Shown here one piece after another: positions 1 to 64,000 of a stretch of 64,000 bases of DNA (within the stretch, counting starts at the first letter, position 1; the number at the start of each line of letters is the position of its first letter). The notes beneath the pieces are model-generated. The model did not search any database. It worked only from the letters and a program-made list of their open reading frames with translations, and had not been told where the DNA came from. Location: positions 30,803 to 94,802 of the forward strand of contig JAJZNA010000014.1 of assembly GCA_021848065.1 (NCBI GenBank), given 5' to 3'. The DNA comes from Candidatus Micrarchaeota archaeon. GTDB taxonomy: Archaea > Micrarchaeota > Micrarchaeia > Micrarchaeales > CABMGC01. The position numbers were made by a program, and so were the translations under genes.

Positions 1-1
1 T

Positions 2-160
2 GTTGTTGCCCCCCAGTACAACCCCTGGGTAGTGGACTGGTACGGCCTCGTTGCCGATATAGTCTTCTGGGCGATACTGGTGTGGATTGTGTCATACCTC
101 CTAACCATATCAAAGTCAGGGACTGCGCGTAAACCTGCAAAGAGGAAGTCGAGGCGTTAG
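2..160 (+). CDS. 3' end of a membrane protein gene (partial, runs off the left edge)
   Basis: Open frame from the window edge to TAG at 158-160. The tail ...WYGLVADIVFWAILVWIVSYLLTISKSGTARKPAKRKSRR is a hydrophobic helix followed by a basic tail. Too short for the ORF track. Confidence 0.3.
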   Translation, partial: VVAPQYNPWVVDWYGLVADIVFWAILVWIVSYLLTISKSGTARKPAKRKSRR

Positions 161-179
161 CGCTTCAGGGGCCTAAGAG

Positions 180-1082
180 TCACCGGCGCAAAGTCTTCGA
201 TGCGAATGACGATACTGCTTCTGCGACATCGGCCTCTGTGCCCTCGAACGAGTGCCCCGCCCCTTCTATCTCAGCGGCAGAGAATGAGACAGATCTGGAT
301 TTGACACGCAATATATCCAAGTACTTTTTCACAGGCATCAGCCTGAACTCTTCCTCAGTGCCGAATACTGCGAGTATCGGCGCCTTCACCTTACTGAACT
401 CGGCAAGCCTGCCCTCATAATCAAATATGCGTGCCTCAACCCTCTTCGGATCTATAACCGAGTCATATCTCTGCGCAGACATTCCGCGTGCGTAGGAAAG
501 TAAAGTATCTCCCTTCCGTTTCCTCATCATTCCCCTGCACTCTGCCAGTGACTTGGCGTACTTCTTGCCAAGGCTGCGCCTGTTCAGGTTATAGTCGTCG
601 CATGGGGCGAGAAGCGCCAGGCCCATTACTGCCCTGTCGCGCTTCCTGTACTGGTAATATGTCACCTTCTGGCATCCGGTGCTGTGGCCGCATAGAACAA
701 ACCTCTCAAATCCCATCCTACGCAGGCACCGTATGGCCCCCGAGATGTCATTGACGCTGTCTTCGAAGCGTTCAAAGTTTACTCCTATGCGCACCCTCTT
801 TCTCCTCCTTCCGGAGAACTTCCATGCAGAGGCTTCGCTGTCATGACCTCTGTTGTTGAAGGTGAAAAGCGCAGCCTTATTTCCAATGGCTTCGGCAATG
901 GCCATGGTTAGTCCGCTGATCATGCTGCCACCCATCCCGTGCAAGTAAACGATGCAGGTATCCGAAGCCTTAGACTCCCTGAAGAGTATCCCATCCAGCC
1001 TTACTCCGTCATCTGCAATAAACCTTACCGCCTTGCCGCATGTGCCAGTGCCAACCACGCGGTCGGGCAATCCAGAACGCAT
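180..1082 (-). CDS. alpha/beta-fold hydrolase
   Basis: 300-aa ORF with an HGMGG oxyanion-type motif and a nucleophile elbow GHSTG (G-x-S-x-G), at typical alpha/beta hydrolase spacing. Confidence 0.6.
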   Translation of the reverse strand: MRSGLPDRVVGTGTCGKAVRFIADDGVRLDGILFRESKASDTCIVYLHGMGGSMISGLTMAIAEAIGNKAALFTFNNRGHDSEASAWKFSGRRRKRVRIGVNFERFEDSVNDISGAIRCLRRMGFERFVLCGHSTGCQKVTYYQYRKRDRAVMGLALLAPCDDYNLNRRSLGKKYAKSLAECRGMMRKRKGDTLLSYARGMSAQRYDSVIDPKRVEARIFDYEGRLAEFSKVKAPILAVFGTEEEFRLMPVKKYLDILRVKSRSVSFSAAEIEGAGHSFEGTEADVAEAVSSFASKTLRR

Positions 1083-1118
1083 ATATAAATAATATGCAGC
1101 AAGACTTATTTACTAATA

Positions 1119-1193
1119 TGGGGCCTGTAACTCAGCTTGGCTAGAGTGGAAGGCTTTTAACCTTTAAGTCGAGGGTTCAAATCCCTCCAGGCC
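1119..1193 (+). tRNA. tRNA-Lys (anticodon UUU)
   Basis: Hand-folded cloverleaf. Acceptor GGGCCTG/CAGGCCC, D stem ACTC/GAGT, anticodon stem GAAGG/CCTTT with loop CTTTTAA, T arm GAGGG-TTCAAAT-CCCTC, discriminator G. Confidence 0.9.
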
Positions 1194-1212
1194 CGCTTCT
1201 GAAGGTAAAAAA

Positions 1213-2760
1213 ATGGAGAAAAAGTCAAAAGAGGAAATGAAGGGAAAGCACTGGATAGATGTCCTGCTTGACCAGCTTGTAGCGCAAAAGCAGCCGCCAT
1301 ACGTGATAACAGGCGGCATGACTACGAGCGGTCCGGCTCACTTCGGCACTATCTGCGAATTCATGTATCCTGCAGTGATAGAGGAGTCCCTCAAGCTAAG
1401 GGGCAAGGCAACAAAGTTCTATTTCTTCGGGGACATACTCGATGCCTTTGACGGTATACCTTTCGAGCTTCAGAAATATGCAGGCGAGCTCACCCCGGAA
1501 CTTGGAAAGCCCCTTGTCTACACAAAGGACGTCATGGGGTGCCACAGGTCTTATGGCGAGCACTACCTCGACCAGGCAAAGAAGCTCATGGCATGGCTAT
1601 CCCTGGAGATAGACGTGATACCTGCGAACGAGCTGTATGATACAGGCAAGATGGACACGTATGCGACTTTGTTCCTCAAGGAGGAGGACAAGGTAAAGGA
1701 GGTTGTGGCACGCACCTCCATGAAGAAGGTAGAGGACATGAAGGGCTGGAGCCCCATAATGCCTATCTGCGAGAAGTGCGGAAAGATAGCCACGACCGTG
1801 GTGACAGCGCACACCGATACCGAGTACGAGTACACCTGCAGCAAGGATGTAAAGTACACCAAGGGATGCGACTTCAAGGGCAAGGCAAAGCTATCTGACC
1901 ACAGGTACAAGCTGCAGTGGAGACTCCACTGGCCCGCATGGCAGGCGCTTTTCGATTCACGCATAGAAGGCAGCGGAATAGACCACATGACAAAGGGGGG
2001 AAGCGCAAACACTGCCGAGGCCATACACCGTGAGATACTGAAAAGGGAGCCGCCCATACTGTTCAAGTACGGATTCATACTTATCAACGGCAAGAAGTAT
2101 TCCAAGTCAAAGGGAATAGGCATGAGCGCGGCAGACCTCAGCAAGCTCATACCCCCAGAGCTGCTAAAGTACGCGCTTATAGAGCCCGACGTGCAGAGCA
2201 ACAAGGACATAGACCCTACTGGCGATAAGCTCATACTGCTATACGAGACAGTCGAGAAGACCGGCCGCCTATCCGAGCCAGAGTCCAGGGCCGATGAGAA
2301 GAGGATGGCTGCATTCCGGGTGGCCGTGAAAAAGCTCCCGTGGAAGTCATCCTTCGTAGACATTCTGCTCAATTACCAGATATACCGCGACTGGAATAAG
2401 GTCGCCGAGATCGTGAAGGATCCCGAAGGCGTAAAGTACCTCTCCCCATACATCTCCGAGTGGCTGGCAAAGGGATATGCCCCCGAGAGATACAATTTCA
2501 CCATAAAGCAGACAAAGGTGAAGACGTGCATCGCCGAGGTAAGGGCCTTCGCATCAAAGCTCAAGCCCGAGATGACAGACCTGGATGTGCATAACCTTGT
2601 ATACCAGACCGCGAGCGACACAAATCTTGATCCAAACGCCCTTTTCGCTGCATTGTACACTGCCCTGATAGGGAAGGAAAAAGGGCCAAGGATGGGCAAG
2701 CTGGTAGCCGCGCTGGGGCTGGAGAGGGTAAAGTCGATACTTTCATATGCAACAAGCTGA
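1213..2760 (+). CDS. lysK: class I lysyl-tRNA synthetase
   Basis: 515 aa. HIGH-type motif (GPAHFGT) near the N-terminus and KMSKS-type motif (KYSKSKG). Overall length and layout match archaeal class I LysRS. Confidence 0.85.
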   Translation: MEKKSKEEMKGKHWIDVLLDQLVAQKQPPYVITGGMTTSGPAHFGTICEFMYPAVIEESLKLRGKATKFYFFGDILDAFDGIPFELQKYAGELTPELGKPLVYTKDVMGCHRSYGEHYLDQAKKLMAWLSLEIDVIPANELYDTGKMDTYATLFLKEEDKVKEVVARTSMKKVEDMKGWSPIMPICEKCGKIATTVVTAHTDTEYEYTCSKDVKYTKGCDFKGKAKLSDHRYKLQWRLHWPAWQALFDSRIEGSGIDHMTKGGSANTAEAIHREILKREPPILFKYGFILINGKKYSKSKGIGMSAADLSKLIPPELLKYALIEPDVQSNKDIDPTGDKLILLYETVEKTGRLSEPESRADEKRMAAFRVAVKKLPWKSSFVDILLNYQIYRDWNKVAEIVKDPEGVKYLSPYISEWLAKGYAPERYNFTIKQTKVKTCIAEVRAFASKLKPEMTDLDVHNLVYQTASDTNLDPNALFAALYTALIGKEKGPRMGKLVAALGLERVKSILSYATS

Positions 2761-2818
2761 CTCTGGCTTTGTGCCGCTAAGAACTATCAGGCATTCACTG
2801 CCTTCATGCATGCACTTC

Positions 2819-3472
2819 TCAACAACCGGCATTTTCGAGCATAGACACTACCATCACCGAATCGCCCCTATTTCTGTCAAGGCCGAGCCTCAAAAATATC
2901 TCCCTCGTCCTTGCGTCTACCGAATCAAGGCGGTCTATGCCGTTTATGGCCTTCCCATAAGTGCCTCGGCCCACCATGGTCCTGGGGTCGTAGTCTTCCT
3001 GCCCAAGCATCTCTGCGATAGCTGCCCCAGCCATCACTGCTTCATGCGCAGGTTCCGCGTCCAGCTCTGGAAATACCCTTCCAAGGCCGCCTCTTAAGAC
3101 AACATTGCGCACTGCAGCCATCATCGCAGGGTTCTGCGTTCTCAGCACCATTGCATAAGGTGTCGTCTCCTCAATTGCGCTGCGCGCAGATAGGGAGAAG
3201 AACCCTTTACCTTGTTTGTTTACATCCAGCACAGTGCCTCCAAGATACAGTATCCCTGACTTACCTCCAAATGTTGCAGTAATAGCCATGGTATACGCTG
3301 CGAATCCTATCAGCCCGCTCTGGTCTGTCATGAGGTGCAGCATGTCCGTGCCCTGTACATGGTCCTTCACATCGTCCGGATCCATCTCGCTGCCGAATCC
3401 GCGCACGGATATCTGCACAAGGGCATCTAGTACGTCGTTACCAAGCCTTCCCGGTTCGCTAACCCTATACAC
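2819..3472 (-). CDS. GNAT-like acetyltransferase-fold protein (weak)
   Basis: 217-aa ORF opening with GTG. It has a Q/R-x-x-G-x-G/A-like segment (KQGKGFF) after a beta-strand-rich region. No stronger signature found. Confidence 0.4.
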   Translation of the reverse strand: MYRVSEPGRLGNDVLDALVQISVRGFGSEMDPDDVKDHVQGTDMLHLMTDQSGLIGFAAYTMAITATFGGKSGILYLGGTVLDVNKQGKGFFSLSARSAIEETTPYAMVLRTQNPAMMAAVRNVVLRGGLGRVFPELDAEPAHEAVMAGAAIAEMLGQEDYDPRTMVGRGTYGKAINGIDRLDSVDARTREIFLRLGLDRNRGDSVMVVSMLENAGC

Positions 3473-3589
3473 TCTTGCTCCGGATCTCTCCCTAACGAGC
3501 TCAGCGAGCTCTGCTATTCGCGTCTCTGCAACTGTCTTGCCACCGTATATGCATTCCTCCTACCATATTCTCACCAATTAGCACAAATT

Positions 3590-3627
3590 CATGATACCTG
3601 AAATATTTCATGATACCTGAAATATTT
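3590..3627. repeat. perfect tandem duplication, 2 x 19 bp (catgatacctgaaatattt)
   Basis: Units at 3590-3608 and 3609-3627 are identical, in the intergenic region upstream of the 2819-3472 gene. Confidence 0.85.
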
Positions 3628-3772
3628 CCGTCCACTAGAAAAGTAGCTGCGTAGACTAACGTCAGGCGCCCATCCTGCCCGAATTCCCTACTGCATGTGT
3701 CCATTGGAACGGCATCACATCAACTTCAATGTCTCTGGGTATCCATGATATATATGCCTTTCCTGCAACTCG

Positions 3773-3781
3773 GCTTTGCTC
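3773..3781. repeat. left copy of 9-bp target-site duplication (ctgcaactc)
   Basis: Identical 9-mer at 8501-8509. Each copy directly abuts a terminal inverted repeat. Confidence 0.7.
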
Positions 3782-3912
3782 ATAAATACTACTCATAAAT
3801 TGAATATATGAGCATATATGGCAATTTGTGAGCAGGCATTAAGGGCAAAGGCAGAATACCTTTTAATACCTTGCTAAACCAGTAATATTGTAAGCTATTT
3901 GCATAGCTTATC

Positions 3913-4302
3913 TTGTGTTGGTATGGCAACAATAAGACATGGGATAAAGTTTATAGGATTTTCCCTTCCATATATACTACCTGCCCAATCATTTATTCGG
4001 TGCTTAATTTGAAGTTGACTATTGAACCAGTTAGTGCTAAGAAGAGGATAATTACAGAAGGTATTGATTTAGAAGCCTTTGATTGGAAAAAACTACAAGA
4101 AATGTTGAAGAAAGAAAAAATCACCTCTGAATTAATCTTGTCTATAATGCTTGTTAAATCGGATAGTGGGAAGCCAATTCCAATTCAATTTAGTTATCAA
4201 AGCTCTAAAGATAAAGAGCAGAAAAAACTGACCATACTATTATCGGAAGACTGTGATGAAGATGTTACTGCCAAGTTAGCAGGGGCATTAGAAAAAATGT
4301 GA
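3913..4302 (+). CDS. hypothetical protein (transposon cargo)
   Basis: 129-aa ORF opening with TTG. Lys/Glu-rich with no recognisable motif. The true start is uncertain. Confidence 0.3.
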   Translation: MCWYGNNKTWDKVYRIFPSIYTTCPIIYSVLNLKLTIEPVSAKKRIITEGIDLEAFDWKKLQEMLKKEKITSELILSIMLVKSDSGKPIPIQFSYQSSKDKEQKKLTILLSEDCDEDVTAKLAGALEKM

Positions 4303-4306
4303 TTAT

Positions 4307-4639
4307 ATGCCTAAAATAGAATACACAGAAGAAGATTTGCAGCGCATTGTTGATTCAGCGATAACACAGAACACTACGATAAAGCATATGGATTCTAATA
4401 TAGTTTATCTTGTCGAGTATAAAAAGTCAGTTGAAAGTTCCTTTATCATATCTATTATAGCTGGATTTTTAGCATCTGCTGGTTTAACGTATGCTCTAAT
4501 AAATCATGACGTAAACTTGCTATTCTTATCAACTGCACTATTAGCACCAGCAATAGTAGCACTATATAGAGCATATAGTGAATTCAGGTCAATTTCTTTG
4601 AACGGAGGAGTATTTAATGCCAACAACCTCAAGGTTTAG
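4307..4639 (+). CDS. small membrane protein (transposon cargo)
   Basis: 110 aa with two hydrophobic helices (SFIISIIAGFLASAGLTYALI, LLFLSTALLAPAIVALY). Starts 5 nt after the previous ORF. Confidence 0.4.
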   Translation: MPKIEYTEEDLQRIVDSAITQNTTIKHMDSNIVYLVEYKKSVESSFIISIIAGFLASAGLTYALINHDVNLLFLSTALLAPAIVALYRAYSEFRSISLNGGVFNANNLKV

Positions 4640-4892
4640 TGCTGATTGGTTTTTAGGCTTATTGAGGGGGCTTTTCAACATAATTAATGACCATATATTG
4701 AAAGCAGAATACAAATCTGATGCTGGCAAAATTAACATAGCAGTTGTAGTATTAGGTTTTGCAGGGATATTTTTTGTTGGATTAAAAGTTGACTATTGGT
4801 TTTTTGGTTCTTTAGCGTGTGTTTTATTTTGTACTATGGCAAGAACAGAACACGTTGATAATAACGGCAAAAGGCGCATAATTAATACCTAA
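4617..4892 (+). CDS. small membrane protein (transposon cargo)
   Basis: 91 aa with hydrophobic helices (INIAVVVLGFAGIFFVGL, FFGSLACVLFC). Overlaps the previous ORF. Confidence 0.35.
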   Translation: MPTTSRFSADWFLGLLRGLFNIINDHILKAEYKSDAGKINIAVVVLGFAGIFFVGLKVDYWFFGSLACVLFCTMARTEHVDNNGKRRIINT

Positions 4893-6109
4893 GCACTTAA
4901 TGTGATTAAGTTAACCGCTATTCCTAATTCATAAATAGAACCTATCAATACGGTAATGTTATAAGCTATTAGTTTACATAGAAGCTCATTTGTCTGCGAT
5001 ACTAAGTTCTTGTTCTTTAAGCAGTCTCCAAACTTCATCTTGATAGCCATATTCGTAGTTTCTACGTTACTCCTCTTGTGGTAATGCTCCATAAACTCAT
5101 CTCTACACATCTGATAATAGTAGAACATTTTGTTCCATACTCTACCTCCGTGAGAATGTTGGCTTGCATTACTCTTGAAAGGTATGTATGCTATGCCTCC
5201 GTTCTCAGCAATAGCATCAAGGTTGGCTCTTGACGAGTAAGCCTTATCCGCACTTACCTCTTGCATATTGAAGCCAAGATTACGAGTAGCATCAGTAAGA
5301 GGTATGAACTTGGGGCTATCTGCTCCATTCTCATCAGTTATCTCAACGGCACTAACGATATTGGTCTTTACTCCAACGCATAGGTGAGCCTTTATCCAGC
5401 TATGTTCTCTTTTGGTATTATGCTTCTCCTTGCAGTATTGAGTGAACTGAGTAGTTCTAAAACCTGTGCTATCTACTGCGAATTGGCTCTCTACTGACTT
5501 GAGAGGCATAGCTGTAATCTGCAATAGCCTATACAATATTGGTCTTATCTCTGCATCATTCAAGAGTATGTTTATTACGTTGTAGTTAGGTGCTTTGCTT
5601 ATCTGTTGCTTCTTCACATCTTCAAGATACAGTGAGTATGCCCGTCTGCTTGATTGCATACTGTAAACCTTCTCTATTGCGCAGAATAGGGCTTCTTTTA
5701 GCGGAACTCTCGGTCTCCCTGCTCCTATTCGTATAGGCTCTTCTACGTTCTCTACCAAGTCCTTTAGAAGCTCCCTGAATAGCTTGCCTTCTTGATTCTG
5801 AGCCAAAGTGTAGTTATGCCAATCCTGAACATAAACCTTTTTTGTCTCGGTAATGGTTACGTTGCCCTTGCTGTCTATGGTCTTTGAGACGGTTATCTCA
5901 ACTGCGAAAATATGTTTGCATTTCATCTGTCTTTCAGTATTATCTGGGCAAGTGCATTTTGACGCTCCAAGACCTAATACTACTTCATAGTATCTATTGC
6001 TACTCTGTGAAGGCACTATCCATTTCCTGCCTTCCATCTTTACCCTGCCCAACTTCGCTATTTCTTGACCTTTTTGTCTCCTTATTTGTATTTGTTTTTG
6101 TAGTTCCAT
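4889..6109 (-). CDS. IS4/IS5-superfamily DDE transposase with N-terminal SWIM-type zinc finger
   Basis: 406 aa. C-x-C-x9-C-x-H (CTCPDNTERQMKCKH) is a SWIM signature. DDE candidates are AVDSTGF, SADKAYSS and RSNVETTNMAIKMKFG (DDE_Tnp_1-like). Confidence 0.75.
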   Translation of the reverse strand: MELQKQIQIRRQKGQEIAKLGRVKMEGRKWIVPSQSSNRYYEVVLGLGASKCTCPDNTERQMKCKHIFAVEITVSKTIDSKGNVTITETKKVYVQDWHNYTLAQNQEGKLFRELLKDLVENVEEPIRIGAGRPRVPLKEALFCAIEKVYSMQSSRRAYSLYLEDVKKQQISKAPNYNVINILLNDAEIRPILYRLLQITAMPLKSVESQFAVDSTGFRTTQFTQYCKEKHNTKREHSWIKAHLCVGVKTNIVSAVEITDENGADSPKFIPLTDATRNLGFNMQEVSADKAYSSRANLDAIAENGGIAYIPFKSNASQHSHGGRVWNKMFYYYQMCRDEFMEHYHKRSNVETTNMAIKMKFGDCLKNKNLVSQTNELLCKLIAYNITVLIGSIYELGIAVNLITLSA

Positions 6110-6142
6110 ACAATCACGTTCCTCTACATATACTATATACTT

Positions 6143-6160
6143 ATAGGTATATATACCTAT
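6143..6160. repeat. perfect 18-bp palindrome ATAGGTATATATACCTAT
   Basis: Self-complementary. Lies 34 nt upstream of the transposase start, in the divergent region shared with the zinc-ribbon ORF. Confidence 0.85.
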
Positions 6161-6278
6161 CAGTATAGTCTACTGATTCTCATGACTTACAGGAAGGTTT
6201 ATATACCTTAAAGGGATTACTATAAAGGATACTTATAAAGGATGTATCAACGAAAAGGATATAAAGAGTGGTTTTGAA

Positions 6279-6467
6279 ATGTCTAATATGGTAAAGTGTC
6301 CTCACTGCGGATTTGTATTTCATAATGAATTACAATGCACACGTTGCGGGCATAAATGGACTCCAAGAACAGATGAATTGCCAACAGTATGTCCTAATCC
6401 TAAATGCAAAAGTCCATATTGGAATAAACCAAGAATAAAGGGCAAAAATGGGAAGGCGAAGAAATGA
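6279..6467 (+). CDS. double zinc-ribbon small protein
   Basis: 62 aa with CPHCG...CTRCGHKW...CPNPKCKSPYW (four Cys pairs) and a Lys-rich tail. Sits just upstream of the methyltransferase. Confidence 0.55.
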   Translation: MSNMVKCPHCGFVFHNELQCTRCGHKWTPRTDELPTVCPNPKCKSPYWNKPRIKGKNGKAKK

Positions 6468-6603
6468 TGGAAAGCTATATAATTTTTAACTGCATTAACT
6501 CTATTACTAAAGTTGCGGATAAGCTTCGCCATACAAATAGCTTCTGTTTCTCAGGTGATGGAAGATTTTTGTTAGCCTTAGCTTTGAGCAAATTGGTGTT
6601 ATT

Positions 6604-7536
6604 ATGAGTAAAAAAGATTCTGATTCAATACCTTTCGTGAACAAAGTCGTTCAAGGAGACTGCATAGAAATCATGCAGAAACTCCCTGCGAAATCAATAA
6701 ATTTAACAATAGCAGACCCACCATATTTCAAGACTATAAATGAAGAGTGGGATTTCAAGTGGAGGACGGAGGAGGACTATTTGTGGTGGACGGATAAATG
6801 GATGAAAGAACTTGCAAGAGTGGTAAAAACAAATTCATCATTCTGGCTGTTTGGCTACATCAAAATCCTATCCAAAATATTACCGATAGCGGAGAAGCAC
6901 GGCTTTGTATTTAGACAGCAGATAGTAGTAGATAAGGGCATGAGGTCAATAAGCGGTAGAAAGACAAGCACCTATAAGATGTTCCCGACTACCACAGAGA
7001 GCATATTCTTCTTCATCAAGAATAACCAACCTAATATCAAGAAGTTCCTTAAGGAGAAACAGAATGAAATCGGTCTCACTGCGAAGGATATAAATGAACG
7101 TCTCGGAGTCAAGACTAATGGCGGTGGCGTATGGTCACTATATACTGGAGAGAATATCTTAGCACAGATACCGACAAGAGAGATGTGGGATAAGTTGCAG
7201 GAAGTTCTGAAGTTCAAGATGGATTACTCAGAAGTCAATTTCACATTTAATACACAGATGGGCTTTAGTGACGTGTGGACAGACATAGATTTCTATGAAG
7301 AAGAAAGAGAGCATTCCACACAGAAACCACAGAAGCTAATAGAACGACTTATGCGTGCAAGCTCTAATGAGGGAGATTTAGTGTTAGACCCATTCTTAGG
7401 TAGTGGGACAACGGCAGTAGTCTCCGAAAGGCTCAAGAGGGACTTCATAGGCATTGAGATTGACAAGTCCTATTGCAAGTCAGCAGAGCAACGACTAAAA
7501 AAGGAACGCATGCAGAAATCATTATCTACTGTCTGA
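6604..7536 (+). CDS. beta-class N6-adenine/N4-cytosine DNA methyltransferase (N6_N4_Mtase family)
   Basis: 310 aa. Catalytic motif IV DPPY (IADPPYF) is N-terminal and AdoMet motif I (DPFLGSGTTAVV) is C-terminal, giving the beta-class order. Confidence 0.85.
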   Translation: MSKKDSDSIPFVNKVVQGDCIEIMQKLPAKSINLTIADPPYFKTINEEWDFKWRTEEDYLWWTDKWMKELARVVKTNSSFWLFGYIKILSKILPIAEKHGFVFRQQIVVDKGMRSISGRKTSTYKMFPTTTESIFFFIKNNQPNIKKFLKEKQNEIGLTAKDINERLGVKTNGGGVWSLYTGENILAQIPTREMWDKLQEVLKFKMDYSEVNFTFNTQMGFSDVWTDIDFYEEEREHSTQKPQKLIERLMRASSNEGDLVLDPFLGSGTTAVVSERLKRDFIGIEIDKSYCKSAEQRLKKERMQKSLSTV

Positions 7537-8401
7537 TGTATTTCTCCTTATATTTCTTGAGAATCTTCTTTCGCATGGTAAGTTTGCTGAAGTCCTTGTC
7601 TGGTATTATTGGATGAACCTTTACTATCTCTGCTTTGCTTAGACCCTTTACCTCATCTCCAAATATCTCAACCAACTTTTCTGTGCTTAATAGATGGGAT
7701 GGCATAGGCTCATCCTTCGGCTTCTTAAGGTTCCAAAAGCTTATCTTGACATCGTGTTCCTGAAGTAACGCCTCAAATATCAGTTGTGGTTGCATCATCA
7801 TAAAATCATATTTAAGCGGATGGAGATTGCATGGTGCGGGCTTCTCGTTTTTTGATGTCTTGAGCTTGAAGTTGTTTTCATAATAATCAGTGAAGAACCC
7901 TCTAACATAGCTCTGCTTCGGACTTACTGTCCATGCTCTAATCCTGACATCAGTCTTATCCATGTCTGGTTTGTCAAAAAGAATGAATATTATTCGTGGA
8001 ACCTTGTTAAGCAGCAAATTCAACTCGTCGTCAGACCTTATTGGGAATATCCAGTGAGAGCTTGTGTCCTTCCTTATGTCATCTGAACCACAAAGAGGAC
8101 AGACTTTCTGCCACTCCAAGACATTAGCTCCACAATTGCCACAGGATTGTAGCTGGTCTGCTCTACTGCAAGACTTGACTTCTGAACTGTCAGCCAAGTC
8201 ATCTCCTCTGGCTGCACTCCCCTTTCCCTTTACTTTGGTGATAAGAGATGCAAGATGCTGACTTGGATATGCAAACTTGCCCTGAGCAGTCTGATTGGTT
8301 ATTTTAGACCACTTGACTATTGCCTTCTTAGGATTTATGTAAAGGTCAAGAATACACTCCTTTATCATAGCTTCGTCTGAAGCAAGCCCAACATCCGCCA
8401 T
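7526..8401 (-). CDS. putative type II restriction endonuclease (partner of the methyltransferase)
   Basis: 291 aa, convergent with and overlapping the MTase 3' end by 11 nt. Candidate PD-(D/E)xK core (GDDL...SEVKS) is followed by an inserted zinc ribbon (CGNCG...CPLCG). The assignment rests on context plus this motif only. Confidence 0.45.
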   Translation of the reverse strand: MADVGLASDEAMIKECILDLYINPKKAIVKWSKITNQTAQGKFAYPSQHLASLITKVKGKGSAARGDDLADSSEVKSCSRADQLQSCGNCGANVLEWQKVCPLCGSDDIRKDTSSHWIFPIRSDDELNLLLNKVPRIIFILFDKPDMDKTDVRIRAWTVSPKQSYVRGFFTDYYENNFKLKTSKNEKPAPCNLHPLKYDFMMMQPQLIFEALLQEHDVKISFWNLKKPKDEPMPSHLLSTEKLVEIFGDEVKGLSKAEIVKVHPIIPDKDFSKLTMRKKILKKYKEKYIRQ

Positions 8402-8500
8402 ATTATAAAATCAGATGAAAAAGGATAAAAACCCAGTCTGAAGTGAATTTATTAGCAAGATAGCGAATTTATTAGCAGAAAGGGATAAATTAGCAAAGCC

Positions 8501-8509
8501 CTGCAACTC
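8501..8509. repeat. right copy of 9-bp target-site duplication (ctgcaactc)
   Basis: Identical to 3773-3781 and abuts the right terminal inverted repeat. Confidence 0.7.
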
Positions 8510-8523
8510 TTCTTGCAGGCGCT

Positions 8524-9000
8524 TTGAACATGGCAATATCTATCCGGAAGGGAACCGAGAATGATTTCGACGCGCTGATGGGCCTGATAAAGGACCTGGC
8601 AGTATTCGAGAAGTCTCCGGACGCCGTCAGGAATTCGCCAGAGCTCATGAAGCTCGATAAGGACCTCTTCGGATTCTTTGTCGCAGAAGATGGCGGCAGG
8701 ATCGTAGGATATGCCCTTTATTTCTTCGCGTACTTCTCATGGGTCGGAAAGAGCCTGTATCTTGAGGATATCTATGTCGCTCCGGAGCACAGGGGCAGGA
8801 AGGTGGGATACCTGCTTATGAAAAGGGTTGTGGAGCTTGCGAAGTCTGAAGGGTGCCGCAGGATGAGGTGGCAGGTCCTTTCATGGAATGAAAAGGCAAT
8901 ACGTTTCTACAAGCGCTGCGGTGCAGAAGTAGATGATGAATGGCTGAACTGCACTCTTGATGAAGCAGGTATAGCCGGATTCCTAAAATCAAAGACGTGA
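8524..9000 (+). CDS. GNAT family N-acetyltransferase (diamine/SSAT-like)
   Basis: 158 aa. Acetyl-CoA motif A (RGRKVGYLLM) and a C-terminal WNEKAIRFYKRCGA motif typical of GNATs. Confidence 0.8.
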   Translation: MNMAISIRKGTENDFDALMGLIKDLAVFEKSPDAVRNSPELMKLDKDLFGFFVAEDGGRIVGYALYFFAYFSWVGKSLYLEDIYVAPEHRGRKVGYLLMKRVVELAKSEGCRRMRWQVLSWNEKAIRFYKRCGAEVDDEWLNCTLDEAGIAGFLKSKT

Positions 9001-9054
9001 ATATACACCAAGGCAATTCCAGACATACTCATATCCCAACAAGCGCCATATGCC

Positions 9055-9873
9055 CTAGAGCCTTGAATACTTCATTGGCTTGGTCTTCTTTGCCACAATT
9101 CCATAAGCCACAGACGTACAGGCCTGCCACCACGACGCGCATATGTCCGCGAATATGAACGTAAGCACTGCAAGGTAGGGCATCAGGGCTGTGCCGCTGA
9201 AAAATGCGTCCAGTGGCACAAGGGCTATGAGCGGAAGATATGACACGATGTTGGCAGCCAGCATGGCCATCGACTGGCCGCTGAGGAACATCCAGCTGTT
9301 GTTCATCGCAGTGCTCCTCCCGTACTTCTTTCCGCCTGCCATCTGCACCGAGATTGACGAATCCAGGTTTGCTATATGCAGCAGGAATGCCACCGCCAGA
9401 AGCACAATGAACGTTATGGCCGAAAGCAACGTGAAGCCCGCAGCATCCCTAAATGCCAGGGCTATAAGGGCCACGTACGAAGCCGCAACAAGCGGCTCGG
9501 CATATGCCAGCGACATTATCATAGAATCGACTACCCCCGGCGCCTCCATGCCCGAGAGCCTTGCCTTTGCGAGCGAAGATAAGGGCGCAGCGATAAGTAT
9601 TCCAAATGCGAAAAATGCAGACGCATAAAAAATGAACGTAGCAGCGGAAGCCGTGCCAAATGCCGCAAGCGCGTAAAGCGCAAATGCTGCGCTTCCTGGC
9701 ATATTCAATGCCAATGCCGAGGGCCTTGATGCGAGCAGGCCCAAGGAGTGCCCTATCATATCCTTTTCAGATATCTCCGGAGCTACCTTATGCGTGCCAC
9801 CGAACTCGCCCTCCTTGTCTTCGCTGAATGTATGGGCCCTAAGTTTCTCACGCTCAGATTGGCTTATGGGCAT
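9055..9873 (-). CDS. polytopic membrane protein, unknown function
   Basis: 272 aa with at least six hydrophobic helices. Immediately downstream of the YbjQ-like gene on the same strand. Confidence 0.5.
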   Translation of the reverse strand: MPISQSEREKLRAHTFSEDKEGEFGGTHKVAPEISEKDMIGHSLGLLASRPSALALNMPGSAAFALYALAAFGTASAATFIFYASAFFAFGILIAAPLSSLAKARLSGMEAPGVVDSMIMSLAYAEPLVAASYVALIALAFRDAAGFTLLSAITFIVLLAVAFLLHIANLDSSISVQMAGGKKYGRSTAMNNSWMFLSGQSMAMLAANIVSYLPLIALVPLDAFFSGTALMPYLAVLTFIFADICASWWQACTSVAYGIVAKKTKPMKYSRL

Positions 9874-9878
9874 CGAAT

Positions 9879-10259
9879 CTACTTGTCAACAGGTAGTACT
9901 ACTGTGGGCTTGCTGCCAGAAGTGCTCTTAGTCCCCACGTACTTTATCGCCGTGCCTATGGCTGTTATCTCCATCCAGCTGCCCATCGGTATTACATTGA
10001 GCTTGACTTCCACTACCCCGTCTGCCCCCAGCTTCTCAGCCTCCTCCTTCATCCTTCCAAGTGCAAGCTCCCTAGCATTGTAAAGCAATTCCGTTATCTG
10101 TGGTACCTCTCCCTTGGTCATGCCCTTCATCGCGCTTCCAATGCCTCCTGTCACTCCCATGCTGTAAACCGAGTTGCCTACCACCAGCCCTACTGGCATG
10201 TACCCCCTGTCCAGTAGCATCCAGAAATCCGATGTGCTCAGATCGCTTGTAAATACCAT
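9879..10259 (-). CDS. YbjQ/UPF0145 family protein
   Basis: 126 aa. The N-terminal pattern SDFWMLLDRGYMPVGLVVGNSVYSMG... and the Gly-rich middle resemble the UPF0145 (DUF74) family. Confidence 0.6.
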   Translation of the reverse strand: MVFTSDLSTSDFWMLLDRGYMPVGLVVGNSVYSMGVTGGIGSAMKGMTKGEVPQITELLYNARELALGRMKEEAEKLGADGVVEVKLNVIPMGSWMEITAIGTAIKYVGTKSTSGSKPTVVLPVDK

Positions 10260-10319
10260 ATTGATCTTTCTATACTACCTCCTCCCAGATTTAAAAATCA
10301 TATGTTTGCATATATCCAT

Positions 10320-10613
10320 ATGGCCGTCCAGCAGACGCGTAACCCGTTCAGCGGCATCAACAATTTCAGTGGATTCAAGAGCAATGCTAATGGCGCATTT
10401 CTAGCATTCGCGCTCGGCATAATTCTGTTGCTTATTGGCTCGTGGATAATAGGAATAATCCTAATGTACGCCGGATTTAGCATATTCACAAGGTCGGCAA
10501 AATTCGTCGTAAGGCCTCAGCAGAACGTTTCAATGTATGCCGATGAGCAGGACGGCTTTGAGGACACTGCGGCCATTCAGCCTCCATCATTTGCAACCCC
10601 CGGCACATACTGA
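10320..10613 (+). CDS. small membrane protein
   Basis: ORF-track frame 10302-10613. The ATG at 10320 gives MAVQQTRNPF..., with one long hydrophobic hairpin (AFLAFALGIILLLIGSWIIGIILMYAGFSIF). Confidence 0.35.
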   Translation: MAVQQTRNPFSGINNFSGFKSNANGAFLAFALGIILLLIGSWIIGIILMYAGFSIFTRSAKFVVRPQQNVSMYADEQDGFEDTAAIQPPSFATPGTY

Positions 10614-10829
10614 CATGCAGAAATCTCCAGCAGTATCTTATTACATACGGCTTTTACACCGGTTTCATCTACGGGGCGTTGTAAATTTGCAAGCGTGAGG
10701 CAAGTATCATCACATCGACCTTTAATCACGATTCATCCTTCATTGATCCACTTCATCTACTTGCCTTTGGATCAAAGTAATCAGTGCATGCCGTAAAAAG
10801 CTTATAAGCCTGGGTGGTTGTTTCGACCA

Positions 10830-10842
10830 AAAGCCTCCGGCG
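10830..10842. repeat. 13-bp duplicate of the tRNA-Thr 3' end (aaagcctccggcg), att-like
   Basis: Identical to 11521-11533, which covers the discriminator, the 3' acceptor strand and the first T-stem bases of tRNA-Thr. Together they bracket the AT-rich VOC gene. Confidence 0.6.
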
Positions 10843-10938
10843 TGCTTCAAACGTGCCGCAATACAAGCCCTTAAACTGGATATATAATGTTTTTTATCTG
10901 TTTTGGTTTGCAAGGGATTATATATCAAATAACTCAAA

Positions 10939-11358
10939 GTGTTTGATGTAGGTGAATGTGTGCAAACTAAGTCAAAAGACCCACTAGGTCATCTAAAGTT
11001 GTCAGTTAGAGATTTTGGTGCTAGCAGAACATTCTATGCTAGACTATTCGATACGCTCGAATTCAAGCAGATTTCTGATAAGGGGCAGAGTGCTGGTTGG
11101 GTAACTAAGGACGGCTTTGGCATCTGGATAGCACAGGCAGAGATACTGGAACCTAAGCATGTCTTCTCTGCACCTGGTTTCCATCACCTATGTGTGAAAG
11201 CTTCTTCTGAATCACAAGTAGACCAAATTTACGATTTGGTTAAAGGAGAGATACAAATATTTAATCCACCTAAGAAGTATCCTGAATATACTCCTGACTA
11301 TTATGCAGTATTCTTTGCAGATCCAGATGGAATGAAAATAGAAGTTGCCTACTATTAG
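10939..11358 (+). CDS. VOC/glyoxalase-bleomycin resistance family protein
   Basis: 139 aa (GTG start in the track). Paired beta-alpha-beta-beta-beta pattern with HLKLSVRDFGASRTFY... and YAVFFADPDGMKIEV. Confidence 0.7.
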   Translation: MFDVGECVQTKSKDPLGHLKLSVRDFGASRTFYARLFDTLEFKQISDKGQSAGWVTKDGFGIWIAQAEILEPKHVFSAPGFHHLCVKASSESQVDQIYDLVKGEIQIFNPPKKYPEYTPDYYAVFFADPDGMKIEVAYY

Positions 11359-11522
11359 CCTAAGTCAACAGCCTTCATAAGCTTGTAAATATTCAAGTGC
11401 GATCCTTTTTGAGGGCTTTTTATATTTACGAGACACCAATTTCTCTGACCAAACCCAAAATGGGCTCAAAAACCAAAAGGTTTATATAAAAACGATAAGG
11501 GCTTATAACACGCCACACATAA

Positions 11523-11594
11523 AGCCTCCGGCGAGGATTGCACTCGCGACCTCGTCCTTACCAAGGACGCGCTCTACTACTGAGCTACAGAGGC
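11523..11594 (-). tRNA. tRNA-Thr (anticodon GGU)
   Basis: Cloverleaf on the minus strand. Acceptor GCCTCTG/CGGAGGC (one G-U), D stem GCTC/GAGC, anticodon stem CGTCC/GGACG with loop TTGGTAA, T arm GCGAG-TGCAATC-CTCGC. The T loop is unusual. Confidence 0.85.
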
Positions 11595-11647
11595 ATACAT
11601 CAGTTAATCCAAATATATGTTTTTAAGTATTTGCGTCAATATAAACC

Positions 11648-12295
11648 ATGGTAATATCAATGGGCCTAATAACGGATATAGCCATTGCGGTCATAGTACT
11701 CCTCGCAGCATTCGTCCTTGGAGTGATAGTGATGTACAACGGCTTCATATCCAGGCGAAACCGTGTTCAGGACGCCTGGGCGCAGATTGATGTGCAGCTC
11801 AAGAGAAGATACGACCTCATACCTAACCTAGTAAACACCGTCAAGGGATACAGGGATTTCGAGAAGAGCGTTCTCACCACAGTCACGCAGCTAAGGAGCT
11901 CAATAGTTTCGGGATCAGTGCAGGATAAGGCAACTGCAAACAACAAGATCTCACAGGCCCTCAAATCCATATTCGCAGTGGCAGAAAACTACCCGGAGCT
12001 AAAGGCCTCAGATAATTTCAAGCAGTTGCAGTCGTCATTGGAGGATACCGAAGATAAGATAGCCTTCGTAAGGACTTCCTACAACGACTACGTCCTTGAT
12101 TATAATAATGCAATACAGCAATTCCCGGGCAACCTGTTTGCGGGGATGTTCAATTTCCAGAGGACAGACTTCTTCCAGGCTCCGGAAGAGGAACGCGCAG
12201 CAATAAAGGTCGATTTCAGCGACAGCGCCCAGCAGCCTGGGCAATCCCCAAAGAAGGCACAGACGAAGAAAGGCAGCGCATCAAAGCAAAAATAA
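11648..12295 (+). CDS. lemA: LemA family protein
   Basis: 215 aa. N-terminal TM helix, then NRVQDAWAQIDVQLKRRYDLIPNLV and ENYPELKA motifs characteristic of LemA. Confidence 0.85.
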   Translation: MVISMGLITDIAIAVIVLLAAFVLGVIVMYNGFISRRNRVQDAWAQIDVQLKRRYDLIPNLVNTVKGYRDFEKSVLTTVTQLRSSIVSGSVQDKATANNKISQALKSIFAVAENYPELKASDNFKQLQSSLEDTEDKIAFVRTSYNDYVLDYNNAIQQFPGNLFAGMFNFQRTDFFQAPEEERAAIKVDFSDSAQQPGQSPKKAQTKKGSASKQK

Positions 12296-12312
12296 ACCAA
12301 CCGGTATGATCA

Positions 12313-13206
12313 ATGACAAGCTTTTTCGACGAAATCTCGCGCAATAGGCTTAGGTCTGTCCTGCTTATGGCGCTGTTCTCCCTTATCTTCTTTGTATTCA
12401 TATACCTGTTTGTAGAATATCTTGGTGGCGGGCCTTTCGCCATGGTTGTCGGCGGAATCGTAATAGTTGGTTATGCGCTGTTCTCATACTTCCAGGGCTC
12501 AAAGGTGGTGCTTGCCATCTCACACGCAAAGAAGGCCTCAAAGAAGGACTATCCTTCCCTGTTCAGTGCAGTTGAAGGCCTATCAAGTGCATCTCAGATA
12601 CCAATGCCTGAAGTTTACGTGATAAATGATCCAAATCCAAATGCCTTCGCAACAGGAAGGGACCGCAAGCATGCGTCAGTTGCAGTCACTTCGGGCCTTC
12701 TGTCAATGATGGACAAGAACGAGCTGCAGGGCGTGATAGCCCATGAGATATCCCACATATACGATAATGACATACAGTTCATGATGCTTGCTGTTGTGTT
12801 TGCAGGGGTGATAGGTCTGCTCGCCGGATTCATAAGGACCATGTTCTGGTTCGGCGCCGGAGGGAGGCGGAACGGGAACGGGGTAATACTCGTAGTCGCT
12901 CTTGTGATGAGCGTCGTAGCCCCAATAATGGCGCTCCTCGTGCGCCTTGCCATATCAAGGAGAAGGGAGTACATGGCAGATGCAAACGGTGCAAGGATAA
13001 CCAGAAGCCCTGCCTCACTGGCAAGCGCACTGCAGAAGATACAGGCATATACGTCAAAGCCCAACGCCCCTCCAGTGGCACATGCAAATGATATGACTGC
13101 CCCGCTGTACTTCTCCAATCCGCTCAAAAAGGAATCATTTACCAATCTGTTCTCAACGCACCCCCCGATAACAGAGCGCATAAAACGTCTCAAGGAAATG
13201 TACTAA
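12313..13206 (+). CDS. htpX: M48 zinc metalloprotease HtpX
   Basis: 297 aa. HEISHI (HExxH) between TM helices and a C-terminal STHPPITERI motif. The LemA-HtpX pairing is a common conserved module. Confidence 0.85.
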   Translation: MTSFFDEISRNRLRSVLLMALFSLIFFVFIYLFVEYLGGGPFAMVVGGIVIVGYALFSYFQGSKVVLAISHAKKASKKDYPSLFSAVEGLSSASQIPMPEVYVINDPNPNAFATGRDRKHASVAVTSGLLSMMDKNELQGVIAHEISHIYDNDIQFMMLAVVFAGVIGLLAGFIRTMFWFGAGGRRNGNGVILVVALVMSVVAPIMALLVRLAISRRREYMADANGARITRSPASLASALQKIQAYTSKPNAPPVAHANDMTAPLYFSNPLKKESFTNLFSTHPPITERIKRLKEMY

Positions 13207-13222
13207 ACACTCCTGCTTATTT

Positions 13223-14557
13223 CTATTGCGCCGAATTTGCGCCTCCTTCAATGGCATTCAGCGGTACCTTCACTTCCTCAACCTTGACAGAGCTCTTCGC
13301 AGTCCTCAGCGTGAAAACGCTTGCAAGCACAAATATGCCGCTGGTTATGTAAAGTATTGTGAATCCTGACAGCACTATTATGCCGCTAAGGAATGACCCC
13401 ACGAAATATCCTGCCCATCCTATCCCATTGTAGATGCCCATGGAGCTTCCTCTGTTCCCCTCGCCTATCATCATGAAAAGCAGCGTGTACGATGCCGTAT
13501 AATACAATGGATACGAAAGGCCGGCCACTGCAGTGTAAGCCGCCACGTTGGCAATGAAAAATGCCAGTCCGCCTACAAAGAAGCTGAGGCCTACAAACAC
13601 GTATGAGACCGCCCTGACAGTTGTCATGCTCTCTGTAATTTCAAACAGCCTGTTGCTCTTTATGATCTTGAGGGCATAATAGAACAGAAGAGTTTCTACT
13701 ATCATGCCTACTAGTATCACAACGAATACCATGGATTCGCTAAGCCCGTGTATGTAGAGCGATGCCGGGTAAATCGTGTTGAACATGCTCATGCCCACGT
13801 TGAAAAAGAGCCATGATATGCACATCAGCGCGAATGGGGCTTTCAGCTTAGAGAAGCTCAATCTTCCGAATCGTGGTATGTGCAGCTTTTGCGGAAGCCT
13901 TATGGTGCGTAGCGGATATGAAAACACTGCAAATATCATGTTGTTAAGCTGCTTTGTCACCGATTCCTTCTTTGCAACTGACACCTTTGGCTCTATCACA
14001 TACTTCGCTGCGAACGCTGTGGAGGCCAGTGATGCGAATGCGAATATGAGCACCAGAAGCCTGAGTCCAGACGCCTGCGCCATGAAGGACCCGATCACAA
14101 GCCCGATTATCATGCCGAAATTGACTATAGCCTGCAACCTGGAGAAGCTCTTCGACCAGTTCTCCTTCTTCTCAGTCTCCATTACCAGGAGGTTGTAGGG
14201 CGTGACGTTTGCCGACTGGAAAAGTGCTATTGCGGCATATATGTTGGCCACATCTATGATGCTTCTGGCAAAATACATTAGGAAGAGGAGGGCTGTTATT
14301 CCTGCATAAGACAAAAGTATGAAGGGCTTTCTCTTCCCGCTTGTATCAGCAAGCTTGCCCCATATGAATGTTGTTACCATTGCAACTGCATTGAAGCTGG
14401 TTACAGCGAATGCAACGTTCAGTGCACTGCCTCCCAAGTTCAGTATGAGAAGCGGCACAAGCGTGGACAGCGGTGCATAAGCTATGCTGGCCGGAAGGGA
14501 TGCAATCATCCATTTCGTGTAACTCTTAGAATTAGACAACTCTTTGTTTATATGCAT
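13223..14557 (-). CDS. MFS transporter
   Basis: 444 aa with about 12 predicted helices and a GKLADTSGKRKP loop between TM2 and TM3 (MFS signature-like). Confidence 0.7.
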   Translation of the reverse strand: MHINKELSNSKSYTKWMIASLPASIAYAPLSTLVPLLILNLGGSALNVAFAVTSFNAVAMVTTFIWGKLADTSGKRKPFILLSYAGITALLFLMYFARSIIDVANIYAAIALFQSANVTPYNLLVMETEKKENWSKSFSRLQAIVNFGMIIGLVIGSFMAQASGLRLLVLIFAFASLASTAFAAKYVIEPKVSVAKKESVTKQLNNMIFAVFSYPLRTIRLPQKLHIPRFGRLSFSKLKAPFALMCISWLFFNVGMSMFNTIYPASLYIHGLSESMVFVVILVGMIVETLLFYYALKIIKSNRLFEITESMTTVRAVSYVFVGLSFFVGGLAFFIANVAAYTAVAGLSYPLYYTASYTLLFMMIGEGNRGSSMGIYNGIGWAGYFVGSFLSGIIVLSGFTILYITSGIFVLASVFTLRTAKSSVKVEEVKVPLNAIEGGANSAQ

Positions 14558-14681
14558 TCAGGGTCGCTAGGTCGTTAAGAACGATAATCTATGAACTGCG
14601 AATGTCCTATTTAAACCTGTGCATAAAATACGGCAATATCGCAACACGCTTTAGGGCCTAGTTTCTAGCTGGATATTGGTG

Positions 14682-14785
14682 TGCAGGGGGTGAGATTTGA
14701 ACTCACGAAGGCGCTAAGCCACAGGATCTTAAGTCCTGCGCGTTTTTCCGTGGCTGAATGCCAGACCAGGCTCTGCCACCCCTGC
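14682..14785 (-). tRNA. tRNA-Leu (anticodon UAA) with about 18 extra nt in the D-loop region (probable non-canonical intron)
   Basis: Acceptor GCAGGGG/CCCCTGC, anticodon arm CAGGA-CTTAAGA-TCCTG, long variable arm (TGGCTTAGCGCCTTC), T arm GTGAG-TTCAAAT-CTCAC, discriminator A. The total is 104 nt versus about 85-88 expected. The surplus lies between the conserved GG of the D loop and the anticodon stem. Confidence 0.7.
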
Positions 14786-14905
14786 ATGTAGGTAATATGG
14801 GATATGCAATCTATTTAAGCCATTACAGCTTGTTCCAACAGGCTAGGGGTGTGCCTTCGCCCAAAACTGGAGCCATATGGCACGCCAACTCCATGCTCGC
14901 TGGAG

Positions 14906-15679
14906 TTACGCATACATGGACGGCCCGGTTCCTGTTACCTCTGCAGCCTTGTTGTAGTGCTCTGGGCTCTCCTTCATCTTCTTGAGCATGTCCCTTATCT
15001 TGGCTTCCACTGCCTTTGCCTCAGCGTCAAGGTCCTTGAGGTCAACTTCTATGTCTATTATCTTATTGAGGCCCGTGATTGCAAGCTCAGCATACTTGGG
15101 GTCCATTATCTGCGGATTCACTTCCACAAGTATGTTCATCGAGCTGACCTTGTACTGGTAAGCGTTGGTCATAAGCACGGCTCCCACTCCCGCCACAACG
15201 CCTGCGTCTATGGCCTTAAGCCCCTGTTTCGCAGCTTTCTTGATGACGTTGGGGTCTGGGGATGTTACAAATACCTCGTTCGATGGCTTTGCTGCAGGCA
15301 TGCCGCTTATGGATATTACTCTTGATATGTTGCTCTTCCTAACAAATGCGAGAAGTTCCCTTGCCAGTAGGTATACTGAAGATGCAGGTATTACGAACTC
15401 CGATATGGCAACCACTATCTTGTAGCCCTTGTCCACATAGAGCCTCGCGGGGAACATCGGAACGCCTCCGTGTATTGCCGCTATGGGTGGGAAGGTATCG
15501 CTGTCTATGTACCCTATCTGCTCCATCTTGAGCTTCTCGATCATGTAGCTTCCAGCCATTGGGCCGACCAGCCCTATCCCAGGAAATGCGTCGATAAGAG
15601 TGTACCCGCTGAGGTCATAGTCCTTGAAAAGTTTTATCTCTATCATAACACCAACAATAAGTCTTTGCCTTATAAACAT
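14906..15679 (-). CDS. PAC2-family proteasome assembly chaperone-like protein
   Basis: 257-aa frame; the likely true start is MIEIKLF at 15646. The IDAFPGIGLVGPMAGSYMIEKL... pattern is typical of the archaeal PAC2/COG1938 family. Confidence 0.55.
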   Translation of the reverse strand: MFIRQRLIVGVMIEIKLFKDYDLSGYTLIDAFPGIGLVGPMAGSYMIEKLKMEQIGYIDSDTFPPIAAIHGGVPMFPARLYVDKGYKIVVAISEFVIPASSVYLLARELLAFVRKSNISRVISISGMPAAKPSNEVFVTSPDPNVIKKAAKQGLKAIDAGVVAGVGAVLMTNAYQYKVSSMNILVEVNPQIMDPKYAELAITGLNKIIDIEVDLKDLDAEAKAVEAKIRDMLKKMKESPEHYNKAAEVTGTGPSMYA

Positions 15680-15773
15680 TTAAAACGATGCATACCTCCC
15701 TCGTATATATTTTACTCTCGGAGAGCCGACGATGAATATAAAAACATATGCGTCGTAATAATATCGTGATAAA

Positions 15774-16016
15774 ATGGCCGAAAGAGTTGGCGAAGAGAAA
15801 GTGAAAAGGGAAGACGGCTATCTTTACTTCTTGGGTAAGGATGGATATGTCTGGAAGACTCCTATGAAGAACAATCCTAGGGGTAGGAAGGCAAAGGTTA
15901 CCAGCGAGAAGGTACAGAGGCAGGAAGGTTTCCTTTACTTCATAGACAAGAATGGGTACGTTGCAAGGACAAAGATGAACAGGAAAGGAAGAATGGCAAG
16001 AAAGAGGAGAAGGTAA
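15774..16016 (+). CDS. small basic protein with an internal two-fold repeat
   Basis: 80 aa. EDGYLYFLGKDGYVWKTPMKNNPRGRKAKV is repeated as QEGFLYFIDKNGYVARTKMNRKGRMARKRR. An oligo-T tract follows the stop codon. Confidence 0.5.
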   Translation: MAERVGEEKVKREDGYLYFLGKDGYVWKTPMKNNPRGRKAKVTSEKVQRQEGFLYFIDKNGYVARTKMNRKGRMARKRRR

Positions 16017-16200
16017 AAACCTTCTTCCCATCATTCTTTTCCAGTTTTCTTTTTTTTACCTTTTTTTAATTCTTTTTTAATTATTATTGAACATACTCTT
16101 AGCCTTAGCATTAAGTCTTAGCATTAACGCAAATTGTGGGACACCCCACCAAAATGCCAATCTTTAAATATCAGTATTTTGGAATTTGAATTGGATAAAT

Positions 16201-17064
16201 ATGCGTATTTTTAAAACAGTTAGCGAACGCTATAAGGTTCTTCTTAGCGCAAGGAGGTCTGCACGTGAATCAATTGCGGAGGATAGGCAGGTTGAGTTGA
16301 TACTTGCCGGTCAGTACGAGAGCATTGAATTCACAACCCCAGCTTTATCAAAAGCGATAAAGGTGTTGTGGGACGCCTCACACACGCTTCCAATCTTCTA
16401 CAAGTCACTGACTGACCGCGGCATTGACTGCACTGAAGAGACTGTTAGAGCTACTGTTACTGGGCTCTTTGCAAAGTCGATACGCGATAACAATGAGCGT
16501 CTTGACGGCATGGCTATGGGTGACATAGCCTCACTGTCCGAGTTTTTCAAAATCACATTAACCGAAGGCGAGATTGCCGAAGCGCTTGTAGAATTGCAAA
16601 AACGCCATATAAGTGCCGGCAATTTTTCTAGTCTTGACGAATTCATGTCACACGCAATAGATGGAAGATCTCTTTTACCTCGTGCCATAGTAGAATGCGT
16701 CAGCTGGTCAAACTACGGTGAGTATCATCCCCTAGAAGTTGCAGCCAAATTACATGTACCTAATGAAATGGTCATAAACGCTGCGAGACAGCATACTGGA
16801 AGGCTTCACAATCAAGGCTTTGTATTCGAGGCGGCAGCCGTGAGGTTCTCTGTAAATCTTTCAATACCTAAAATCGACAGGGATGCGTTCGAACTACTCA
16901 GGTCCAATGGATATAACCTACCTGCCAGAACGCTTCTAAGTCACGCAGTAAAACTTCTGGGTCCTAAGCCTCCTGAAGATGGCATATATCTCCTAGTGGA
17001 ATCGGTGTCTCTTGACCGCGCCGAGGCAGACACTCTAAAATTTGCGGCCATATCTTCAGCCTAA
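16201..17064 (+). CDS. hypothetical protein
   Basis: The ORF-track frame opens with TTG at 16186. The first ATG at 16201 sits about 30 nt downstream of tttaaatat (16163-16171). No recognisable family. Confidence 0.45.
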   Translation: MRIFKTVSERYKVLLSARRSARESIAEDRQVELILAGQYESIEFTTPALSKAIKVLWDASHTLPIFYKSLTDRGIDCTEETVRATVTGLFAKSIRDNNERLDGMAMGDIASLSEFFKITLTEGEIAEALVELQKRHISAGNFSSLDEFMSHAIDGRSLLPRAIVECVSWSNYGEYHPLEVAAKLHVPNEMVINAARQHTGRLHNQGFVFEAAAVRFSVNLSIPKIDRDAFELLRSNGYNLPARTLLSHAVKLLGPKPPEDGIYLLVESVSLDRAEADTLKFAAISSA

Positions 17065-17169
17065 AATAGGTAGTCATATGGTGTCATATGATGATAGTGT
17101 AACAGTCTCCCACGACACCTTCTGCTCACCGAGGTTTTGCATGGACTTCCAAGAAACAGAAAAAGAAGG

Positions 17170-17181
17170 TATATTTATAAA
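17170..17181 (+). promoter_or_regulatory. candidate TATA box for the 23S rRNA precursor
   Basis: tatatttataaa, in otherwise non-coding sequence about 200 nt upstream of the mature 23S 5' end and upstream of the processing stem. Confidence 0.3.
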
Positions 17182-17363
17182 CCTTTTTAGCCAATCTATT
17201 TCGGTGCATTTATGGCCGGCATGAGCTTATAGAGGCTTATGTTTAGAGAGCGGTTTCTAATCTGCTTGATGATCGAACATATCAGGATGGCTTAGGCTAT
17301 CCCACCCCTATACGCGATGGTCATAGAAACTATATGATATTGCATGTACTGCAATTGATTTGA

Positions 17364-17380
17364 GGAGAAGCAAGCTTGAA
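17364..17380 (+). other. 5' strand of the 23S rRNA processing stem
   Basis: ggagaagcaagcttgaa is the perfect reverse complement of 20296-20312 (ttcaagcttgcttctcc). The pair encloses the whole 23S rRNA. Confidence 0.8.
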
Positions 17381-17382
17381 TA

Positions 17383-20248
17383 TTTTTTAAGCCACCTAGT
17401 GGATGGCTTGGCTCTAATAGCGACGAAGGGCGTGGCAAGCTGCGATAAGCCCAAGGTAGGCGCATGTCAGCCTTTGAACTTGGGATACCCGAAATGTGCA
17501 CTATGAATAGTGGTGCGAGCGTACGCGTGGAATTGAAATATCTTAGTACACGCAGGAAAAGAAAGAGTATTCGATTCCGTTAGTAAAACGATTGAAACCG
17601 GAAGAGGGCGAACCGAATTGTTCATTGCAAAATGAACTAGATGTGGTGCAACTTTTAGTCTTGCGATGCCTGCCGAACGTTCTGGAAAGAACGGCCAAAG
17701 AGAGTGACAGCCTCGTAGGTTAAGCAGAGTGAGATGTGTTGTTTGAGAGTAATCCGGCTTTGGTATGCCGTATGAATACGGGGCATTAAACCCCAACCCT
17801 AAATATTGATTAGAGACCGATAGCGAACAAGTAGCGCGAGCGAAAGCTGAAAAGAACCCACACGTGTGGGGTTGAAATAGATCTGAAACTAGGTGGTTAC
17901 GAGAAGGTAAGGTGTGGAAGGAATGATTGTCCCAGAAGGAATGCTCGAAAGTGCAGGACGATGGGAAGGGACTAATATCTTATCATTCTTCTCGAAGCAA
18001 GAGCCAGGGAGTGCATTGTAGTGGCGAGCTTAATAGCGAAGTGAAAGCGAGAGCGCGCAAGCAATGAGGCGCTGGGCATGAAATATGCCTTAAGTCACTG
18101 CAATTCGACCCGAAGCCGTTGTGATCTACTCGCGGCCAGGACGAAGTCGAGCTTACGCTTGATGGAGGTCCGCAACCTGTCATGGCATGTCCTGTTGGGT
18201 GAGCTGCGGGTAGGGGCGATAGACCACTCGAACACGGCAATAGCGGGTCCCCTCCGAAGTATCTTTAGGATAGCCTTGGGCGAGCTCGAACACGAGGTAG
18301 AGCGACCGATTAGAAAGTATTGCTGCGAAAGCGGCAGCTTTCCCGTCAAACTCCGAATGCGTGTTCTGCGTAGACCCCGAGAGTCGGCGACGTTGGGTAA
18401 GCTAGCGTCACGATGCTGTAAAGACAGTATCCGAGGTTAAGGTCCCCAAATCCTAGTTAAGTGTATCAAAGGGCGGTTTTGTCTTAGACATTCGGGAGGT
18501 AGGCTCAGAAGCAGCCACCCTTTAAAAAACGCGTCATAGCGTACCGATTGAGATAATTCTCCCCGAAGATGGACGGGGCTAAACTAGGTACCGAAACCCC
18601 GGCACTAGAAGATAGTGGGTAGGAGGGCGTGCTGCATGGCTAGAAGTGCATCCTTGCGGATGTGTGGACCGTGCAGCAGTGAAAATCCTGGTATTAGTAA
18701 TAGCATATATGGGTGAGAATCCCATACGCCGGAAGCACAAGGTTTTCCTTGTAATGATTGTCAGCTGGGAGTTAGTCGATCCTAAGCACAGAGCTAATCA
18801 CTCCTGTGCAAAAGGGAAGTCTGTTAATATTCAGACACTTATCGCGTAGGCGTGGCAACACAAGGCGGATTTCTGACGCTTGAGGATAGGTCTGCAAGAA
18901 GATACAAATGGCTGTGGAGTCTCGTTATGAGGGGAAGCAGCTAAATGATTCAATAATGACCAAATTCTTGAGCCCGTGAAAAGGGAATCCGCAACGATCG
19001 TGATAATTCGTACCTAGAACCAGTACAGGTGCTGCTGGCTGAAAAGGCCAAGGCGTGTCAGGAGAACCCGGGTTAGGGAAATCGGCAAAATAGTGGCGTA
19101 TCTTTTGTAAAAGCCATGTCTGCGCTTGGTAAGCGCAGATTTCAATAACAAGGGAACAACGACTGTTTATCAAAAACACAACTCACCGCACAGTCGAAAG
19201 GCTGAGTACAGTGGGTGACGCCTGCTCACCGCTAGTACGCGAAACCCCATTTCAATGGGACAAAGCGCTAGCAAAGAGCGGGAGTAACTCTGACTCTCTT
19301 TAGGTAGCGTAATACCTCGTCACTTAATAGGTGACTTGCATGAAGGGCGTAACGATTGTTCCACTGTCCCAACTCGGGACCTGGTGAACTTACTACGTGG
19401 TGTACATGCCACGTTCTTTCAGTGGGTAGCGAAGTCTCTATGAAACTTGACTATAGCCTGTTGCTGTTGTGTGACAAGTACTGCACAGCGTAAGTGGGAG
19501 CGTCGAAGCGGCGTTTTCGGATGCCGTGGAGCGATAATGTAACACCACTCTGTACCTGTTACGCGACTTACAAGATGATTGGACAACAGCAGGTGGATAG
19601 TTGGACTGGGCGGTTGCTTTCGATAAGGAAACGAAAGTGATCAATGCTCTGCTTAGGAGGGTTGGGAACCCTCTGTGAAGCATAAAGGCAAATGCAGGGC
19701 TGACTGTATATCGAAAAGCGTGATATGCAGACTGGAAACAGTGACTTAACGAACGTTGGATGCCTTTTTAATGGGGCACCAAGCTGTCAGACAAGTTACT
19801 CTAGAGGTAACCGGTTCGTGGCTGGTGAGAGTTCACATCGACCCAGCCGTTTGATACACCGATATGGGCTTAGGTTATCCTGGAGGTGCAGGAGCCTCCA
19901 AGGGTTGGACTGCTCGTCCATTAAAAACCTACATGAGCTGAGTTCAGTACGTCGCGAGACAGTACGGTAGCAACTACTGAAAGTGTTAGTGTCAGAGGAT
20001 AAGAACTTTTTAATACGAGAGGAACGAAAGTTCGGCGCCTCTAGTGGACCGGTTGTCGTAATGGCACTGCCGGGTAGCCACGCGCTAAGCGGATAAGCCC
20101 TGAAAGCATCTAAGGACGAAGCCGTATCCGAAACGAGACACTTAGGGTGGGCATAGTACATGCCTTTGATAGGGCGGGAGTGTAAGCAGGGAGCTTCGGC
20201 GACCTGCGAGCTCACCGCAACTAAATCCTAATAAACTATTAAGAAAAG
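17383..20248 (+). rRNA. rrl: 23S ribosomal RNA (ends approximate, +/- 20 nt)
   Basis: Conserved 23S blocks read directly. These include a 5' ...GTGGATGGCTTGGC...GCGATAAGCC start, a GACCGATAGCGAACAAGTAGCGCGAGCGAAAGCTGAAAAGAACC...GAAATAGATCTGAAAC block, and a 3' GATAGGGCGGGAGTGTAAGC...GAGCTCACCGCAACTAAAT end. Helix 1 pairs 17383-17390 with 20239-20246. Confidence 0.9.
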
Positions 20249-20295
20249 TCTTGAGTGGGGATTAGTAACCTCCACCCGAGAAAACTCTTATTAGG

Positions 20296-20312
20296 TTCAA
20301 GCTTGCTTCTCC
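20296..20312 (+). other. 3' strand of the 23S rRNA processing stem
   Basis: Perfect 17-nt complement of 17364-17380. Confidence 0.8.
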
Positions 20313-20354
20313 ATTTCTTTCTGTTTTTCAATGCGCAAACATCTGAATGCTGCG

Positions 20355-20364
20355 TATTTATATA
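20355..20364 (+). promoter_or_regulatory. candidate TATA box
   Basis: tatttatata is centred about 27 nt upstream of the ATG at 20387, a spacing expected for a leaderless archaeal mRNA. Confidence 0.35.
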
Positions 20365-20386
20365 CTTGGAAAGCCACAGAACTTGC

Positions 20387-21016
20387 ATGATAGACTATTT
20401 ATTCCTCATAAGGCATGGGGAGGCCGTATCAAACGCAAGCCGGCTGGTCGGTGGGCGGGATGATTACGATCTTACTCCTACAGGCAGGTTCCAGGCGCAG
20501 ACTGCTGCAGGCATGCTTGGGCACATAAGCTTTTCTGCAGTATACAGCAGCCCTGTGAAAAGGGCCATGGAAACTGCGAAGATTGTGTGCAAGGGCACGA
20601 GAATAAATGTGGAGCAAGGCTTTAGCGAAGTCGACCCTGGCGACAGTGCAGGCAAACCTGTTTCATGCCTCAAGAACAAGTGGCTTTGCACGCATCCTGA
20701 ATTCAAAGAAACCTTTGAGCAGATACAATCACGCTGCATGCCAGTCCTAAAAAACATTGTGTCCAGGGATGCTGGCAATGTTATCATATTCTCTCATGCC
20801 GACATAATTATGGCGATGATCTATGGGCTACTGGGGATAAAGACAAACAGGAGAAGCCAGTTCATAATGTATCCATACAATACTGCCACGAACGTCATAT
20901 CCTTCACCTCTTCAAAGCCAAAGCTTGTCCTGTTCAATTACATGTCACAAAAAGCCCTGGGCGACGTGGACACCATAGAATCCCTTCTAGGGCTGTTGAA
21001 AAGGAGGGGCGCGTAG
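20387..21016 (+). CDS. histidine phosphatase (phosphoglycerate mutase/CobC-like) family protein
   Basis: The track ORF starts at 20255, inside the rRNA flank. The ATG at 20387 gives MIDYLFLIRHGEAVSN with the catalytic RHGE motif, and a later SHADII segment supplies the second His. Confidence 0.7.
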   Translation: MIDYLFLIRHGEAVSNASRLVGGRDDYDLTPTGRFQAQTAAGMLGHISFSAVYSSPVKRAMETAKIVCKGTRINVEQGFSEVDPGDSAGKPVSCLKNKWLCTHPEFKETFEQIQSRCMPVLKNIVSRDAGNVIIFSHADIIMAMIYGLLGIKTNRRSQFIMYPYNTATNVISFTSSKPKLVLFNYMSQKALGDVDTIESLLGLLKRRGA

Positions 21017-21116
21017 CCTACATGCATGAAATGCTTGCACGCTCCTGCAATGGCCATATGCATAAGGCCGAATCAAAACTAACATAAACCTTAAATCCCA
21101 TAAAGAATCGGATAGC

Positions 21117-21485
21117 ATGACAGACAGCAAGACAACAATAGATGACCTCAAGGAGGCGTCAAGGAAGTTCGCAGACGAGCGTGACTGGGACCAGTTCCAT
21201 AACGCCAAGGACCTCGCCATAGGCATAATAACCGAGGCCTCCGAGCTTCTGGAGCATTTTCGCTTCAAGTCCCCTGAAGAATCTGACGCCCTATTCAAGG
21301 ATCCAAAGAAACGCGAACAGATATGCGACGAGCTTAGCGATGTAACATATTTCGTCATGAGGTTCGCGCAGAGATACGGGATAGACCTTTCGGACGAGTA
21401 CCTGAGAAAGTCAGGCCAGTCAGCAAAGAAATACCCTATAGAAAAAGTAAAGGGACAGAACAAGAAATACACTGAATACGATTGA
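21117..21485 (+). CDS. MazG-like nucleotide pyrophosphohydrolase
   Basis: 122 aa. RDWDQFHNAKDLAIGIITEASELLEHF and CDELSDVTYF (EExxE/D-type metal helices) match the all-alpha NTP-PPase fold. Confidence 0.75.
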   Translation: MTDSKTTIDDLKEASRKFADERDWDQFHNAKDLAIGIITEASELLEHFRFKSPEESDALFKDPKKREQICDELSDVTYFVMRFAQRYGIDLSDEYLRKSGQSAKKYPIEKVKGQNKKYTEYD

Positions 21486-21550
21486 CCTATTTACTCCCAT
21501 CGCAGCTTCCAATTTCAATATTTTTATACGCTGCCTTAGAAAACCCAATC

Positions 21551-22660
21551 ATGCACTCATCAACCGTGCTCCCTTTGCATCCGGGCCGCGCACCAAAGTG
21601 GCTTTTCGGCAGGATGGTCAGGCTAAGCGCCGCAATATCAGAAGTTATAATCGATGAGTTCGGCCCTGACGAGATGCTCAGGAGGCTGTGCGACAAGGAC
21701 TGGTTCCAGGCCCTATCCTGCGCTATCGGGTACGACTGGCACAGCAGCGGCACCACTACTGTAACAATGGGCGCACTCAAGGAAGGGCTCAGTGGCAATA
21801 CTGACATATTTATAGCCGGTGGCAAGGGCAAGGCGGGGCTAAAGACCCCTGATGACATAACTTCCGGGACAGATAGGCTTTCAATATCATCAAGCGCAGA
21901 CGAGTTCAAGGACCTGAGCAGGCTTGCAGCGAAGGTGGACTCAAATCTTGTTTATGACCGTATAGGCATCTACCAGCACTCGTTCATATTTACAAAGAAC
22001 AGGAAATGGGGCGTTGTCCAGCAGGCGATGGAACCTGAGAGCAAGATGGCCATAAGGTTCCAATGGTTCAGTTCAAATGTCGACATGTCCGATCTTACTA
22101 CAGAGCCGCACACAAATATCCTTTCCGAAATGCACAGGAGCACCATGGACCTCACATACGCGGAGAACCTGTGGGCCAAGTCGTCAAGCATTGACCTAGT
22201 GAAGGATCCTAGGTCAATTTCCGAAGCTCTTAAGGATCTGGACAGCCGCCAAACCACCTTGGCCGGAAGCCGCAGCCTCTCCAGCGTTTCCTCTTCCTAT
22301 CCCTCCAGGCACTGGATATCTTCCAGTGATATAAGCAAGCAGGGATGGGAGGCGATACGCCGCGCAGGCGAGCTTGAGCCGGATAGCTTCTCAGACCTTC
22401 TGCTGGTAAAGGGCATGGGCAGGTCTACCGTCAGATCATTGGCATTCGTATCCAGCCTAATATACGGGAGAGACCTTGCATACCGCGATCCTGTGGCATA
22501 TTCATACAACGTGGGTGGGAAGGATGGCATACCCTTCCCAGTGGACCCAAAGGCCTATGACGACGTGATAGATGAGATGAGGCACATAATAGACGGTGCA
22601 CATATGGGCAATGATGAAAAGTATAAGGCGCTCAAGCGTCTTGCCACTGTCATGAACTGA
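21551..22660 (+). CDS. DUF763 family protein
   Basis: The ATG at 21551 gives MHSSTVLPLHPGRAPKWLFGRMVRLS..., matching my memory of the conserved DUF763 N-terminus. The track ORF starts upstream at 21482. Confidence 0.55.
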   Translation: MHSSTVLPLHPGRAPKWLFGRMVRLSAAISEVIIDEFGPDEMLRRLCDKDWFQALSCAIGYDWHSSGTTTVTMGALKEGLSGNTDIFIAGGKGKAGLKTPDDITSGTDRLSISSSADEFKDLSRLAAKVDSNLVYDRIGIYQHSFIFTKNRKWGVVQQAMEPESKMAIRFQWFSSNVDMSDLTTEPHTNILSEMHRSTMDLTYAENLWAKSSSIDLVKDPRSISEALKDLDSRQTTLAGSRSLSSVSSSYPSRHWISSSDISKQGWEAIRRAGELEPDSFSDLLLVKGMGRSTVRSLAFVSSLIYGRDLAYRDPVAYSYNVGGKDGIPFPVDPKAYDDVIDEMRHIIDGAHMGNDEKYKALKRLATVMN

Positions 22661-22748
22661 CATTTATTTATGTTTGGTATATAATTGTGTTAAAGCGGAG
22701 TCGTTCCAAATCCAATGGATTTGCCGAAGTCCGCAAAGAGGCCTGTCA

Positions 22749-23252
22749 ATGGTATATGGTAACAATGTATCCGCATTCGGCAGCATACCTCCAGGCAGAA
22801 GGCGACTATACCTCTATCTTGGCATGCTGCTGCTTGCCTCTGCCATAGTGTGCGGCATAATCATATTCGGCCTTGGTGCACGTAACGTCCAAAGTGTGCA
22901 GCAACAGACATCCTCCCTGATACCTACTACCACCGCAACGTCCACCTTGGGCGGCCACGGCGCATTAAACCTGACAGTGCTCTACAATGGTGAGCCTGCT
23001 CCTGGTGCCAGCATAACATTATCTCCGGGTAATTACACCTTCTTGACGGGCAGGGACGGGAAATTCAGCGGTGCGTATGTACTTACTCCTGGTACCTACT
23101 CCCTTACTGCATCTTTCAACGGGCAAAGCGCTTCCGCAAGCGTTACCATATCCGACTATAAGACTACTGAAGCTACGGTAGGAATATCAGGCCCGCAGGT
23201 TTCAACGTCTTCAGTGCCTACTACAATAACCACTACCAAGGCACCAAGTTAG
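22749..23252 (+). CDS. membrane-anchored protein with Ig-like/CarboxypepD_reg-like domain
   Basis: The ATG at 22749 gives MVYGNNVS... One TM helix (LYLYLGMLLLASAIVCGIIIFGLG), a Thr-rich linker, then LNLTVLYNGEPAPGASITLSPGNYTFLTGRDGKF...TPGTYSLTASFNG. Confidence 0.45.
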   Translation: MVYGNNVSAFGSIPPGRRRLYLYLGMLLLASAIVCGIIIFGLGARNVQSVQQQTSSLIPTTTATSTLGGHGALNLTVLYNGEPAPGASITLSPGNYTFLTGRDGKFSGAYVLTPGTYSLTASFNGQSASASVTISDYKTTEATVGISGPQVSTSSVPTTITTTKAPS

Positions 23253-23426
23253 GAACAGCTCTTCTTGAAGGTTTAATATTGTGGCCCGCAAGGAACTGCG
23301 CACAATCTTATGCGCCGGGAAGGATGCTAACTTTCTTTTTGGCCACAAATTTCCTTCCAATTATACCTTATGGATGGGCTGGTATATACGCCTTTCGCAA
23401 GAGTTGGACTAATGTCAATGGGAATC

Positions 23427-23436
23427 TTTAAAAATA
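23427..23436 (+). promoter_or_regulatory. candidate TATA box
   Basis: tttaaaaata is centred about 25 nt upstream of the ATG at 23457. Confidence 0.35.
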
Positions 23437-23456
23437 CATAAACGCCTATTAAGGTC

Positions 23457-25013
23457 ATGGGAAGTTCAGGGATGTTGTGCTCTCGCACTCTGCCTATAAT
23501 GATCATGATAATTGCAACTGTTATGCTGGCCGACCAGTATTATGCTTACGGCACGCAGACCACTTCGGTATCTGCATATCTGAACAATACGCTTCTCCAT
23601 GGCCAGGCGCTGCCAAGCCTGCAGGCACCTTCAAGCATAGAGTGGCGCATAAACACCACTTTCTACGGCTCTGGCAACGTGGTATATGCAAACCTGGGAT
23701 GGTACATGATAAACTATTCCGATTACAATGGCATATCAACAACAGCCACAAATGACATAAACGTCACATGGCATGCCGGCCCCGTAGCTGCCACATTTCC
23801 TATAAATTCAAGCGTATATGGCACTGTCAACATGATCTCGTCCAACATACTCCTGGGCTCAGTCTCGCAATCTGGAATATTCTCTTCAGCAACTGCTGCT
23901 CCGGCATGTTCCACCAACAACCTCTATTCTGAATGGGATTTCTACGTAACCGTGCAGAAAAACTCCTTTACATCATCGCAGAACGTGGTGGTTGGGAGGG
24001 TATGCTTCTATCAGGAGACCGTAGGGTATGCGCACCTGCTCTATGCACAAGCCTATGATCTTGGCTCCTCCTCGATGCTGGTAAAGTCTGGCGGAGTGAT
24101 CGAACCTCTCTTGTATGCGCCGGGCTCAGAAAATGCATCATCACCCGACGGCATGGTATCTGCGCACTTTAGCAGTTCTTCCGTCAGCCCTTCCGTGCAG
24201 CTGCAGGACATGGGCTCCTATATGGCATTCAACAGCCCTTTAAACGGCTCATGGTATGTGCATAGCAATTCTACGTATGACGCTTGGTATAGCCAGTTCT
24301 ATTCGTTCACGGCGGGCCGCATACCTGCAACAACCCTGTTTTACAGCCCTACCAACGTTGGCCTTGTATCACCCGACTGTTCCACCGTGTCAACATCAAA
24401 TCTCACCAATAAGTCCGTTGAGGAAGCAGTGCAGTGCATGAACCAGACTGCCTCAGTATACTACTCTCGCGCAAATTCCTATGCAATACAGCTTACGTCA
24501 ACGAGCCGCAGCATATCCGGATATCCTACTCAGGGCACCCTCTACCTAGGAAAGCCTGCAATAGCTGTCATGCTGCCCGGGTCATTCACACAAAGCGCCA
24601 ATGCCACTTTATTCCTTAACGGCGCATTTACCGGAGTCACAGTACACTCGGCTGTTCCTGCAATAATCTCAATATCCTCAACACAGTTGAACTTTTTCGG
24701 TGTAGGCTCCATAATCGCGCAGGTGCTAAACACCGGCAGCGGCCCGGGGCTTTTCAGTGCATCTATATCAGACTGCCCTGGCATATCTGCGCCATCCGGC
24801 CTGAGCTACCAGCTTGGCCAAGGGGCAGGGGAGAAGATAACAATCGGGATAATGGCATCAGGATACAACGGCATAATAGACCAGACCTGCACCGTAACTT
24901 TCACAGACCTCAAAAGCGGTGAGAGCTCCAGCACCCAAGTGAATGTTTCATCAGGAATCGCCGAGCGCATCTACTATACCCTAGCTGGCCTTTTCAGCTC
25001 CCTGTTCCATTGA
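23457..25013 (+). CDS. secreted/surface glycoprotein-like protein, unknown family
   Basis: 518 aa. N-terminal signal/anchor (LPIMIMIIATVMLA), many N-x-S/T sequons, Ser/Thr-rich, and a short hydrophobic C-terminus (IYYTLAGLFSSLF). Confidence 0.5.
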   Translation: MGSSGMLCSRTLPIMIMIIATVMLADQYYAYGTQTTSVSAYLNNTLLHGQALPSLQAPSSIEWRINTTFYGSGNVVYANLGWYMINYSDYNGISTTATNDINVTWHAGPVAATFPINSSVYGTVNMISSNILLGSVSQSGIFSSATAAPACSTNNLYSEWDFYVTVQKNSFTSSQNVVVGRVCFYQETVGYAHLLYAQAYDLGSSSMLVKSGGVIEPLLYAPGSENASSPDGMVSAHFSSSSVSPSVQLQDMGSYMAFNSPLNGSWYVHSNSTYDAWYSQFYSFTAGRIPATTLFYSPTNVGLVSPDCSTVSTSNLTNKSVEEAVQCMNQTASVYYSRANSYAIQLTSTSRSISGYPTQGTLYLGKPAIAVMLPGSFTQSANATLFLNGAFTGVTVHSAVPAIISISSTQLNFFGVGSIIAQVLNTGSGPGLFSASISDCPGISAPSGLSYQLGQGAGEKITIGIMASGYNGIIDQTCTVTFTDLKSGESSSTQVNVSSGIAERIYYTLAGLFSSLFH

Positions 25014-25025
25014 CCGGCGTACGCC

Positions 25026-25505
25026 ATGAACAAATACCTTCTGGCCGCTTTAGCCATAATCATAATTGCATCAGTTGCAGCATTACTTATCCTAGCCCAA
25101 AATACGGCACTTCATAATTCGGGAAACATATCTGGCTTCACGTTCGCAAACACGAGCTACAAGTTCACTTACGTTGCAACAACCCCGCAGGAATGGCAGA
25201 AGGGGCTTATGAATTACAGCGTCACCAACACCACATTCGAGCTCTTCGTCTTCCCTAAAGTGTCAATATATCCGTTCTGGATGTACGACACATACTATCC
25301 ACTCGACATAATATGGATAAATGGCTCAAGGGTGACATATGTTGCTCACGCCATCCCATGTTCCTGGTACAGCCCCGGCCAGACTGATTGCATGGTCTAC
25401 AACAACTATACCTCTGCGCACTATGCCAATTATGTAATAGAGGCCCGCGGCGGCTTTGCAAACAGCACAGGCCTGCGCACCGGCTCCATAGTCAGCATAA
25501 GCTAG
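25026..25505 (+). CDS. DUF192 family protein with N-terminal anchor
   Basis: 159 aa. TM helix, then a PLDIIWINGSRVTYV-type segment reminiscent of DUF192/COG1430. Confidence 0.5.
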   Translation: MNKYLLAALAIIIIASVAALLILAQNTALHNSGNISGFTFANTSYKFTYVATTPQEWQKGLMNYSVTNTTFELFVFPKVSIYPFWMYDTYYPLDIIWINGSRVTYVAHAIPCSWYSPGQTDCMVYNNYTSAHYANYVIEARGGFANSTGLRTGSIVSIS

Positions 25506-27120
25506 CCTTCACGGCATCCGCAACATTTTCCACATTGGAGAATGCCATGACGTCATTTCCGAAGAGCCTTGCATACTCCTGGTAATGTGCGTCATTTACC
25601 ACAATCACCGTCCTGCAGTAATACTTCCTTCTGGAAGCGATCATACCTTCGGTGTCCTTAATGGATTTAAGGCCGGTCTCGTATTCGACTGCAATGGACT
25701 TGCCATCCAGCTGCGCCACGATATCCGGGCCGAACGAACTGTTGTACACCTTGTTTTGCAGCCCCATTTCCGAAAGTCGTCTTGATATGAGGTTGACACG
25801 AATGTCATGCTCTGCACTATTCCTGGGCCTGGAGATGTACCACCTCCCTGCATACCTCCCGCCTTCTATGTTATGCTCCAACAGCTGCCCAGAGCCCACC
25901 AACCTCCCTATCGCGCACTCAATTTCCTCGGCGCTGCACGCCCCAGGCATCCCTGCCGCCAGTTCACCCTTTTCAGCGCCTCTCTCAGCCTGCCTAACTA
26001 TGCTGTGCCTAATGCTAAAATCCCTGCCACAATGCCTGTCAAACTTTACTACATACACTCTACCGTGGTGGTCCGTTACCATTGCCTCTCCAATTCTGAG
26101 GCTCCGTATGCCCTTCCTGACTTCTGAAAAGCGGCCTAACTCCGTTCCCCCTGCCATGAAGTTGGATATGTAGTTAAGCTCCTCAGGCTCCCTATGGTAA
26201 AACGAGATGAAGACCGAGGAGTTGCTCCTAAGGTCCTTGTCAAGGGCCTTAGACCTCTGTGACGTCGCTATTATCCCTATGCCATATTTGCGCCCTTCAG
26301 CGGCAAGCTTACCAAGTATTGGATTATCCCCTATCCTTTCAGCCTCGTCTATTACTATGTACAGCCTATGCCTGCCTCCCTTTTCCAGCGTGAGCATATG
26401 GCTGTATACCTTCCGCAGGAAGCCTTCCAGGTACACTGCCTGCGCCTCTGCAGTGTGGAGCCTTGAAAGAAGGAATAGGGAATTGCCATTTACTATCCTT
26501 CCCATATCCGTGGCCCTCGAGAATGACCCTGTATCTATGACTGCCATGCGCCTTTCAAGCGATTCTAGTACCCTCTTCTCTGCCACTCCCGCATTCTTAC
26601 CAAACGACCTGAGCGTGAACATCAGGTTGTGGACTGTAGGTACGCTCCCTTGCCTCCCCACGTACGAGTAGGTGCTCATTATGCACCTATACAGCGTATA
26701 GCTCTGTACGTCCCCAAGCCTAAATGCCCTCCTGAACATACCCGTAAGCTCGCTGGCCTTTTCCTTCTCACTCATGCCGTCTGGTTCGAAAATGTTTATT
26801 CCGCTAGAGGCAGCATCGTATATGTCTGCGGAGATAGCATCTGCCACGCCCAGATATTCGTCGTGCGGGTCCAATATTGCCACGTTTGCACCGGAGCGCC
26901 ATAGCCTCTCAACCATGACTTTTGCCGCATTGGATTTTCCGCCGCCACTCTCCCCCACTAGCACCATGTGCGGATTCAATCCCGAGCAGATCCCGGTACC
27001 AAAATCCGAGAAATGAACCTTCTTCCACGCCCATCCGGGACTTCCAAAACAAAGTGTCCTAAAACAAAGCCTTCGGGCGACCTTTCCGAATCTAACCCCT
27101 CTGTTTCTAGCAAAAAACAT
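25492..27120 (-). CDS. HerA/DUF87-type P-loop ATPase fused to a C-terminal PD-(D/E)xK nuclease-like domain
   Basis: 542 aa. Walker A VGESGGGKS, Walker B LYIVIDEAERI, and IIATSQRSKALD. The C-terminal 110 aa carry E...GPDIVAQ...IAVEYETGLK, an Hjc/restriction-endonuclease-like D...ExE/K core. Confidence 0.6.
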   Translation of the reverse strand: MFFARNRGVRFGKVARRLCFRTLCFGSPGWAWKKVHFSDFGTGICSGLNPHMVLVGESGGGKSNAAKVMVERLWRSGANVAILDPHDEYLGVADAISADIYDAASSGINIFEPDGMSEKEKASELTGMFRRAFRLGDVQSYTLYRCIMSTYSYVGRQGSVPTVHNLMFTLRSFGKNAGVAEKRVLESLERRMAVIDTGSFSRATDMGRIVNGNSLFLLSRLHTAEAQAVYLEGFLRKVYSHMLTLEKGGRHRLYIVIDEAERIGDNPILGKLAAEGRKYGIGIIATSQRSKALDKDLRSNSSVFISFYHREPEELNYISNFMAGGTELGRFSEVRKGIRSLRIGEAMVTDHHGRVYVVKFDRHCGRDFSIRHSIVRQAERGAEKGELAAGMPGACSAEEIECAIGRLVGSGQLLEHNIEGGRYAGRWYISRPRNSAEHDIRVNLISRRLSEMGLQNKVYNSSFGPDIVAQLDGKSIAVEYETGLKSIKDTEGMIASRRKYYCRTVIVVNDAHYQEYARLFGNDVMAFSNVENVADAVKASLC

Positions 27121-27148
27121 ACAATCACCAAATTGAGCCGCTGTGGGC

Positions 27149-27973
27149 TCACGAAAGGAGGCGCCTTACCTCTGCTATCTCTTCCTTCTCGCTGATTTTC
27201 TCGCTAAGGGGCGTCTCAAGGATAAGTATCTTCGACCTAATATCCCCATGCGAAAAGAATTTCCTGAACCTCTCGATGCCTATGTATCCAGTGCCTATGT
27301 TTGCATGCCGATCCCTCCTGGATCCGAGAGGCATCATTGCATCATTGACATGCACTGCCCGTATCTTGTCCAAGCCCATCTCACTGTCTATTCGCTCAAG
27401 CGCGTCAGCGTCACCTATGTCATATCCCATTGCGAACGCGTGGCACGTATCTAGGCAGAACCCCACCCTCTCTCCCCCTACCCTATCGCGCACCTCAGCC
27501 ATCTCCTTAAGGTCTGCACCCACGCTGTTGTTATGTCCTGCCTCGTTCTCCAGAAGCACCATCACCCCAGGGGCTACGTCCGCAACCTGCGAAAGAGCCT
27601 CCGATATATTGCTTAAGGCCTTCTGCGTTCCCATCCCCATGTGGCTTCCCATATGCGTGACCAGGTGGCTTATACCCAAGAGGTCGCACCTTTCAAGGTT
27701 CCCTTTGAGCGATTTTATCGACCTATCGTATATCCTTTTGTCTGAAGATGAGAGGTTTGGCAGGTAAGGCATGTGCGCTATTACTTCCGATACGCTTGAC
27801 CTTTCTGACCTATCAGAGAACTTGCCTGCTGTTCCAGGGTCCATGGCACTCATGCTCCACGACCTCGGATTAGTCACGAATATCTGCATGGCGCTGCACC
27901 CGTCATCCTCTGCACGGTCAAAAGCGAATTCCATGCTTCCTGCAATCGAAATGTGCCTGCCAAGCTTTATCAT
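27149..27973 (-). CDS. nfo: endonuclease IV (AP endonuclease)
   Basis: 274 aa. The metal-ligand blocks of the Nfo/TIM-barrel family are present: HMPYLPNL, VTHMGSH, LENEAGHNNSVG, CLDTCHAFAMGYD and HVND. Confidence 0.85.
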   Translation of the reverse strand: MIKLGRHISIAGSMEFAFDRAEDDGCSAMQIFVTNPRSWSMSAMDPGTAGKFSDRSERSSVSEVIAHMPYLPNLSSSDKRIYDRSIKSLKGNLERCDLLGISHLVTHMGSHMGMGTQKALSNISEALSQVADVAPGVMVLLENEAGHNNSVGADLKEMAEVRDRVGGERVGFCLDTCHAFAMGYDIGDADALERIDSEMGLDKIRAVHVNDAMMPLGSRRDRHANIGTGYIGIERFRKFFSHGDIRSKILILETPLSEKISEKEEIAEVRRLLS

Positions 27974-28029
27974 GTCTACTCCCCCATGTGACCAGGTCCA
28001 AGTTCATCTATTTTAATGTTTATGGGCAT

Positions 28030-28644
28030 TCACATCTGCCTGCACGATCCTACTGCTTCAGCAAGAGCTTTCATCTCAGGTGCAGAAAGCGCACCGCTAT
28101 CACCAAACTTCCTGCTGGATACTACAAATTCAGCGACTTCCATTCTGTCTGCAGACATCTTCATGCTCCCTACAAGCACTTCCTTGAGGTCTACCTCACG
28201 TGAAAATCTGCCGGTATCGTCCGCCCATTCGCCGGAAATATCGCTGAACTTCATAAGCATCGATATTGCATTCACCGAAAGAACGAATTTCCTAAGCCCG
28301 TCTATCCTTTGCATGACTTCTTGATCCCACTCTCTTGTGCCGTCAAGGTAAGGCGCATACTGTTCCCTTATCTCAGCTTCCCTAAGCCTGAGGTTGTTTA
28401 TCAGGTACATATCCCTCTGCATCTCATCCGATTTGTCAGGAAGAAGCGCCGTGTAGCCCTTGATATCTATCCTGCCGGCCTCCATCTCCCCGTGGAGTAT
28501 ATCCAGAGCCTCAAGTATAAGCTCGTCTTTCAATCTTGTTAACATGTCTTCGCAAAGCATCCATGCCTGAGTGTTGTCTGAAGCCGTTGAAACACCTGTG
28601 CACCATCGCCACAATCCACTTCTAGCAGACGTGCCATGATGCAA
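28030..28644 (-). CDS. hypothetical protein
   Basis: The frame opens with TTG; a likelier start is an internal ATG (MLTRLKDE...). Helical and acidic, with no family recognised. Confidence 0.35.
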   Translation of the reverse strand: MHHGTSARSGLWRWCTGVSTASDNTQAWMLCEDMLTRLKDELILEALDILHGEMEAGRIDIKGYTALLPDKSDEMQRDMYLINNLRLREAEIREQYAPYLDGTREWDQEVMQRIDGLRKFVLSVNAISMLMKFSDISGEWADDTGRFSREVDLKEVLVGSMKMSADRMEVAEFVVSSRKFGDSGALSAPEMKALAEAVGSCRQM

Positions 28645-28662
28645 CCAGCTATCTCTTTCCAG

Positions 28663-29010
28663 CTATTTAAGGCTTCGCAGTATGCATGCACATATCTGGA
28701 GGCATGCAGGGCCTTGGGGCGGCGAGGACCCCGCCCCTTCCAAAACGTTCTGCAGTGCAATGCTGTCTTCCCCTATGCCTAGGCCAAGGCTATACCAGTG
28801 CCTGTGCGGGTATCTCCTGCGATTAAGCTCGCCTACCCTCTTCACGTCTTCTATTGCCACTTTAGCAATATCGCACAGTCCTGATGCAATCCTTTCCACA
28901 GCTTCGGGCTCAAGTCCTCTGCCCGTCTCCTCCAACAGGCCGCGCAGTGCCCTTTTCAACTCAGTTTCCTTCTTGCGTCTTCCCATACACCTCGTTTTGG
29001 TCCCCATCAA
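28663..29010 (-). CDS. hypothetical protein
   Basis: 115-aa ORF with a basic N-terminus. It is in the same frame as the downstream ORF and separated from it by one TAG. Confidence 0.3.
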   Translation of the reverse strand: MMGTKTRCMGRRKKETELKRALRGLLEETGRGLEPEAVERIASGLCDIAKVAIEDVKRVGELNRRRYPHRHWYSLGLGIGEDSIALQNVLEGAGSSPPQGPACLQICACILRSLK

Positions 29011-29152
29011 ATCACCCAGAAGCAGATTACCCGTTTCTATAGCGCCGGCAACGCTTTATGCAATCGAAGATACACAGTTAAAGTATATATATCTTACTAC
29101 ACGAGTTTATACTCAAAGAAAAGATTATATACTTTATTGGCATAATACTTAC

Positions 29153-29173
29153 TGCCAAGGCGGTGCCTTGGCA
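29153..29173. other. GC-rich hairpin (9-bp perfect stem, 3-nt loop)
   Basis: tgccaaggc-ggt-gccttggca, in an AT-rich divergent intergenic region. Confidence 0.7.
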
Positions 29174-29187
29174 TCACCTAGAAACAG

Positions 29188-29209
29188 GCGGGCGGCATCT
29201 GCCGCCCGC
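29188..29209. other. GC-rich hairpin (10-bp perfect inverted repeat)
   Basis: gcgggcggca-tc-tgccgcccgc, 14 nt downstream of the first hairpin. Confidence 0.7.
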
Positions 29210-29262
29210 AAATTCTTATAAATCAACACGCGGTTGCACATCATCCATGCCAAGCCTATCAA

Positions 29263-29829
29263 GTGTCTCAGAGCCGACAATGCAGACATTTATATAATCC
29301 ACATATCAAAATAGTATTCGGGTTTGGTATGCCTTCTGCTAAGGTGAAGGAGAACAACGGTCTGCTCATAAGGCTTAGGTACTTGTCAGTATGGCTATCT
29401 GCAAGGGAAGACCTGCCAATAAACCTTATAACAGGCAGCTTCAGCAGCATAAAGCTCCTGCGCTTCTCACTTGCGATAATATCCCTCATCTCATTCTCCT
29501 CTGTAGCTTTGGGTTCGCCAGTCTGGAACTCCGGAAGCTACATGGGGTTATGGTACGGGATCGTATCTTCAGGCTACATAATTGTGGCAATGATATTCCT
29601 TCTGGGTTTGAGGATGTGGTACGGCGCCTCAGTCGGGTTTTCATTGATAAGCTCCATAATAACCCTAGCTATAGACGAGAGGAGCGGCTTCCATCCGTTG
29701 GGAACCTGGGGAACAACTGACCTGAACAACTTGGTAGCCTTGGGCTGGGTATATCTTGTGCTGTGCGGCCTGTTAATGATGCGATATGATAAGGGATCTA
29801 AGATAAATGACATGCTGGTGCAGAGCTAG
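29263..29829 (+). CDS. polytopic membrane protein, unknown function
   Basis: 188-aa frame with at least four hydrophobic helices. The true start is probably the internal MPSAKV... Confidence 0.4.
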   Translation: MSQSRQCRHLYNPHIKIVFGFGMPSAKVKENNGLLIRLRYLSVWLSAREDLPINLITGSFSSIKLLRFSLAIISLISFSSVALGSPVWNSGSYMGLWYGIVSSGYIIVAMIFLLGLRMWYGASVGFSLISSIITLAIDERSGFHPLGTWGTTDLNNLVALGWVYLVLCGLLMMRYDKGSKINDMLVQS

Positions 29830-29837
29830 CGCCGCGC

Positions 29838-30803
29838 TCAGATTTCAAGCGCCATCATCTTGCCAAGATCGGACCTGACATCAAATTCCCTTGCATCGTG
29901 CCCGTATGCCCTTAGGTTCTTTGCAAGTATGTCTGCATTCGGTCCGTATGTGAATATTGACTTAGGTCCGCACTGCTCCACATAATCTAGAGTCTGTTTG
30001 AAATCTGCGTGGTCACTTAGGGTGAACTGCACATCTGCCCTGAACTTTTGGAACCTGGCAAATCCCGTTGCAACAGCCGTGAATGCAGTCTTGCCTGCTT
30101 CTGATGCAAGCATCTTTGTCTCGTAAAGCTTTCCCATGCTGACTATCTCTACCGGACTGTCAAAATGGTTGGCCATGTCCTCAGCCTCAACAAACCTGAG
30201 GCCGAATCCATTCCTATTGTACACCTCCGTCATCCTTGCCGTATTCCGGTCCACAACGGGTTCTATGCCCACGTCATTGCATATGCTTATTATCTCCTGG
30301 GCCTTGCCCATGGAATAAGCCCCAAATATTACGCACCCCATCCTTTCCTTATAGCGTATATAGTGCTGCATCGCAGTTATGACTTCGTCTCTTTCATCAA
30401 ATGCCACATTTGCAAATGGGTACGTGGAATCCACCATGAGCACATCGGCATGCCTTATCTCGATGGGCTCTGACGTGGAAGATTCCTGAAGCTGGTAGTC
30501 TCCTGTATATATCACAGAGCATCCATATTCCTCAGACTCTATGTAAAGCTGCCTAGACCCAAGCATGTGTCCAGAGTTAAGCAATGATACGCATTCTGGC
30601 TTCTCCACAGCGTTTATCCCGTATTTGGAGCGCACCTCAACAAGCTCACGAGTCACACTGCTGCACAGTATTCTCGCTCCCTTCTTCACTGCAGATGTAT
30701 GGTCAGAATGCGCATGAGAAACAAAATTCAGGTTGGCTTGGGGATCCTTCCTGTCCAATCCTATGCTGTGCCCGCCAATGCGCAGTGCCATCCCATCCGC
30801 CAA
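29838..30803 (-). CDS. metallo-beta-lactamase-fold nuclease (beta-CASP/ligase-associated exonuclease-like)
   Basis: 321 aa. HAHSDHT (HxHxDH), LNSGHMLGS, DSTY and a C-terminal LSDHADF motif. Confidence 0.7.
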   Translation of the reverse strand: MADGMALRIGGHSIGLDRKDPQANLNFVSHAHSDHTSAVKKGARILCSSVTRELVEVRSKYGINAVEKPECVSLLNSGHMLGSRQLYIESEEYGCSVIYTGDYQLQESSTSEPIEIRHADVLMVDSTYPFANVAFDERDEVITAMQHYIRYKERMGCVIFGAYSMGKAQEIISICNDVGIEPVVDRNTARMTEVYNRNGFGLRFVEAEDMANHFDSPVEIVSMGKLYETKMLASEAGKTAFTAVATGFARFQKFRADVQFTLSDHADFKQTLDYVEQCGPKSIFTYGPNADILAKNLRAYGHDAREFDVRSDLGKMMALEI

Positions 30804-30941
30804 TTAGTGAACTTGCCCGCAAAACTTAATATAGGTTAGCGGGCTTTCGGAAGACTGGCCTGGCTAGAATCCTCTCCAGATAATATAATATATCTGTGAC
30901 AAAATATTATGGTATCTATTTGATAAGAGCGCGTGATCCTG

Positions 30942-31883
30942 ATGGTAGAAAAAGTCATAATATTGGGTTCTGGGCCTGCGGGCCTCTCCGCAGCAATATA
31001 CTCTGCAAGGGAAGGCTTCTCACCTTTAGTCATCGGGGGGTACAATCCCGGGGGCCAGCTTCTACTTACAACTCTTGTGGAAAACTTTCCAGGGTTCCCT
31101 GATGGCGTATACGGGCCTGACCTGATTACGCAGATGAGGAAACAGGCAGAAAAGTTCGGGACCAGGTTCGTGGATGAAAATGCCACTGAGGTTAACTTCG
31201 GCAGGAAACCATTCACAGTAACCGCAGGCGGCAAGTCTTACGAGGCAGAGTCCGTAATAATAGCCACGGGGGCTAATGCCAAATGGCTTGGAATACCCTC
31301 CGAGAAAAAATTCATAGGACATGGGGTATCAAACTGTGCCACGTGCGATGGGCCTTTCTATAAAGGCAAGGACGTCATAACCGTAGGTGGCGGTGACACT
31401 GCAATGGAGGACTCCCTGTTCCTCACGCGCTTTGCCAATAGCGTCACCATAGTGCACAGGAAGGACGTGCTGAGAGCGAGCAATGTCATGCAGCAGAGGG
31501 CAAAGTCAAATCCAAAGATAAAATTCATATGGAATTCAGTGATAGAAGAAATAAAGGGGGACACTTCCGTTTCCAGCGTTATGATACGCAACATCGTCAC
31601 CAATGAGCTCACGGAAGTTAAGACACAGGGCGTATTCGTTGCCATAGGCTATGCCCCAAATACTGACATATTCAAGGGCAAGATAGACCTTGACGAGAAG
31701 GGATATATCGTTCCCGCCAAGGAGGAAGTATACACGAATGTGGACGGTGTGTTTGTCGCAGGAGATGTCGCAGACCATGTCTTCAGGCAGGCAGCTACCG
31801 CAAGCGGAAGCGGCGTCAAGGCAGCGCTTTCGGTCAGGGAATACTTGGCCAACGAGGAAGCCTCTGCGCTAGAAAAGAAGTGA
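30942..31883 (+). CDS. trxB: thioredoxin reductase
   Basis: FAD motif VIILGSGPAGLSAAIYSAREG, redox-active CATCDG, and NAD(P)H motif VGGGDTAMEDS. The ATG at 30942 is preferred to the track's GTG at 30933. Confidence 0.85.
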   Translation: MVEKVIILGSGPAGLSAAIYSAREGFSPLVIGGYNPGGQLLLTTLVENFPGFPDGVYGPDLITQMRKQAEKFGTRFVDENATEVNFGRKPFTVTAGGKSYEAESVIIATGANAKWLGIPSEKKFIGHGVSNCATCDGPFYKGKDVITVGGGDTAMEDSLFLTRFANSVTIVHRKDVLRASNVMQQRAKSNPKIKFIWNSVIEEIKGDTSVSSVMIRNIVTNELTEVKTQGVFVAIGYAPNTDIFKGKIDLDEKGYIVPAKEEVYTNVDGVFVAGDVADHVFRQAATASGSGVKAALSVREYLANEEASALEKK

Positions 31884-31993
31884 CATGGATATCCGGTGGG
31901 CCGGGCTGAGGATGCCACAAAAGCCGCACTGCAGGTCCATACTGCCCAACTCAAAGACACAGTAGTGCCTGTCTCTTTTCCATTATACGACGC

Positions 31994-33052
31994 TCAAATT
32001 ATCTTCTTCTGTCCACTGTAGTCAACGAGATTGGATACCCTTACCCCTATCTTCCTGATTTTGCGCGATCTGTCAGCATTCTGCCTATACAAGTTGACAG
32101 CCGTAGATATTAGCATCTCGGGGCTGTCAGTGACCTTTATGCTCTTGCTGTGCAGATGCTCTGTGAAATCTGCGTATCTGAGCTTGAGCGTTATTGTCTT
32201 GAAAGATTTCTTGCTTTTGGATACTTCCAAACTGACCCCCCTGCCAAGTTCCCCTATCCTGGCCTCTATCTCCATGCCGCTGTCCGTATCTGAATCAAAT
32301 GTGAACTCCCTTCCTATCGATTTTATCCCGTAGTTCTCCACCACAGCGCTGTCATCAATGCCCTTCGCGTTCCTGACCATCTCTGCCCCGAATGCGCCGA
32401 ACAGCTCCATCATGCGCATCATATTTGCCTTTGAGAGCTGGCCTACTGTGCTGTATCCAAGTTTCCTAAGCTTTTGCGCGGTCTTCTCCCCAATTCCATA
32501 AAGCTTCCCAACCTCCATATCCTTCAGGAACTCCCCAACCTCCTCCTCTTTCACCTGCTTTATCCCAGCTGGCTTTGCGCTCTCGCATGCCATCTTGGCT
32601 ATCAGCTTGTTCGGGCCTATTCCTATGGAGCATTTGATTCCTACGTCATCTAGCACCCTTTTCTGTACAGTCATCGCGTATTCCAGAGCTTCAGAGGCGT
32701 GCGCTATCTTTGCGGATACGTCCATGTATGCCTCGTCCACGCTCACCTGTTCGAACTTCCCTGCCAGCGGCTTTATGGCTGCCATGACTTTTGCAGATAT
32801 TCTGTCATAGTAATAGTAGTCGAGCGGAAGGTATATCGCATCTGGCTTTATCCTATAGGCCATGGATATTGGCATCCCGCTCCTTATCCCGAACTTCCTT
32901 GCCTCATAGTTGCACGTCATCACGACCCCCCTTCCCGATCCTCCTTTAGGATCCATTCCGACCACTGCAGGAACCCCTTTTATCTCGGGATGCCTGAGCT
33001 CTTCGCATGCCACGTAGAAATAGTCCATGTCGACAAGCAACACCGTCCTCAT
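31994..33052 (-). CDS. dinB: Y-family DNA polymerase IV (Dpo4/DinB)
   Basis: 352 aa. N-terminal VLLVDMDYFYVACEELRHPE, SVDEAYMDV catalytic acidic residues, and a GIGEKTAQKL helix-hairpin-helix. Confidence 0.85.
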   Translation of the reverse strand: MRTVLLVDMDYFYVACEELRHPEIKGVPAVVGMDPKGGSGRGVVMTCNYEARKFGIRSGMPISMAYRIKPDAIYLPLDYYYYDRISAKVMAAIKPLAGKFEQVSVDEAYMDVSAKIAHASEALEYAMTVQKRVLDDVGIKCSIGIGPNKLIAKMACESAKPAGIKQVKEEEVGEFLKDMEVGKLYGIGEKTAQKLRKLGYSTVGQLSKANMMRMMELFGAFGAEMVRNAKGIDDSAVVENYGIKSIGREFTFDSDTDSGMEIEARIGELGRGVSLEVSKSKKSFKTITLKLRYADFTEHLHSKSIKVTDSPEMLISTAVNLYRQNADRSRKIRKIGVRVSNLVDYSGQKKII

Positions 33053-33064
33053 TAAGATCTCCGT

Positions 33065-33682
33065 TCAGAGCCGAACTTCAGCAACTTCCCCTTCGGGCTC
33101 TGTCTCCTTGAATACCTGTGCCGTAAATTTATATAGGCTTATGTCCGGCCTCTCCCAAGCGCTTTCGTGCAAGCCCGCCTGCTCGCACAGCCCTGAAAGC
33201 AGGCTTCCAACATCTTTATTGGCCTTCGAAGCCGCAGTGGGCATGACTGCGGCGCTGTTAAATCCATATTCGACGAAAACTCCGTCCTTGCCAATCCTTA
33301 TGGCGTTCTTCCTCCCAAGCGGGGTCTTCCTGCGTATCCTCTCCACGTTGCGTATGATGCTTACCTCAACAGTAACGTCCTGCAGCTCTCCATGCGCCAT
33401 GGGTATGAACTTTCCGCCCCCTTCCGAAGCCGCTATCGCCGACTGCACGAGTGCCCTCCCAAGCCTGTCCCGTGGCCAGGCAGAACCAGTACAGCCTCTC
33501 ACAGTGTCTGTCGGATGATGCGCTATTGTCACAAATACCCCTGCCTTCTCAGAGTATTCCCCAAGCAGGCCCTCAACCGCTGCTCCGTCGAATCCTGGGC
33601 TTACGAGGCTAAGCTCCATGGCGTTACGTGCTGCCTTGACCAGAGCCCTTCCCTCGGATATTGAGTACCCTTTCCCATCCAT
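33065..33682 (-). CDS. AMMECR1 domain protein
   Basis: 205 aa. GVFVTI...VRGCTG matches the AMMECR1 LRGCIG-type core. Confidence 0.75.
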   Translation of the reverse strand: MDGKGYSISEGRALVKAARNAMELSLVSPGFDGAAVEGLLGEYSEKAGVFVTIAHHPTDTVRGCTGSAWPRDRLGRALVQSAIAASEGGGKFIPMAHGELQDVTVEVSIIRNVERIRRKTPLGRKNAIRIGKDGVFVEYGFNSAAVMPTAASKANKDVGSLLSGLCEQAGLHESAWERPDISLYKFTAQVFKETEPEGEVAEVRL

Positions 33683-33849
33683 GCATAACAGAATGATAGT
33701 ATAAGCTCAAAAACATTATCTCGCCCTGAGTGCTACCCAAGGTGAAAAATCCGCTGAGAATTACAACGATTCAAATTCCTATTCGTAATTTCCCGAAATG
33801 GTGACAAAGGTTAAAAAGATTAATGCAATAATATAATTGGGATGGGATC

Positions 33850-33984
33850 ATGCCAGTCGAATGGGTCGCACAGACCAATGTGCTAACATGCGCGAACTGC
33901 GGAAAGCCTGTAAACGAAGGCCAGAATGTGGTCGGAGAGCTAGATAGCTTTTACCACAAGGAAGGCCAAGACTGCTCAAAATAG
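33850..33984 (+). CDS. possible small Cys-containing protein (44 aa)
   Basis: ATG at 33850 and TAG at 33982-33984, giving MPVEWVAQTNVLTCANCGKPVNEGQNVVGELDSFYHKEGQDCSK (C-x2-C ... H-x4-C). An AT-rich box lies about 20 nt upstream. Below the track's length cutoff, and it competes with the minus ORF 33848-34039. Confidence 0.3.
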   Translation: MPVEWVAQTNVLTCANCGKPVNEGQNVVGELDSFYHKEGQDCSK

Positions 33985-34035
33985 GCGCGCTAATCGGAGT
34001 AGTAGACAAGCCAGTTAGCTTTGCTATGGCCTCAG

Positions 34036-35034
34036 TCACTGAGTTATCTTTGGGAATATCCTTTTTATGTTAAGGTATGTGAGCTTCTCTATCTCGTTTT
34101 CTGAAAAGCCCAGCTTCTTGAGTCTGGCAAGAAATTCATAGTATCCATTAAGGCTTGGTATGCCTGACATGTAATCTCCTGGCTTCTTCGAAGGGCTGTA
34201 CACCTTCTCCTCTCTAGAATGGGGCGCATGGTCTGTCTCTATGAAATCTATCTTCCCATCCTTCAGCAGCCCCAGCATCTTCTCCATCTGCTCAGGGCCC
34301 CTGAGCGGAGGGTTCACCTTGTACACTACCCCTGCCTCGTCCTGCATGTCTTTGGTGGACAGCGTCAGGTGGTGTGGGGTGACTCCGCAGCTTATGTCCA
34401 TATGCCTCCTGGCTCCATCCACAATATTTACTGACTCAGGCACTGATATGTGGCATATGTGGATATGGGCCTTGACACCGCACTCAGAAGCGAGCCTGAG
34501 CTGGTCTCTTACCGACTCGACCTCGGCTGCAGGTGGCCTTGCTACGTTCCACGTGTACGGCCTCCTCGGATCCCACTCTTCCGGCTTGAACATGCTCTCC
34601 TTCTCGCAGTGGAGCATGAGCACCCCTTTGTAGCCTGACTCCGCAAGGGCGCTGTACGCCTCCCTCTGGCTCTCTTCATCCACAACTCCTAGCGAGCCTA
34701 CGGACCTTCCTGCAAACATCTTCAGCCCAACAACTTTCGGGTTTGAATCTACCACGTCAACAGCCTTGCGAAGCTGCTCCTGGTCCTTAGTCACTCCCAT
34801 GTATATGTAGTACCCGTCATGCACCCCTTCTGCGCGTGCGGTCTCCAGCCTCTTCTCCGCAAGCTCACTGGATGTTATCGGTGGATTGGTGTTTGGCATG
34901 TCAACCACTGCAACAACACCCTGGCTCCGCGCGGTCTCCATAACAGATTTTATCGTGGCCTTGTAGGACCATTCCCAGTCGCGGCAATGGACATGTGGGT
35001 CTATGTGCTTTCCCATCATATCATTCTCCTGCAT
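34036..35034 (-). CDS. pyrC: dihydroorotase-like amidohydrolase
   Basis: 332 aa. HVHCRD (HxH), an HIHICHIS block and ETDHAPH (metal ligands). Overlaps pyrD by 14 nt. Confidence 0.7.
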   Translation of the reverse strand: MQENDMMGKHIDPHVHCRDWEWSYKATIKSVMETARSQGVVAVVDMPNTNPPITSSELAEKRLETARAEGVHDGYYIYMGVTKDQEQLRKAVDVVDSNPKVVGLKMFAGRSVGSLGVVDEESQREAYSALAESGYKGVLMLHCEKESMFKPEEWDPRRPYTWNVARPPAAEVESVRDQLRLASECGVKAHIHICHISVPESVNIVDGARRHMDISCGVTPHHLTLSTKDMQDEAGVVYKVNPPLRGPEQMEKMLGLLKDGKIDFIETDHAPHSREEKVYSPSKKPGDYMSGIPSLNGYYEFLARLKKLGFSENEIEKLTYLNIKRIFPKITQ

Positions 35035-36235
35035 TGGCCTTCACCTCACTCTGCAACTTCTGGAGAGAACCGTATCCATCTTTCCTGAGCCCTTCACAAA
35101 CGCCCTTCACCAGCCTGTTGAGAAGCCCAAGCCCGTAGAAGGCATACGGAGTATAACCCTCAATCATGTCTGCGCCTGCCTTGAATGTCTGGTAAGCGTC
35201 TTCCCCATCATAAATGCCACCTGTGGCTACAACAACAGCTTTGGGGAATGCGCTCCTAGCATCCCTGACTGCCCTGAGCCTATATTCCTTAAGGAACCTC
35301 CCGCTCCTCCCTGCAGATTTGTACCCCCATTTTTCCGATGGCACATTCTCTCCGGGAACCATTTTCGTGTTCGTGACCACCACCCCATGCCCACCTCCCT
35401 CTATGAAGCTTCCCACGAAGCCTGTGAATTCCTGCCCTGCACCAGGCTCGTAAGGCCACATCTTCACCATCCTGAGCTTTGAAGGCGCTTCATCCGCTAT
35501 AAGTTCTGCTGTGGCTCTGAATACCTCTTTGGTTCTAAGAAGCCCCAGCGCTGTGGTGTTTGGCGATGCCGGATTCCATACAAATCCATCTACGTAAGGG
35601 GATAGGGCCTGCACCAGCGTGCGCATCTGCTCCATTGCCACTTTTATTGCGTCGGTCTCCGAAAGCGGCAATCCGCATATGCTGGCGTATACTGGCACAG
35701 AGCCCCCTTTTTTCCTGTAATCTTTTATGTTGATAAGGAAATTCTCCAACCCTCTGCTCGGAAAGCCCATCGCGTTGTAGAGGTCAAGGTCCGCATCTGC
35801 AGATGCAAGGCGTGGCTTTGCGTTCCCTTCCCTGGGGTTTGCCATCACTGTGCCAGGCTCCAGGAATCCGAATATGCGCGACAATGGCAGCATTGCAGCG
35901 CCGTCCTTATCCAGTCCAGCAGCAGTTCCGAAAGGCATTAGCCTCACTCCATTAACATTCACCATTAGCTCCCTAGGCCTGCGGAAGAGGCCTGAGAGAA
36001 GCTTTAGGTAAAAGTCGCTATTGTGCAATGACCTTATGACAAGCTCCTGCACTTCCTCAGCATCGTTGCCAGCCTTTGCATATAGCAAGGGCCTTACCTT
36101 CTGCCTGAAGTAGTCGGGATTGATAATGCCTCTCAGCATCTCAAACCTGTCCACAAGACCTAGCTCACTATCCATGTTACCACAAATGCAATACAGCCAG
36201 CAGCGCAATATGGCGCCGCAGCTGACCATATTCAA
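35021..36235 (-). CDS. pyrD: dihydroorotate dehydrogenase
   Basis: NAMGFPSRGLE, NPASPNT and VVATGGIYDGEDAYQTFKAGADMIE motifs. The likely true start is MDSELG at about 36175. Confidence 0.75.
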   Translation of the reverse strand: MNMVSCGAILRCWLYCICGNMDSELGLVDRFEMLRGIINPDYFRQKVRPLLYAKAGNDAEEVQELVIRSLHNSDFYLKLLSGLFRRPRELMVNVNGVRLMPFGTAAGLDKDGAAMLPLSRIFGFLEPGTVMANPREGNAKPRLASADADLDLYNAMGFPSRGLENFLINIKDYRKKGGSVPVYASICGLPLSETDAIKVAMEQMRTLVQALSPYVDGFVWNPASPNTTALGLLRTKEVFRATAELIADEAPSKLRMVKMWPYEPGAGQEFTGFVGSFIEGGGHGVVVTNTKMVPGENVPSEKWGYKSAGRSGRFLKEYRLRAVRDARSAFPKAVVVATGGIYDGEDAYQTFKAGADMIEGYTPYAFYGLGLLNRLVKGVCEGLRKDGYGSLQKLQSEVKANAGE

Positions 36236-36308
36236 ATTGTCATTATCCTATTGGCTGTCCTGTTTAATAACCCTGTCTCTTCCATGGGCCAAGCTACTGG
36301 CCTGCGGA

Positions 36309-38693
36309 TCAAATCTTTGGCATTCTGCTGTCCAAAAACCTGTTCACTGCAACCTTGACAGCATCCGCAATGAAGAAGAAGGCTATGCATAGGAGCGTTA
36401 TGGCCGCTATAAGCGGCAGGCTTATCCCCTGCATGAATATGCCGTAATATGATAGCACCATGCCTGCAATAATGCCTGCCATGGACATCCCGACCACCGC
36501 ACCGCTGGGCCTGGACCTCAAAGCCCACCCCCTGGTCCTTGCATTAAATATGGTAAATTTGTCGCTGATATCCAGCATGAGGAATGACGCCGTTGCAAAC
36601 TGTGCCGCTGATATCCTGAACATCCCAAAGCCGACAGGAACAAGCAGCAATGCCTCGACAAGCAGGAGTATGCCAAGGACCGATGCCGAAGCCAGTATGT
36701 GCTTCATGCTCCAGAAATCCGGCCTCTGCGAATATCCCACCGTATCCGTAGATATGGATATATTTGCAAGGTCGTTGGTGAATATGAGGAGTATGAGCAG
36801 AAATGCTGTTATAGGCACAAAGCCCATAGTGATGAAGATTATCGCTATGAATGGTATTATCTGTATGACTTTGGCGACTTTGACCACAGTGTAGGTCATC
36901 ATCCTTTCGAAGATCCTCCTGCTCTCCTTTACTGCGTCCACTATCACTGCGATGCCGCTCTTGGTCAGTACCATGTCTGCGGCCCCTTTTGCCACGTCGG
37001 TGGCGTTGGCCACTGCTATGCCTACCTCCGCCTGCTTGAGCGCAGGCGCATCATTTACCCCGTCACCTGTCATGCCTATCACGTTCGCCCCTGACTGCAG
37101 CGACTTCACTATCATGTACTTGTCCTTTGGATACACTCCCGCAAAGCCGTCAGCCTCCCTGATATCAGCTCCCAGCTCCTTGCCACCTATTCCCGAAGCA
37201 TCAATGCCCACTATTTTGCTTCCCAGCCCCACTTTCCGTGCAATCTGCACGGCAACTGGCACGCTATCACCAGTAACCATCTTAACTGACACACCAAGGC
37301 TGTGCAGCTCTCTTATCAGGCTTTTAGAGTCCCGCCTGGGCCTGTCATATAAGGCAATCATGCCGCACAGCTCCCATTTGTCTGTCTTCTTTGCCACCGC
37401 AAGCACCCTATATCCCTTCCCAGACAACTCCAGCATCTTCCTGCCTGCAGCCTTCCTGCCTGCGCCACCCAGCCCGCAGAGCTTGAATATCACCTCCGCA
37501 GCCCCCTTCGACACCGTGTACTCCTTGCCACCCTCATCCATTCTCGCCTCGGTCCGCTTTATGGATGGGTCAAATGGTATGAATCTCACCAGGTCTGCAG
37601 CCTTGACTTTTATGGTCCTGGCATACTCCAGTATTGCGTTGTCTATCGGATCCCTGTCTTCCTCCCTAGATGCCTCCGCGGCGTACCTGACGGTGTCCTG
37701 GCTGCTGCAGCCCTTTCCCCATATCTCCCCAACCTTTATCTTATTCTCAGTTATGGTGCCAGTCTTGTCCATGCAGAGCATGTTCATGCTCGCAATCTCT
37801 TCAATGGACGACAGCCTGGTTACGAGTATCGACCTGCCTGCAAGCCTTTCAGCACCCAGCGCCATGGAAACGGTGAATGCAGCTGGGAGGGCTATTGGTA
37901 CTGATGCAATGAACATGACCAGCAGGAACAGGATCAGGGTGCCCAATTGCATGCCTATGGTGTAATATCCATACATGAACAGTACGGCCACGACTATTAT
38001 GTCTATGGCCATCAGGTACTTCACTATCCTAAGTATCTCCACCCTAAGGTGCGATACCGGGCTGGCTATCTCTACAAGCCTTGCAGTCTTCCCGTACTCG
38101 GTGCCATAGCCTGTAGCCGACACTTCGCATGTGGCCTCACCCTTCCTCACCACCGTTCCGCTTAGCACACTGTCCCCATCGGACTTCTCCACTGGAAGGG
38201 ATTCACCAGTCACAACAGACTGGTCAACTTCCACACCTTCTCCAGAAAGTATTTTCGCATCGGCAGGTATCATGTCCCCTGCCCTGAGCCTTATCACATC
38301 TCCAGGAACAAGCATCCTTGCAGGCACCGACTTCCAATCTCCCGAACGAAGTACCCTGGCATTTATGGACAGCCTCTTCTTCAGCAGCTCCAACGCCGTG
38401 TCCGCTTTGTACTCCTCAGCAAAACTGACCACGGCGTTGAACACCAGCAGCGCGGCTATTATCAGCATGTTGGCTATGTTGCCTAGCAGATAAGACAGCG
38501 CCATCACTATCCATAGTATCAGCGGTATAGGGCCTACGAATTTGTAAAGGAACTTAAGCAGCCTGCTCTCTTTTTTGGCAACTATCTCATTGTACCCATA
38601 CCTTTTCAGCCTTCTTACCGCCTCGGCATCATCAAGTCCGCCAGCGACATGCCCCATAGGCATTACTCTGTCCTTACCGACAACGCTCATCAT
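36309..38693 (-). CDS. P-type ATPase, type III (plasma-membrane proton pump-like)
   Basis: 794 aa. Phosphorylation site CMDKTGTITENK, TGES, MVTGDSVPVA, GMTGDGVNDAPALKQAEVGIAV, and N-terminal EAVRRLKRYGYNEI typical of H+-ATPases. Confidence 0.85.
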   Translation of the reverse strand: MMSVVGKDRVMPMGHVAGGLDDAEAVRRLKRYGYNEIVAKKESRLLKFLYKFVGPIPLILWIVMALSYLLGNIANMLIIAALLVFNAVVSFAEEYKADTALELLKKRLSINARVLRSGDWKSVPARMLVPGDVIRLRAGDMIPADAKILSGEGVEVDQSVVTGESLPVEKSDGDSVLSGTVVRKGEATCEVSATGYGTEYGKTARLVEIASPVSHLRVEILRIVKYLMAIDIIVVAVLFMYGYYTIGMQLGTLILFLLVMFIASVPIALPAAFTVSMALGAERLAGRSILVTRLSSIEEIASMNMLCMDKTGTITENKIKVGEIWGKGCSSQDTVRYAAEASREEDRDPIDNAILEYARTIKVKAADLVRFIPFDPSIKRTEARMDEGGKEYTVSKGAAEVIFKLCGLGGAGRKAAGRKMLELSGKGYRVLAVAKKTDKWELCGMIALYDRPRRDSKSLIRELHSLGVSVKMVTGDSVPVAVQIARKVGLGSKIVGIDASGIGGKELGADIREADGFAGVYPKDKYMIVKSLQSGANVIGMTGDGVNDAPALKQAEVGIAVANATDVAKGAADMVLTKSGIAVIVDAVKESRRIFERMMTYTVVKVAKVIQIIPFIAIIFITMGFVPITAFLLILLIFTNDLANISISTDTVGYSQRPDFWSMKHILASASVLGILLLVEALLLVPVGFGMFRISAAQFATASFLMLDISDKFTIFNARTRGWALRSRPSGAVVGMSMAGIIAGMVLSYYGIFMQGISLPLIAAITLLCIAFFFIADAVKVAVNRFLDSRMPKI

Positions 38694-38777
38694 ACCTCCG
38701 CAAACATATTATCTACACGTTCGCAGGCTTTTATTGCTATCTAATGCAGCGCCCCGCGGCGAAGAAAGGACAAGGTA

Positions 38778-38852
38778 TGGGCCCGATGAGATTTGAACTC
38801 ATGACCTTTCGATTATCAGTCGAACGCTCTAACCAAGCTGAGCTACGAGCCC
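38778..38852 (-). tRNA. tRNA-Ile (anticodon GAU)
   Basis: Acceptor GGGCTCG/CGGGCCC, D stem GCTC/GAGC, anticodon arm TTCGA-CTGATAA-TCGAA, T arm ATGAG-TTCAAAT-CTCAT, discriminator A. Confidence 0.9.
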
Positions 38853-38886
38853 GTTCATAATACGGTCTTGTGCAAGGTATAAATTA

Positions 38887-39867
38887 CTAGTGCCTGGCAC
38901 GTTTCCTTGATCCCTTGTCAATTACTGCCTTGAACTTCTTGAAGTCTGAAAGCATTATGTCGTATTTGGACTTGAACCTGACAACTGCTGACGGGTGTAT
39001 CGTTACCATGTAAACCTTTCCATCGCTGTTCACAACCGACCCGTGGTTCTTCTCAGACCCTTCCACTCCGAGTAGGGATGCGGCGGCTAGGTTGCCAAGC
39101 AGTATGACGCCTGCAGGCTCTATCACCTTGACCTGCTCCATAAGGAAGGGGAGGCATTCCTTGACTTCGGCCTGGCTCGGCATCCTGTTTCCAGGGGGGA
39201 AAAACTGCACAACGTTTGTTATGTACATATCGTGCCTTTTCATCCCGGTCTTTCTCAGCACCGAATCCAGCAGCTTTCCGCTTCTTCCCACGAAAGGCCT
39301 GCCTAGCTTATCCTCTTCGGCTCCGGGCGCCTGCCCGATTATCATTACCTGTCCGTCAAGGCTCCCTTCCCCGGGAACGAATCTGGTGCTGAGCTCCCAT
39401 CCGCTCCTCTTAGGTATGGCCGCATACCTCCTGTTTATGTCAGAAATGCTACTGTACTTATCGATGTACGCAGCTACCCTGTCAAGTATCTTCACTATGT
39501 TCTTGAACTTCAGCTTCTTCCTCGCCTGCGCGTGCGGCTGCCATTCATAGCCTATATGCTCATGCGATATGGTGACCCCACCGTCTGCCACCTCGGATAT
39601 GAAATACTTTACCTGCTTCACTATCATCTTTTCCTCGCGCCTGAAAAAATACTTTGTAGTGGCTACGAATCCTGGTACAAACTCCACTCCAAGCCCCGAC
39701 TCCTCTCTTATCTCCCTCTTTGCTGCCACCTCTGCCGTCTCTCCCTTCTCTATGTGCCCTTTCGGAAGGTCGTACGCCCCGTTAGGCTTCTTAAGGAGAA
39801 GAAAGAGTACGGTCCCTTTTTCCATCCGGTATACGAATGCCCCTGCGGAATATTCAAAACTGGTCAT
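38887..39867 (-). CDS. Nudix hydrolase / uracil-DNA glycosylase-superfamily fusion protein
   Basis: The N-terminal Nudix box GHIEKGETAEVAAKREIREESGL is followed by C-terminal UDG family 4-like motifs IIGQAPGAEEDKLGRPFVGRSGKLL and HPSAVVRF. Confidence 0.75.
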   Translation of the reverse strand: MTSFEYSAGAFVYRMEKGTVLFLLLKKPNGAYDLPKGHIEKGETAEVAAKREIREESGLGVEFVPGFVATTKYFFRREEKMIVKQVKYFISEVADGGVTISHEHIGYEWQPHAQARKKLKFKNIVKILDRVAAYIDKYSSISDINRRYAAIPKRSGWELSTRFVPGEGSLDGQVMIIGQAPGAEEDKLGRPFVGRSGKLLDSVLRKTGMKRHDMYITNVVQFFPPGNRMPSQAEVKECLPFLMEQVKVIEPAGVILLGNLAAASLLGVEGSEKNHGSVVNSDGKVYMVTIHPSAVVRFKSKYDIMLSDFKKFKAVIDKGSRKRARH

Positions 39868-41360
39868 TTCAGCACCTTCGACATGAAGCAGTATGCGCTG
39901 TCTATCCTTGCCGTGTCAGTGGCGTTGGGGAAGTTGAGGAACACCGCATTTGTTATCGCATCCCTCATTGCCTGGGATGCAGTGCCGCACGAAGTGCCCT
40001 GCCCGTATGGATAACGCTGTAGGATTACGTACATGTCTGCAGGTATTACTGCACTGCCAGAATTATAAGGTATTCTGCGGTAGTACACAAACGAATAATT
40101 GCCATTGGCGTACAGTTCGTAAATCTTGCCTACGTTGCCTGCCTGGTCAGATTTGTAGAGGAAAGCGCTCTGAGAGAACTCCGATTCCAGGGTGGCGTTG
40201 GGCTGACCGAAGATCAGCACTATGGGCAGCTGCGACATCCCGCTTACATTGTGCACATACACCGAAGCGCTCGTGCTGCCATTGCTTATGAAGCTATCCG
40301 AGCTGTAGTTCTGGACATTCGCAACGCTGTCAAGCGTGGCTATAAGCGTCCCTCCGGTGAAATTCAGCCTGGCCGTGCCCGAAGCAATCGTGGGCGATAC
40401 CTGCTGCGCGCTGGCCACATTGGCGGAAAAGGCAAGGTAAGCCAAGGACAGGACTATGGCAACTACAATTCCCGCCTTGCTGAACGTTCCTTTGCCCCTG
40501 CCTGCGCCTGCGAGGCTTGGGTACGACAGCCCGAACCTCCCTGAGAATATCACCATCACCGCCATTATGCCGTAGAACATTATCTGGCCGGCAATGCTGT
40601 GGGCACTTATAAGATTCTGGCTCGGACCGTAGACGAACCAGAGCGTGGTTATTGCCAGCATCCTTGCGATATTGAGCACGAGCATAAGTGCGAATCCTGT
40701 TAACACCCATACTGCCCTCTCGCGCGGACTTGCGTCATAGAAATATGCAAGAGGTATGAGAAACATTACAAGCCCTATTAATGCCCCGATTCCCACGCAC
40801 GCCTCGCCTATGCTTATGCTTGTACCATTAAGCACCATGGATATCGGCGGCACGTAGGACAATCCCGGCACAACCAGCTTCGCCATGCTGTACACTATCG
40901 CCGTATTTATGGCCGAGAACGACTGTTCGAGGTTGATAACCGGGAGGAAGATGGCCGGCCATGCAAACAGTGCGTAGACTGCTATGAAAGAGAATCTCCT
41001 CATGTTGCGTGCACCGAAGAGAAGTGCGGATAGGGCGGCTATAATCAATGGGAGTGAAAGCGCCGCCATCCTGTAACTGAAAGAGAGGTAAGACATGGTG
41101 GCATCGAAATATGCCTCCATTCCAATCGCGGCAAGAAAGAGCACCGCCCCGAGCACTATGTCTCGCTTTTCAACGTCTGCCACAATGCCCTCCTTAAGCA
41201 TGAATAGCGCGAAGATGGGCACCATGAGCATGGGAACGACAACGTACGTTGACGCGTCCGTGTCGCTTATGGAAAGCTGCGTTGTGGAGATCTGGTTAAT
41301 TAGCACTACCGCCAGCAGCACGGCGAAGATCAGCACAAGTGTGCGCGCTCTATACAACAA
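39864..41360 (-). CDS. exosortase/archaeosortase-family membrane protein with C-terminal extracytoplasmic domain
   Basis: 498 aa with about 8 TM helices. Candidate catalytic triad at the expected spacing: Cys188 in GEACVGIG (codon tgc at 40797-40799 checked), Arg233 in LNIARML, His254 in SAHSIAGQ. Then a roughly 180-aa Ser/Asn-rich tail. Confidence 0.55.
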   Translation of the reverse strand: MLYRARTLVLIFAVLLAVVLINQISTTQLSISDTDASTYVVVPMLMVPIFALFMLKEGIVADVEKRDIVLGAVLFLAAIGMEAYFDATMSYLSFSYRMAALSLPLIIAALSALLFGARNMRRFSFIAVYALFAWPAIFLPVINLEQSFSAINTAIVYSMAKLVVPGLSYVPPISMVLNGTSISIGEACVGIGALIGLVMFLIPLAYFYDASPRERAVWVLTGFALMLVLNIARMLAITTLWFVYGPSQNLISAHSIAGQIMFYGIMAVMVIFSGRFGLSYPSLAGAGRGKGTFSKAGIVVAIVLSLAYLAFSANVASAQQVSPTIASGTARLNFTGGTLIATLDSVANVQNYSSDSFISNGSTSASVYVHNVSGMSQLPIVLIFGQPNATLESEFSQSAFLYKSDQAGNVGKIYELYANGNYSFVYYRRIPYNSGSAVIPADMYVILQRYPYGQGTSCGTASQAMRDAITNAVFLNFPNATDTARIDSAYCFMSKVLK

Positions 41361-41442
41361 AACACCGTATTGTCCTCAGCCGATATGGACTTCATCACTT
41401 GTCAGTAGTTACTCTTGTCTTCACAGGACGGGAATATTATGA

Positions 41443-41913
41443 ATGTATGCATATATAATTGTAGTCTTGGCGAAAACCGTGAGAAAATTCAGGTATCTTC
41501 CGCATACTGCGGATGTAGCGTTCGTGGGATACGGTACGGACCTAAAGTCTGCAATGTCCAATGCGGCCCTTGCACTGCTCAACACCATGCTTGACCTCAA
41601 GGCCATAGAAAAGGACAGAAGCGCGCAAGCCGCTATCACCATACGCGAATCTGCGCATGACTACGATGAGCTTGCATGGTTTGTGCTGCAGGACATCCTC
41701 TCAAAGGTGGATGCCAGGAAGCTCAACGCCTTCAGGTTCGATGTGCTTGAAATAAAGGAGGCGAAAGGCGCGGTAAGGCTCTCGGGCCGCCTCGCGTACA
41801 AAAAATCAAAGTCAGACTATGCCCTCCTTTCGGTAAAAGCCGTCACGCCGCACAACCTTCACGTAAGGCATCGTGGAAAATCATGTTCCATAACTGTGGT
41901 TGTAGACGTATAA
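41443..41913 (+). CDS. archease
   Basis: FRYLPHTADVAFVGYG matches the archease N-terminal signature (HTAD). The true start is probably the GTG near 41479. Confidence 0.7.
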   Translation: MYAYIIVVLAKTVRKFRYLPHTADVAFVGYGTDLKSAMSNAALALLNTMLDLKAIEKDRSAQAAITIRESAHDYDELAWFVLQDILSKVDARKLNAFRFDVLEIKEAKGAVRLSGRLAYKKSKSDYALLSVKAVTPHNLHVRHRGKSCSITVVVDV

Positions 41914-41916
41914 GTT

Positions 41917-42372
41917 TCAGCCGAAATTTCTTCTTTCGATGTCCCTTACCTTGCCTATTCTCCTCACATGCCTCTCCTCCGCAGAGAACGGGGTCGAAAG
42001 CCACACATCTGCTATCTTCTCGGCCTCTTCGGGTTTTGTAAGCACTCCTGACAGGCATAGCACGTTCGTGTCATTGTCCACGCGTGCCATCCTGGCGGAA
42101 GTCTCGTTCCAGCACGGGGATGCGTATATGCCGCGCATCTTGTTTGCAGCTATTGTTATGCCGTGCGCGTGCTTGCATATTATTATCCCCCTTCCCTTTG
42201 TCTCCAGGACTTTCTTGCAGACCTTCTCGGCATAGTCTGGGTAATCATCATCCTTGTCGTACTCATAGGGCCCAACATCAACCACATTGTAACCCTTGCC
42301 CTTAAGGAATCCCCTCAGCCTGTCCTTGAGCTCGAAGCCCCCATGATCGCTGCCTATGTATATCTCGTCCAT
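41917..42372 (-). CDS. rpiB: ribose-5-phosphate isomerase B
   Basis: 151 aa. IYIGSDHGGFELKDRL...GYNVVDVG and a downstream Cys/His region typical of RpiB/LacAB. Confidence 0.85.
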   Translation of the reverse strand: MDEIYIGSDHGGFELKDRLRGFLKGKGYNVVDVGPYEYDKDDDYPDYAEKVCKKVLETKGRGIIICKHAHGITIAANKMRGIYASPCWNETSARMARVDNDTNVLCLSGVLTKPEEAEKIADVWLSTPFSAEERHVRRIGKVRDIERRNFG

Positions 42373-42387
42373 GCGCGCACCAAAACA

Positions 42388-42807
42388 TCAATAAACTATG
42401 CTCACCAGCACATCTCTTCTCCTGGGCCTCGTATCGAAGTCCATGACTACCAGCTGCTGCCATTCCCCAAGCTCCATCTTTCCCTTTGCAAACGGAATGC
42501 TAGCGCTGGGACCGACTATAGACGCCCTCAGGTGGCTCTTTCCGTTGTTCTCTCCCCAAGTCTTGCTATGCTCGTATTCTGCATCCGAAGGTGTTATCCG
42601 CTCCAGCATGGCCTTCAAGTCGCTTAGCAGGTTCGGCTCGTACTCTATTGTAGTTACTCCAGCAGTAGATCCAGGCACGAAGACTGTCACTATGCCCTCT
42701 TCAGCTCCGCATGCATCTATCTCCTTGTTCACCCGCGCGGTTATGTCAGTGACATAAAGTTCTGCACCCTGCTTCTCTATGCTGAACCTGGAAGTCTTGA
42801 CTGCCAT
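42388..42807 (-). CDS. YjbQ/UPF0047 family protein
   Basis: 139 aa. YVTDITARV..., TVFVPGSTAGVTTIEYEP, and the SHLRASIVGPS pattern. Confidence 0.75.
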   Translation of the reverse strand: MAVKTSRFSIEKQGAELYVTDITARVNKEIDACGAEEGIVTVFVPGSTAGVTTIEYEPNLLSDLKAMLERITPSDAEYEHSKTWGENNGKSHLRASIVGPSASIPFAKGKMELGEWQQLVVMDFDTRPRRRDVLVSIVY

Positions 42808-42923
42808 AAATTACTGTGGCGCTAACTGATTTAAATTACTTTCACGGCACTAAATGCAGCATTCGGCCCGATTCCCACAGCCCCATGGCGCACTAATAAT
42901 AATGCTCCAGGCAAGAGCATAAC

Positions 42924-43151
42924 ATGGAGATAACCGTAAGGGTTGTGCCTAACGCAAAGTCGCCTTCGCTAGAGCGCATTGGAGAAAGGGAATACCGCGC
43001 CAGGGTCGACGCCCCGGCACTCGAAGGGCGTGCCAACATGCGCCTCGCAGAGCTTCTTGCAGAGCATTTTGGCGTAAGGAAATCGGATATATTGATTCTG
43101 CGCGGCTCGAAGGGCCGCACCAAGCTGGTCCGGATCCTCTCCAAGGGCTGA
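42924..43151 (+). CDS. DUF167/YggU family protein
   Basis: 75 aa. ITVRVVPNAKS...VDAPALEGRANMRLAELLAEHFGV...ILRGSKGRTK is the typical UPF0235 pattern. Confidence 0.75.
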   Translation: MEITVRVVPNAKSPSLERIGEREYRARVDAPALEGRANMRLAELLAEHFGVRKSDILILRGSKGRTKLVRILSKG

Positions 43152-43213
43152 AAGGAATGCCTGTGGGCCTTTAATGCTCAATATGCAAAGCCGTTATAAA
43201 TGCAGGCCGGCAA

Positions 43214-43798
43214 ATGTCATGCATGGACGGCCGCACGCGCTGCGAATGGTCATACACCGGCAACAGCGAGCTCTACATCGCATATCATGATACTGAATGG
43301 GGTGTACCTATTCATGATGACACTAGGCTGTTCGAATTCCTTGTGCTTGAGGGCGCGCAGGCAGGGCTGAGCTGGTTAACAATACTGAAGAAACGTGAAA
43401 ATTACCGCAAGGCATTCAGCGCGTTCGACCCTGGCAAGGTTGCGAAGTACGGGGAAAAGAAGATAAAAAGCCTTCTGGAAGACAAGGGCATAATACGTAA
43501 CAAGCTCAAGATCAACGCTGCCGTGCTCAATGCAAGGTGTTTCCTTGAGGTGCAGAAGGAGTTCGGGAGCTTTGATAAGTATGTATGGGGCTTCGTGCCG
43601 CACAGGAAGCCGATAAAGAACTCATGGTCTTCCACCAAGCAGGTACCTGCAAGGACCGAGGAGTCGGATGCCCTGAGCCGGGACCTCAAAAGCAGGGGCT
43701 TTAGGTTCGTCGGGTCTACAATATGCTACGCCCACATGCAGGCAACGGGCATGGTGAACGACCATGTCACAAACTGCTTCAGGTATGTGCAAGTATAG
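43214..43798 (+). CDS. tag: DNA-3-methyladenine glycosylase I
   Basis: 194 aa. RCEW...YHDTEWGVPIHDDTRLFEFLVLEGAQAGLSWLTILKKRENYRKAF is highly characteristic of Tag. Confidence 0.85.
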   Translation: MSCMDGRTRCEWSYTGNSELYIAYHDTEWGVPIHDDTRLFEFLVLEGAQAGLSWLTILKKRENYRKAFSAFDPGKVAKYGEKKIKSLLEDKGIIRNKLKINAAVLNARCFLEVQKEFGSFDKYVWGFVPHRKPIKNSWSSTKQVPARTEESDALSRDLKSRGFRFVGSTICYAHMQATGMVNDHVTNCFRYVQV

Positions 43799-43858
43799 GC
43801 GCCAGGAGTCCGATTGCAGTAAGCTAAAACTACAGGATCCGGCATTATAATCCGATAT

Positions 43859-43872
43859 AGCCAGGAGAGGGA
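43859..43872. repeat. 13/14-nt near-copy of the tRNA-Cys 3' end (agccaggaGaggga), att-like
   Basis: Compare 45603-45616, agccaggaAaggga (discriminator, 3' acceptor strand and T stem of tRNA-Cys). The pair brackets the AT-richer vapBC/dioxygenase patch. Confidence 0.55.
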
Positions 43873-43963
43873 ATTATGTGGGATTGTTCGTAGTTTGCGC
43901 TTACAATCAGTTAGCATAGGTAATAGGAAAGTATAAATACTTAGTCCTACTAAGTATCACTTA

Positions 43964-44215
43964 GTGGTAAGAATGGAACTGGAAAGAATTGTAGGTCCAA
44001 AGGGCCAAGTAGTCATACCTATGGATGTAAGGAAGAAGGTAGGTATAAAACCAGGATCTGATGTGGTATTTGAGGTTATTGATAGTAAGATTGTTATAAA
44101 AAAGAAGATGAGCCCGAAGGAATTTGTCGAGGATTTTGGAAATGTACCTAAAAAGATCAAGGGCCTCAATACCAAGAAAATAAAGGCCATACTAGAGGCA
44201 GAATACGATGCCTAG
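43964..44215 (+). CDS. vapB: AbrB/SpoVT-family antitoxin
   Basis: 83 aa. GPKGQVVIPMDVRKKVGIKPGSDVVFEV is the swapped-hairpin AbrB motif. The stop overlaps the start of the PIN gene. Confidence 0.75.
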   Translation: MVRMELERIVGPKGQVVIPMDVRKKVGIKPGSDVVFEVIDSKIVIKKKMSPKEFVEDFGNVPKKIKGLNTKKIKAILEAEYDA

Positions 44216-44643
44216 TGAGAAACATGAAATATCTTGATGCTAATGTATTCATATACTTGGCTCTATCCGAAGGCTCTGAAAGTAAGGCTATTGCAGCAAA
44301 AAACATAATAGAGAAAGTAGTTGAAGGCTCATTTGTAAGTGCTACAAGCTCTCTTACATGGGACGAGCTGGTATGGGTTGTAAAGAAATTCGAGGGCAAG
44401 GAAGTTGCAAAGGAAGAAGGTAGGAAATTCATATCCCTTCCTAAATTGAAAATATTATCTGTAGGAGAGAGCACGCTATATGCTGCACAAGACCTTGTAG
44501 CAGCCTACGGCCTTAAGCCAAGGGATGCAATTCATGCAGCATGCTGCATCGAAAACGGAATTGAGGAGATAATAAGCGACGATTCCGACTTTGATGGAAT
44601 TGACGGTTTGAAGCGCACAAAGCTTGAAGACGCGTTAAAATAA
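44215..44643 (+). CDS. vapC: PIN-domain toxin
   Basis: KYLDANVFIY (first acidic residue), RDAIHAACCIENG, and IISDDSDFD. The ATG at 44224 is an alternative start. Confidence 0.8.
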   Translation: MRNMKYLDANVFIYLALSEGSESKAIAAKNIIEKVVEGSFVSATSSLTWDELVWVVKKFEGKEVAKEEGRKFISLPKLKILSVGESTLYAAQDLVAAYGLKPRDAIHAACCIENGIEEIISDDSDFDGIDGLKRTKLEDALK

Positions 44644-44655
44644 GGGGATGAAATC

Positions 44656-45570
44656 TTGTATAAAAACACAATACATTATGGTTCTCTGTTCAACAAGCAA
44701 CAGTTACTATTCAATTTTACCAACAAAGTAAGCGGCTCAGGTACCCGTCTTGTATCAGATGATTACTATGACCATGGGTGGATCATCATTTCTGATATAC
44801 CTGACGCATATTCAGCTGCAATAGTTCAAGAGCAGTTCATCAACAGTATTGACATTTCCAAGCTTCCTATGCAAGCGCGATTTGCTAGTAGAATTCAGTT
44901 AGCAAAAGCGGATAAAATCCCAGTATGCGATGATATTGTAGCCACAAGCTTTCAAGTCCTGCATTTCGATATGGGAATACCCTTAGTTGAGAGTGAGAAT
45001 CAGATGTACATTACGCATGTAGGGCTCTATCTTCCTCCTACAACTGATCATGAAATTACTGCATCTACAAGGATTGTTGAGTTGGCTGGCTTGCTAAATA
45101 CGCCCAACATTAATCCCAATCTCTTAGAAAATAACCTAGTTGAGTATGTCAAAAATCACGGAGACGGATGGGAAAATAACAACACGCTTCGCTTAGCGTG
45201 CTTCGCAAGGTTCCTAGATGCCGCCCTAGGTACTCGTGAATTAGCTGCAGAAATAGATAAGACTGTAGGGCAGTTCTTCAATACTGATAAAAGGTTAAGT
45301 GGCGAGGAGGCATATTCCCAAGAGTCACTATTTTACGGCAATAGAGGTATAAACATCAAAGCAATAGAGAGGCAGATTAAACTTAAGCCAGGACAATTAC
45401 TCGTAATTGACAATTCACGCGTTATTCATGGCCGTATAGGCCAACGTAAAGCCAAAGAAGTGTATAACTTTATGTTTGGAGTTCAAAGTATAAGTCACGA
45501 TGATATCCGGGCCTTACGCAGGTATACCTGCAATCTGATATCTTCTTATCCTTCAGTTGCATCAAAGTGA
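44656..45570 (+). CDS. possible Fe(II)/2-oxoglutarate dioxygenase (TauD/CAS-like) protein
   Basis: 304 aa with a TTG start. H-x-D in VLHFDMG, and a distal LLVIDNSRVIHGR resembling the DN-R-x-x-HGR block of TauD/GBBH-type enzymes. This is a motif-level call only. Confidence 0.4.
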   Translation: MYKNTIHYGSLFNKQQLLFNFTNKVSGSGTRLVSDDYYDHGWIIISDIPDAYSAAIVQEQFINSIDISKLPMQARFASRIQLAKADKIPVCDDIVATSFQVLHFDMGIPLVESENQMYITHVGLYLPPTTDHEITASTRIVELAGLLNTPNINPNLLENNLVEYVKNHGDGWENNNTLRLACFARFLDAALGTRELAAEIDKTVGQFFNTDKRLSGEEAYSQESLFYGNRGINIKAIERQIKLKPGQLLVIDNSRVIHGRIGQRKAKEVYNFMFGVQSISHDDIRALRRYTCNLISSYPSVASK

Positions 45571-45602
45571 AAAAAGAAAGGGAACCGAACCTTGAAGTCT
45601 AA

Positions 45603-45673
45603 AGCCAGGAAAGGGAGTCGAACCCCTCTTTTCCGCTCTGCAGGCGGACGCATAGCCGATCTGCCATCCTGGC
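45603..45673 (-). tRNA. tRNA-Cys (anticodon GCA)
   Basis: Acceptor GCCAGGA/TCCTGGC, anticodon arm TCCGC-CTGCAGA-GCGGA, T arm AGGGG-TTCGACT-CCCTT, discriminator U. 71 nt. Confidence 0.9.
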
Positions 45674-45743
45674 GTTTAGGTTAATAAACGTTAATCAGAC
45701 ATCAATATATAATAAACAAGCTTATATTAACAAAGTGATTCGT

Positions 45744-46865
45744 ATGAAGATTGCTTTCGAACGAATACCGGCGGAATTTGTCTCAGACACCTCCTTCTAT
45801 GATTACAGGGATCCGATGTCGGATGCGCTAACAAAGGTAAATAAGTTCGGCGCTGTTGTGGTATTCAAAGACGGCGAATACTATGGCATAGTCGATGACA
45901 GGTCCATAGCCAGGAAAGGGGCGACAAAGCTGCCAGGCAGCTACCCGGTAGGCAAGTTCGCAAAGCCAGTTCCAATCGTCACAAAGCAGTCAAACATAAG
46001 GAAGGCTATACGCGCGTTCTATGACTCGGCCTCAAAGGCCGTGCCTTTCTCAGACAACGGGAAGATAAAGGGCATACTGAAAAGGTCTGACATACTCAAG
46101 TCGATACTGTCCATGCATATGCTGTCCAACTACAATGCCGGAGAAGTGATGTCCACTCCTCTCATAGCCATAGACCAGGAGGCTACCCTTGACAGGGCCA
46201 AGCGTGCAATGGCAGATCACGGGGTCAACAGGCTTGCTGTGATGGACAAGGGCAAGCTTGTGGGCATACTCACCTACAAGAACATAATAGAATCGCTCAT
46301 GTCCATACGCAATAGGTCCCCGGAGTTCAGCCCTAAAGGCAGGATGCCGGCAAGCGTGATCGAGTTCGCCCATAAGGATGTGTACGCCGTTGAACAGGGC
46401 GAAGGCATAGACAATGTGCTCAGGAACCTGATAAAGAACAACGTATCATCAATGCTGGTGACCCGCAAAGGGAAACCGGTTGGTGTAGTTACTGTGCACG
46501 ACATACTGGAAACAATAGTGAAGAACTCCAACATTCCTGCAAGGAACATAATCGTATCAGGCTTGACGGAGGGCACCAAGGAATATGAGGACGACCTCAT
46601 GGCTGACCTCGGATCCTTTGCCGAGAAAGTCGAGAGGTTCAGGGACGTAAAAGTGGACTATATAGCCGTAAACATAAAATCCATAAAAGGCACGGCATCA
46701 AGAAGCTATGAACTGAGGGCACGTGTAGGGCTTGCGCGCGGAGGAACCATATCAATGAGTACTACCGGATTCAACCTTGAAAGGACGCTTAGGGAACTTA
46801 CCTCAAAGCTGTACAAGGCTGTGGAGGCAAAGAACGACCTTATAATAACCGGCAGGAAGATCTGA
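45744..46865 (+). CDS. four-CBS-domain protein with C-terminal RaiA/HPF-like domain
   Basis: Four CBS repeats (GIVDDRSI, GILKRSDIL, GILTYKNII, GVVTVHDIL strands). The last 106 aa (46545-46862) align by eye to the short-HPF pattern: NIIVSG...FAEKVERF...VDYIAVNIKSIK...YELRARVGLARGGTISMSTTGFNLERTLRELTSKLYKAVEAK. Confidence 0.6.
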   Translation: MKIAFERIPAEFVSDTSFYDYRDPMSDALTKVNKFGAVVVFKDGEYYGIVDDRSIARKGATKLPGSYPVGKFAKPVPIVTKQSNIRKAIRAFYDSASKAVPFSDNGKIKGILKRSDILKSILSMHMLSNYNAGEVMSTPLIAIDQEATLDRAKRAMADHGVNRLAVMDKGKLVGILTYKNIIESLMSIRNRSPEFSPKGRMPASVIEFAHKDVYAVEQGEGIDNVLRNLIKNNVSSMLVTRKGKPVGVVTVHDILETIVKNSNIPARNIIVSGLTEGTKEYEDDLMADLGSFAEKVERFRDVKVDYIAVNIKSIKGTASRSYELRARVGLARGGTISMSTTGFNLERTLRELTSKLYKAVEAKNDLIITGRKI

Positions 46866-46866
46866 G

Positions 46867-47343
46867 ATGTCTATGGCAAAAAGCTCATCCAAGCTTCAAT
46901 CGAGCTTCGAACTGCTGCTGACCCTGTCGTTCGGGCTCGCCATACTCATACCTGTGATAATCGTGGCATTCATACAGATAGCCAATGCCAACACCTCTCT
47001 TTCTGCGATAGAGTCTCAGCAGGCTGCAAGCAAGCTATCGAGCGTAGCCACCCTTGTCGGCACGGAAGGCTTTCCTGCAAGGCAGCTGGTGCAGATAAAT
47101 GTGCCATCCGGCGTGGTTAACATATTCGTAGGCAATACCGTAAACGGCGTAGGTCACGAGATAATATTCGAGGTAGTATCTCCTCTGAACTCAAGCTACA
47201 TAACCACCTACACCCCTGTAAACGTGAGCGGCAACCTGGGCTCAATATCCTCCCAAGGCACTTACCTTATCAATGTCAGCGCACAGCCCCAGTGCCCAAA
47301 CAACGTGAATCTCGCATGCGTATACCTGAGGCCTGTGGTGTGA
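46867..47343 (+). CDS. prepilin-like (class III signal) protein, candidate structural pilin
   Basis: 158 aa. MSMAKSSSKL-QSSFELLLTLSFGLAILIPVIIVAFI is a basic N-terminus, Gln, an acidic residue at +5, then a hydrophobic helix. The remainder is a beta-rich Ser/Asn-rich domain. The start is 1 nt after the CBS gene stop. Confidence 0.6.
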   Translation: MSMAKSSSKLQSSFELLLTLSFGLAILIPVIIVAFIQIANANTSLSAIESQQAASKLSSVATLVGTEGFPARQLVQINVPSGVVNIFVGNTVNGVGHEIIFEVVSPLNSSYITTYTPVNVSGNLGSISSQGTYLINVSAQPQCPNNVNLACVYLRPVV

Positions 47344-47347
47344 GCTG

Positions 47348-50300
47348 ATGAGACTACAAATAGCGCTTGACTATCTTATCGTATTCTCATTTGTACTTTT
47401 CATCTTCGTCCTAGTTCTTGCTTCCATAGCAAGGCAGAGGGTGCTCGTGTCAAACGAGCAGACCTTCTCACAGCTGCAGCTTGTGGCCCAGTCTGTCGCT
47501 TCCGAACTCTCTTCGGCAGCCCAGGCTGGCAACGGCTACTCAGCATCAATACTCCTTCCGCCGCAGCTCAGCGTTCTGCAGTACAATATATACGTCACTA
47601 GGCAGGGGATGGTAATAGCATCTTCAAATACCCTGGGGCAGAATGTGCAGGCCACAGCATTCGGCATAGTACAGAATGTGGTATCAAATGCAAGCTACCT
47701 TTCAGGAAGCAAACTTTACTACCAGATACCCACGATAGAGAGCGGAGGGTACATGACCCTTCAGAACTCCTTCGGAACAATATGCATAGACTACACCTGC
47801 CCTTCAACCTCCTCCCAGGCAAGGCAGATCTCCCTTACAGACATTGTTGCGCATGGTTTCAGTTTCAATGGAAAGACCACCGCACTATATCTTCCAACCC
47901 CGGTGACGACCTCTACAAAGGAGTCTATAACCTTCTGGATAAAGACCCCGGTACCAGGCAAGTCCAACCAGTATGTAGTTGACCAGGGGGCATCATACTC
48001 CCCAAATAACAACTGGATAGACATCTCGCAGGGGCGCATAGTTGGCGGGCCATCGCTTACTAGCGAATGCGGCAGCAACCTGATACTCCAGCCCAATACA
48101 TGGTACTTCGTGGCCTACACCAGCTCAAGCTCGGTTAACATATACGTAAATGGAAGCCAGTCTCTAGGGTGTTCCATTTCCGGCACCACCGGGACTGTCC
48201 CTACCTCTCTTAACATAGGCCAGCTTGCAACTGGCTCCAGCAAGCTAAACGGCACCATAGCCGACATGCAGATATATGATGTCGCAATCTCTTCGCACGA
48301 GGTGTCAAAGCTTTATTCCGAAGGCATATCCGGGCAGCCTGTGGACTACTCCCACAACGTAGCATGGTACCAGTTCAATGGCAATGTGAATGACAGCAGC
48401 GGAAATGGAAACAACCTTACAACGACAGGCGTGCAGCTCTTTCCTGCCATAGCGCAGATACTTGCAAATGTCTACAACGCATCCGGGGTCCCCCTTCCCA
48501 ATGCAACTGTAGGCTTCGTAACCACATCCGGGTCATTTTCAACAGGAGCCTCTGCGTCTAGCCTAACCAATTCCAACGGTACGGCGCAGACATTCCTCAA
48601 TTCCGCAAACTCCAGCGATTATGCTGTTGTAAAGGCTGTCGCATTCAATGGCAACCAGTCCACTGCAAACAATCTGACTGCCTGGTGGCCGATGGTATAT
48701 GGCTCCGGAACCACTCTTTACGACCTCAGCTCAAGGTCTGATGCCAGCAGCAGACTGAACGGCAACATTGTGGGCGCATACTGGCCTTCCCCGACGTACG
48801 TCCTTAGGCTGTACGGAAGCACAGGCATAGTCAGCATACCGAGCACTTCAGGCCTGCAATCTAATCCGATCACAATATCTGCATGGGCAAGCTTCGAGCC
48901 ACCCACATCAGGACAGGATTTCGTGGCATCGGCGCCAGGTTCATGGGCATTCGGTGCGTGCACTGACAAGCTCGTAGTGTGCTTCTACAATCCGTCCGGA
49001 TCGCTTCAATACTCCAACACCATCTTAAATCCTGGACAGTGGTACATGCTATCTGAAACCTTATCAGGAAGCAATGCAATAGTCTATGTTGACGGGTCTC
49101 AAGTAGCCACCGGCACATCTGCTTCATACTTCTCAGGGAGCGCCATAGAGGTCGGAGGCCAGAGCGGCATGCCTTATTCATCCTCCCCGCCTTCCGGCCA
49201 GGCCATCCTTCCACAATCCTTCTTCAACGGAAGCATATCAAACCTGCAGATATACGGCTCAGCGATGTCTTCTACTGCACTCACCGCGCTCTATGATCGC
49301 GGCATAGGCGCCAGTCCAAACGGCGCAAGCCTGCATGGCTGGTGGCCACTGAACGGCAATGCAAACGACTACAGCGGCAAAGGGACCAACGGATCAATAC
49401 TGGGCAATGCCGGCTTCGTGAGGCTTCCTACATCAGCAGCGCAGGCAAGCTCTACATCCGCGCAGGTCCTCTCCGCAGGCTTCAACGGCAATTCCATGTA
49501 CATAAACGGCACGGGAATATATGCCTTCCCCATCTCTAATGCGCAGTGGATATATCCCAAAAGCTATGGCACAAGCGACTTTGAAGTCATAAGCGAATTC
49601 GATGGAGGTGGGCCAAATGCAGCGCCGTATGAGCTTGCGCTAAGGACAAATGGGGAGGTGGTTCTGTGGGACGGCAACACGAATCTCGTGAGCTCCTTGG
49701 TCGCACCTTTGGGCACGTGGAGTTTTGTAGGCTATACTCTTACCGCAAGCTCTGCAACCATATATGTCAATGGGAAGTCGCAAACCTTCTCACTGTCCAT
49801 AACTCCCACCGCCTCATCCAACCAATATTGGATATTGGGGTGGCAGTCGCGCTACACCACCAGGTATTTCAATGGCAATATGGCCAACGTGCAGGCATAC
49901 AATTCCACTCTGAGTTCTTCTCAGATGTCGCAGCTTTACCGCAGCGGCATAGCCGGTCTCCCGATAGCAGGCGCAAAGCTGGCTGGCTGGTGGCCGCTGA
50001 ACGGCGATACGAATGACTATGGCCTTAGCAATGAACCAGGAACCCCATACAATGGCATATCCTATAGCCAGGCAGTAAGCAGTGCGTATATAGCTCAGCC
50101 TCTATCCGGCTCGGGCCTCGTATTCAACGGCACAGGAAGCAATGTTGTGGTAACTGGCAACCTTGTTATAAATGGCCCATTCGCCGTGTCTGCCTGGGTA
50201 AACCCTTCGGCCTCATCTGGCAGGGAGGTAATAGCAGGCAAGCAGAACACCTTCCGGCTAGGCCTCGGATGGAATGGCAATTCCGAAGGCGACTTCTACG

Positions 50301-50644
50301 CGTATGTTGGTGGTACCCTTCTGGGCCCAGTATCCACCCCATACCCGCTTGATTACAACCAATGGAGCATGCTTACTGGGGTGTACAATGGCACCTACCT
50401 TACGCTGTATGAGGATGGCGTGCCAGTTAATACCATTGCGGCATCCGGATCTATAGCAACCAACTCCAATCCATTGGTGATAGGGGCATCCGAGACTTCC
50501 GGATATTCCTCGAATAGCTTCTCCGGTTCCATCGCAGGCATACAGGTATACAACACATCACTCACCTCGGCGCAGGTGTACCAGCTCTACAACACCGGCA
50601 CGCCGGCTTCTGCGTCTATAACCATTCCGCTGGGTGTTAGCTGA
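47348..50644 (+). CDS. giant prepilin-like surface protein with about four Laminin_G_3/ConA-like lectin modules
   Basis: 1098 aa. The N-terminus is MRL-QIALDYLIVFSFVLFIFVLVLASI. Repeated module ends are (M/L/V)Q(I/A/V)Y..(L/I)S..(Q/E)..(L)Y, and module starts are W(W/Y)(P/Q)(L/F)NG(N/D).ND(Y/S)SG. It also has an Ig-like insert and many N-x-S/T sequons. Confidence 0.7.
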   Translation: MRLQIALDYLIVFSFVLFIFVLVLASIARQRVLVSNEQTFSQLQLVAQSVASELSSAAQAGNGYSASILLPPQLSVLQYNIYVTRQGMVIASSNTLGQNVQATAFGIVQNVVSNASYLSGSKLYYQIPTIESGGYMTLQNSFGTICIDYTCPSTSSQARQISLTDIVAHGFSFNGKTTALYLPTPVTTSTKESITFWIKTPVPGKSNQYVVDQGASYSPNNNWIDISQGRIVGGPSLTSECGSNLILQPNTWYFVAYTSSSSVNIYVNGSQSLGCSISGTTGTVPTSLNIGQLATGSSKLNGTIADMQIYDVAISSHEVSKLYSEGISGQPVDYSHNVAWYQFNGNVNDSSGNGNNLTTTGVQLFPAIAQILANVYNASGVPLPNATVGFVTTSGSFSTGASASSLTNSNGTAQTFLNSANSSDYAVVKAVAFNGNQSTANNLTAWWPMVYGSGTTLYDLSSRSDASSRLNGNIVGAYWPSPTYVLRLYGSTGIVSIPSTSGLQSNPITISAWASFEPPTSGQDFVASAPGSWAFGACTDKLVVCFYNPSGSLQYSNTILNPGQWYMLSETLSGSNAIVYVDGSQVATGTSASYFSGSAIEVGGQSGMPYSSSPPSGQAILPQSFFNGSISNLQIYGSAMSSTALTALYDRGIGASPNGASLHGWWPLNGNANDYSGKGTNGSILGNAGFVRLPTSAAQASSTSAQVLSAGFNGNSMYINGTGIYAFPISNAQWIYPKSYGTSDFEVISEFDGGGPNAAPYELALRTNGEVVLWDGNTNLVSSLVAPLGTWSFVGYTLTASSATIYVNGKSQTFSLSITPTASSNQYWILGWQSRYTTRYFNGNMANVQAYNSTLSSSQMSQLYRSGIAGLPIAGAKLAGWWPLNGDTNDYGLSNEPGTPYNGISYSQAVSSAYIAQPLSGSGLVFNGTGSNVVVTGNLVINGPFAVSAWVNPSASSGREVIAGKQNTFRLGLGWNGNSEGDFYAYVGGTLLGPVSTPYPLDYNQWSMLTGVYNGTYLTLYEDGVPVNTIAASGSIATNSNPLVIGASETSGYSSNSFSGSIAGIQVYNTSLTSAQVYQLYNTGTPASASITIPLGVS

Positions 50645-51177
50645 TGAAGGGGCAATACTGGTCAATAGATATGGTATTCGCCATAATCGTGTTCACAGCC
50701 GCTCTAATCATACTGATAAGCGCATGGAGCAAGATCAACAGTGAATTTTCAACAGCATACGGATTCGGCATAGGGAGCATGCAGGCGCAGCTCCAGTCGC
50801 TACAGCAAAAAATAACCACCCCTGGATATCCTTCCGACTGGCTTTCTGTTGTGAATGTATCCAACGCCAACACCTGGCGTAATGTCAGCATAGGTTTGGG
50901 TAGCCAGAACGGCACCATCTCCGCGAGGAAGGCCATGGCCCTAATGGCGATGTCCAACACCAATTATCAGGCCACCAAGCAGGATATGGGGGTAGGATAC
51001 GACTACTACATAACTATATATTCGCCGGGCAACTACAACATATCTGTGGGAAGGAATCCGCTTGAAAGAAATGCAACGGCAATACAGTCTGCCACAATCC
51101 CTGTGATACTGTCCAACGGTGCAGTAGGTACAATGAGGATACTCGTATGGACTAATACTACGTTCGGTGTAAGCTGA
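50644..51177 (+). CDS. prepilin-like (class III signal) protein, candidate minor pilin
   Basis: 177 aa. MKG-QYWSIDMVFAIIVFTAALIILISAW. The start overlaps the upstream stop (TGATG). Confidence 0.6.
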   Translation: MKGQYWSIDMVFAIIVFTAALIILISAWSKINSEFSTAYGFGIGSMQAQLQSLQQKITTPGYPSDWLSVVNVSNANTWRNVSIGLGSQNGTISARKAMALMAMSNTNYQATKQDMGVGYDYYITIYSPGNYNISVGRNPLERNATAIQSATIPVILSNGAVGTMRILVWTNTTFGVS

Positions 51178-53489
51178 TGAAAGGCATAGTCTTCACCCTT
51201 GATGCTCTTTTCGCACTGATGATAACTGCGGCAGGCATATCCGTGCTGCTCTACTTCACGTACGTCACGCCTACCACTTCGTATACCCAGTACACGCTCT
51301 CAAGCTCCCTGCTAAAGGAGATGTCGCTGGCAAAGCTCAGTTCCATATCCGGCATACCTCTCGCCCTTGAGATGGTGAACCAGAGTGCGGCGTCAGGTCA
51401 GCCCTGGCACCAGGTACAGAAAGATGCGCAGTACAGCGGCGGGAACCCCACAGGGCCGTCACTTGGCACCGTAGCCTATACTGTAAATGCCCCAAATCCC
51501 ATAACGAACGGCACCATACTTGCCGGATACGGTGATGTATACTTTGCATCCGGAAACATCATGTATGCAATAAACGCCTCTACCGGCATCACCAGGTGGA
51601 CTTCCGGGTCCCCGTACAACTCCGTATGGTCACCTGCCTCCGGCTACTACTCGCCCCCGATAGTTGGCGCATTGCTCTATCGCGGCATGGTCATCTATGC
51701 CACAGATGCGAACATAATGGCCCTCAACGCGCTCAACGGCAGCGTCGTATGGGCTTCTACTGTTCCCTACACAATTGCAATTGGCGGAGAGCAGGAGCCT
51801 GACGGGGATGAATATCCCCCGATGATGTTCGAGTCCAATGGAAAGATAATAACCGGAACATCCGACGCATGCGGAGACGCCAGCGGCATAACACTCTACG
51901 CTTTCAGTCCAGGTAACGGCACGATAATAGGCAATGGCACTGGCATACTCTCGTCTGCAGGGCTTCTTGCCAGATATTCTGCGGCTTACGGGAGCCAGAT
52001 CGTTTCAACAGTCTTCTCGTGCAATACCTACCAGTTCACAGGGCTGCAGATGCTTACTGACATCTACAACAATACGTATGCTGCAGCAAACGTGTGGGGC
52101 AGCTCCGGCAGCGGCGCCGCATCTTTCGAGAGCGATGTGGCAATATACTCGAACACATTTGCCGTGGGGCAGGGTAACCATGCGAACCTTCTGAGCTCTT
52201 CAGGGAGCCTGATAAGCAGCGTCACCGACGCCAATTCCACCCTTGAGTCAGGAGTAAGCTCTTACGGGGGCGTTTTCGCATTCCAAGGCACATCTGCGGT
52301 TCTGGCACTCAACTCCACAGGATCGCAGCTATGGTATGCCCGGTCACAAAGCCACACTGCGCTCCTAAACCAGACACCTATCCAAAGCCTCCAGAACTTG
52401 TACGAGATCTGGGGAGACGGGTATGTGACAGAACAGAACCGGAGCACCGGCACGTTCACCGGCTCTGTAGCAATTCCATACTCCCTAACAAACACCAACA
52501 TAAACCCGCATATGGCGCTCGCATACGGCAAACTCTTTGCCAGCGTAGGTAGCCACCTTATTGCGTTCGGGACGTGCGCAGCATCCTCAAACTCATCAAT
52601 ACTCACCGACATAGGCACCATGTACATAAACAACGAGGGCAGCTGCGCCGACTACCTTCTGAATTCGCTTTCCCACACCGAGAACAGCACCTTCACTGTT
52701 AACAATCAGTCCATACTCACAGTTTCCGATTTCAACGGAGCAAACAGCGTGGTAACAATACCCTATTCCCAAAATCTATCCCTTTCCAACAACTTCACCG
52801 TGAGCATATGGTTCTACAGCGCCCTCCCACCAACATCTACCTTCTCTTCAGAACTCATAGACACCATTCAGAAGGTCAATGTCCGTACTATGGACCTCAG
52901 CCTAATAGGCAACAATGATGGCGCATCAACAGGCATACACGGGGACATAGGCAATGGCGCTTCATGGCTCTCCCAGTCGGTAAACTATCCGTTCACGTTC
53001 AGCCAGGATACCTGGTACAATCTCGTGGCCGTGTACACCCCATCTTCATGGACGCTATACATAAATGGGAATGCCATCTCCGGCACGTACTCGGGCAGCC
53101 CAAGCCTACTGGACGGGACATCCAATATACAGCTTGGGTCTGGGTCAGGTTCAAACCAATTCAACGGGGCGCTCTCGGATATGCAGATATACAACACCTC
53201 GCTCACCACGGCGCAGGTGGCACAGTTATACCGCGGCGGAATAAACGGGGGGCCAGTCAGCACGAGAATAGCCGCGTGGTTCCCGCTCGCAGGAGATGCG
53301 AACGGATATTCAAGCCAGCAGTATTTCCCCGGATTCACTTCTGGGGTTACATATAGCGATGCAACCAATGCGCAGCCGGGCCTGTCCGGTTCATATTCGA
53401 TATCGTCCCAGACTGTGCCGGTTGTCCTGTTTAATTATTCCACTGGGGATTATAAGCTGTATAATGTTGGGGTGTATACATGGAGATGA
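51177..53489 (+). CDS. prepilin-like protein with PQQ-type beta-propeller and one Laminin_G_3 module
   Basis: 770 aa. MKG-IVFTLDALFALMITAAGISVLLYF. PQQ-like repeats (GDVYFASGNIMYAINASTGITRWTS, GMVIYATDANIMALNALNGSVVWAS) are followed by a LamG end motif, LSDMQIYNTSLTTAQVAQLY. Confidence 0.7.
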   Translation: MKGIVFTLDALFALMITAAGISVLLYFTYVTPTTSYTQYTLSSSLLKEMSLAKLSSISGIPLALEMVNQSAASGQPWHQVQKDAQYSGGNPTGPSLGTVAYTVNAPNPITNGTILAGYGDVYFASGNIMYAINASTGITRWTSGSPYNSVWSPASGYYSPPIVGALLYRGMVIYATDANIMALNALNGSVVWASTVPYTIAIGGEQEPDGDEYPPMMFESNGKIITGTSDACGDASGITLYAFSPGNGTIIGNGTGILSSAGLLARYSAAYGSQIVSTVFSCNTYQFTGLQMLTDIYNNTYAAANVWGSSGSGAASFESDVAIYSNTFAVGQGNHANLLSSSGSLISSVTDANSTLESGVSSYGGVFAFQGTSAVLALNSTGSQLWYARSQSHTALLNQTPIQSLQNLYEIWGDGYVTEQNRSTGTFTGSVAIPYSLTNTNINPHMALAYGKLFASVGSHLIAFGTCAASSNSSILTDIGTMYINNEGSCADYLLNSLSHTENSTFTVNNQSILTVSDFNGANSVVTIPYSQNLSLSNNFTVSIWFYSALPPTSTFSSELIDTIQKVNVRTMDLSLIGNNDGASTGIHGDIGNGASWLSQSVNYPFTFSQDTWYNLVAVYTPSSWTLYINGNAISGTYSGSPSLLDGTSNIQLGSGSGSNQFNGALSDMQIYNTSLTTAQVAQLYRGGINGGPVSTRIAAWFPLAGDANGYSSQQYFPGFTSGVTYSDATNAQPGLSGSYSISSQTVPVVLFNYSTGDYKLYNVGVYTWR

Positions 53490-56236
53490 AAAATGGCATA
53501 GCTTCGGGGAAGGGCATGAAAGCCCAGATGTTCTCACTCACGGCGCTCATATTCGTGCTACTCATGGTAGTCGCCCTCCTGCTTTTTGTCGTGATGGGGA
53601 TAGGGTACGACAGCGTGTCCGAGTCTTCAATACTTTCAGGCAGCACGACAAACTACGGAAGCCTGCTCTCCAGCAGCGCAGACTCGTTCGCATACACCAG
53701 CGCATCAACGGCGCTCTCCACGCTATTCACTTACGAGTATAATTCCTCATTGAGGGGAACCAATTTCATATCAAACCTCAGCGCATTCATGGTACCGCTT
53801 ATGGAGAACGGAACCATCCCCAATGTCACGGGCGGCTCGATAGATGGAAACTACATAAGCTCGCTTATGGGCAATGCCACTTTCGCTGCCTACAATTCAG
53901 GCATAAGCTCGGTGACAGGGATGTCATCAAAACAGGTGTCCATAACCCAGACAAAGCCAGTAATATCCCAGGAAAGCCCGTACTCAATAACAATAAGGTA
54001 CACTGAAAACGTTCTCATAAACACATCAACAGGGGTATACCACTTCAATATACCTGTAAACGTCTCAATGCCCCTCAACGGCACTCCCGACCTGTTCTAC
54101 GCCCAACAGGGTGTCTACAGGCAGATGCGCTTCTCAAGCCTGCAGGGACTTGTGAAGGTAATAGGCAACGAGTACGCAACTACGGGAAATAGCAGCGGAT
54201 TTGTATACGGCACGGTGATTCAGATCCCATCGGGGGCTACATCGTGCAGCGCAGTTCCGAGCTCTCTTTCAGTAGCTCCATATGACAAATTCGTCATACT
54301 GGCAACTGCCAACGCCTTCGGAATAACCGGAGGCGCAAGCACGTGTGCAAGCCAATTCGGCGGCCTTGTGGCACAGCTTATTGACACTCCGCCAAGTACC
54401 CCGTACCTGCTCTATCCTTCAGGATCGGACATACTGAACTACCTTACTACAGGGAGGCAGGTGCTGCTTTACGGTCCAGGCCTCTCCGTCCTCAATGTGA
54501 GCGGGCTTGATTCGGCAGCTGCTGCGGGAGATTACTTCACATCCCCATTTACGCCTTCATATCTCCAAAGGGTTACAGGGAATTTCAGGACTGGGTCACC
54601 AAACGGCATATTCACCCTCTTTCCTTATAGCCGCCAGGTCCTGGCACTTAATGGCAGTGCTCCTGCTTCAGCCGTAACTCTCGGGGAGCAGCAGAAAGGA
54701 ATAACTTCCTACACTGTAGCTGCATGGGTATATCCTGCTTCGCAATCCGGGCTCATAGAGAGTGACAGGGGCAGCGGCGCAGGCCACAGCCTCACTCTGG
54801 GATTCGGCGGCTCCCTAGGATGCCTGGCGCCTCAGGGCAGCTTCTTTTTTGGAGACAGCAGCGACGGTGTGGGCCTCGGTGTAGAATCCAGTGCCCAGTA
54901 TCCTTCTAACACCTGGTATTATGTGGTAGGCACATTCAGCGGCAAGTCTGGGACAGCGGTAAGTCCCTCGCAATTCAAGCTGTACATAAATGGCAATGAG
55001 GTTCAGACAAATTCGTGGTGCAGTGCAGGCGCAGACACGGCGCCTCTTACCGGCCTCGGGGGAATATCAATCGGCTCGGGCTCCCCTTCTGTTACTGAAT
55101 CAGGCAGCATCTCCGGGTATGTTGCAAATCTCCAGATATACAACTCCACCCTCAGCGCGGCGCAGATAGCAAACCTCTACCAGCAGGGCGTCGAAGGACT
55201 TCCAATATCCAGTGCCAAACTTCAGGGATGGTATACTCTCAACGGCAATCCAAACGATTATAGTGGAAATCAATACTCAAACTCAACTTCAGTAAATACT
55301 TCCTATGTAACCATTCCCGACTATACCCGCGATGCCGCATACGTGCAGCAGTACCCGTCAAATACATATGCCATACCCGGCCTTCTGTCATGCAACAACA
55401 ATGCTCAGTGCGGCGCCCCGGGCAAACCCCAGGTGTACCTGTCCGATGCGCCTTTGGAGCTCGGCAATTACGGGATCACTGCCCCATATTTCGACGGCCT
55501 GACAAGCAACGTCATGCTGCCTTCGGCCGCAAGACTCAGCCCTCCTTCATTTGCGGTATCATTCTGGGTAGATGAGCCCGTCGCCCAGTCATACTGGACA
55601 TCCATAGTGGACAAAGGGCGCGCAGAATCAAACGTGCTCTTGGAGGACTGGTATTTCCTAACCCCCAATACAAAGTGCGGCAATGGGCAGGGGATAGACT
55701 TCGGTGCCGGAATTTCAGGCGCCTCGTTCAAGGAGCTGTGCTATAACTGGGGCAACCCCGGGTGGCACTATGTTGTAGGGGAATTCAGCAACACCCTGCT
55801 GACAGAGTACCTCTATATCGATGGTACAGAGGTGAACAGCACCCTCCTGACATCGAGGTTCTCAGAGGAGTCATATCCGATAATGCTTGGCGCACGAAGC
55901 CCTTCCAGTACCAATACCCAGGCTTATTTCCTTGGCTACATTTCAAACCTGCAGGTATACAACACGACCCTTACTGGTTCGCAGATAATGGGCATGTACC
56001 GCGCAGGAATCACCGCGCCGCCTCTTTATAACACAAGCAACCTTGCCGGATGGTGGCCTCTGAGCGGCAACCTGAACGACTACAGCGGCTATAGGGATAA
56101 CGGCCAGGCAAATTCCCTTTCGTATGCATTCATACAGGCGAATTACTCCACAGCGTCATACAACTATACCGGCCTCTCCACCGCCGGCGCCGTATCGCGC
56201 GAGTGGCAGTCCCTAGGATTCCCTGCTCCTCCTTGA
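53480..56236 (+). CDS. prepilin-like giant surface protein with two Laminin_G_3 modules
   Basis: 918 aa. ...GKGMKA-QMFSLTALIFVLLMVVALLLFVV. LamG ends are VANLQIYNSTLSAAQIANLY and ISNLQVYNTTLTGSQIMGMY. LamG starts are GWYTLNGNPNDYSGN and GWWPLSGNLNDYSG. Confidence 0.7.
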   Translation: MEMKNGIASGKGMKAQMFSLTALIFVLLMVVALLLFVVMGIGYDSVSESSILSGSTTNYGSLLSSSADSFAYTSASTALSTLFTYEYNSSLRGTNFISNLSAFMVPLMENGTIPNVTGGSIDGNYISSLMGNATFAAYNSGISSVTGMSSKQVSITQTKPVISQESPYSITIRYTENVLINTSTGVYHFNIPVNVSMPLNGTPDLFYAQQGVYRQMRFSSLQGLVKVIGNEYATTGNSSGFVYGTVIQIPSGATSCSAVPSSLSVAPYDKFVILATANAFGITGGASTCASQFGGLVAQLIDTPPSTPYLLYPSGSDILNYLTTGRQVLLYGPGLSVLNVSGLDSAAAAGDYFTSPFTPSYLQRVTGNFRTGSPNGIFTLFPYSRQVLALNGSAPASAVTLGEQQKGITSYTVAAWVYPASQSGLIESDRGSGAGHSLTLGFGGSLGCLAPQGSFFFGDSSDGVGLGVESSAQYPSNTWYYVVGTFSGKSGTAVSPSQFKLYINGNEVQTNSWCSAGADTAPLTGLGGISIGSGSPSVTESGSISGYVANLQIYNSTLSAAQIANLYQQGVEGLPISSAKLQGWYTLNGNPNDYSGNQYSNSTSVNTSYVTIPDYTRDAAYVQQYPSNTYAIPGLLSCNNNAQCGAPGKPQVYLSDAPLELGNYGITAPYFDGLTSNVMLPSAARLSPPSFAVSFWVDEPVAQSYWTSIVDKGRAESNVLLEDWYFLTPNTKCGNGQGIDFGAGISGASFKELCYNWGNPGWHYVVGEFSNTLLTEYLYIDGTEVNSTLLTSRFSEESYPIMLGARSPSSTNTQAYFLGYISNLQVYNTTLTGSQIMGMYRAGITAPPLYNTSNLAGWWPLSGNLNDYSGYRDNGQANSLSYAFIQANYSTASYNYTGLSTAGAVSREWQSLGFPAPP

Positions 56237-56249
56237 CCCACCCTGCACT

Positions 56250-57254
56250 CTATGTGGGTGCAAATGATGAGAACAGCCCTGCTATGAAGAGCGATACCAC
56301 CAGGAATATAGCGAGCCCTGCTATGATGAACACTGGCATGTACTTTATTCCCCTGAAAGGCACTCCAGTGGCTATTGCCGCTATGATGAAGGATCCGAAC
56401 CCTGTTATGACGAATATGGCCGCCAGGGAGAAATAGTAATAGCCCTGCGGTGTTATCAGGGGCTTGGACAGCTTTATGAATGACACTCCGACCGACGGGA
56501 GGCTCGATGCCGTGTTCAGGGAGATCCTCGACCATACTGTGGATGTGACTCCTATCATCTCGTTGGTGAGGCCATAGAGCGCCGGCGCGCCTATTATCGC
56601 CGCGAAGGCTATGAATATCGTGTACATGAAAAGCTGGCCTGCGACCTCTTTCTGCACCATGTGCTGGTTCCTCATGTCCTTGGCTATCTGGTTGAGCAGG
56701 TCTGCCATCCCTCCTCCGTACTGCTGGGCCTCCACAATGACCCTCACTGTCCTCTTCAGGGTCGGGGACCTGTATTTAGCGCCAAGCTGGGTCAGTACGT
56801 GGGCCATGGTCTCTCCGGAATAAAGCTGCCTGCCCATTATCGTGACATCCTCTGAGAAATACTTGAAATCCGGCCTCACTGCCATCACCAGGGCCTTTGA
56901 CATTGACACACCGCTCCTCATGTTGGCTGCGGTTAGTTGCAGATAATCCGGAAGCACGTCCTCTACGAAGCTCTTCCTCTGGTCTATCCTGAATTCCAGC
57001 AGGGCGTAAAGCACCACTTCATATATCACGCTCATCCCAATGCCGGCGAGTAGTGCCAGGCCTGCATTAAGCTTGAGCCCTATCGAAAGGCTGAAAGAGA
57101 CCATTATGGTTATTGCTACCCATCCCAGGATGGCTCCTGCAAGGAACCTGTTGACGCTAGTCCTGACTCCTGCAAGGTCGAGCTCTGTTGACACGAACCT
57201 TGCAACGTTCCTTCCTACCAACCTTTCGAATACTATTGTTGCCATGAACATCAA
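56250..57254 (-). CDS. T2SS-F/TadC/FlaJ-like filament platform membrane protein (second half-size paralog)
   Basis: 334 aa. The T2SSF-type cytoplasmic helical domain (LPDYLQLTAANMRSGVSMSKAL...GETMAHVLTQL...) is flanked by TM helices. Overlaps the upstream paralog by 4 nt. Confidence 0.75.
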   Translation of the reverse strand: MMFMATIVFERLVGRNVARFVSTELDLAGVRTSVNRFLAGAILGWVAITIMVSFSLSIGLKLNAGLALLAGIGMSVIYEVVLYALLEFRIDQRKSFVEDVLPDYLQLTAANMRSGVSMSKALVMAVRPDFKYFSEDVTIMGRQLYSGETMAHVLTQLGAKYRSPTLKRTVRVIVEAQQYGGGMADLLNQIAKDMRNQHMVQKEVAGQLFMYTIFIAFAAIIGAPALYGLTNEMIGVTSTVWSRISLNTASSLPSVGVSFIKLSKPLITPQGYYYFSLAAIFVITGFGSFIIAAIATGVPFRGIKYMPVFIIAGLAIFLVVSLFIAGLFSSFAPT

Positions 57255-58255
57255 CTCGCGAAGCTGGGCCTTGAAGAGGACACCATCCTCAGGAACACGA
57301 ACTGCAGGAATGCCAGTCCCAGGACCGCCATTATCAGCGTGTTATTGTCTATCGTGAATATGCTTATGAAAGTCGACATTATGGCAGCAACAGCTATGCC
57401 CATGCTCGGGAATATCACTCCGAAGAGCATGTAGAACATGGCTATCGCGTTGAGCCTCTGCCCGTATCTCCTTAGCTCTATGACCCTCTCCTGGCTGACA
57501 TCGTTTATGACCTCCTGTATCGAGCTGATGACATCAGATCCCACCTTTATGCTGGTGCTCGCCTGGAGCATCAGCTTCTTGAACGTCGCCGACCTGCTCT
57601 TCTCGCTTACCTCGTCTATTGCCTGGTCCATCGGCATGCCTAGCTGCACTCTGTCTATTATCTTCTCGAACTCCCTGCTTGCTGCCCCATACCCCACGCT
57701 CACCGTGGCCATCGCATTGAACAGCGGCACCCCGGACCTCATGCTTACTATCATGTCCCTGGCTGCGAAAAGCACATCCTTCTCAACATCATTGCCCACT
57801 GACTTTGTCTTCCTTATCGGATAGGACATGAGCATCTGGTATCCCATGAAGTACGCTGCAGCGGCTCCAGCCACAGCGAACAATGCGAACACCGTTTCAA
57901 GCTTCAGCACAAACACTGCAATGACTCCAACCACTAGAACTGCCACTGCCGCAATCCTTGCCTTGTTCATTGAGCTGGCCATGTACTGCTCTGGAGTCAT
58001 CTTCATGCCTATCTCCACCAGCGCAGGCGCGAGGTTTGCCAGCATCTTCATCTGGAGGGCGCTGCGCTTCATTGTGGTCTGTTTTGCTGGCCTTGCAGCC
58101 TGGGCCTTTGGCTTCCCAGCAGTAGGTGTGGGGGTCACTTGCTCCTTGACTACCTTGTAAATTGGCTTTGCCTTTATCTTGAAGAACAAGAACCTTCCAG
58201 GCTTCGTAAACCCGACTATCTGCCTGTTTACGATGGCCTTCTTTTTGAACAGCAT
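57251..58255 (-). CDS. T2SS-F/TadB/FlaJ-like filament platform membrane protein (first half-size paralog)
   Basis: 334 aa. T2SSF-type domain (DVLFAARDMIVSMRSGVPLFNAMATV...GMPMDQAIDEV...) plus TM helices. Confidence 0.75.
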   Translation of the reverse strand: MLFKKKAIVNRQIVGFTKPGRFLFFKIKAKPIYKVVKEQVTPTPTAGKPKAQAARPAKQTTMKRSALQMKMLANLAPALVEIGMKMTPEQYMASSMNKARIAAVAVLVVGVIAVFVLKLETVFALFAVAGAAAAYFMGYQMLMSYPIRKTKSVGNDVEKDVLFAARDMIVSMRSGVPLFNAMATVSVGYGAASREFEKIIDRVQLGMPMDQAIDEVSEKSRSATFKKLMLQASTSIKVGSDVISSIQEVINDVSQERVIELRRYGQRLNAIAMFYMLFGVIFPSMGIAVAAIMSTFISIFTIDNNTLIMAVLGLAFLQFVFLRMVSSSRPSFAS

Positions 58256-58266
58256 TATACCAATAC

Positions 58267-58878
58267 CTACTTTATACCCAATTTAATTAATACTTCCTTG
58301 AGCTTCTTGTCCCTAAGGGCCAGAATGCCTGTGTCGGCTCCCTGAGGCGCCTTGCGCACCGCCAGGGATTTCGAAAGCCCCGAAACCTCCATCCTAATGA
58401 TGCCCATATGCTCCTTGTCGAAAGCCCCTGTATCTATCCCTTCCATTATCTTCTCAAGCTCGCTAAGCTGGTCGCTTGGCGACAGCCCGGGAAGTACAAG
58501 TCCCTTGCCCGGCTTGGCCTCGGTAACCTTTGCCATGACGCTCCCTATGCTGGATAGCGCATCCTCGAGTTCCTTTGCTGCGCCTCCAATCTCCCTGATT
58601 ATGTCCTCCCCAGCCTTGGCTCCAGCCTTCGGCACTGCGGCCACGTGCCTTGCAGCAGCCTCCCTTACCTCCCTCTGGTAGGGTTCCTGGAAAGACCTTC
58701 CCCTGCCTTCTAGCCTTTCCACGAAGTTGACTGTGCTCACTATCCCTTTTGTATCATACTCCCTGAGCCTGACCTTGTCTTCCGCCTCGTCTATGCTTAT
58801 CTTGATGGACCTCTGCCCGGTGTCCTGGGCCTCCATCTTGGAAATCATATCCACTGCGCCAGAATAATCCATAATCAA
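58267..58878 (-). CDS. hypothetical soluble protein in the filament-assembly operon
   Basis: 203 aa, acidic, with no TM helix, no P-loop and no family recognised. Its start abuts the ATPase stop. Confidence 0.5.
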   Translation of the reverse strand: MIMDYSGAVDMISKMEAQDTGQRSIKISIDEAEDKVRLREYDTKGIVSTVNFVERLEGRGRSFQEPYQREVREAAARHVAAVPKAGAKAGEDIIREIGGAAKELEDALSSIGSVMAKVTEAKPGKGLVLPGLSPSDQLSELEKIMEGIDTGAFDKEHMGIIRMEVSGLSKSLAVRKAPQGADTGILALRDKKLKEVLIKLGIK

Positions 58879-60387
58879 TCACTTTATCAGGTCTGGTGTA
58901 TACTTGACATTCTCCTTCGCAAGTGCCACCACCTTGTCCTTGTTCTTGTAATACTGGGCGATGACGTTTCCGGCATCATTGACATTTGTCACGTCATTTG
59001 CCACCATCCAGTTGAGTATCATTGATTTCTCCGTTATGTCGTCCATCAGCTCCTTGTACGTGTAGCCTCCGTATAGGGATATCAGCTCAGAGAGCCTTGA
59101 GAGGTTCGAGACCTGCGCGAATGTATCGTTTCTCAGGTTCCACCTGTACAGCACGTTGGCGTCTCCGCTGTTAAGCATCTCTCCAAGCTCAAGAACCCTC
59201 CTTATGCCCAGCCTCCTGTGCCTGAATAGTGATATTATGCCTCCTATGGAGTTGAGCATAACCTTTGGTATGTCTATCGGGGGGTTCGTCATCCTTACTA
59301 CAGTATCCTGTACGTTGTCTGCGTGGATGGTGCCGTACACCGCGTGACCCGTGTGTATTGCCTCGAAGAGAGTCTGGGCGTCGTACTTCGTCCTGATTTC
59401 TCCGACAAGCATTATGTCCGGCCTCTGCCTCAGCGCGTTTATCATGAGGTTGTACAGGCTTATCTCTCCCTTCCCTTCTGCGTTTGCCTGCCTGGTCAGC
59501 ATCGGCACCCACTGCAGGAAGTCCGGCAATGTAAGCTCCCTGGTCTCTTCGATGGATATTACCCTGTGGTTTGGAGGCATGAATATTGACATGGCATTAA
59601 GGAAGCTAGTCTTTCCGCTTGCTGTCCCTCCTGAAAGCACGAGGCTGATCTCGTTCTGCACGCACACCCATATTATGGATGCTATCTCTGCCGATGTCGA
59701 ATGCGACTTTATCAGCGCAGGCATGGTCCAAGGGTTCTTGGAGAACTTCCTTATTGTTATCGTGTTCCCGCTCTGCGACACTGGATATAACGTGGCGTTT
59801 ACTCTTGAACCGTCAGCCAGCTCTGCGTCCATGAGCGGCGAGAGCGTTGTTATCTGCCTACCGACCCTCCTGCCTATTGCCTCGGCATGGTCGTATATGG
59901 CCTCTTCGTTGTAAAGCTTAAGGTTGGTCTTGCACCATGCGAACTTCTTGTGGAAGACCCAGACGTAGTCCTTAGACCCGTTGACGGCTATCTCTTCAAG
60001 ATTCTCGTCGGCAAGGAGGACCTCAAGGTCCCCAAGCCCCAGCATTATGTTTATTATGTACGCTATCAGTATGGCCTTGACCTGCGGCTTGGTGCCGGGC
60101 AGGTACTTGTCTATGACGACAGATGCGGCGTTTATGTACTTCTTGTTGAGGTCTGCCACATATTCCGTGTCTGTTATCTTGGTGGTGTCAACCGGCACGA
60201 GCTTGAGCAGCTCTCCCCTCAGCGACGTAAGAAGTATCTTGGTGGCATCTCCGACCCCGGGCACATTTATCTCGTAACTCGGTACGAATTCCCCCTTGTC
60301 CACGATGCGTATCTTCGCCTCAATACCGCTGGCGGTGAGGCTGTAGTTAGTAAGCTCTTTGGAATTTTCAGCGACCTGCTCAGCCAT
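58879..60387 (-). CDS. GspE/FlaI/TadA-type type IV filament (secretion) ATPase
   Basis: 502 aa. Walker A SGGTASGKTS, Asp box ISIEETRELTL, Walker B RQRPDIMLVGEIR, His box GHAVYGTIHA. Confidence 0.85.
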   Translation of the reverse strand: MAEQVAENSKELTNYSLTASGIEAKIRIVDKGEFVPSYEINVPGVGDATKILLTSLRGELLKLVPVDTTKITDTEYVADLNKKYINAASVVIDKYLPGTKPQVKAILIAYIINIMLGLGDLEVLLADENLEEIAVNGSKDYVWVFHKKFAWCKTNLKLYNEEAIYDHAEAIGRRVGRQITTLSPLMDAELADGSRVNATLYPVSQSGNTITIRKFSKNPWTMPALIKSHSTSAEIASIIWVCVQNEISLVLSGGTASGKTSFLNAMSIFMPPNHRVISIEETRELTLPDFLQWVPMLTRQANAEGKGEISLYNLMINALRQRPDIMLVGEIRTKYDAQTLFEAIHTGHAVYGTIHADNVQDTVVRMTNPPIDIPKVMLNSIGGIISLFRHRRLGIRRVLELGEMLNSGDANVLYRWNLRNDTFAQVSNLSRLSELISLYGGYTYKELMDDITEKSMILNWMVANDVTNVNDAGNVIAQYYKNKDKVVALAKENVKYTPDLIK

Positions 60388-61651
60388 TCACATCCTCCTT
60401 TCCCTTTCCTGTTCCTTCATCACTCTGCGCGTTTTCCGGTGCAATCGACTTGAACTTATCCCCAATGGCTCCGGCGGCCTTCCTGAGATTCTCTACGGTC
60501 TCGCTAGCACTCTGCGTCCTGTTCTTGAGCGCATTCTTCCTCATCTGCTTCTCCGCAGGCCTCCTCCTGGCCGATAGGGCCTTGGCGTCCTGCATCATGG
60601 TGCTGAGGCTCTTAAGTAGCATGTTGCGCTGTTCCGTAGCCGCGTCCAGGTCCTTCTTTATGGACAGCAGGGTGTCGTTTATGCCGGACATGTCCCCGAG
60701 CTGTTTCTTGAGCTCTTCAGACTTTGATTTCAGTTCTACAAGATCCTTTCCTGCGACGTCGCTGAGCCTCTTAACTTCCGACATCGTCTTGTCGAACTCA
60801 TCGAATATCGCCTTCCGCTTGTTGTCAGCATTCCTTATCAGCACCTCAGAATTCCTCTTGTAGTCTTTACCGGTCTTCTCGTACTCCCTTATCTGCTTCT
60901 CCTCAAGGTTGACTATCTGCACAAGCTGCTCAGTCTTGTCCCTTATGTCTCTGCGCATCTCCAGCGCATTCTTCCTGTACCTGTATACTAGCTGGTCCAG
61001 GGCCTTGGACATCTCGTCCATGTTTGCATTGTAAAGGTTAAGCCTCCCCCTTATGTCCTCGGCTATTCCCCTTGCATTGTTAGTGTCAAGAGTAAAGCCA
61101 GAAAGCATGGTGGAGTACTTCTGCAGCGCGTCGAACTCTTTCTGCATCTGCGCCCTTATCTCCTCAAGGTGCTTCGCGTTGGTCTCCATCTTCTTCTCGA
61201 AAGTGTCTATCCTTGCCTGCACCGAGTTTACTTTGTCGAGGAATGGCTTGACGTTCTTGTACTTCGTCTTGAACATCTCGTCTACGGTGGATATGGACTT
61301 GCTGAACTGATCTATCCTTGAAGATATCTGGTTCACCGCAGCAATCTGCGAGGCTATGTCCGCCTCTATTCGCATCTGTTCAGACTCCTCGCTTACCTTG
61401 ACTTCGGCCTCAGTAGGTGCGGCCACGCCCTTCCCTGCCGGCGCGCCCCCTTCCATTAGCGAGAGGAACATCCTGCCGGACCTGTTGACTATCCTTATGA
61501 CGTTTGCTTTCTCCAGTATATTTGACCATTCTATTATTGTTGCTTCACCAACGCCCAGCACTGAAGCTACCACACTTATATTTGTCTCTCCATGCTCCTT
61601 GAGGTAGGCAACCAGACTATCTATGCTTGTCTTAATCTCCTGGTCGGCCAT
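60380..61651 (-). CDS. winged-helix N-terminal domain plus long coiled-coil protein
   Basis: 423 aa. The N-terminal 65 aa look like a wHTH (ISVVASVLGVGEATIIEWSNILEKANVIRI). The rest is heptad-rich, Lys/Glu-rich helix. Overlaps the ATPase start by 8 nt. Confidence 0.55.
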   Translation of the reverse strand: MADQEIKTSIDSLVAYLKEHGETNISVVASVLGVGEATIIEWSNILEKANVIRIVNRSGRMFLSLMEGGAPAGKGVAAPTEAEVKVSEESEQMRIEADIASQIAAVNQISSRIDQFSKSISTVDEMFKTKYKNVKPFLDKVNSVQARIDTFEKKMETNAKHLEEIRAQMQKEFDALQKYSTMLSGFTLDTNNARGIAEDIRGRLNLYNANMDEMSKALDQLVYRYRKNALEMRRDIRDKTEQLVQIVNLEEKQIREYEKTGKDYKRNSEVLIRNADNKRKAIFDEFDKTMSEVKRLSDVAGKDLVELKSKSEELKKQLGDMSGINDTLLSIKKDLDAATEQRNMLLKSLSTMMQDAKALSARRRPAEKQMRKNALKNRTQSASETVENLRKAAGAIGDKFKSIAPENAQSDEGTGKGKEDVNG

Positions 61652-61693
61652 TGGATCAACGATAATAAATTCATGGGGTTTAACTTATTAAAC

Positions 61694-63598
61694 CTAACTA
61701 CCTCGCGATGATTTGGTCATGTCCGACTGATATGCATAGTCGTTTTCGTAGATGAGCGCCGAAACGTATTGCGGGCCAGAGACGTTGTACACTTCCAGGT
61801 ATAGGTCATATGTGCCGGAGCCGTTAAGCCTGAGCACATTTATGTTCAGGGAGCACGGGAACTGGCACTTCTGCGTGCCATTCATGAGGCTTGTGTTGTG
61901 CAGCCCGTAGAACTGTATGTTTCCGATGCTGTTGTACGCCCCCAAGAGCACCCACGGGCTTCCGACATATCCACGGCTGTATGTGAGTGTTGCCGCATAG
62001 TGGAGCGTGTTCCCGGATATGTATGCGGACTGCCCAGACACCGAGAATCCTGCATGTCCCATATAAGACGCGTGAGCAACGATGACCACTGCAACTCCCG
62101 CTGTGAAGATGGCGGCTATCGAACCCAGCAGCGCGTCCAGGCGCAGCCTGCTCCTCCCAACCTCTTTCCTGAACCACCCTCCATTCCATCTGCCTTCCTT
62201 GAAATGGATGACTACCACCAGCAGCGCGGCGAAGAAGAAGTAATACGCTGCCTGCGCGTGCGAAAGGAAGAGGAAGGGTATCATTCCGAATACCGGCACA
62301 AGCCTCTTCTCGTTGAAGTAAAGGAATGCCAGGGCAAGAGCAGCGCATGAAAGCATGAAAAGGTATGCAAAATCTGCAAGAGGCATGTTCAGGTGCGTGA
62401 ACAGGAAGAACCCTATCCCAGCCTCTGCGCTTGGAAGCAGGTATCCCAGGGTCTGGAACAGCGCATGGAAGTATGCGGAAGGGCCCGTAGCAATGAAATA
62501 GCCGTTGATAGCCACAAACACCGCCAACGCCCCAGCAGCATCGCGTATTCCCTTTCGCATCCCGTATGTGTTGAACGAGTACAGCAGCATCAGTATCACC
62601 GCGAACCACAGCTCCTGCTGCATGGAGAGTGCGAGCCCAAGGAACAGCCATGCACTACGCGATTCAAGCCTGGCATAAGCAACAACCATGATGGCAAGCA
62701 TCAGGTATACCTGCAGGGAGAGGAGCATTCCCGGTATCAGGAAGATCAGCGCGCCCATCAGCAGATACCTAGGCCTAAGCGGGTCCTTGTCGTCTATGCT
62801 GCTCCATATTGCAAGGAGCATGATGAATATGAATACTATGCTCTCCGCAGGCATGTACACGTGCTCGAGGCTGTAGAGGGTTGGCTGCGCCAACGCATAA
62901 AATGGCACGAACGAGAGGACAAAGAGTGCAGGGTAGTCCATGCTTGCGGCTATATTGCCAGAAGAGAGTATGGTTATGCTGGTGCTGTTGTTTATCTGCG
63001 CAGCCGAGAGCACTCCTGCGGCAGAGGCTGCATAGGGGTTGGAGCCAGCGAGGAGTGCCTTTGCCCCAAGCATTGTGATTATCTCCTCATCGTTAGCAAC
63101 ATATGACAGGGCCAGCCTGGATTCGAAGAAGCCTATTATGAGCATAAGTGCGATTGCGTATACAAGGATGCCCATCCTCCTGTATCTCCTGATCCGATAG
63201 AGGTATGTGCCAAGGGCCATGAGGAAGAAGATTATGACATACGGTATGGATGTGAGCATAGGGTAGACAAGGCTTCCGAGCAGTGCCTCAACGTTTCCGA
63301 AAGCTGCAATGCTCAATGCTATGGAAACCAATGCAAGCGCAATGTATGCTGCCGATGCCCTCCTGAACAGCGCCGAGTACCTTCCCACGCCCCCTTCCGC
63401 CCCCCTGCCAAGGCCGTAAAGGCACGCAAGCGCTATGAACAGTACGTAGCATGAAAGCTGCAGCGCCTGAACCGCACCTGGAACAAGCTGGGCAGGGTAC
63501 CTGAGGGCGCCTATGACTAGCAGGAAAAGAACCGCAGTGAACATCAGCCCGTCCATGCCTTTGCGCATCTTCAAGTATCCTCCCTGCCGTGCCACCAT
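61694..63598 (-). CDS. large polytopic membrane protein with C-terminal extracytoplasmic domain (possible GT-C-like glycosyltransferase)
   Basis: 634 aa with about 14 hydrophobic helices, then a 130-aa soluble tail carrying sequons. There is no WWDYG (AglB) motif and no GxGD peptidase motif. The functional guess rests on topology only. Confidence 0.5.
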   Translation of the reverse strand: MVARQGGYLKMRKGMDGLMFTAVLFLLVIGALRYPAQLVPGAVQALQLSCYVLFIALACLYGLGRGAEGGVGRYSALFRRASAAYIALALVSIALSIAAFGNVEALLGSLVYPMLTSIPYVIIFFLMALGTYLYRIRRYRRMGILVYAIALMLIIGFFESRLALSYVANDEEIITMLGAKALLAGSNPYAASAAGVLSAAQINNSTSITILSSGNIAASMDYPALFVLSFVPFYALAQPTLYSLEHVYMPAESIVFIFIMLLAIWSSIDDKDPLRPRYLLMGALIFLIPGMLLSLQVYLMLAIMVVAYARLESRSAWLFLGLALSMQQELWFAVILMLLYSFNTYGMRKGIRDAAGALAVFVAINGYFIATGPSAYFHALFQTLGYLLPSAEAGIGFFLFTHLNMPLADFAYLFMLSCAALALAFLYFNEKRLVPVFGMIPFLFLSHAQAAYYFFFAALLVVVIHFKEGRWNGGWFRKEVGRSRLRLDALLGSIAAIFTAGVAVVIVAHASYMGHAGFSVSGQSAYISGNTLHYAATLTYSRGYVGSPWVLLGAYNSIGNIQFYGLHNTSLMNGTQKCQFPCSLNINVLRLNGSGTYDLYLEVYNVSGPQYVSALIYENDYAYQSDMTKSSRGS

Positions 63599-63831
63599 AA
63601 GCCTCTAAAACTATAGTTTGCCGCTCAGCGTTAAAAAACGCTCAGATGCCATTGGAACCGCCCAAGCACCTGCCTACTGTAGCGCTGTGCCATGGCCTAC
63701 AGCAATACAAATACCACAAGCCCATACGCCAATGCCCCTTATACATTAAGTATTAATGCGAAATCGGGATATGCGCACATCGAAACCTATTTAAATCTCC
63801 ACAGGCATGTACATTACCAAAAGTGAACTGC

Positions 63832-64000
63832 ATGAAAACTATAGCAAACCTGATGAGGTATCTGTTCTTAGTTATGATGACTGGCGGATTTCTGACAACC
63901 TCAGTATTCGCGGCTGGCGGCGTTGGCGGAACCGTATCAAGCACGCTGAATGCGATATGTACTGACATTAAAACATTCGTAGGAATACTTGTCATAGTGC
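63832..64000 (+). CDS. 5' part of a small secreted/membrane protein gene (runs off the right edge)
   Basis: The ATG at 63832 gives MKTIANLMRYLFLVMMTGGFLTTSVFAAGGVGGTVSSTLNAICTDIKTFVGILVIV..., which reads as a signal peptide, a Gly-rich stretch and a second hydrophobic helix. tatttaaat at 63788-63796 lies upstream. Confidence 0.3.
   Translation, partial: MKTIANLMRYLFLVMMTGGFLTTSVFAAGGVGGTVSSTLNAICTDIKTFVGILVIV

Follow-up and report, generated by a model that had tools for sequence, protein, structure and literature searches.

We analysed a 64,000-nucleotide stretch of DNA (the window), in which an AT-rich, gene-carrying unit is bounded by repeats. The host had been taken for an archaeon, and this is confirmed by an archaeal 23S rRNA within the window and by a LysRS whose best named relatives are from Micrarchaeota. 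Reading the left junction, we find ctgcaactc (3763-3771) followed by GGCTTTGCT (3772-3780), while the right junction reads AGCAAAGCC (8492-8500) followed by the same 9-mer (8501-8509). Therefore, the element proper spans positions 3772-8500 (4729 bp). A preliminary description of this DNA had read the junctions in the same way, but its span of 3773-8509 set the left edge one base off and counted the right duplication in. The terminal inverted repeats (9 bp perfect; 13/16 when extended) and the identical 9-bp direct repeats abutting them are as it described. We estimate that a 9-bp inverted repeat adjoining a 9-bp direct repeat within 10 kb would occur anywhere in 64 kb by chance with a probability of about 0.01 (6.4e8 position pairs x 4^-18). 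The interior is AT-richer than the flanks, in agreement with the earlier reading: the GC content is 0.381 inside the element, whereas the 3-kb flanks have 0.517 and 0.478 and the remaining window 0.503, and the fall in GC matches the element's boundaries exactly. The element was also said to lie between two GNAT-like genes. This holds for the right-hand neighbour (1.3e-24), but the left neighbour, of 217 aa, showed no sequence match in Pfam or PDB.

Besides the transposase gene, the element was described as having three small ORFs (two membrane), a zinc-ribbon gene and a convergent methyltransferase/endonuclease pair, and we recovered the same gene set (Table 1). Two of the three small ORFs (4000-4892) contain hydrophobic 19-residue windows (Kyte-Doolittle >1.6), consistent with membrane helices; none of the three has a match in Pfam, NCBIfam, PADLOC or PHROGs. 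The zinc-ribbon gene is divergent from the transposase gene. The AT-rich region between them harbours a near-perfect palindrome, TATACTTATAGGTATATATACCTATCAGTATA, at 6136-6167, and is partly conserved in a decayed relative (L143) that has the same R-M and zinc-ribbon genes but no more than about 20 bp from the start of the transposase gene. The methyltransferase carries a DPPY motif at residue 38, followed by FLGSG at residue 264. The endonuclease contains an inserted CxxC...CxxC zinc ribbon, and its gene overlaps the convergent methyltransferase gene by 11 bp. With an adjacent methyltransferase having AdoMet and catalytic motifs and an endonuclease of a known family, the pair qualifies as type II R-M genes, and it is presumably active. 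Avoidance of GATNNNNATC, the recognition sequence of MamI, was not detectable in the window (10 sites observed versus 14 expected).

Table 1. Features of the element and its junctions in window coordinates.
Feature	Position	Strand	Basis
Left target-site duplication CTGCAACTC, 9 bp	3763..3771	.	Read at junction; single copy at L142 empty site
End downstream of transposase gene; terminal inverted repeat GGCTTTGCTCATAAAT	3772..3835	+	Sequence; family-wide end pattern
Small acidic passenger ORF, ~97-100 aa; maximal ORF start 3913	4000..4302	+	ORF
110-aa passenger ORF, two predicted membrane helices	4307..4639	+	ORF, hydropathy
91-aa passenger ORF, predicted membrane helix; convergent with transposase gene, 4-bp overlap	4617..4892	+	ORF, hydropathy
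Transposase, 406 aa, SWIM zinc finger and IS5/IS903-like DDE domain	4889..6109	-	Pfam, NCBIfam, invariant columns, AlphaFold
AT-rich divergent control region between transposase and zinc-ribbon genes	6110..6278	.	Sequence; promoter/operator role inferred
Zinc-ribbon protein, 62 aa, two CxxC pairs, C-terminal CPNPKCKSPYWNKPR motif; candidate regulator	6279..6467	+	Sequence
Beta-class N6/N4 DNA methyltransferase, 310 aa	6604..7536	+	Pfam N6_N4_Mtase 2.8e-43; PADLOC MTase_II 2.7e-54
MamI-family type II restriction endonuclease, 291 aa	7526..8401	-	Pfam RE_MamI 1.1e-35; PADLOC REase_II 2.2e-35
End upstream of transposase gene; terminal inverted repeat GGCTTTGCTAATTTAT (minus-strand reading)	8441..8500	-	Sequence; sister-element comparison
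Right target-site duplication CTGCAACTC, 9 bp	8501..8509	.	Read at junction; single copy at L142 empty site

The transposase matches DDE_Tnp_1 (PF01609) in Pfam at 2.8e-22. Its catalytic triad (D213, D288 and E350) and YREK signature (Y343, R346, E350 and K357) are invariant across 30 relatives, and so is the N-terminal SWIM signature CxC...CxH (C52, C54, C64 and H66). The score against the SWIM model PF04434 is 19.5 bits, 0.1 under the cut-off of 19.6, and many of the relatives carry precomputed PF04434 matches. The DDE match and the invariant Cys/His signature are in line with the earlier SWIM-DDE assignment. The top NCBIfam model, NF033579 (transpos_IS5_2), covers residues 96-386 only and scores 127 bits, missing the equivalog cut-off of 140. 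An AlphaFold model (pLDDT 80.5) showed structural matches to the ISCth4, piggyBac and Tn5 transposases, and the plasmid-borne relatives of about 25% identity include IS903B, ISAs4, ISAha1 and IS17. The ORF is full length and retains every family-invariant residue.

A related genome that reconstructs the target with a single 9-mer had been named as a check on the insertion, and we found one. The contig L142 from a sister species (GCA_964561405.1) carries a clean empty site with one CTGCAACTC, the entire 4.7 kb being absent. It aligns to window positions 1-3771 and 8500-10842, with flanks 86-89% identical, and the two alignments overlap in cctgcaactc only.

Movement of whole units is also seen in the lineage. 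A 5113-bp sister element with Mrr/methylase cargo and a transposase about 90% identical to that of the window is present at two unrelated loci, flanked by different 9-bp duplications (GCTTCTATA in L146; CCTCGGAAC in L147, L148 and L016). The copies at the different loci are 99.96% identical, differing by 2-3 mismatches, and no similarity between the two loci was found outside the 5113 bp. Thus, transposition in this lineage involves complete units together with their cargo. Comparing the window element with L016/L146, L020 and L145, we find a cassette pattern: the 60-bp right-end block is 97-98% identical in elements with other cargo, the zinc-ribbon/transposase module is about 85% identical, and the cargo in between is unrelated. 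The zinc-ribbon and transposase genes have DNA homology to L016, L146 and L020; the zinc-ribbon gene is a conserved part of the backbone in these closest relatives, where the R-M cargo is replaced by Mrr plus a methyltransferase (L016/L146) or by a type IIG system (L020). Judging from these sequences, the closest sub-lineage swaps its cargo cassette-like, while the 60-bp end on one side and the transposase module on the other are conserved.

We delimited further members of the family by identical 9-mer flanks together with an inverted-repeat match of at least 11/16. This yielded 54 elements of 2480-13394 bp in DPANN archaea, methanogens and some bacteria; among the 37 loci with 8 kb or more of sequence to either side, 31 gave an element. 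All 54 have perfect 9-bp target-site duplications and carry passenger genes, which are mostly DNA methyltransferases, restriction or other defence genes. Regardless of cargo, the slot directly upstream of the transposase gene is occupied family-wide by unrelated small proteins that resemble DNA-binding folds (zinc-ribbon, RHH-like and AbrB-like). The terminal consensus (G/A)GCTTTGC is common to all the delimited elements and was not imposed by the search.

Both ends of the window element read GGCTTTGCT. At its left end, the terminal core TTGCTCATA recurs in inverted orientation at 3807-3815 (with 1 mismatch) and at 3827-3835 (with 2), and there is a partial direct copy at 3789-3797; at its right end, direct copies lie at +23 (8470-8478) and +43 (8450-8458). 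Hence, subterminal motifs do occur at both ends, as the preliminary description stated, but they are not simply mirrored, being direct at +23/+43 on the right and inverted at +36/+56 on the left. The same asymmetry is family-wide: direct copies at +23/+43 are confined to one end and inverted copies at +36/+56 to the other. The core is 26-fold enriched in the subterminal 117 nt of the family elements, and the SWIM domain may bind these repeats.

We therefore hold with high confidence that window positions 3772-8500 are an autonomous, non-composite unit transposon ("transporter IS") of the IS903-like branch of the IS5 family, carrying a type II R-M system. A single transposase gene, inverted repeats and a target-site duplication around the passengers, and movement as a whole (the L142 empty site and the 5113-bp sister) characterize it as a unit transposon. 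That it is non-composite with an R-M module as cargo had been claimed from the start; a composite transposon is rejected, as the element has a single transposase gene and a single pair of ends, and we could find no internal IS-like repeat.

Members of the IS903 group in ISfinder are about 0.95-1.15 kb long and have one transposase ORF of about 300 aa without passenger genes. The window element has the DDE_Tnp_1 transposase with YREK that is seen in IS903 and IS903B, GGC-starting termini and the 9-bp duplication of this group. The IS903B terminus, GGCTTTGTTGAATAAATC at both ends (L100), begins with the heptamer GGCTTTG, which is identical in the window element, and IS903B also makes 9-bp direct repeats (PMC10513040). 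The duplication length had been considered to fit either IS4 or IS903-type IS5 elements; the ends and the transposase point to the latter and not to IS4. The size and gene content, however, fall outside the group. IS903 is 1057 bp with a single 307-aa transposase, simple 18-bp inverted repeats and no passengers, whereas the window element measures 4729 bp and has six passenger ORFs, a 406-aa transposase and asymmetric subterminal repeat arrays. Identity between the two transposases is about 25% and is confined to the DDE domain; the SWIM domain is an extra N-terminal part of about 95 aa.

Transporter ISs (tIS) as defined in ISfinder/TnCentral (reportedly by Siguier et al.) similarly have one transposase gene, one inverted-repeat pair, a short target-site duplication and passengers inside the repeats. 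Such tIS are mostly known as sporadic members of families in which a plain IS is typical; in contrast, all 54 delimited relatives here carry cargo, predominantly R-M/defence genes. Furuta, Abe & Kobayashi (2010) described transposon-like R-M units enclosed by inverted repeats and an 8-bp target duplication, for which related genomes have empty sites (PMC2853133). Those units are bacterial; R-M systems linked to mobility genes were removed beforehand, and no archaeal case survived the selection (PMC2853133). The window unit differs in being autonomous, archaeal and part of a large coherent family. Tn7-like transposons are said by Benler et al. (2021, mBio) to have variable, defence-rich cargo. 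They share the DDE type and differentiated left and right ends with multiple transposase-binding repeats, but they rely on TnsA/B/C with target selectors, 5-bp duplications and att homing, whereas the window family has a single SWIM-DDE protein, 9-bp duplications and varied sites. SWIM zinc fingers were reportedly noted in eukaryotic MuDR/MULE transposases by Makarova, Aravind & Koonin (2002), and MULEs resemble our element in the DDE transposase with a SWIM CxCxnCxH, 9-bp target duplications and subterminal repeats. MULE transposases belong to an IS256-like clade in which the SWIM finger follows the catalytic domain, while the window transposase has its finger on the N-terminal side of an IS5-like catalytic domain. 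SWIM plus an IS5-like DDE is probably a domain combination independent of MULE.

We propose that the SWIM-DDE transposase would recognise the GGCTTTGC termini and the subterminal repeat arrays, make staggered cuts 9 bp apart in the target and insert the entire 4.7-kb unit, giving rise to the CTGCAACTC duplication. The chemistry would be cut-and-paste rather than replicative. The R-M module may guard the host against foreign DNA and stabilise the transposon by post-segregational killing, and in return the transposon would give the module horizontal and intragenomic mobility. A broader reading, to which we give even chances, is that the window element belongs to a large, not yet described family of single-protein SWIM-DDE cargo transposons, with IS903-like termini and a 9-bp duplication, differentiated multi-repeat ends and a divergent small DNA-binding regulator gene. 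Such a family would be a dedicated vehicle for R-M/defence modules in DPANN archaea, methanogens and some bacteria, in which the cargo segment flanked by the conserved 60-bp end and the transposase module is exchanged like a cassette. We found no published description of this family. If true, this reading would contradict a 2019 statement that cargo-carrying DNA transposons were undetected in archaea (PMC6563490).

One might suppose instead that a plain IS of about 1.3 kb sits in a pre-existing R-M island, with the transposase gene alone being mobile and the outer inverted and direct repeats coincidental, because the usual IS5-family element has one gene and a length of about 1 kb, and the transposase gene lies mid-unit here. 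This is highly improbable. No IS-like inverted repeats surround the transposase gene itself, the L142 empty site lacks all of the 4.7 kb, and the outer ends share their consensus and repeat architecture with 53 other elements. Moreover, the 5113-bp sister occupies its two loci as a whole unit, and a plain IS was absent among 83 loci, the smallest relative being 2480 bp. The low GC, the defence cargo and the occurrence of 40 relatives of the transposase on IMG/VR "viral" contigs would suit a genomic island or a plasmid/virus remnant placed by site-specific recombination, its direct repeats being att remnants. We find this scarcely credible, since the unit has no integrase/recombinase gene and is not inserted at a tRNA gene, the direct repeats of the family are 9 bp long and different at every insertion, and terminal inverted repeats with a DDE transposase fully account for the structure.

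Two further alternatives accept the unit transposon and concern its present state and its regulation. The element may have inserted once by the proposed mechanism and now be fixed and quiescent, kept since the R-M system is addictive or useful. Searching for the exact window element, we found neither a second copy nor an empty-site allele. About 19 contig records contain one exact flanking gene, and all match the window over the compared stretch (those with exact flanking proteins at 100% identity), showing the element at the one site or breaking off before or inside it; JGI metagenome exact-match scans likewise gave no empty site and no other copies. The element may thus be fixed and possibly quiescent. 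The exact transposase is recorded at the window locus only, and its relatives apparently occur once or a few times in each genome (the "25 contigs" of P0045 represent a single locus across a series of samples). The loss of nearly the whole transposase gene in L143 indicates that immobilisation happens. Nevertheless, we regard quiescence as rather unlikely: the window copy keeps its intact transposase, a perfect duplication and the family repeat architecture at both ends, the sister element moved recently, as the few mismatches between its loci indicate, and the starts of two Logan contigs lie precisely k-1 = 30 nt within the right end, which would be expected if this end adjoins more than one flank in those samples. 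The window copy can presumably still move. The zinc-ribbon protein, for its part, could be an R-M controller (a C protein analogue) and not a transposition regulator, a possibility that we regard as less likely than not. Its gene precedes the methyltransferase gene and has the same orientation, as is usual for C genes, and in L143 it remains with the R-M genes after the loss of the transposase gene. On the other side, it travels with the transposase gene in the closest relatives while the cargo is replaced, and the family-wide slot is filled by DNA-binding-like proteins whatever the cargo. The zinc-ribbon protein may regulate the divergent promoters, and the roles of R-M controller and transposition regulator are compatible because these promoters share one control region.

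Reading the two junctions, we find gcctttc followed by CTGCAACTC (3763-3771) and the element start GGCTTTGCTCATAAAT on the left, and the element end ATAAATTAGCAAAGCC (8500) followed by CTGCAACTC (8501-8509) and ttcttgc on the right. The element proper therefore spans 3772-8500 (4729 bp). The preliminary description had read these inverted-repeat (IR) and direct-repeat junctions correctly from the sequence, but its coordinates, 3773-8509, are to be corrected. The IRs are perfect over 9 bp (13/16 when extended), and a perfect 9-bp direct repeat abuts them on the outside; by our estimate, about 0.01 such pairs within 10 kb would be expected by chance in the 64-kb window. The GC content falls exactly at both junctions, with 0.381 inside the element compared to 0.517 and 0.478 in the 3-kb flanks and 0.503 in the rest of the window. 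Neither element end recurs elsewhere in the 64-kb window, and scanning it for further family-type ends gave none above chance.

An empty site with a single copy of the 9-mer had been proposed as the decisive test, and we found one in a syntenic contig of a sister species (L142, GCA_964561405.1), reached through a member of the 90% cluster of the GNAT acetyltransferase at the right flank. Window 1-3771 aligns to L142 2819-6569 (89.3% identity) and window 8500-10842 aligns to L142 6560-8899 (86.0% identity), the two alignments overlapping only in cctgcaactc. Across the site, L142 reads ...gatatatatgcctttc CTGCAACTC ttactgcaggcgctttgaacATG, with one copy of the 9-mer and no element. All contigs that encode the flanking proteins in exact form match the window at 100% identity over the compared stretch; each either carries the element here or stops ahead of it or within it. 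When the transposase and the two flanking genes were looked up as exact proteins, every contig obtained was 100% identical, and none had an empty site. Exact-match DNA scans of the JGI metagenome contigs found neither the shared 34-nt end nor the reconstructed empty-site junction of the window locus, a pattern from which the L142 site is 2 bases off.

All contigs that extend to the insertion point show an identical copy at this single site, so that the window copy may be fixed. Two independent Logan contigs (k=31; L009 and L010) both begin at window 8471, 30 nt (k-1) inside the right end, as expected from a de Bruijn graph branch at the 8500/8501 junction. These starts suggest that different sequence contexts border the terminal 30-mer in these samples, due to further copies or polymorphism, and they are the only hint that the window copy still moves. 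A MAG contig (L014, GCA_021852005.1) follows the window up to base 3763, where the left duplication begins, but its last three bases are atg where the window has tgc; this mismatch reflects noise at the contig end or else another junction in that assembly.

Features of the element and of its window (window positions)
Feature	Position	Strand	Description
Three small ORFs	4000-4892	+	opposite side of transposase gene; predicted membrane helices in two
Transposase	4889-6109	-	406 aa; DDE_Tnp_1 2.8e-22
Putative control region, zinc-ribbon/transposase divergent	6110-6278		169 bp, AT-rich; palindrome 6136-6167
Zinc-ribbon protein	6279-6467	+	62 aa; divergent from transposase gene
Methyltransferase	6604-7536	+	beta-class N6/N4; DPPY at residue 38, FLGSG at residue 264
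Endonuclease	7526-8401	-	MamI-family; converges on methyltransferase gene, 11-bp overlap
Direct core copies	8470-8478, 8450-8458		end upstream of transposase gene
Inverted core copies	3807-3815, 3827-3835		end downstream of transposase gene
23S rRNA gene	17375-20242		archaeal, full-length

The best NCBIfam model for the transposase is transpos_IS5_2, at 127 bits, which is below the 140-bit cut-off. The N-terminal ~95 residues of the protein carry the SWIM signature C52-x-C54...C64-x-H66, and D213, D288, E350 and the YREK residues (Y343-R346-E350-K357) are invariant in an alignment of 30 relatives. Searching the PDB with an AlphaFold model (pLDDT 80.5), we obtained the ISCth4, piggyBac and Tn5 transposases and retroviral integrases as matches. 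A repeat search found no IS-like repeats directly around the transposase gene. The IR-like GCTTTGCTTATCTG / GCTTTGCTTATCTGTTGCTT at 5592-5611 within the gene was considered as an internal end and rejected, being explained by conserved I-S-K-A-P codons: all close relatives keep GCTTTGCTTATCTGTTGCTT in their transposase genes, where it matches conserved K-Q-Q-I-S-K-A-P codons, so coding constraint is probably its cause.

The cargo restriction-modification (R-M) pair is predicted to have MamI-like specificity, and GATNNNNATC, the recognition site of MamI, shows no detectable avoidance in the single 64-kb window, with 10 occurrences against 14 expected. The pair would be active, defending the host and stabilising the element. 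Searches of PADLOC, PHROGs, Pfam and NCBIfam yielded no significant family for the zinc-ribbon protein or for any of the three small ORFs.

Both neighbours had been described as GNAT-like. This holds for the right one, where the start codon of a GNAT acetyltransferase gene is 21 bp away from the insertion; it has no support for the left one, a 217-aa protein with no detectable family in Pfam or PDB sequence searches. The insertion moves a TATA-like gatatatat box 4.7 kb away from the GNAT gene (window 8484-8530 vs L142 6545-6590), and the element-terminal gATAAATTa now lies at the same distance from the GNAT ATG as the displaced box (about -42). The element end might thus supply an outward-facing archaeal promoter element to this gene. 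The L142 GNAT ORF, as called, extends upstream across the target site (177 aa).

The closest transposase (P0001, 90% identity) resides in a 5113-bp element carried by three contigs (L016, L147 and L148); the element's ends (AGCTTTGCTAATTTATCCC... and GGTTTTGCTAATAAAACC...) are of the same kind as those of the window element. This sister element lies between rpl15e and TFIIE-alpha with the target-site duplication (TSD) CCTCGGAAC, and its cargo comprises an Mrr_cat endonuclease, an N6_N4 methyltransferase and a DUF3800 protein. In contig L146, it occupies a second locus with the TSD GCTTCTATA. The copies at the two loci are 99.96% identical inside (2 mismatches/5113 bp) and share no similarity outside, showing that the whole unit transposed recently with its cargo. 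Other relatives carry other genes. An 80% relative (L018) belongs to a 6458-bp element with the TSD TTAAGGGGG and the cargo NurA, HerA (DUF87) and DruA, while a member of the transposase's 90% cluster (L145) belongs to an 8163-bp element that is flanked by the TSD ATTCATTCC and encodes a type IIG enzyme together with an HNH protein. A type IIG enzyme also adjoins the same zinc-ribbon gene in a Micrarchaeota MAG with a 92% identical transposase (L020).

Comparing the window element, L016/L146, L020 and L145 at the DNA level, we find two common blocks: the terminal 60 bp of the end upstream of the transposase gene (97-98% identity) and the zinc-ribbon/transposase module (~85% identity), the latter reduced in L145 to the transposase gene, with a different 59-aa gene replacing the zinc-ribbon gene. 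The DNA separating the blocks is unrelated from element to element, as is all that lies downstream of the transposase gene. The alignments indicate that cargo is replaced between conserved blocks in a cassette-like manner; this would happen when co-resident elements recombine or tandem insertions fuse. L016, L146, L020 and L143 all retain an intact zinc-ribbon ORF. The last of these is a decayed relative in another genomic context (2010-4500, GCA_030043695.1; also L144), with the same MamI-like R-M system (86% DNA identity), zinc-ribbon gene and control region. Only about the first 20 bp of its transposase gene are left before a TehB-like neighbour, into which the remnant ORF continues out of frame, with AdoHcyase beyond. 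L143 is an immobilised R-M remnant.

Relatives of the transposase number more than 6400 at E <1e-5. A one-genome-per-species scan gave at least 591 loci, and for the best 80 of these we searched for boundaries using identical outer 9-mers and an inner IR match of at least 11/16, with no sequence constraint. This delimited 54 elements, the window's own included; where a locus had at least 8 kb on both sides, an element was found in 31 of 37 cases. The sizes range from 2480 to 13394 bp (median 4742), and no plain IS was present among the 54. The transposase gene is usually near one end (median 820 bp downstream and 2887 bp upstream), most cargo being upstream. The archaeal hosts are Micrarchaeota, Aenigmatarchaeota, Woesearchaeota, Diapherotrites/Iainarchaeota, Altiarchaeia, Hadarchaeota, Bathyarchaeia, Methanothrix, Methanoperedens, other methanogens and Thermoplasmata; the bacterial hosts include Acidobacteriota, Alphaproteobacteria and Dehalococcoidia. 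In addition, 40 transposase relatives lie on IMG/VR contigs. P0045, a relative listed on 25 contigs and considered as a multi-copy plain IS, proved to be one locus sampled repeatedly, with NurA/HerA/DruA cargo.

Two Acidobacteriota MAG loci (L091 3034-19534 and L096 1247-12500) hold different family elements (El) in tandem with the same 9-mer between them. The order in L091 is gttggaccg-El-gttggaccg-El-gttggaccg-El-cggtccaac-El; in L096, cagggtcga is used three times, and a ~100-bp end-to-end mini-element is also present. As read from their junctions, the pile-ups imply that insertion occurred repeatedly beside a resident end and re-used the duplication precisely, and they are a possible route to cargo fusion.

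In a Pfam scan of 140 passenger proteins with lengths of 140 aa or more, we found N6_Mtase in 13 (11 also Eco57I and 9 also MmeI-type, i.e. type IIG/IIL), N6_N4_Mtase in 6, Methylase_S in 5, NYN and TaqI_C in 4 each, DUF488, HNH and HSDR_N in 3 each, EcoRI methylase, C5 methylase, D12 methylase, GmrSD_N, Mrr_cat and DUF3800 in 2 each, and DruA, NgoPII, BglI and MamI in one each. A PADLOC scan of the passengers agrees with these counts. Passenger cargo is present in 54/54 elements and a DNA methyltransferase in roughly half; together with the cassette-like replacement, this points to a second DDE lineage, besides Tn7-like elements, specialised in carrying defence genes. The combination of NurA, HerA (DUF87), DruA and a ~56-aa gene recurs in L149-L158 and L018, beside transposases only 60% and 80% identical to the window's, and may be a defence module travelling with this family. 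Most elements have a divergent 50-100-aa gene directly upstream of the transposase gene. These genes belong to unrelated families that resemble small DNA-binding folds in sequence (zinc-ribbon in 7 elements including the window's, RHH-like in 5, AbrB-like and others in the rest), and their products would regulate the shared control region.

All 108 termini fit (G/A)GCTTTGC..., with T5, T6 and G7 invariant. The 9-nt terminal core (positions 5-13) occurs at 8.6 per kb in the subterminal 117 nt compared to 0.33 per kb in the element interiors. At the end upstream of the transposase gene, direct copies lie at offsets +23 (28/54 elements) and +43 (26/54), while inverted copies lie at +36 (20/54) and +56 (19/54) at the downstream end; neither pattern was found at the opposite end in the 54 elements. 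The core sequence varies by clade (TTGCTAATA, TTGCTCCTA, TTGCACGTA, TTGCCCAAT) and the geometry is kept. The window element fits this pattern. The subterminal motifs noticed earlier are real but not simply mirrored. We infer that the SWIM domain reads these repeats.

Annotated plasmid relatives include IS903B, ISAs4, ISAha1 and IS17, with ~25% identity over the DDE domain. IS903B ends in GGCTTTGTTGAATAAATC and makes 9-bp direct repeats (PMC10513040); these shared features make the chemistry and terminal recognition IS903-like. In comparison, IS903 has simple 18-bp IRs only, whereas the differentiated multi-site ends of this family are more like those of Tn7 or Mu. The window element also departs from the IS903-group definition on four counts, namely size, passenger genes, the SWIM domain and the NCBIfam cut-off; the description that suits it best is a unit transposon (transporter IS) of IS903-like descent. 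How an IS903-like enzyme came by multi-site asymmetric ends and a SWIM domain is a question of mechanism that the family raises.

R-M systems are known to be mobile, and to our knowledge their vehicles have rarely been identified, least of all in archaea. Here, such a vehicle is defined to the base pair and has an empty site, and transposition together with cargo is demonstrated for a sister element. Bacterial R-M units bounded by IRs and short duplications were described by Furuta et al. 2010, in whose work no archaeal case survived selection (PMC2853133), and according to Krupovic et al. 2019 (PMC6563490), no DNA transposons with cargo had been detected in archaea. Searching the full-text literature, with ISfinder outside the search, we found no earlier description of SWIM-DDE IS5-like cargo transposons or archaeal R-M transposons. 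The analysis confirms the preliminary finding and supports its interpretation, while correcting the coordinates, motif geometry and left neighbour. With its boundaries, duplication and empty site, IS903-like transposase and termini and conserved asymmetric repeat arrays, the window element alone is a well-defined new example of an already known kind of element, transposons carrying R-M cargo. It is the family behind it that raises the interest: judged from the delimited elements, it is consistently cargo-bearing, defence-specialised, structurally distinctive and widespread in DPANN and other archaea. The family is prominent in the DPANN archaea, which have small genomes and exchange genes by routes that are poorly understood. 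Moving 2.5-13 kb via ~60-bp ends with a one-protein transposase, it is simple enough to study and a possible starting point for archaeal genetic tools.

The host is archaeal, since the window holds an archaeal 23S rRNA gene and, for its class I LysRS, every one of the best named relatives is from Candidatus Micrarchaeota. No 16S or 5S rRNA match was found elsewhere in the 64-kb window; therefore, the rRNA genes are unlinked. Left of the element, an intergenic 19-mer is perfectly duplicated in tandem (TTCATGATACCTGAAATAT x2, 3588-3625), of which L142 has a single diverged copy. To the right, window 10843-11520 is missing from L142. This ~680-bp segment of lower GC (~0.40) carries a 132-aa glyoxalase-family gene and stops 2 bp short of tRNA-Thr (11523-11594).

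Follow-up and report, generated by a model that had tools for sequence, protein, structure and literature searches.

A conserved Micrarchaeota locus for a putative Epd-type type IV filament with pilin-headed, LamG-bearing proteins

What would an archaeal pilus-type motor do next to genes for proteins of up to 1098 aa that join a pilin-type head to lectin-type modules? The question is raised by a locus of Candidatus Micrarchaeota archaeon (assembly GCA_021848065.1, contig JAJZNA010000014.1, positions 30,803-94,802; this whole stretch of 64,000 nt was analysed and is called the window). Here five plus-strand ORFs, A to E (158, 1098, 177, 770 and 918 aa), abut or overlap each other and face a minus-strand operon with two T2SSF platform genes, the 203-aa protein H, a T2SSE ATPase and the coiled-coil protein J. 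The organism is a member of DPANN, in line with the guess of a DPANN episymbiont made in a first-pass annotation. We consider it reasonably probable that the locus encodes a type IV filament machine of the Epd type ("system 1", clade 1 of Makarova) and that its modular lectin-pilins serve adhesion to a host or surface. The genes are listed below, with an arrow at the junction of each pilin-type head.

CBS-domain protein, 45735..46865, plus strand: four CBS domains and a C-terminal domain of ~100 aa (Pfam CBS, 5.5e-35)
A, 46867..47343, plus strand: 158-aa pilin-like protein, head ..SKL↓QSSFELL (Q+1, E+5)
B, 47348..50644, plus strand: 1098-aa modular pilin-like protein, head MRL↓QIALDY (Q+1, D+5), Laminin_G_3 2.5e-60
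C, 50644..51177, plus strand: 177-aa pilin-like protein, head MKG↓QYWSID (Q+1, D+6)
D, 51177..53489, plus strand: 770-aa modular pilin-like protein, head MKG↓IVFTLDA (D+6), Laminin_G_3 2.2e-17
E, 53480..56236, plus strand: 918-aa modular pilin-like protein, head ..GKGMKA↓QMFSL, no acidic residue, Laminin_G_3 1.3e-30
F, 56250..57254, minus strand: TadC/FlaJ-type platform protein, one T2SSF domain (PF00482, 2.4e-14)
G, 57251..58255, minus strand: second TadB/TadC-type platform protein, one T2SSF domain (PF00482, 2e-13)
H, 58267..58878, minus strand: 203-aa highly charged cytoplasmic protein (32% charged residues)
I, 58879..60387, minus strand: GspE/FlaI/TadA-family assembly ATPase (PF00437, 1.3e-30)
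J, 60380..61651, minus strand: 423-aa protein, possible N-terminal wHTH and long coiled coil (coiled-coil-type matches only)
K, 61694..63598, minus strand: 634-aa polytopic membrane protein

An ORF re-check returned the five co-directional frames, among them those of 770, 918 and 1098 aa, at exactly the coordinates first reported. The translational coupling proposed for them is borne out by a 4-nt gap between A and B, ATGA overlaps at B/C and C/D, and a 10-nt overlap between D and E, and the stops of E (56236, plus) and F (56250, minus) leave the 13-bp convergent gap that had been described. The pilin operon, taken to start at A, holds as far as A to E are concerned, but the CBS gene at its head had been overlooked. 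This gene ends 1 nt before the start of A, an AT-rich, TATA-like stretch lies upstream of it and not of A, and it precedes A in all ten related loci that reach that far; it is the probable first gene of the operon, and its product is likely a regulator. The order CBS-A-B-C-D-E recurs in metagenome contigs, and an independent MAG contig (L002) has the identical arrangement with 99% ATPase identity. Since the arrangement is repeated there and in dozens of relatives, the genes of the locus can be regarded as real.

The ATPase I has its best PDB relatives in A. fulgidus GspE (2oap, 7.8e-66), FlaI (4ii7, 8.7e-58) and CpaF (8rkd, 6.5e-46), and a Walker A motif, GGTASGKT, can be read in its sequence; its homologues at 64-88% identity are, where named, nearly all from Micrarchaeota. 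The platform protein F, with five hydrophobic segments, was found in 46 of 65 related loci, and G, whose gene overlaps that of F by 4 nt, in 51 of 65. A T2SSE assembly ATPase together with a polytopic platform protein (two genes, one PF00482 domain each) is machinery of the TFF superfamily, and the two separate platform genes beside the ATPase are of the Epd type. Protein H gave no significant Pfam match (best E 0.062, far below cutoff) and none in NCBIfam; in 45 of 65 related loci its gene separates the ATPase gene from those of the platform, and it is regarded as a conserved accessory gene. J, found in 55 of 65, always lies directly upstream of the ATPase, and a TATA-like box is present in the 42-nt spacer upstream of it. 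The first-pass annotation had assigned to this operon the ATPase, two T2SSF proteins, H, a wHTH/coiled-coil protein and K: the first four stood and K did not, whereas the wHTH of J is plausible and unproven, given that the N-terminal 80 aa yield sub-threshold HTH matches (E 0.01-0.04), HTH_DeoR/MarR among them (E 0.02-0.03). An assignment to the archaellum was rejected, with a FlaI equivalog score of 255.6 against a cutoff of 550 bits and no archaellin or Fla accessory match in Pfam or NCBIfam.

The N-termini of A to E are of another kind than those of their neighbours. As noted in the first reading of the DNA, each has a short basic N-terminus and a hydrophobic helix of 20-25 aa: K or R and one further residue precede a hydrophobic stretch of at least 20 aa, which the predicted N-terminal helix prolongs to 50-58 residues. 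Polytopic membrane proteins excepted, no ORF of the window outside A to E has such a head. Family by family a strict K/R-x-Gln/hydrophobic junction is kept between species with ATPases ~60% identical, with an acid at +5 (A, B) or +6 (C, D) and none in E. Of the 58 LamG ORFs in related loci whose 5' ends are intact, 53 have the K/R-x-hydrophobic head. EppA-processed Epd pilins carry the signature +1 Gln/+5 Glu (PMC3875500), and +1 Gln with an acid at +5 is seen in A (QSSFE) and in B (QIALD here, QIxxE in orthologues). The long predicted helix, the conserved junctions and this signature in A and B speak against ordinary Sec signals. In composition, A to E are of the extracellular type: charged residues make up 6-9%, compared with 22-33% in H, I and J, and N-glycosylation sequons number 1.6-3.4 per 100 aa.

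The heads also depart from the Epd pattern in that Asp stands at +6 in C, D has no Q+1, E has no acid, and -1 is not always Gly. In A and B of the present genome -1 is Leu, an unusual residue for a prepilin cleavage site, with G, A or S among the orthologues. The class III profile PF04021 was matched at sub-threshold level and from B orthologue heads alone (E 0.12-0.31), and the families of A to E have their N-terminal helices alone in common. We count the Leu at -1, the sub-threshold PF04021 and the sharing of no more than the helices against the reading as an Epd filament. In a more distant Micrarchaeota locus (L056), by contrast in its favour, a canonical pilin with the head KKG↓QAAMEY is encoded directly after the platform genes.

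Protein A, for which Pfam and NCBIfam searches gave no match, has 6.3% charged residues, four N-glycosylation sequons and a Cys pair at the C-terminus. Its head reads [KR]-x-QSS[FLV]ELL in 12 orthologues (-1 being L, I, G, A, S or Q), and it is 59-62% identical in relatives with an ATPase identity of 63-67%. None of the pilin-like genes is more conserved, and A is a candidate core or major subunit. C is probably a minor pilin. Its motif K[AG]↓QFWSFD is present in 28 orthologues of related loci; the 73 close homologues are without exception named "hypothetical", a profile search led to 892 representative clusters, and DUF7285 and DUF7287 were matched weakly. The confident AF2 model of C (pLDDT 85.8) has an N-terminal helix of 50 residues at 9-58 followed by a globular α/β head, for which Foldseek gave no significant match in the PDB, another point counted against the Epd-filament reading.

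B, D and E join a pilin-type head to LamG, Ig-like or β-propeller modules, and the lectin-like modules announced for them do match Laminin_G_3 in Pfam. In B, an N-terminal module of ~170 aa is followed by four LamG modules (175-319, 490-644, 711-860 and 928-1077 with jackhmmer; Pfam Laminin_G_3 likewise gives four stretches) and one Ig-like segment, with a Pfam Big_1 match of 8.5e-7, below its cutoff. Orthologues of B have the head [KR]-x-QI[AS]xEF. The AF2 model of residues 1-175, a helix at 2-59 and then β-strands, is of low confidence (pLDDT 56.6), and this too is counted against an Epd filament. The PQQ β-propeller expected in one of the giant ORFs was located in D, as a PQQ/BamB-like region with PQQ_2 at 4.3e-7, just above its cutoff, accompanied by one LamG module (521-681, jackhmmer). 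The motif KG↓F[IV]FTLDA is present in 25 orthologues of D; its head matches DUF7288 weakly (E 0.011), and hhalign relates the N-terminal helices of D and C to each other (93%). E consists of a ~350-aa domain that has no family assignment and two LamG modules (394-563 and 673-836 with jackhmmer; two stretches with Pfam). Its 22 orthologues begin with K[AG]↓Q.. or KG↓ILLTL, none with an acid at +5 or +6, and are 28-42% identical in relatives with an ATPase identity of 61-81%; E is a candidate distal or tip subunit. Altogether, B, D and E diverge much faster than the motor (25-43% as against 61-81% identity), as expected of interaction surfaces.

Micrarchaeota MAGs contain the core J-I-H-G-F again and again. 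If related loci with 3 kb or more of sequence past the platform gene are taken as informative, convergent LamG ORFs are found in 29 of 38, so that the giant ORFs do co-occur with the ATPase and T2SSF genes in a conserved neighbourhood. Counted against the Epd-filament reading are the ARM-1 locus (L045), which has no adjacent LamG genes, and cryo-ET of ARM-1, in which no more than "thin filaments that could represent archaeal pili" was noted.

A pilus locus of the same phylum and architecture, MIA14_0170-0177, was annotated in 'Ca. Mancarchaeum acidiphilum' Mia14 by Golyshina et al. 2017 (PMC5498576), orthology being taken here from architecture alone. It is composed of an ATPase, a gene x, two TadC genes and a "secreted component", and its authors grouped it with loci of Methanococci, Methanothermobacteria and Thermococci; it is by this identity of architecture that we infer membership of the ATPase in clade 1 (arCOG01819) of the archaeal secretion-ATPase tree. 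The same authors found LamG jellyroll proteins expanded in Mia14, "some linked to type IV pili loci", but took the adjacent genes for secreted components and not for pilins, and their account is without the five-family set, the heads, the CBS gene and the module counts.

TFF system 1 has been reported from methanogens and DPANN (bioRxiv 10.64898/2026.04.22.720090). The Epd pilus of Methanococcus maripaludis (clade 1, "TFF system 1") shares with the present locus two platform genes plus ATPase, several pilin-like genes in the operon, +1 Gln/+5 Glu heads (PMC3875500), and large ConA-like tip adhesins, predicted with DUF2341 in clade-1 loci by Makarova et al. 2016 (PMC4858521). The role would be analogous and the family is different, since the Pfam search of B, D and E gave no match to DUF2341 adhesins and Laminin_G_3 (PF13385) instead, with up to four modules on one pilin-headed protein of ~1100 aa. 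Unlike the Epd locus, the present one has no EppA, FleN/MinD ATPase or 70-aa major pilin; -1 is variable instead of Gly, and the acid is at +6 in C and D and missing in E.

The first-pass annotation saw no prepilin peptidase in the window, and a Peptidase_A24 scan of F, G, K and six polytopic ORFs from beyond the locus was indeed negative. Neither a 9-TM EppA peptidase, which in Epd-type systems is often part of the locus, nor a small (~70 aa) Epd-type major pilin was found in the window, and we count both observations against the Epd-filament reading. However, the sole prepilin peptidase of Mia14, MIA14_0570, lies away from the pilus loci (PMC5498576), and the major pilin of Methanococcus is encoded outside the locus (PMC3875500). 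Both proteins may thus be encoded elsewhere, and their absence from the window does not exclude an Epd-type pilus.

A functional module grafted on a pilin head is a feature shared with bacterial modular pilins, e.g. PilC of Streptococcus sanguinis with its ConA-like lectin module, as are predicted tip exposure and ligand binding. PF13385 ranks among the 15 most frequent architectures of such pilins (Raynaud et al. 2021, PMC8179133), and several examples come from Candidatus (uncultured) lineages (PMC8179133). The bacterial proteins differ in having the class III motif of IPR012902 (G↓F/M...E5, N-methylation) and PilD instead of the archaeal motif, and usually one extra module, whereas three giant modular pilins lie side by side here; a canonical globular pilin module is not confidently seen in B. 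A conserved set of four or five distinct pilin-like proteins with adjoining genes can also be likened to the T4aP tip complex of PilY1 and minor pilins, or to T2SS GspH-K, with the proposed role of priming assembly and presenting an adhesin. By analogy only, the β-propeller protein D may be compared with the PilY1 tip complex, and E, lacking an acidic helix residue, with GspK; no sequence relationship was detected, and PilY1 itself is no pilin.

On the Epd-type reading, J, the ATPase I, H and the platform proteins G and F would form the membrane assembly motor, and the convergent operon (CBS, A to E) would supply its substrates, five distinct pilin-like proteins. A peptidase encoded elsewhere would cut off the short basic leaders, whereupon ATPase and platform would extract the hydrophobic helices from the membrane and pack them into a filament core. 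A, which is small and the most conserved, would join C in the role of core or minor subunit, and B, D and E, as modular pilins, would show LamG/ConA-type lectin arrays, in D together with the β-propeller, at or near the tip. Such arrays could bind multivalently to glycans of a host cell or surface.

On a rival reading, no pilus of any length is made. In a display device of the bindosome or pseudopilus type, ATPase and platform would build no more than a short envelope-embedded stub of A and C, on which the LamG proteins would be anchored and oriented at the cell surface for glycan capture or Velcro-like contact. The bindosome of Sulfolobus solfataricus (BasEF, BasABC) likewise has a GspE-type ATPase with platform, small pilin-like proteins, and large carbohydrate-binding proteins with class III signals that depend on the system for their surface function; cited in PMC4858521 and PMC3875500, it sets a precedent for class III-type heads on large cargo that is not pilin. 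The alignment of I with the BasE model spans the entire protein, the locus has no small major pilin, and of its five subunits three are too bulky for a homopolymer. Membership in the bindosome was nevertheless rejected, because the BasE score of 131 bits is far under the cutoff of 1000 bits and the cargo consists of LamG modules instead of ABC-transporter substrate-binding proteins; moreover, the bindosome has a single platform gene and belongs to clade 4I (Sulfolobales). Two platform genes plus Q+1/E+5 heads are of the Epd type, which forms filaments in Methanococcus (PMC3875500), and the gene of a major pilin may lie at another site, as it does in Methanococcus and Mia14 (MIA14_0118). We regard the display device as unlikely.

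It is more doubtful still that A to E are glycosylated surface proteins held by uncleaved signal anchors and inserted by Sec/YidC independently of the ATPase, the pilus genes being mere neighbours. LamG proteins are usually taken as Sec substrates in the DPANN literature (PMC9563170), and the window without a peptidase, the -1 Leu of A and B and the sub-threshold class III profile matches would fit. A plain anchor, however, explains poorly an invariant junction Gln and a conserved acid within the hydrophobic helix, the canonical KG↓Q or KA↓Q junctions in orthologues, and the synteny with motor genes in 29 of 38 loci with its phylum-level spread.

Type II secretion systems are not known from archaea, which counts against a secretion machine. 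That the locus serves protein export by a T2SS-like pseudopilus or polysaccharide scavenging by LamG/ConA-like modules, and not cell-cell adhesion, is very improbable: PF13385 does belong to the "ConA-like lectin/glucanase" superfamily and the reduced metabolism of Micrarchaeota calls for external substrates (PMC5498576), but B, D and E match no glycoside-hydrolase family in Pfam or NCBIfam and the locus encodes no candidate secreted substrates.

For the membrane protein K, searches in Pfam, NCBIfam and the PDB gave no match; K is present in the closest relatives only, on the opposite strand in L004, L006, L007 and L009, and within a membrane-protein cluster in the last three. It probably lies outside the pilus operon and goes with the membrane-protein cluster next to it. 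Transcription of the J-ATPase pair diverges, in the closest relatives, from that of a conserved cluster of seven to eight polytopic membrane proteins, headed by a small VirB2/TrbC-like protein, and in five to seven genomes the pair is found beside this cluster and not beside platform or pilin genes. This adjacency suggests that one ATPase module could serve two structures, the pilus motor being one half of a composite contact apparatus with a lectin-tipped host-capture filament and a conjugation- or Ced-like conduit through which DNA or metabolites would pass between symbiont and host, an idea that we hold to be a long shot.

The type of locus and its linkage to LamG proteins have been known since 2016-2017 (PMC4858521, PMC5498576), and the gain is therefore incremental. 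Still, the locus bears on the molecular basis on which DPANN episymbionts recognize and hold their hosts, and it provides concrete candidates from Micrarchaeota: a conserved set of five pilin-headed proteins, three of them with LamG lectin-type modules, next to a motor. In most of the Micrarchaeota relatives retrieved the motor is 61-88% conserved, and the lectin proteins diverge fast. Co-cultures of Mia14 with Cuniculiplasma, and of Ca. Micrarchaeum harzensis with its Thermoplasmatales host, would allow tests. The set would be the archaeal equivalent of the modular pilins with lectin modules described from bacteria.

Open reading frame calling reproduced the locus map of the first-pass annotation to the base, with the pilin-like genes A to E on the + strand converging on the genes F to K on the − strand.

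Genes of the locus (window coordinates for A to E).
46867-47343, +, A, pilin-like protein, 158 aa
47348-50644, +, B, pilin-like protein with LamG modules, 1098 aa
50644-51177, +, C, pilin-like protein, 177 aa
51177-53489, +, D, pilin-like protein with a LamG module, 770 aa
53480-56236, +, E, pilin-like protein with LamG modules, 918 aa
− strand, F, platform protein, 334 aa
− strand, G, platform protein, 334 aa
− strand, H, 203 aa
− strand, I, ATPase, 502 aa
− strand, J, coiled-coil protein, 423 aa
− strand, K, polytopic membrane protein, 634 aa

The junctions between A and E comprise one 4-nt gap, two ATGA overlaps and one 10-nt overlap, and the end of E is separated from the stop of F by the 13-bp gap noted before. 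A bacterial-type terminator was not found in this gap, which exhibited a weak hairpin alone (z = −2.1). In the window, the stop of a CBS-domain gene (45735-46865, +) lies 1 nt from the start of A, and an AT-rich promoter-like stretch is found upstream of the CBS gene; this puts the most likely start of the pilin operon at 45735. Shortly before tRNA-Cys and this operon, a stretch of lower GC content carries a toxin-antitoxin pair (43964-44643, +), made up of an 83-aa MazE/AbrB-type antitoxin and a 142-aa PIN-domain toxin whose genes overlap.

The Pfam search bore out the proposed LamG modules, with Laminin_G_3 (PF13385) matched by B (2.5e-60, four stretches), D (2.2e-17) and E (1.3e-30, two stretches), as well as the PQQ propeller region of D (PQQ_2, 4.3e-7) and the machinery families (T2SSF in F and G, T2SSE in I). 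A separate domain search gave a total of seven LamG modules across B, D and E. H and K had no significant family match in Pfam, and searching the PDB by sequence gave no match for B, E or K. J gave nothing but coiled-coil noise and, at its N-terminus, sub-threshold HTH matches.

Within each of the families A to E, assembled from orthologues in related loci and on metagenome contigs, the junction of the N-terminal leader and hydrophobic helix (together the head) is strictly conserved.

Junction motifs (a slash marks the putative cleavage junction).
A: [KR]-x/QSS[FLV]ELL
B: [KR]-x/QI[AS]xEF
C: K[AG]/QFWSFD
D: KG/F[IV]FTLDA
E: K[AG]/Q.. or KG/ILLTL, without acidic residue

A and B thus have Gln at +1 and an acidic residue at +5. 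A +1 Gln/+5 Glu signature is known from the Epd pilins of Methanococcus, which are processed by the peptidase EppA, and is absent from Sulfolobus and Haloferax pilins (Nair et al., PMC3875500). The −1 residue in A and B of this genome is an unusual Leu, and orthologues have G, A or S there. Since the junction Gln is invariant and a charged residue is conserved inside the hydrophobic helix, a plain Sec signal or anchor seems hard to reconcile with these alignments. Among LamG ORFs with intact 5' ends in related loci a head was present in 53 of 58, by a loose criterion that 26% of other long ORFs also pass. A 518-aa Ser/Thr/Asn-rich protein without family match (23457-25013, +), a probable further surface glycoprotein, has an ordinary short Sec-type signal, unlike A to E with their long pilin-type heads.

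When isolated N-terminal peptides were scanned against Pfam, the heads of A, C and E from this window gave no match, and orthologue B heads reached PF04021 below threshold. Weak matches tie C and D to DUF7285, DUF7287 and DUF7288, and a literature search found no paper on DUF7285 to DUF7289. The five families were related by hhalign in their helices and nowhere else, for which reason recent duplication of A to E was rejected. Family C is a large one, with 892 representative clusters at E ≤ 1e-3 and lengths that fall nearly always within 160-190 aa; it has no name in Pfam, and its distant members give full-length but sub-threshold DUF7287 matches. In a more distant Micrarchaeota locus (L056, ATPase 49% identical) a 186-aa protein encoded directly after the platform genes (14195-14755), with no family reported by Pfam, starts with MNGKKKG/QAAMEYLMTYGW; judged by its sequence, the head (KKG/QAAMEY) is a textbook Epd/Flp-like pilin head.

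The AlphaFold2 model of C (40 homologues, pLDDT 85.8) consists of a 50-residue N-terminal helix and an α/β head. Foldseek gave no significant match to it in the PDB, where ribosomal uS3-like hits were noise (E > 1e-3, TM about 0.2), and a canonical pilin head in C is thus putative. Residues 1-175 of B, for which the homologue search gave three matches, were modeled as a helix (2-59) followed by β-strands, at low confidence because the model rests on four sequences. Charged residues make up 6-9% of A to E, compared with 22-33% of H, I and J; in A to E, S/T/N/G/Y account for 37-47%, and there are 1.6-3.4 N-glycosylation sequons per 100 aa. Such a composition fits proteins that an acidophile exposes outside the cell.

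A scan of species-representative genomes yielded 67 loci, nearly all from Micrarchaeota MAGs, including one contig with a 99% identical ATPase. An unchanged copy of the ATPase is present on an ENA metagenome contig of 101 kb. Where named, the ATPase homologues at 64-88% identity among the matches listed were almost all Candidatus Micrarchaeota. Because homologues and related loci come almost entirely from Micrarchaeota, the organism is a DPANN archaeon of ARMAN-2 type, as had been guessed. ORFs were called in all loci and labelled with phmmer. The J-I-H-G-F core recurs (J in 55/65, H in 45/65, G in 51/65 and F in 46/65 loci), and the expected co-occurrence of giant LamG ORFs with motor genes was seen in 29 of the 38 loci extending at least 3 kb beyond F, each having at least one convergent LamG ORF. 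LamG-bearing loci usually have the full set E<D<C<B, and four have the shorter variant C<B<A<CBS. The order CBS-A-B-C-D-E was found on contigs recovered by a metagenome scan with A, and the CBS gene is upstream-adjacent to A in 10/10 loci reaching that far.

Identity to relatives was 61-81% for the ATPase and 42-70% for the platform proteins; in contrast, D and E exhibited 25-43%, and B, where it could be aligned in part, about 30%. A is conserved about as well as the ATPase. From these rates we infer that A may be a core subunit under structural constraint, with B, D and E as interaction surfaces that evolve fast.

The solved structures nearest to ATPase I are A. fulgidus GspE, FlaI and CpaF. 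The protein scored below both the FlaI and BasE equivalog cutoffs, and an archaellum was rejected on the FlaI cutoff. The ATPase gene is accompanied by two platform genes, Q+1/E+5 heads are present and the host is a DPANN archaeon; in these features the locus appears to fit Makarova clade 1, or 'TFF system 1' (PMC4858521; bioRxiv 10.64898/2026.04.22.720090). The locus of 'Ca. Mancarchaeum acidiphilum' Mia14 was assigned by its authors to the Methanococci group, with LamG proteins 'linked to' pilus loci and a single prepilin peptidase encoded away from the pilus locus (PMC5498576). Its architecture matches I-H-G-F-E.. of the window, from which, rather than from sequence, orthology is suggested.

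K had been placed in the pilus operon. It is confined to the closest relatives, and was rejected as a pilus component since neither its conservation nor its orientation is constant: the related loci L004, L006, L007 and L009 have it on the opposite strand, and the last three have it inside a run of polytopic membrane-protein genes flanking J. It gives the impression of a GT-C glycosyltransferase, without tool support. At the window end, such a run is divergent from J-I (63823-64000, continuing beyond the window end; L001 1-6565) and encodes proteins of 125, 248, 442, 403, 593 and >369 aa, for which every family match stayed below threshold. The first matched DUF3852 just under the cutoff (5.7e-5) and TrbC/VirB2 pilin at 0.025, and two of three orthologues matched TrbC weakly. 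The cluster is kept beside J-I in about 12 close relatives and may be a conjugation- or Ced-like apparatus. In the loci L011-L014 and L064 the J-ATPase pair adjoins the cluster with no H, G, F or pilin genes alongside; in these and in L015 and L017, where the ATPase is 67-68% identical to I, the genes that come after the pair are unrelated ones (DUF373, TRM5 methyltransferase and others). Because the pair adjoins the cluster without platform or pilin genes, the pilus motor could be shared with the cluster, which we regard as quite improbable.

In agreement with the earlier statement that no prepilin peptidase is visible, Peptidase_A24 was matched by none of the polytopic ORFs scanned in the window and adjoining contig. 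The same scan gave an M48 peptidase, an MFS transporter, a P-type ATPase and a 498-aa, 9-TM protein (39864-41360, −), archaeosortase-like by its Exosortase_EpsH match (8.5e-14). A 7-TM gene that recurs ahead of J in relatives was rejected as prepilin peptidase, being a Peptidase_M50 site-2 protease and not A24. In 5/5 relatives tested it immediately precedes J in the same orientation (E about 1e-11 to 2e-10).

Peptidase_M50 genes upstream of J in related loci.
L033, 7754-8512
L036, 7923-8636
L040, 7902-8636
L047, 6929-7678
L058, 7843-8538

About 15 further relatives have a similar-sized ORF (228-269 aa) at this position, and the gene is absent from the window. Pilins, like other single-pass N-in proteins, have a topology typical of site-2 protease substrates; any link to this gene would be speculative.

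Elsewhere, the window contains a complete archaeal 23S rRNA gene (17375-20242, +; ORFs called inside it are spurious). Neither a 16S nor a 5S gene adjoins it, and the rRNA genes are thus unlinked. A mobile type II restriction-modification unit probably makes up the low-GC island at 4000-8400 (37-39% against about 50%).

Genes of the low-GC island.
4889-6109, DDE transposase
6604-7536, N6/N4 DNA methylase
7526-8401, MamI-like restriction endonuclease

The two tightly linked operons encode a complete motor, with the ATPase and two platform proteins, and a conserved set of five pilin-headed proteins, three with lectin-type modules. We rank a pilus above a bindosome-like short display device, above uncleaved anchors merely co-located with motor genes, which would leave the junction Gln and charged helix residue to be reconciled, and above nutrient scavenging. 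In such a pilus, the leaders would be removed by a peptidase encoded elsewhere and the helices assembled into a filament by the motor; the bulky proteins B, D and E would act as modular lectin-pilins, placed at the tip or close to it and binding host or surface glycans. E lacks the acidic helix residue, like GspK of bacterial tip complexes, and by this analogy may be the distal subunit. Earlier work had described large ConA-like adhesins from clade-1 loci (2016, PMC4858521), LamG genes with linkage to Micrarchaeota pilus loci (2017, PMC5498576), and bacterial modular pilins bearing PF13385 (2021); to these are added here a conserved five-family head set, an Epd-type signature on LamG giants, the CBS gene and the contrast in evolutionary rate.
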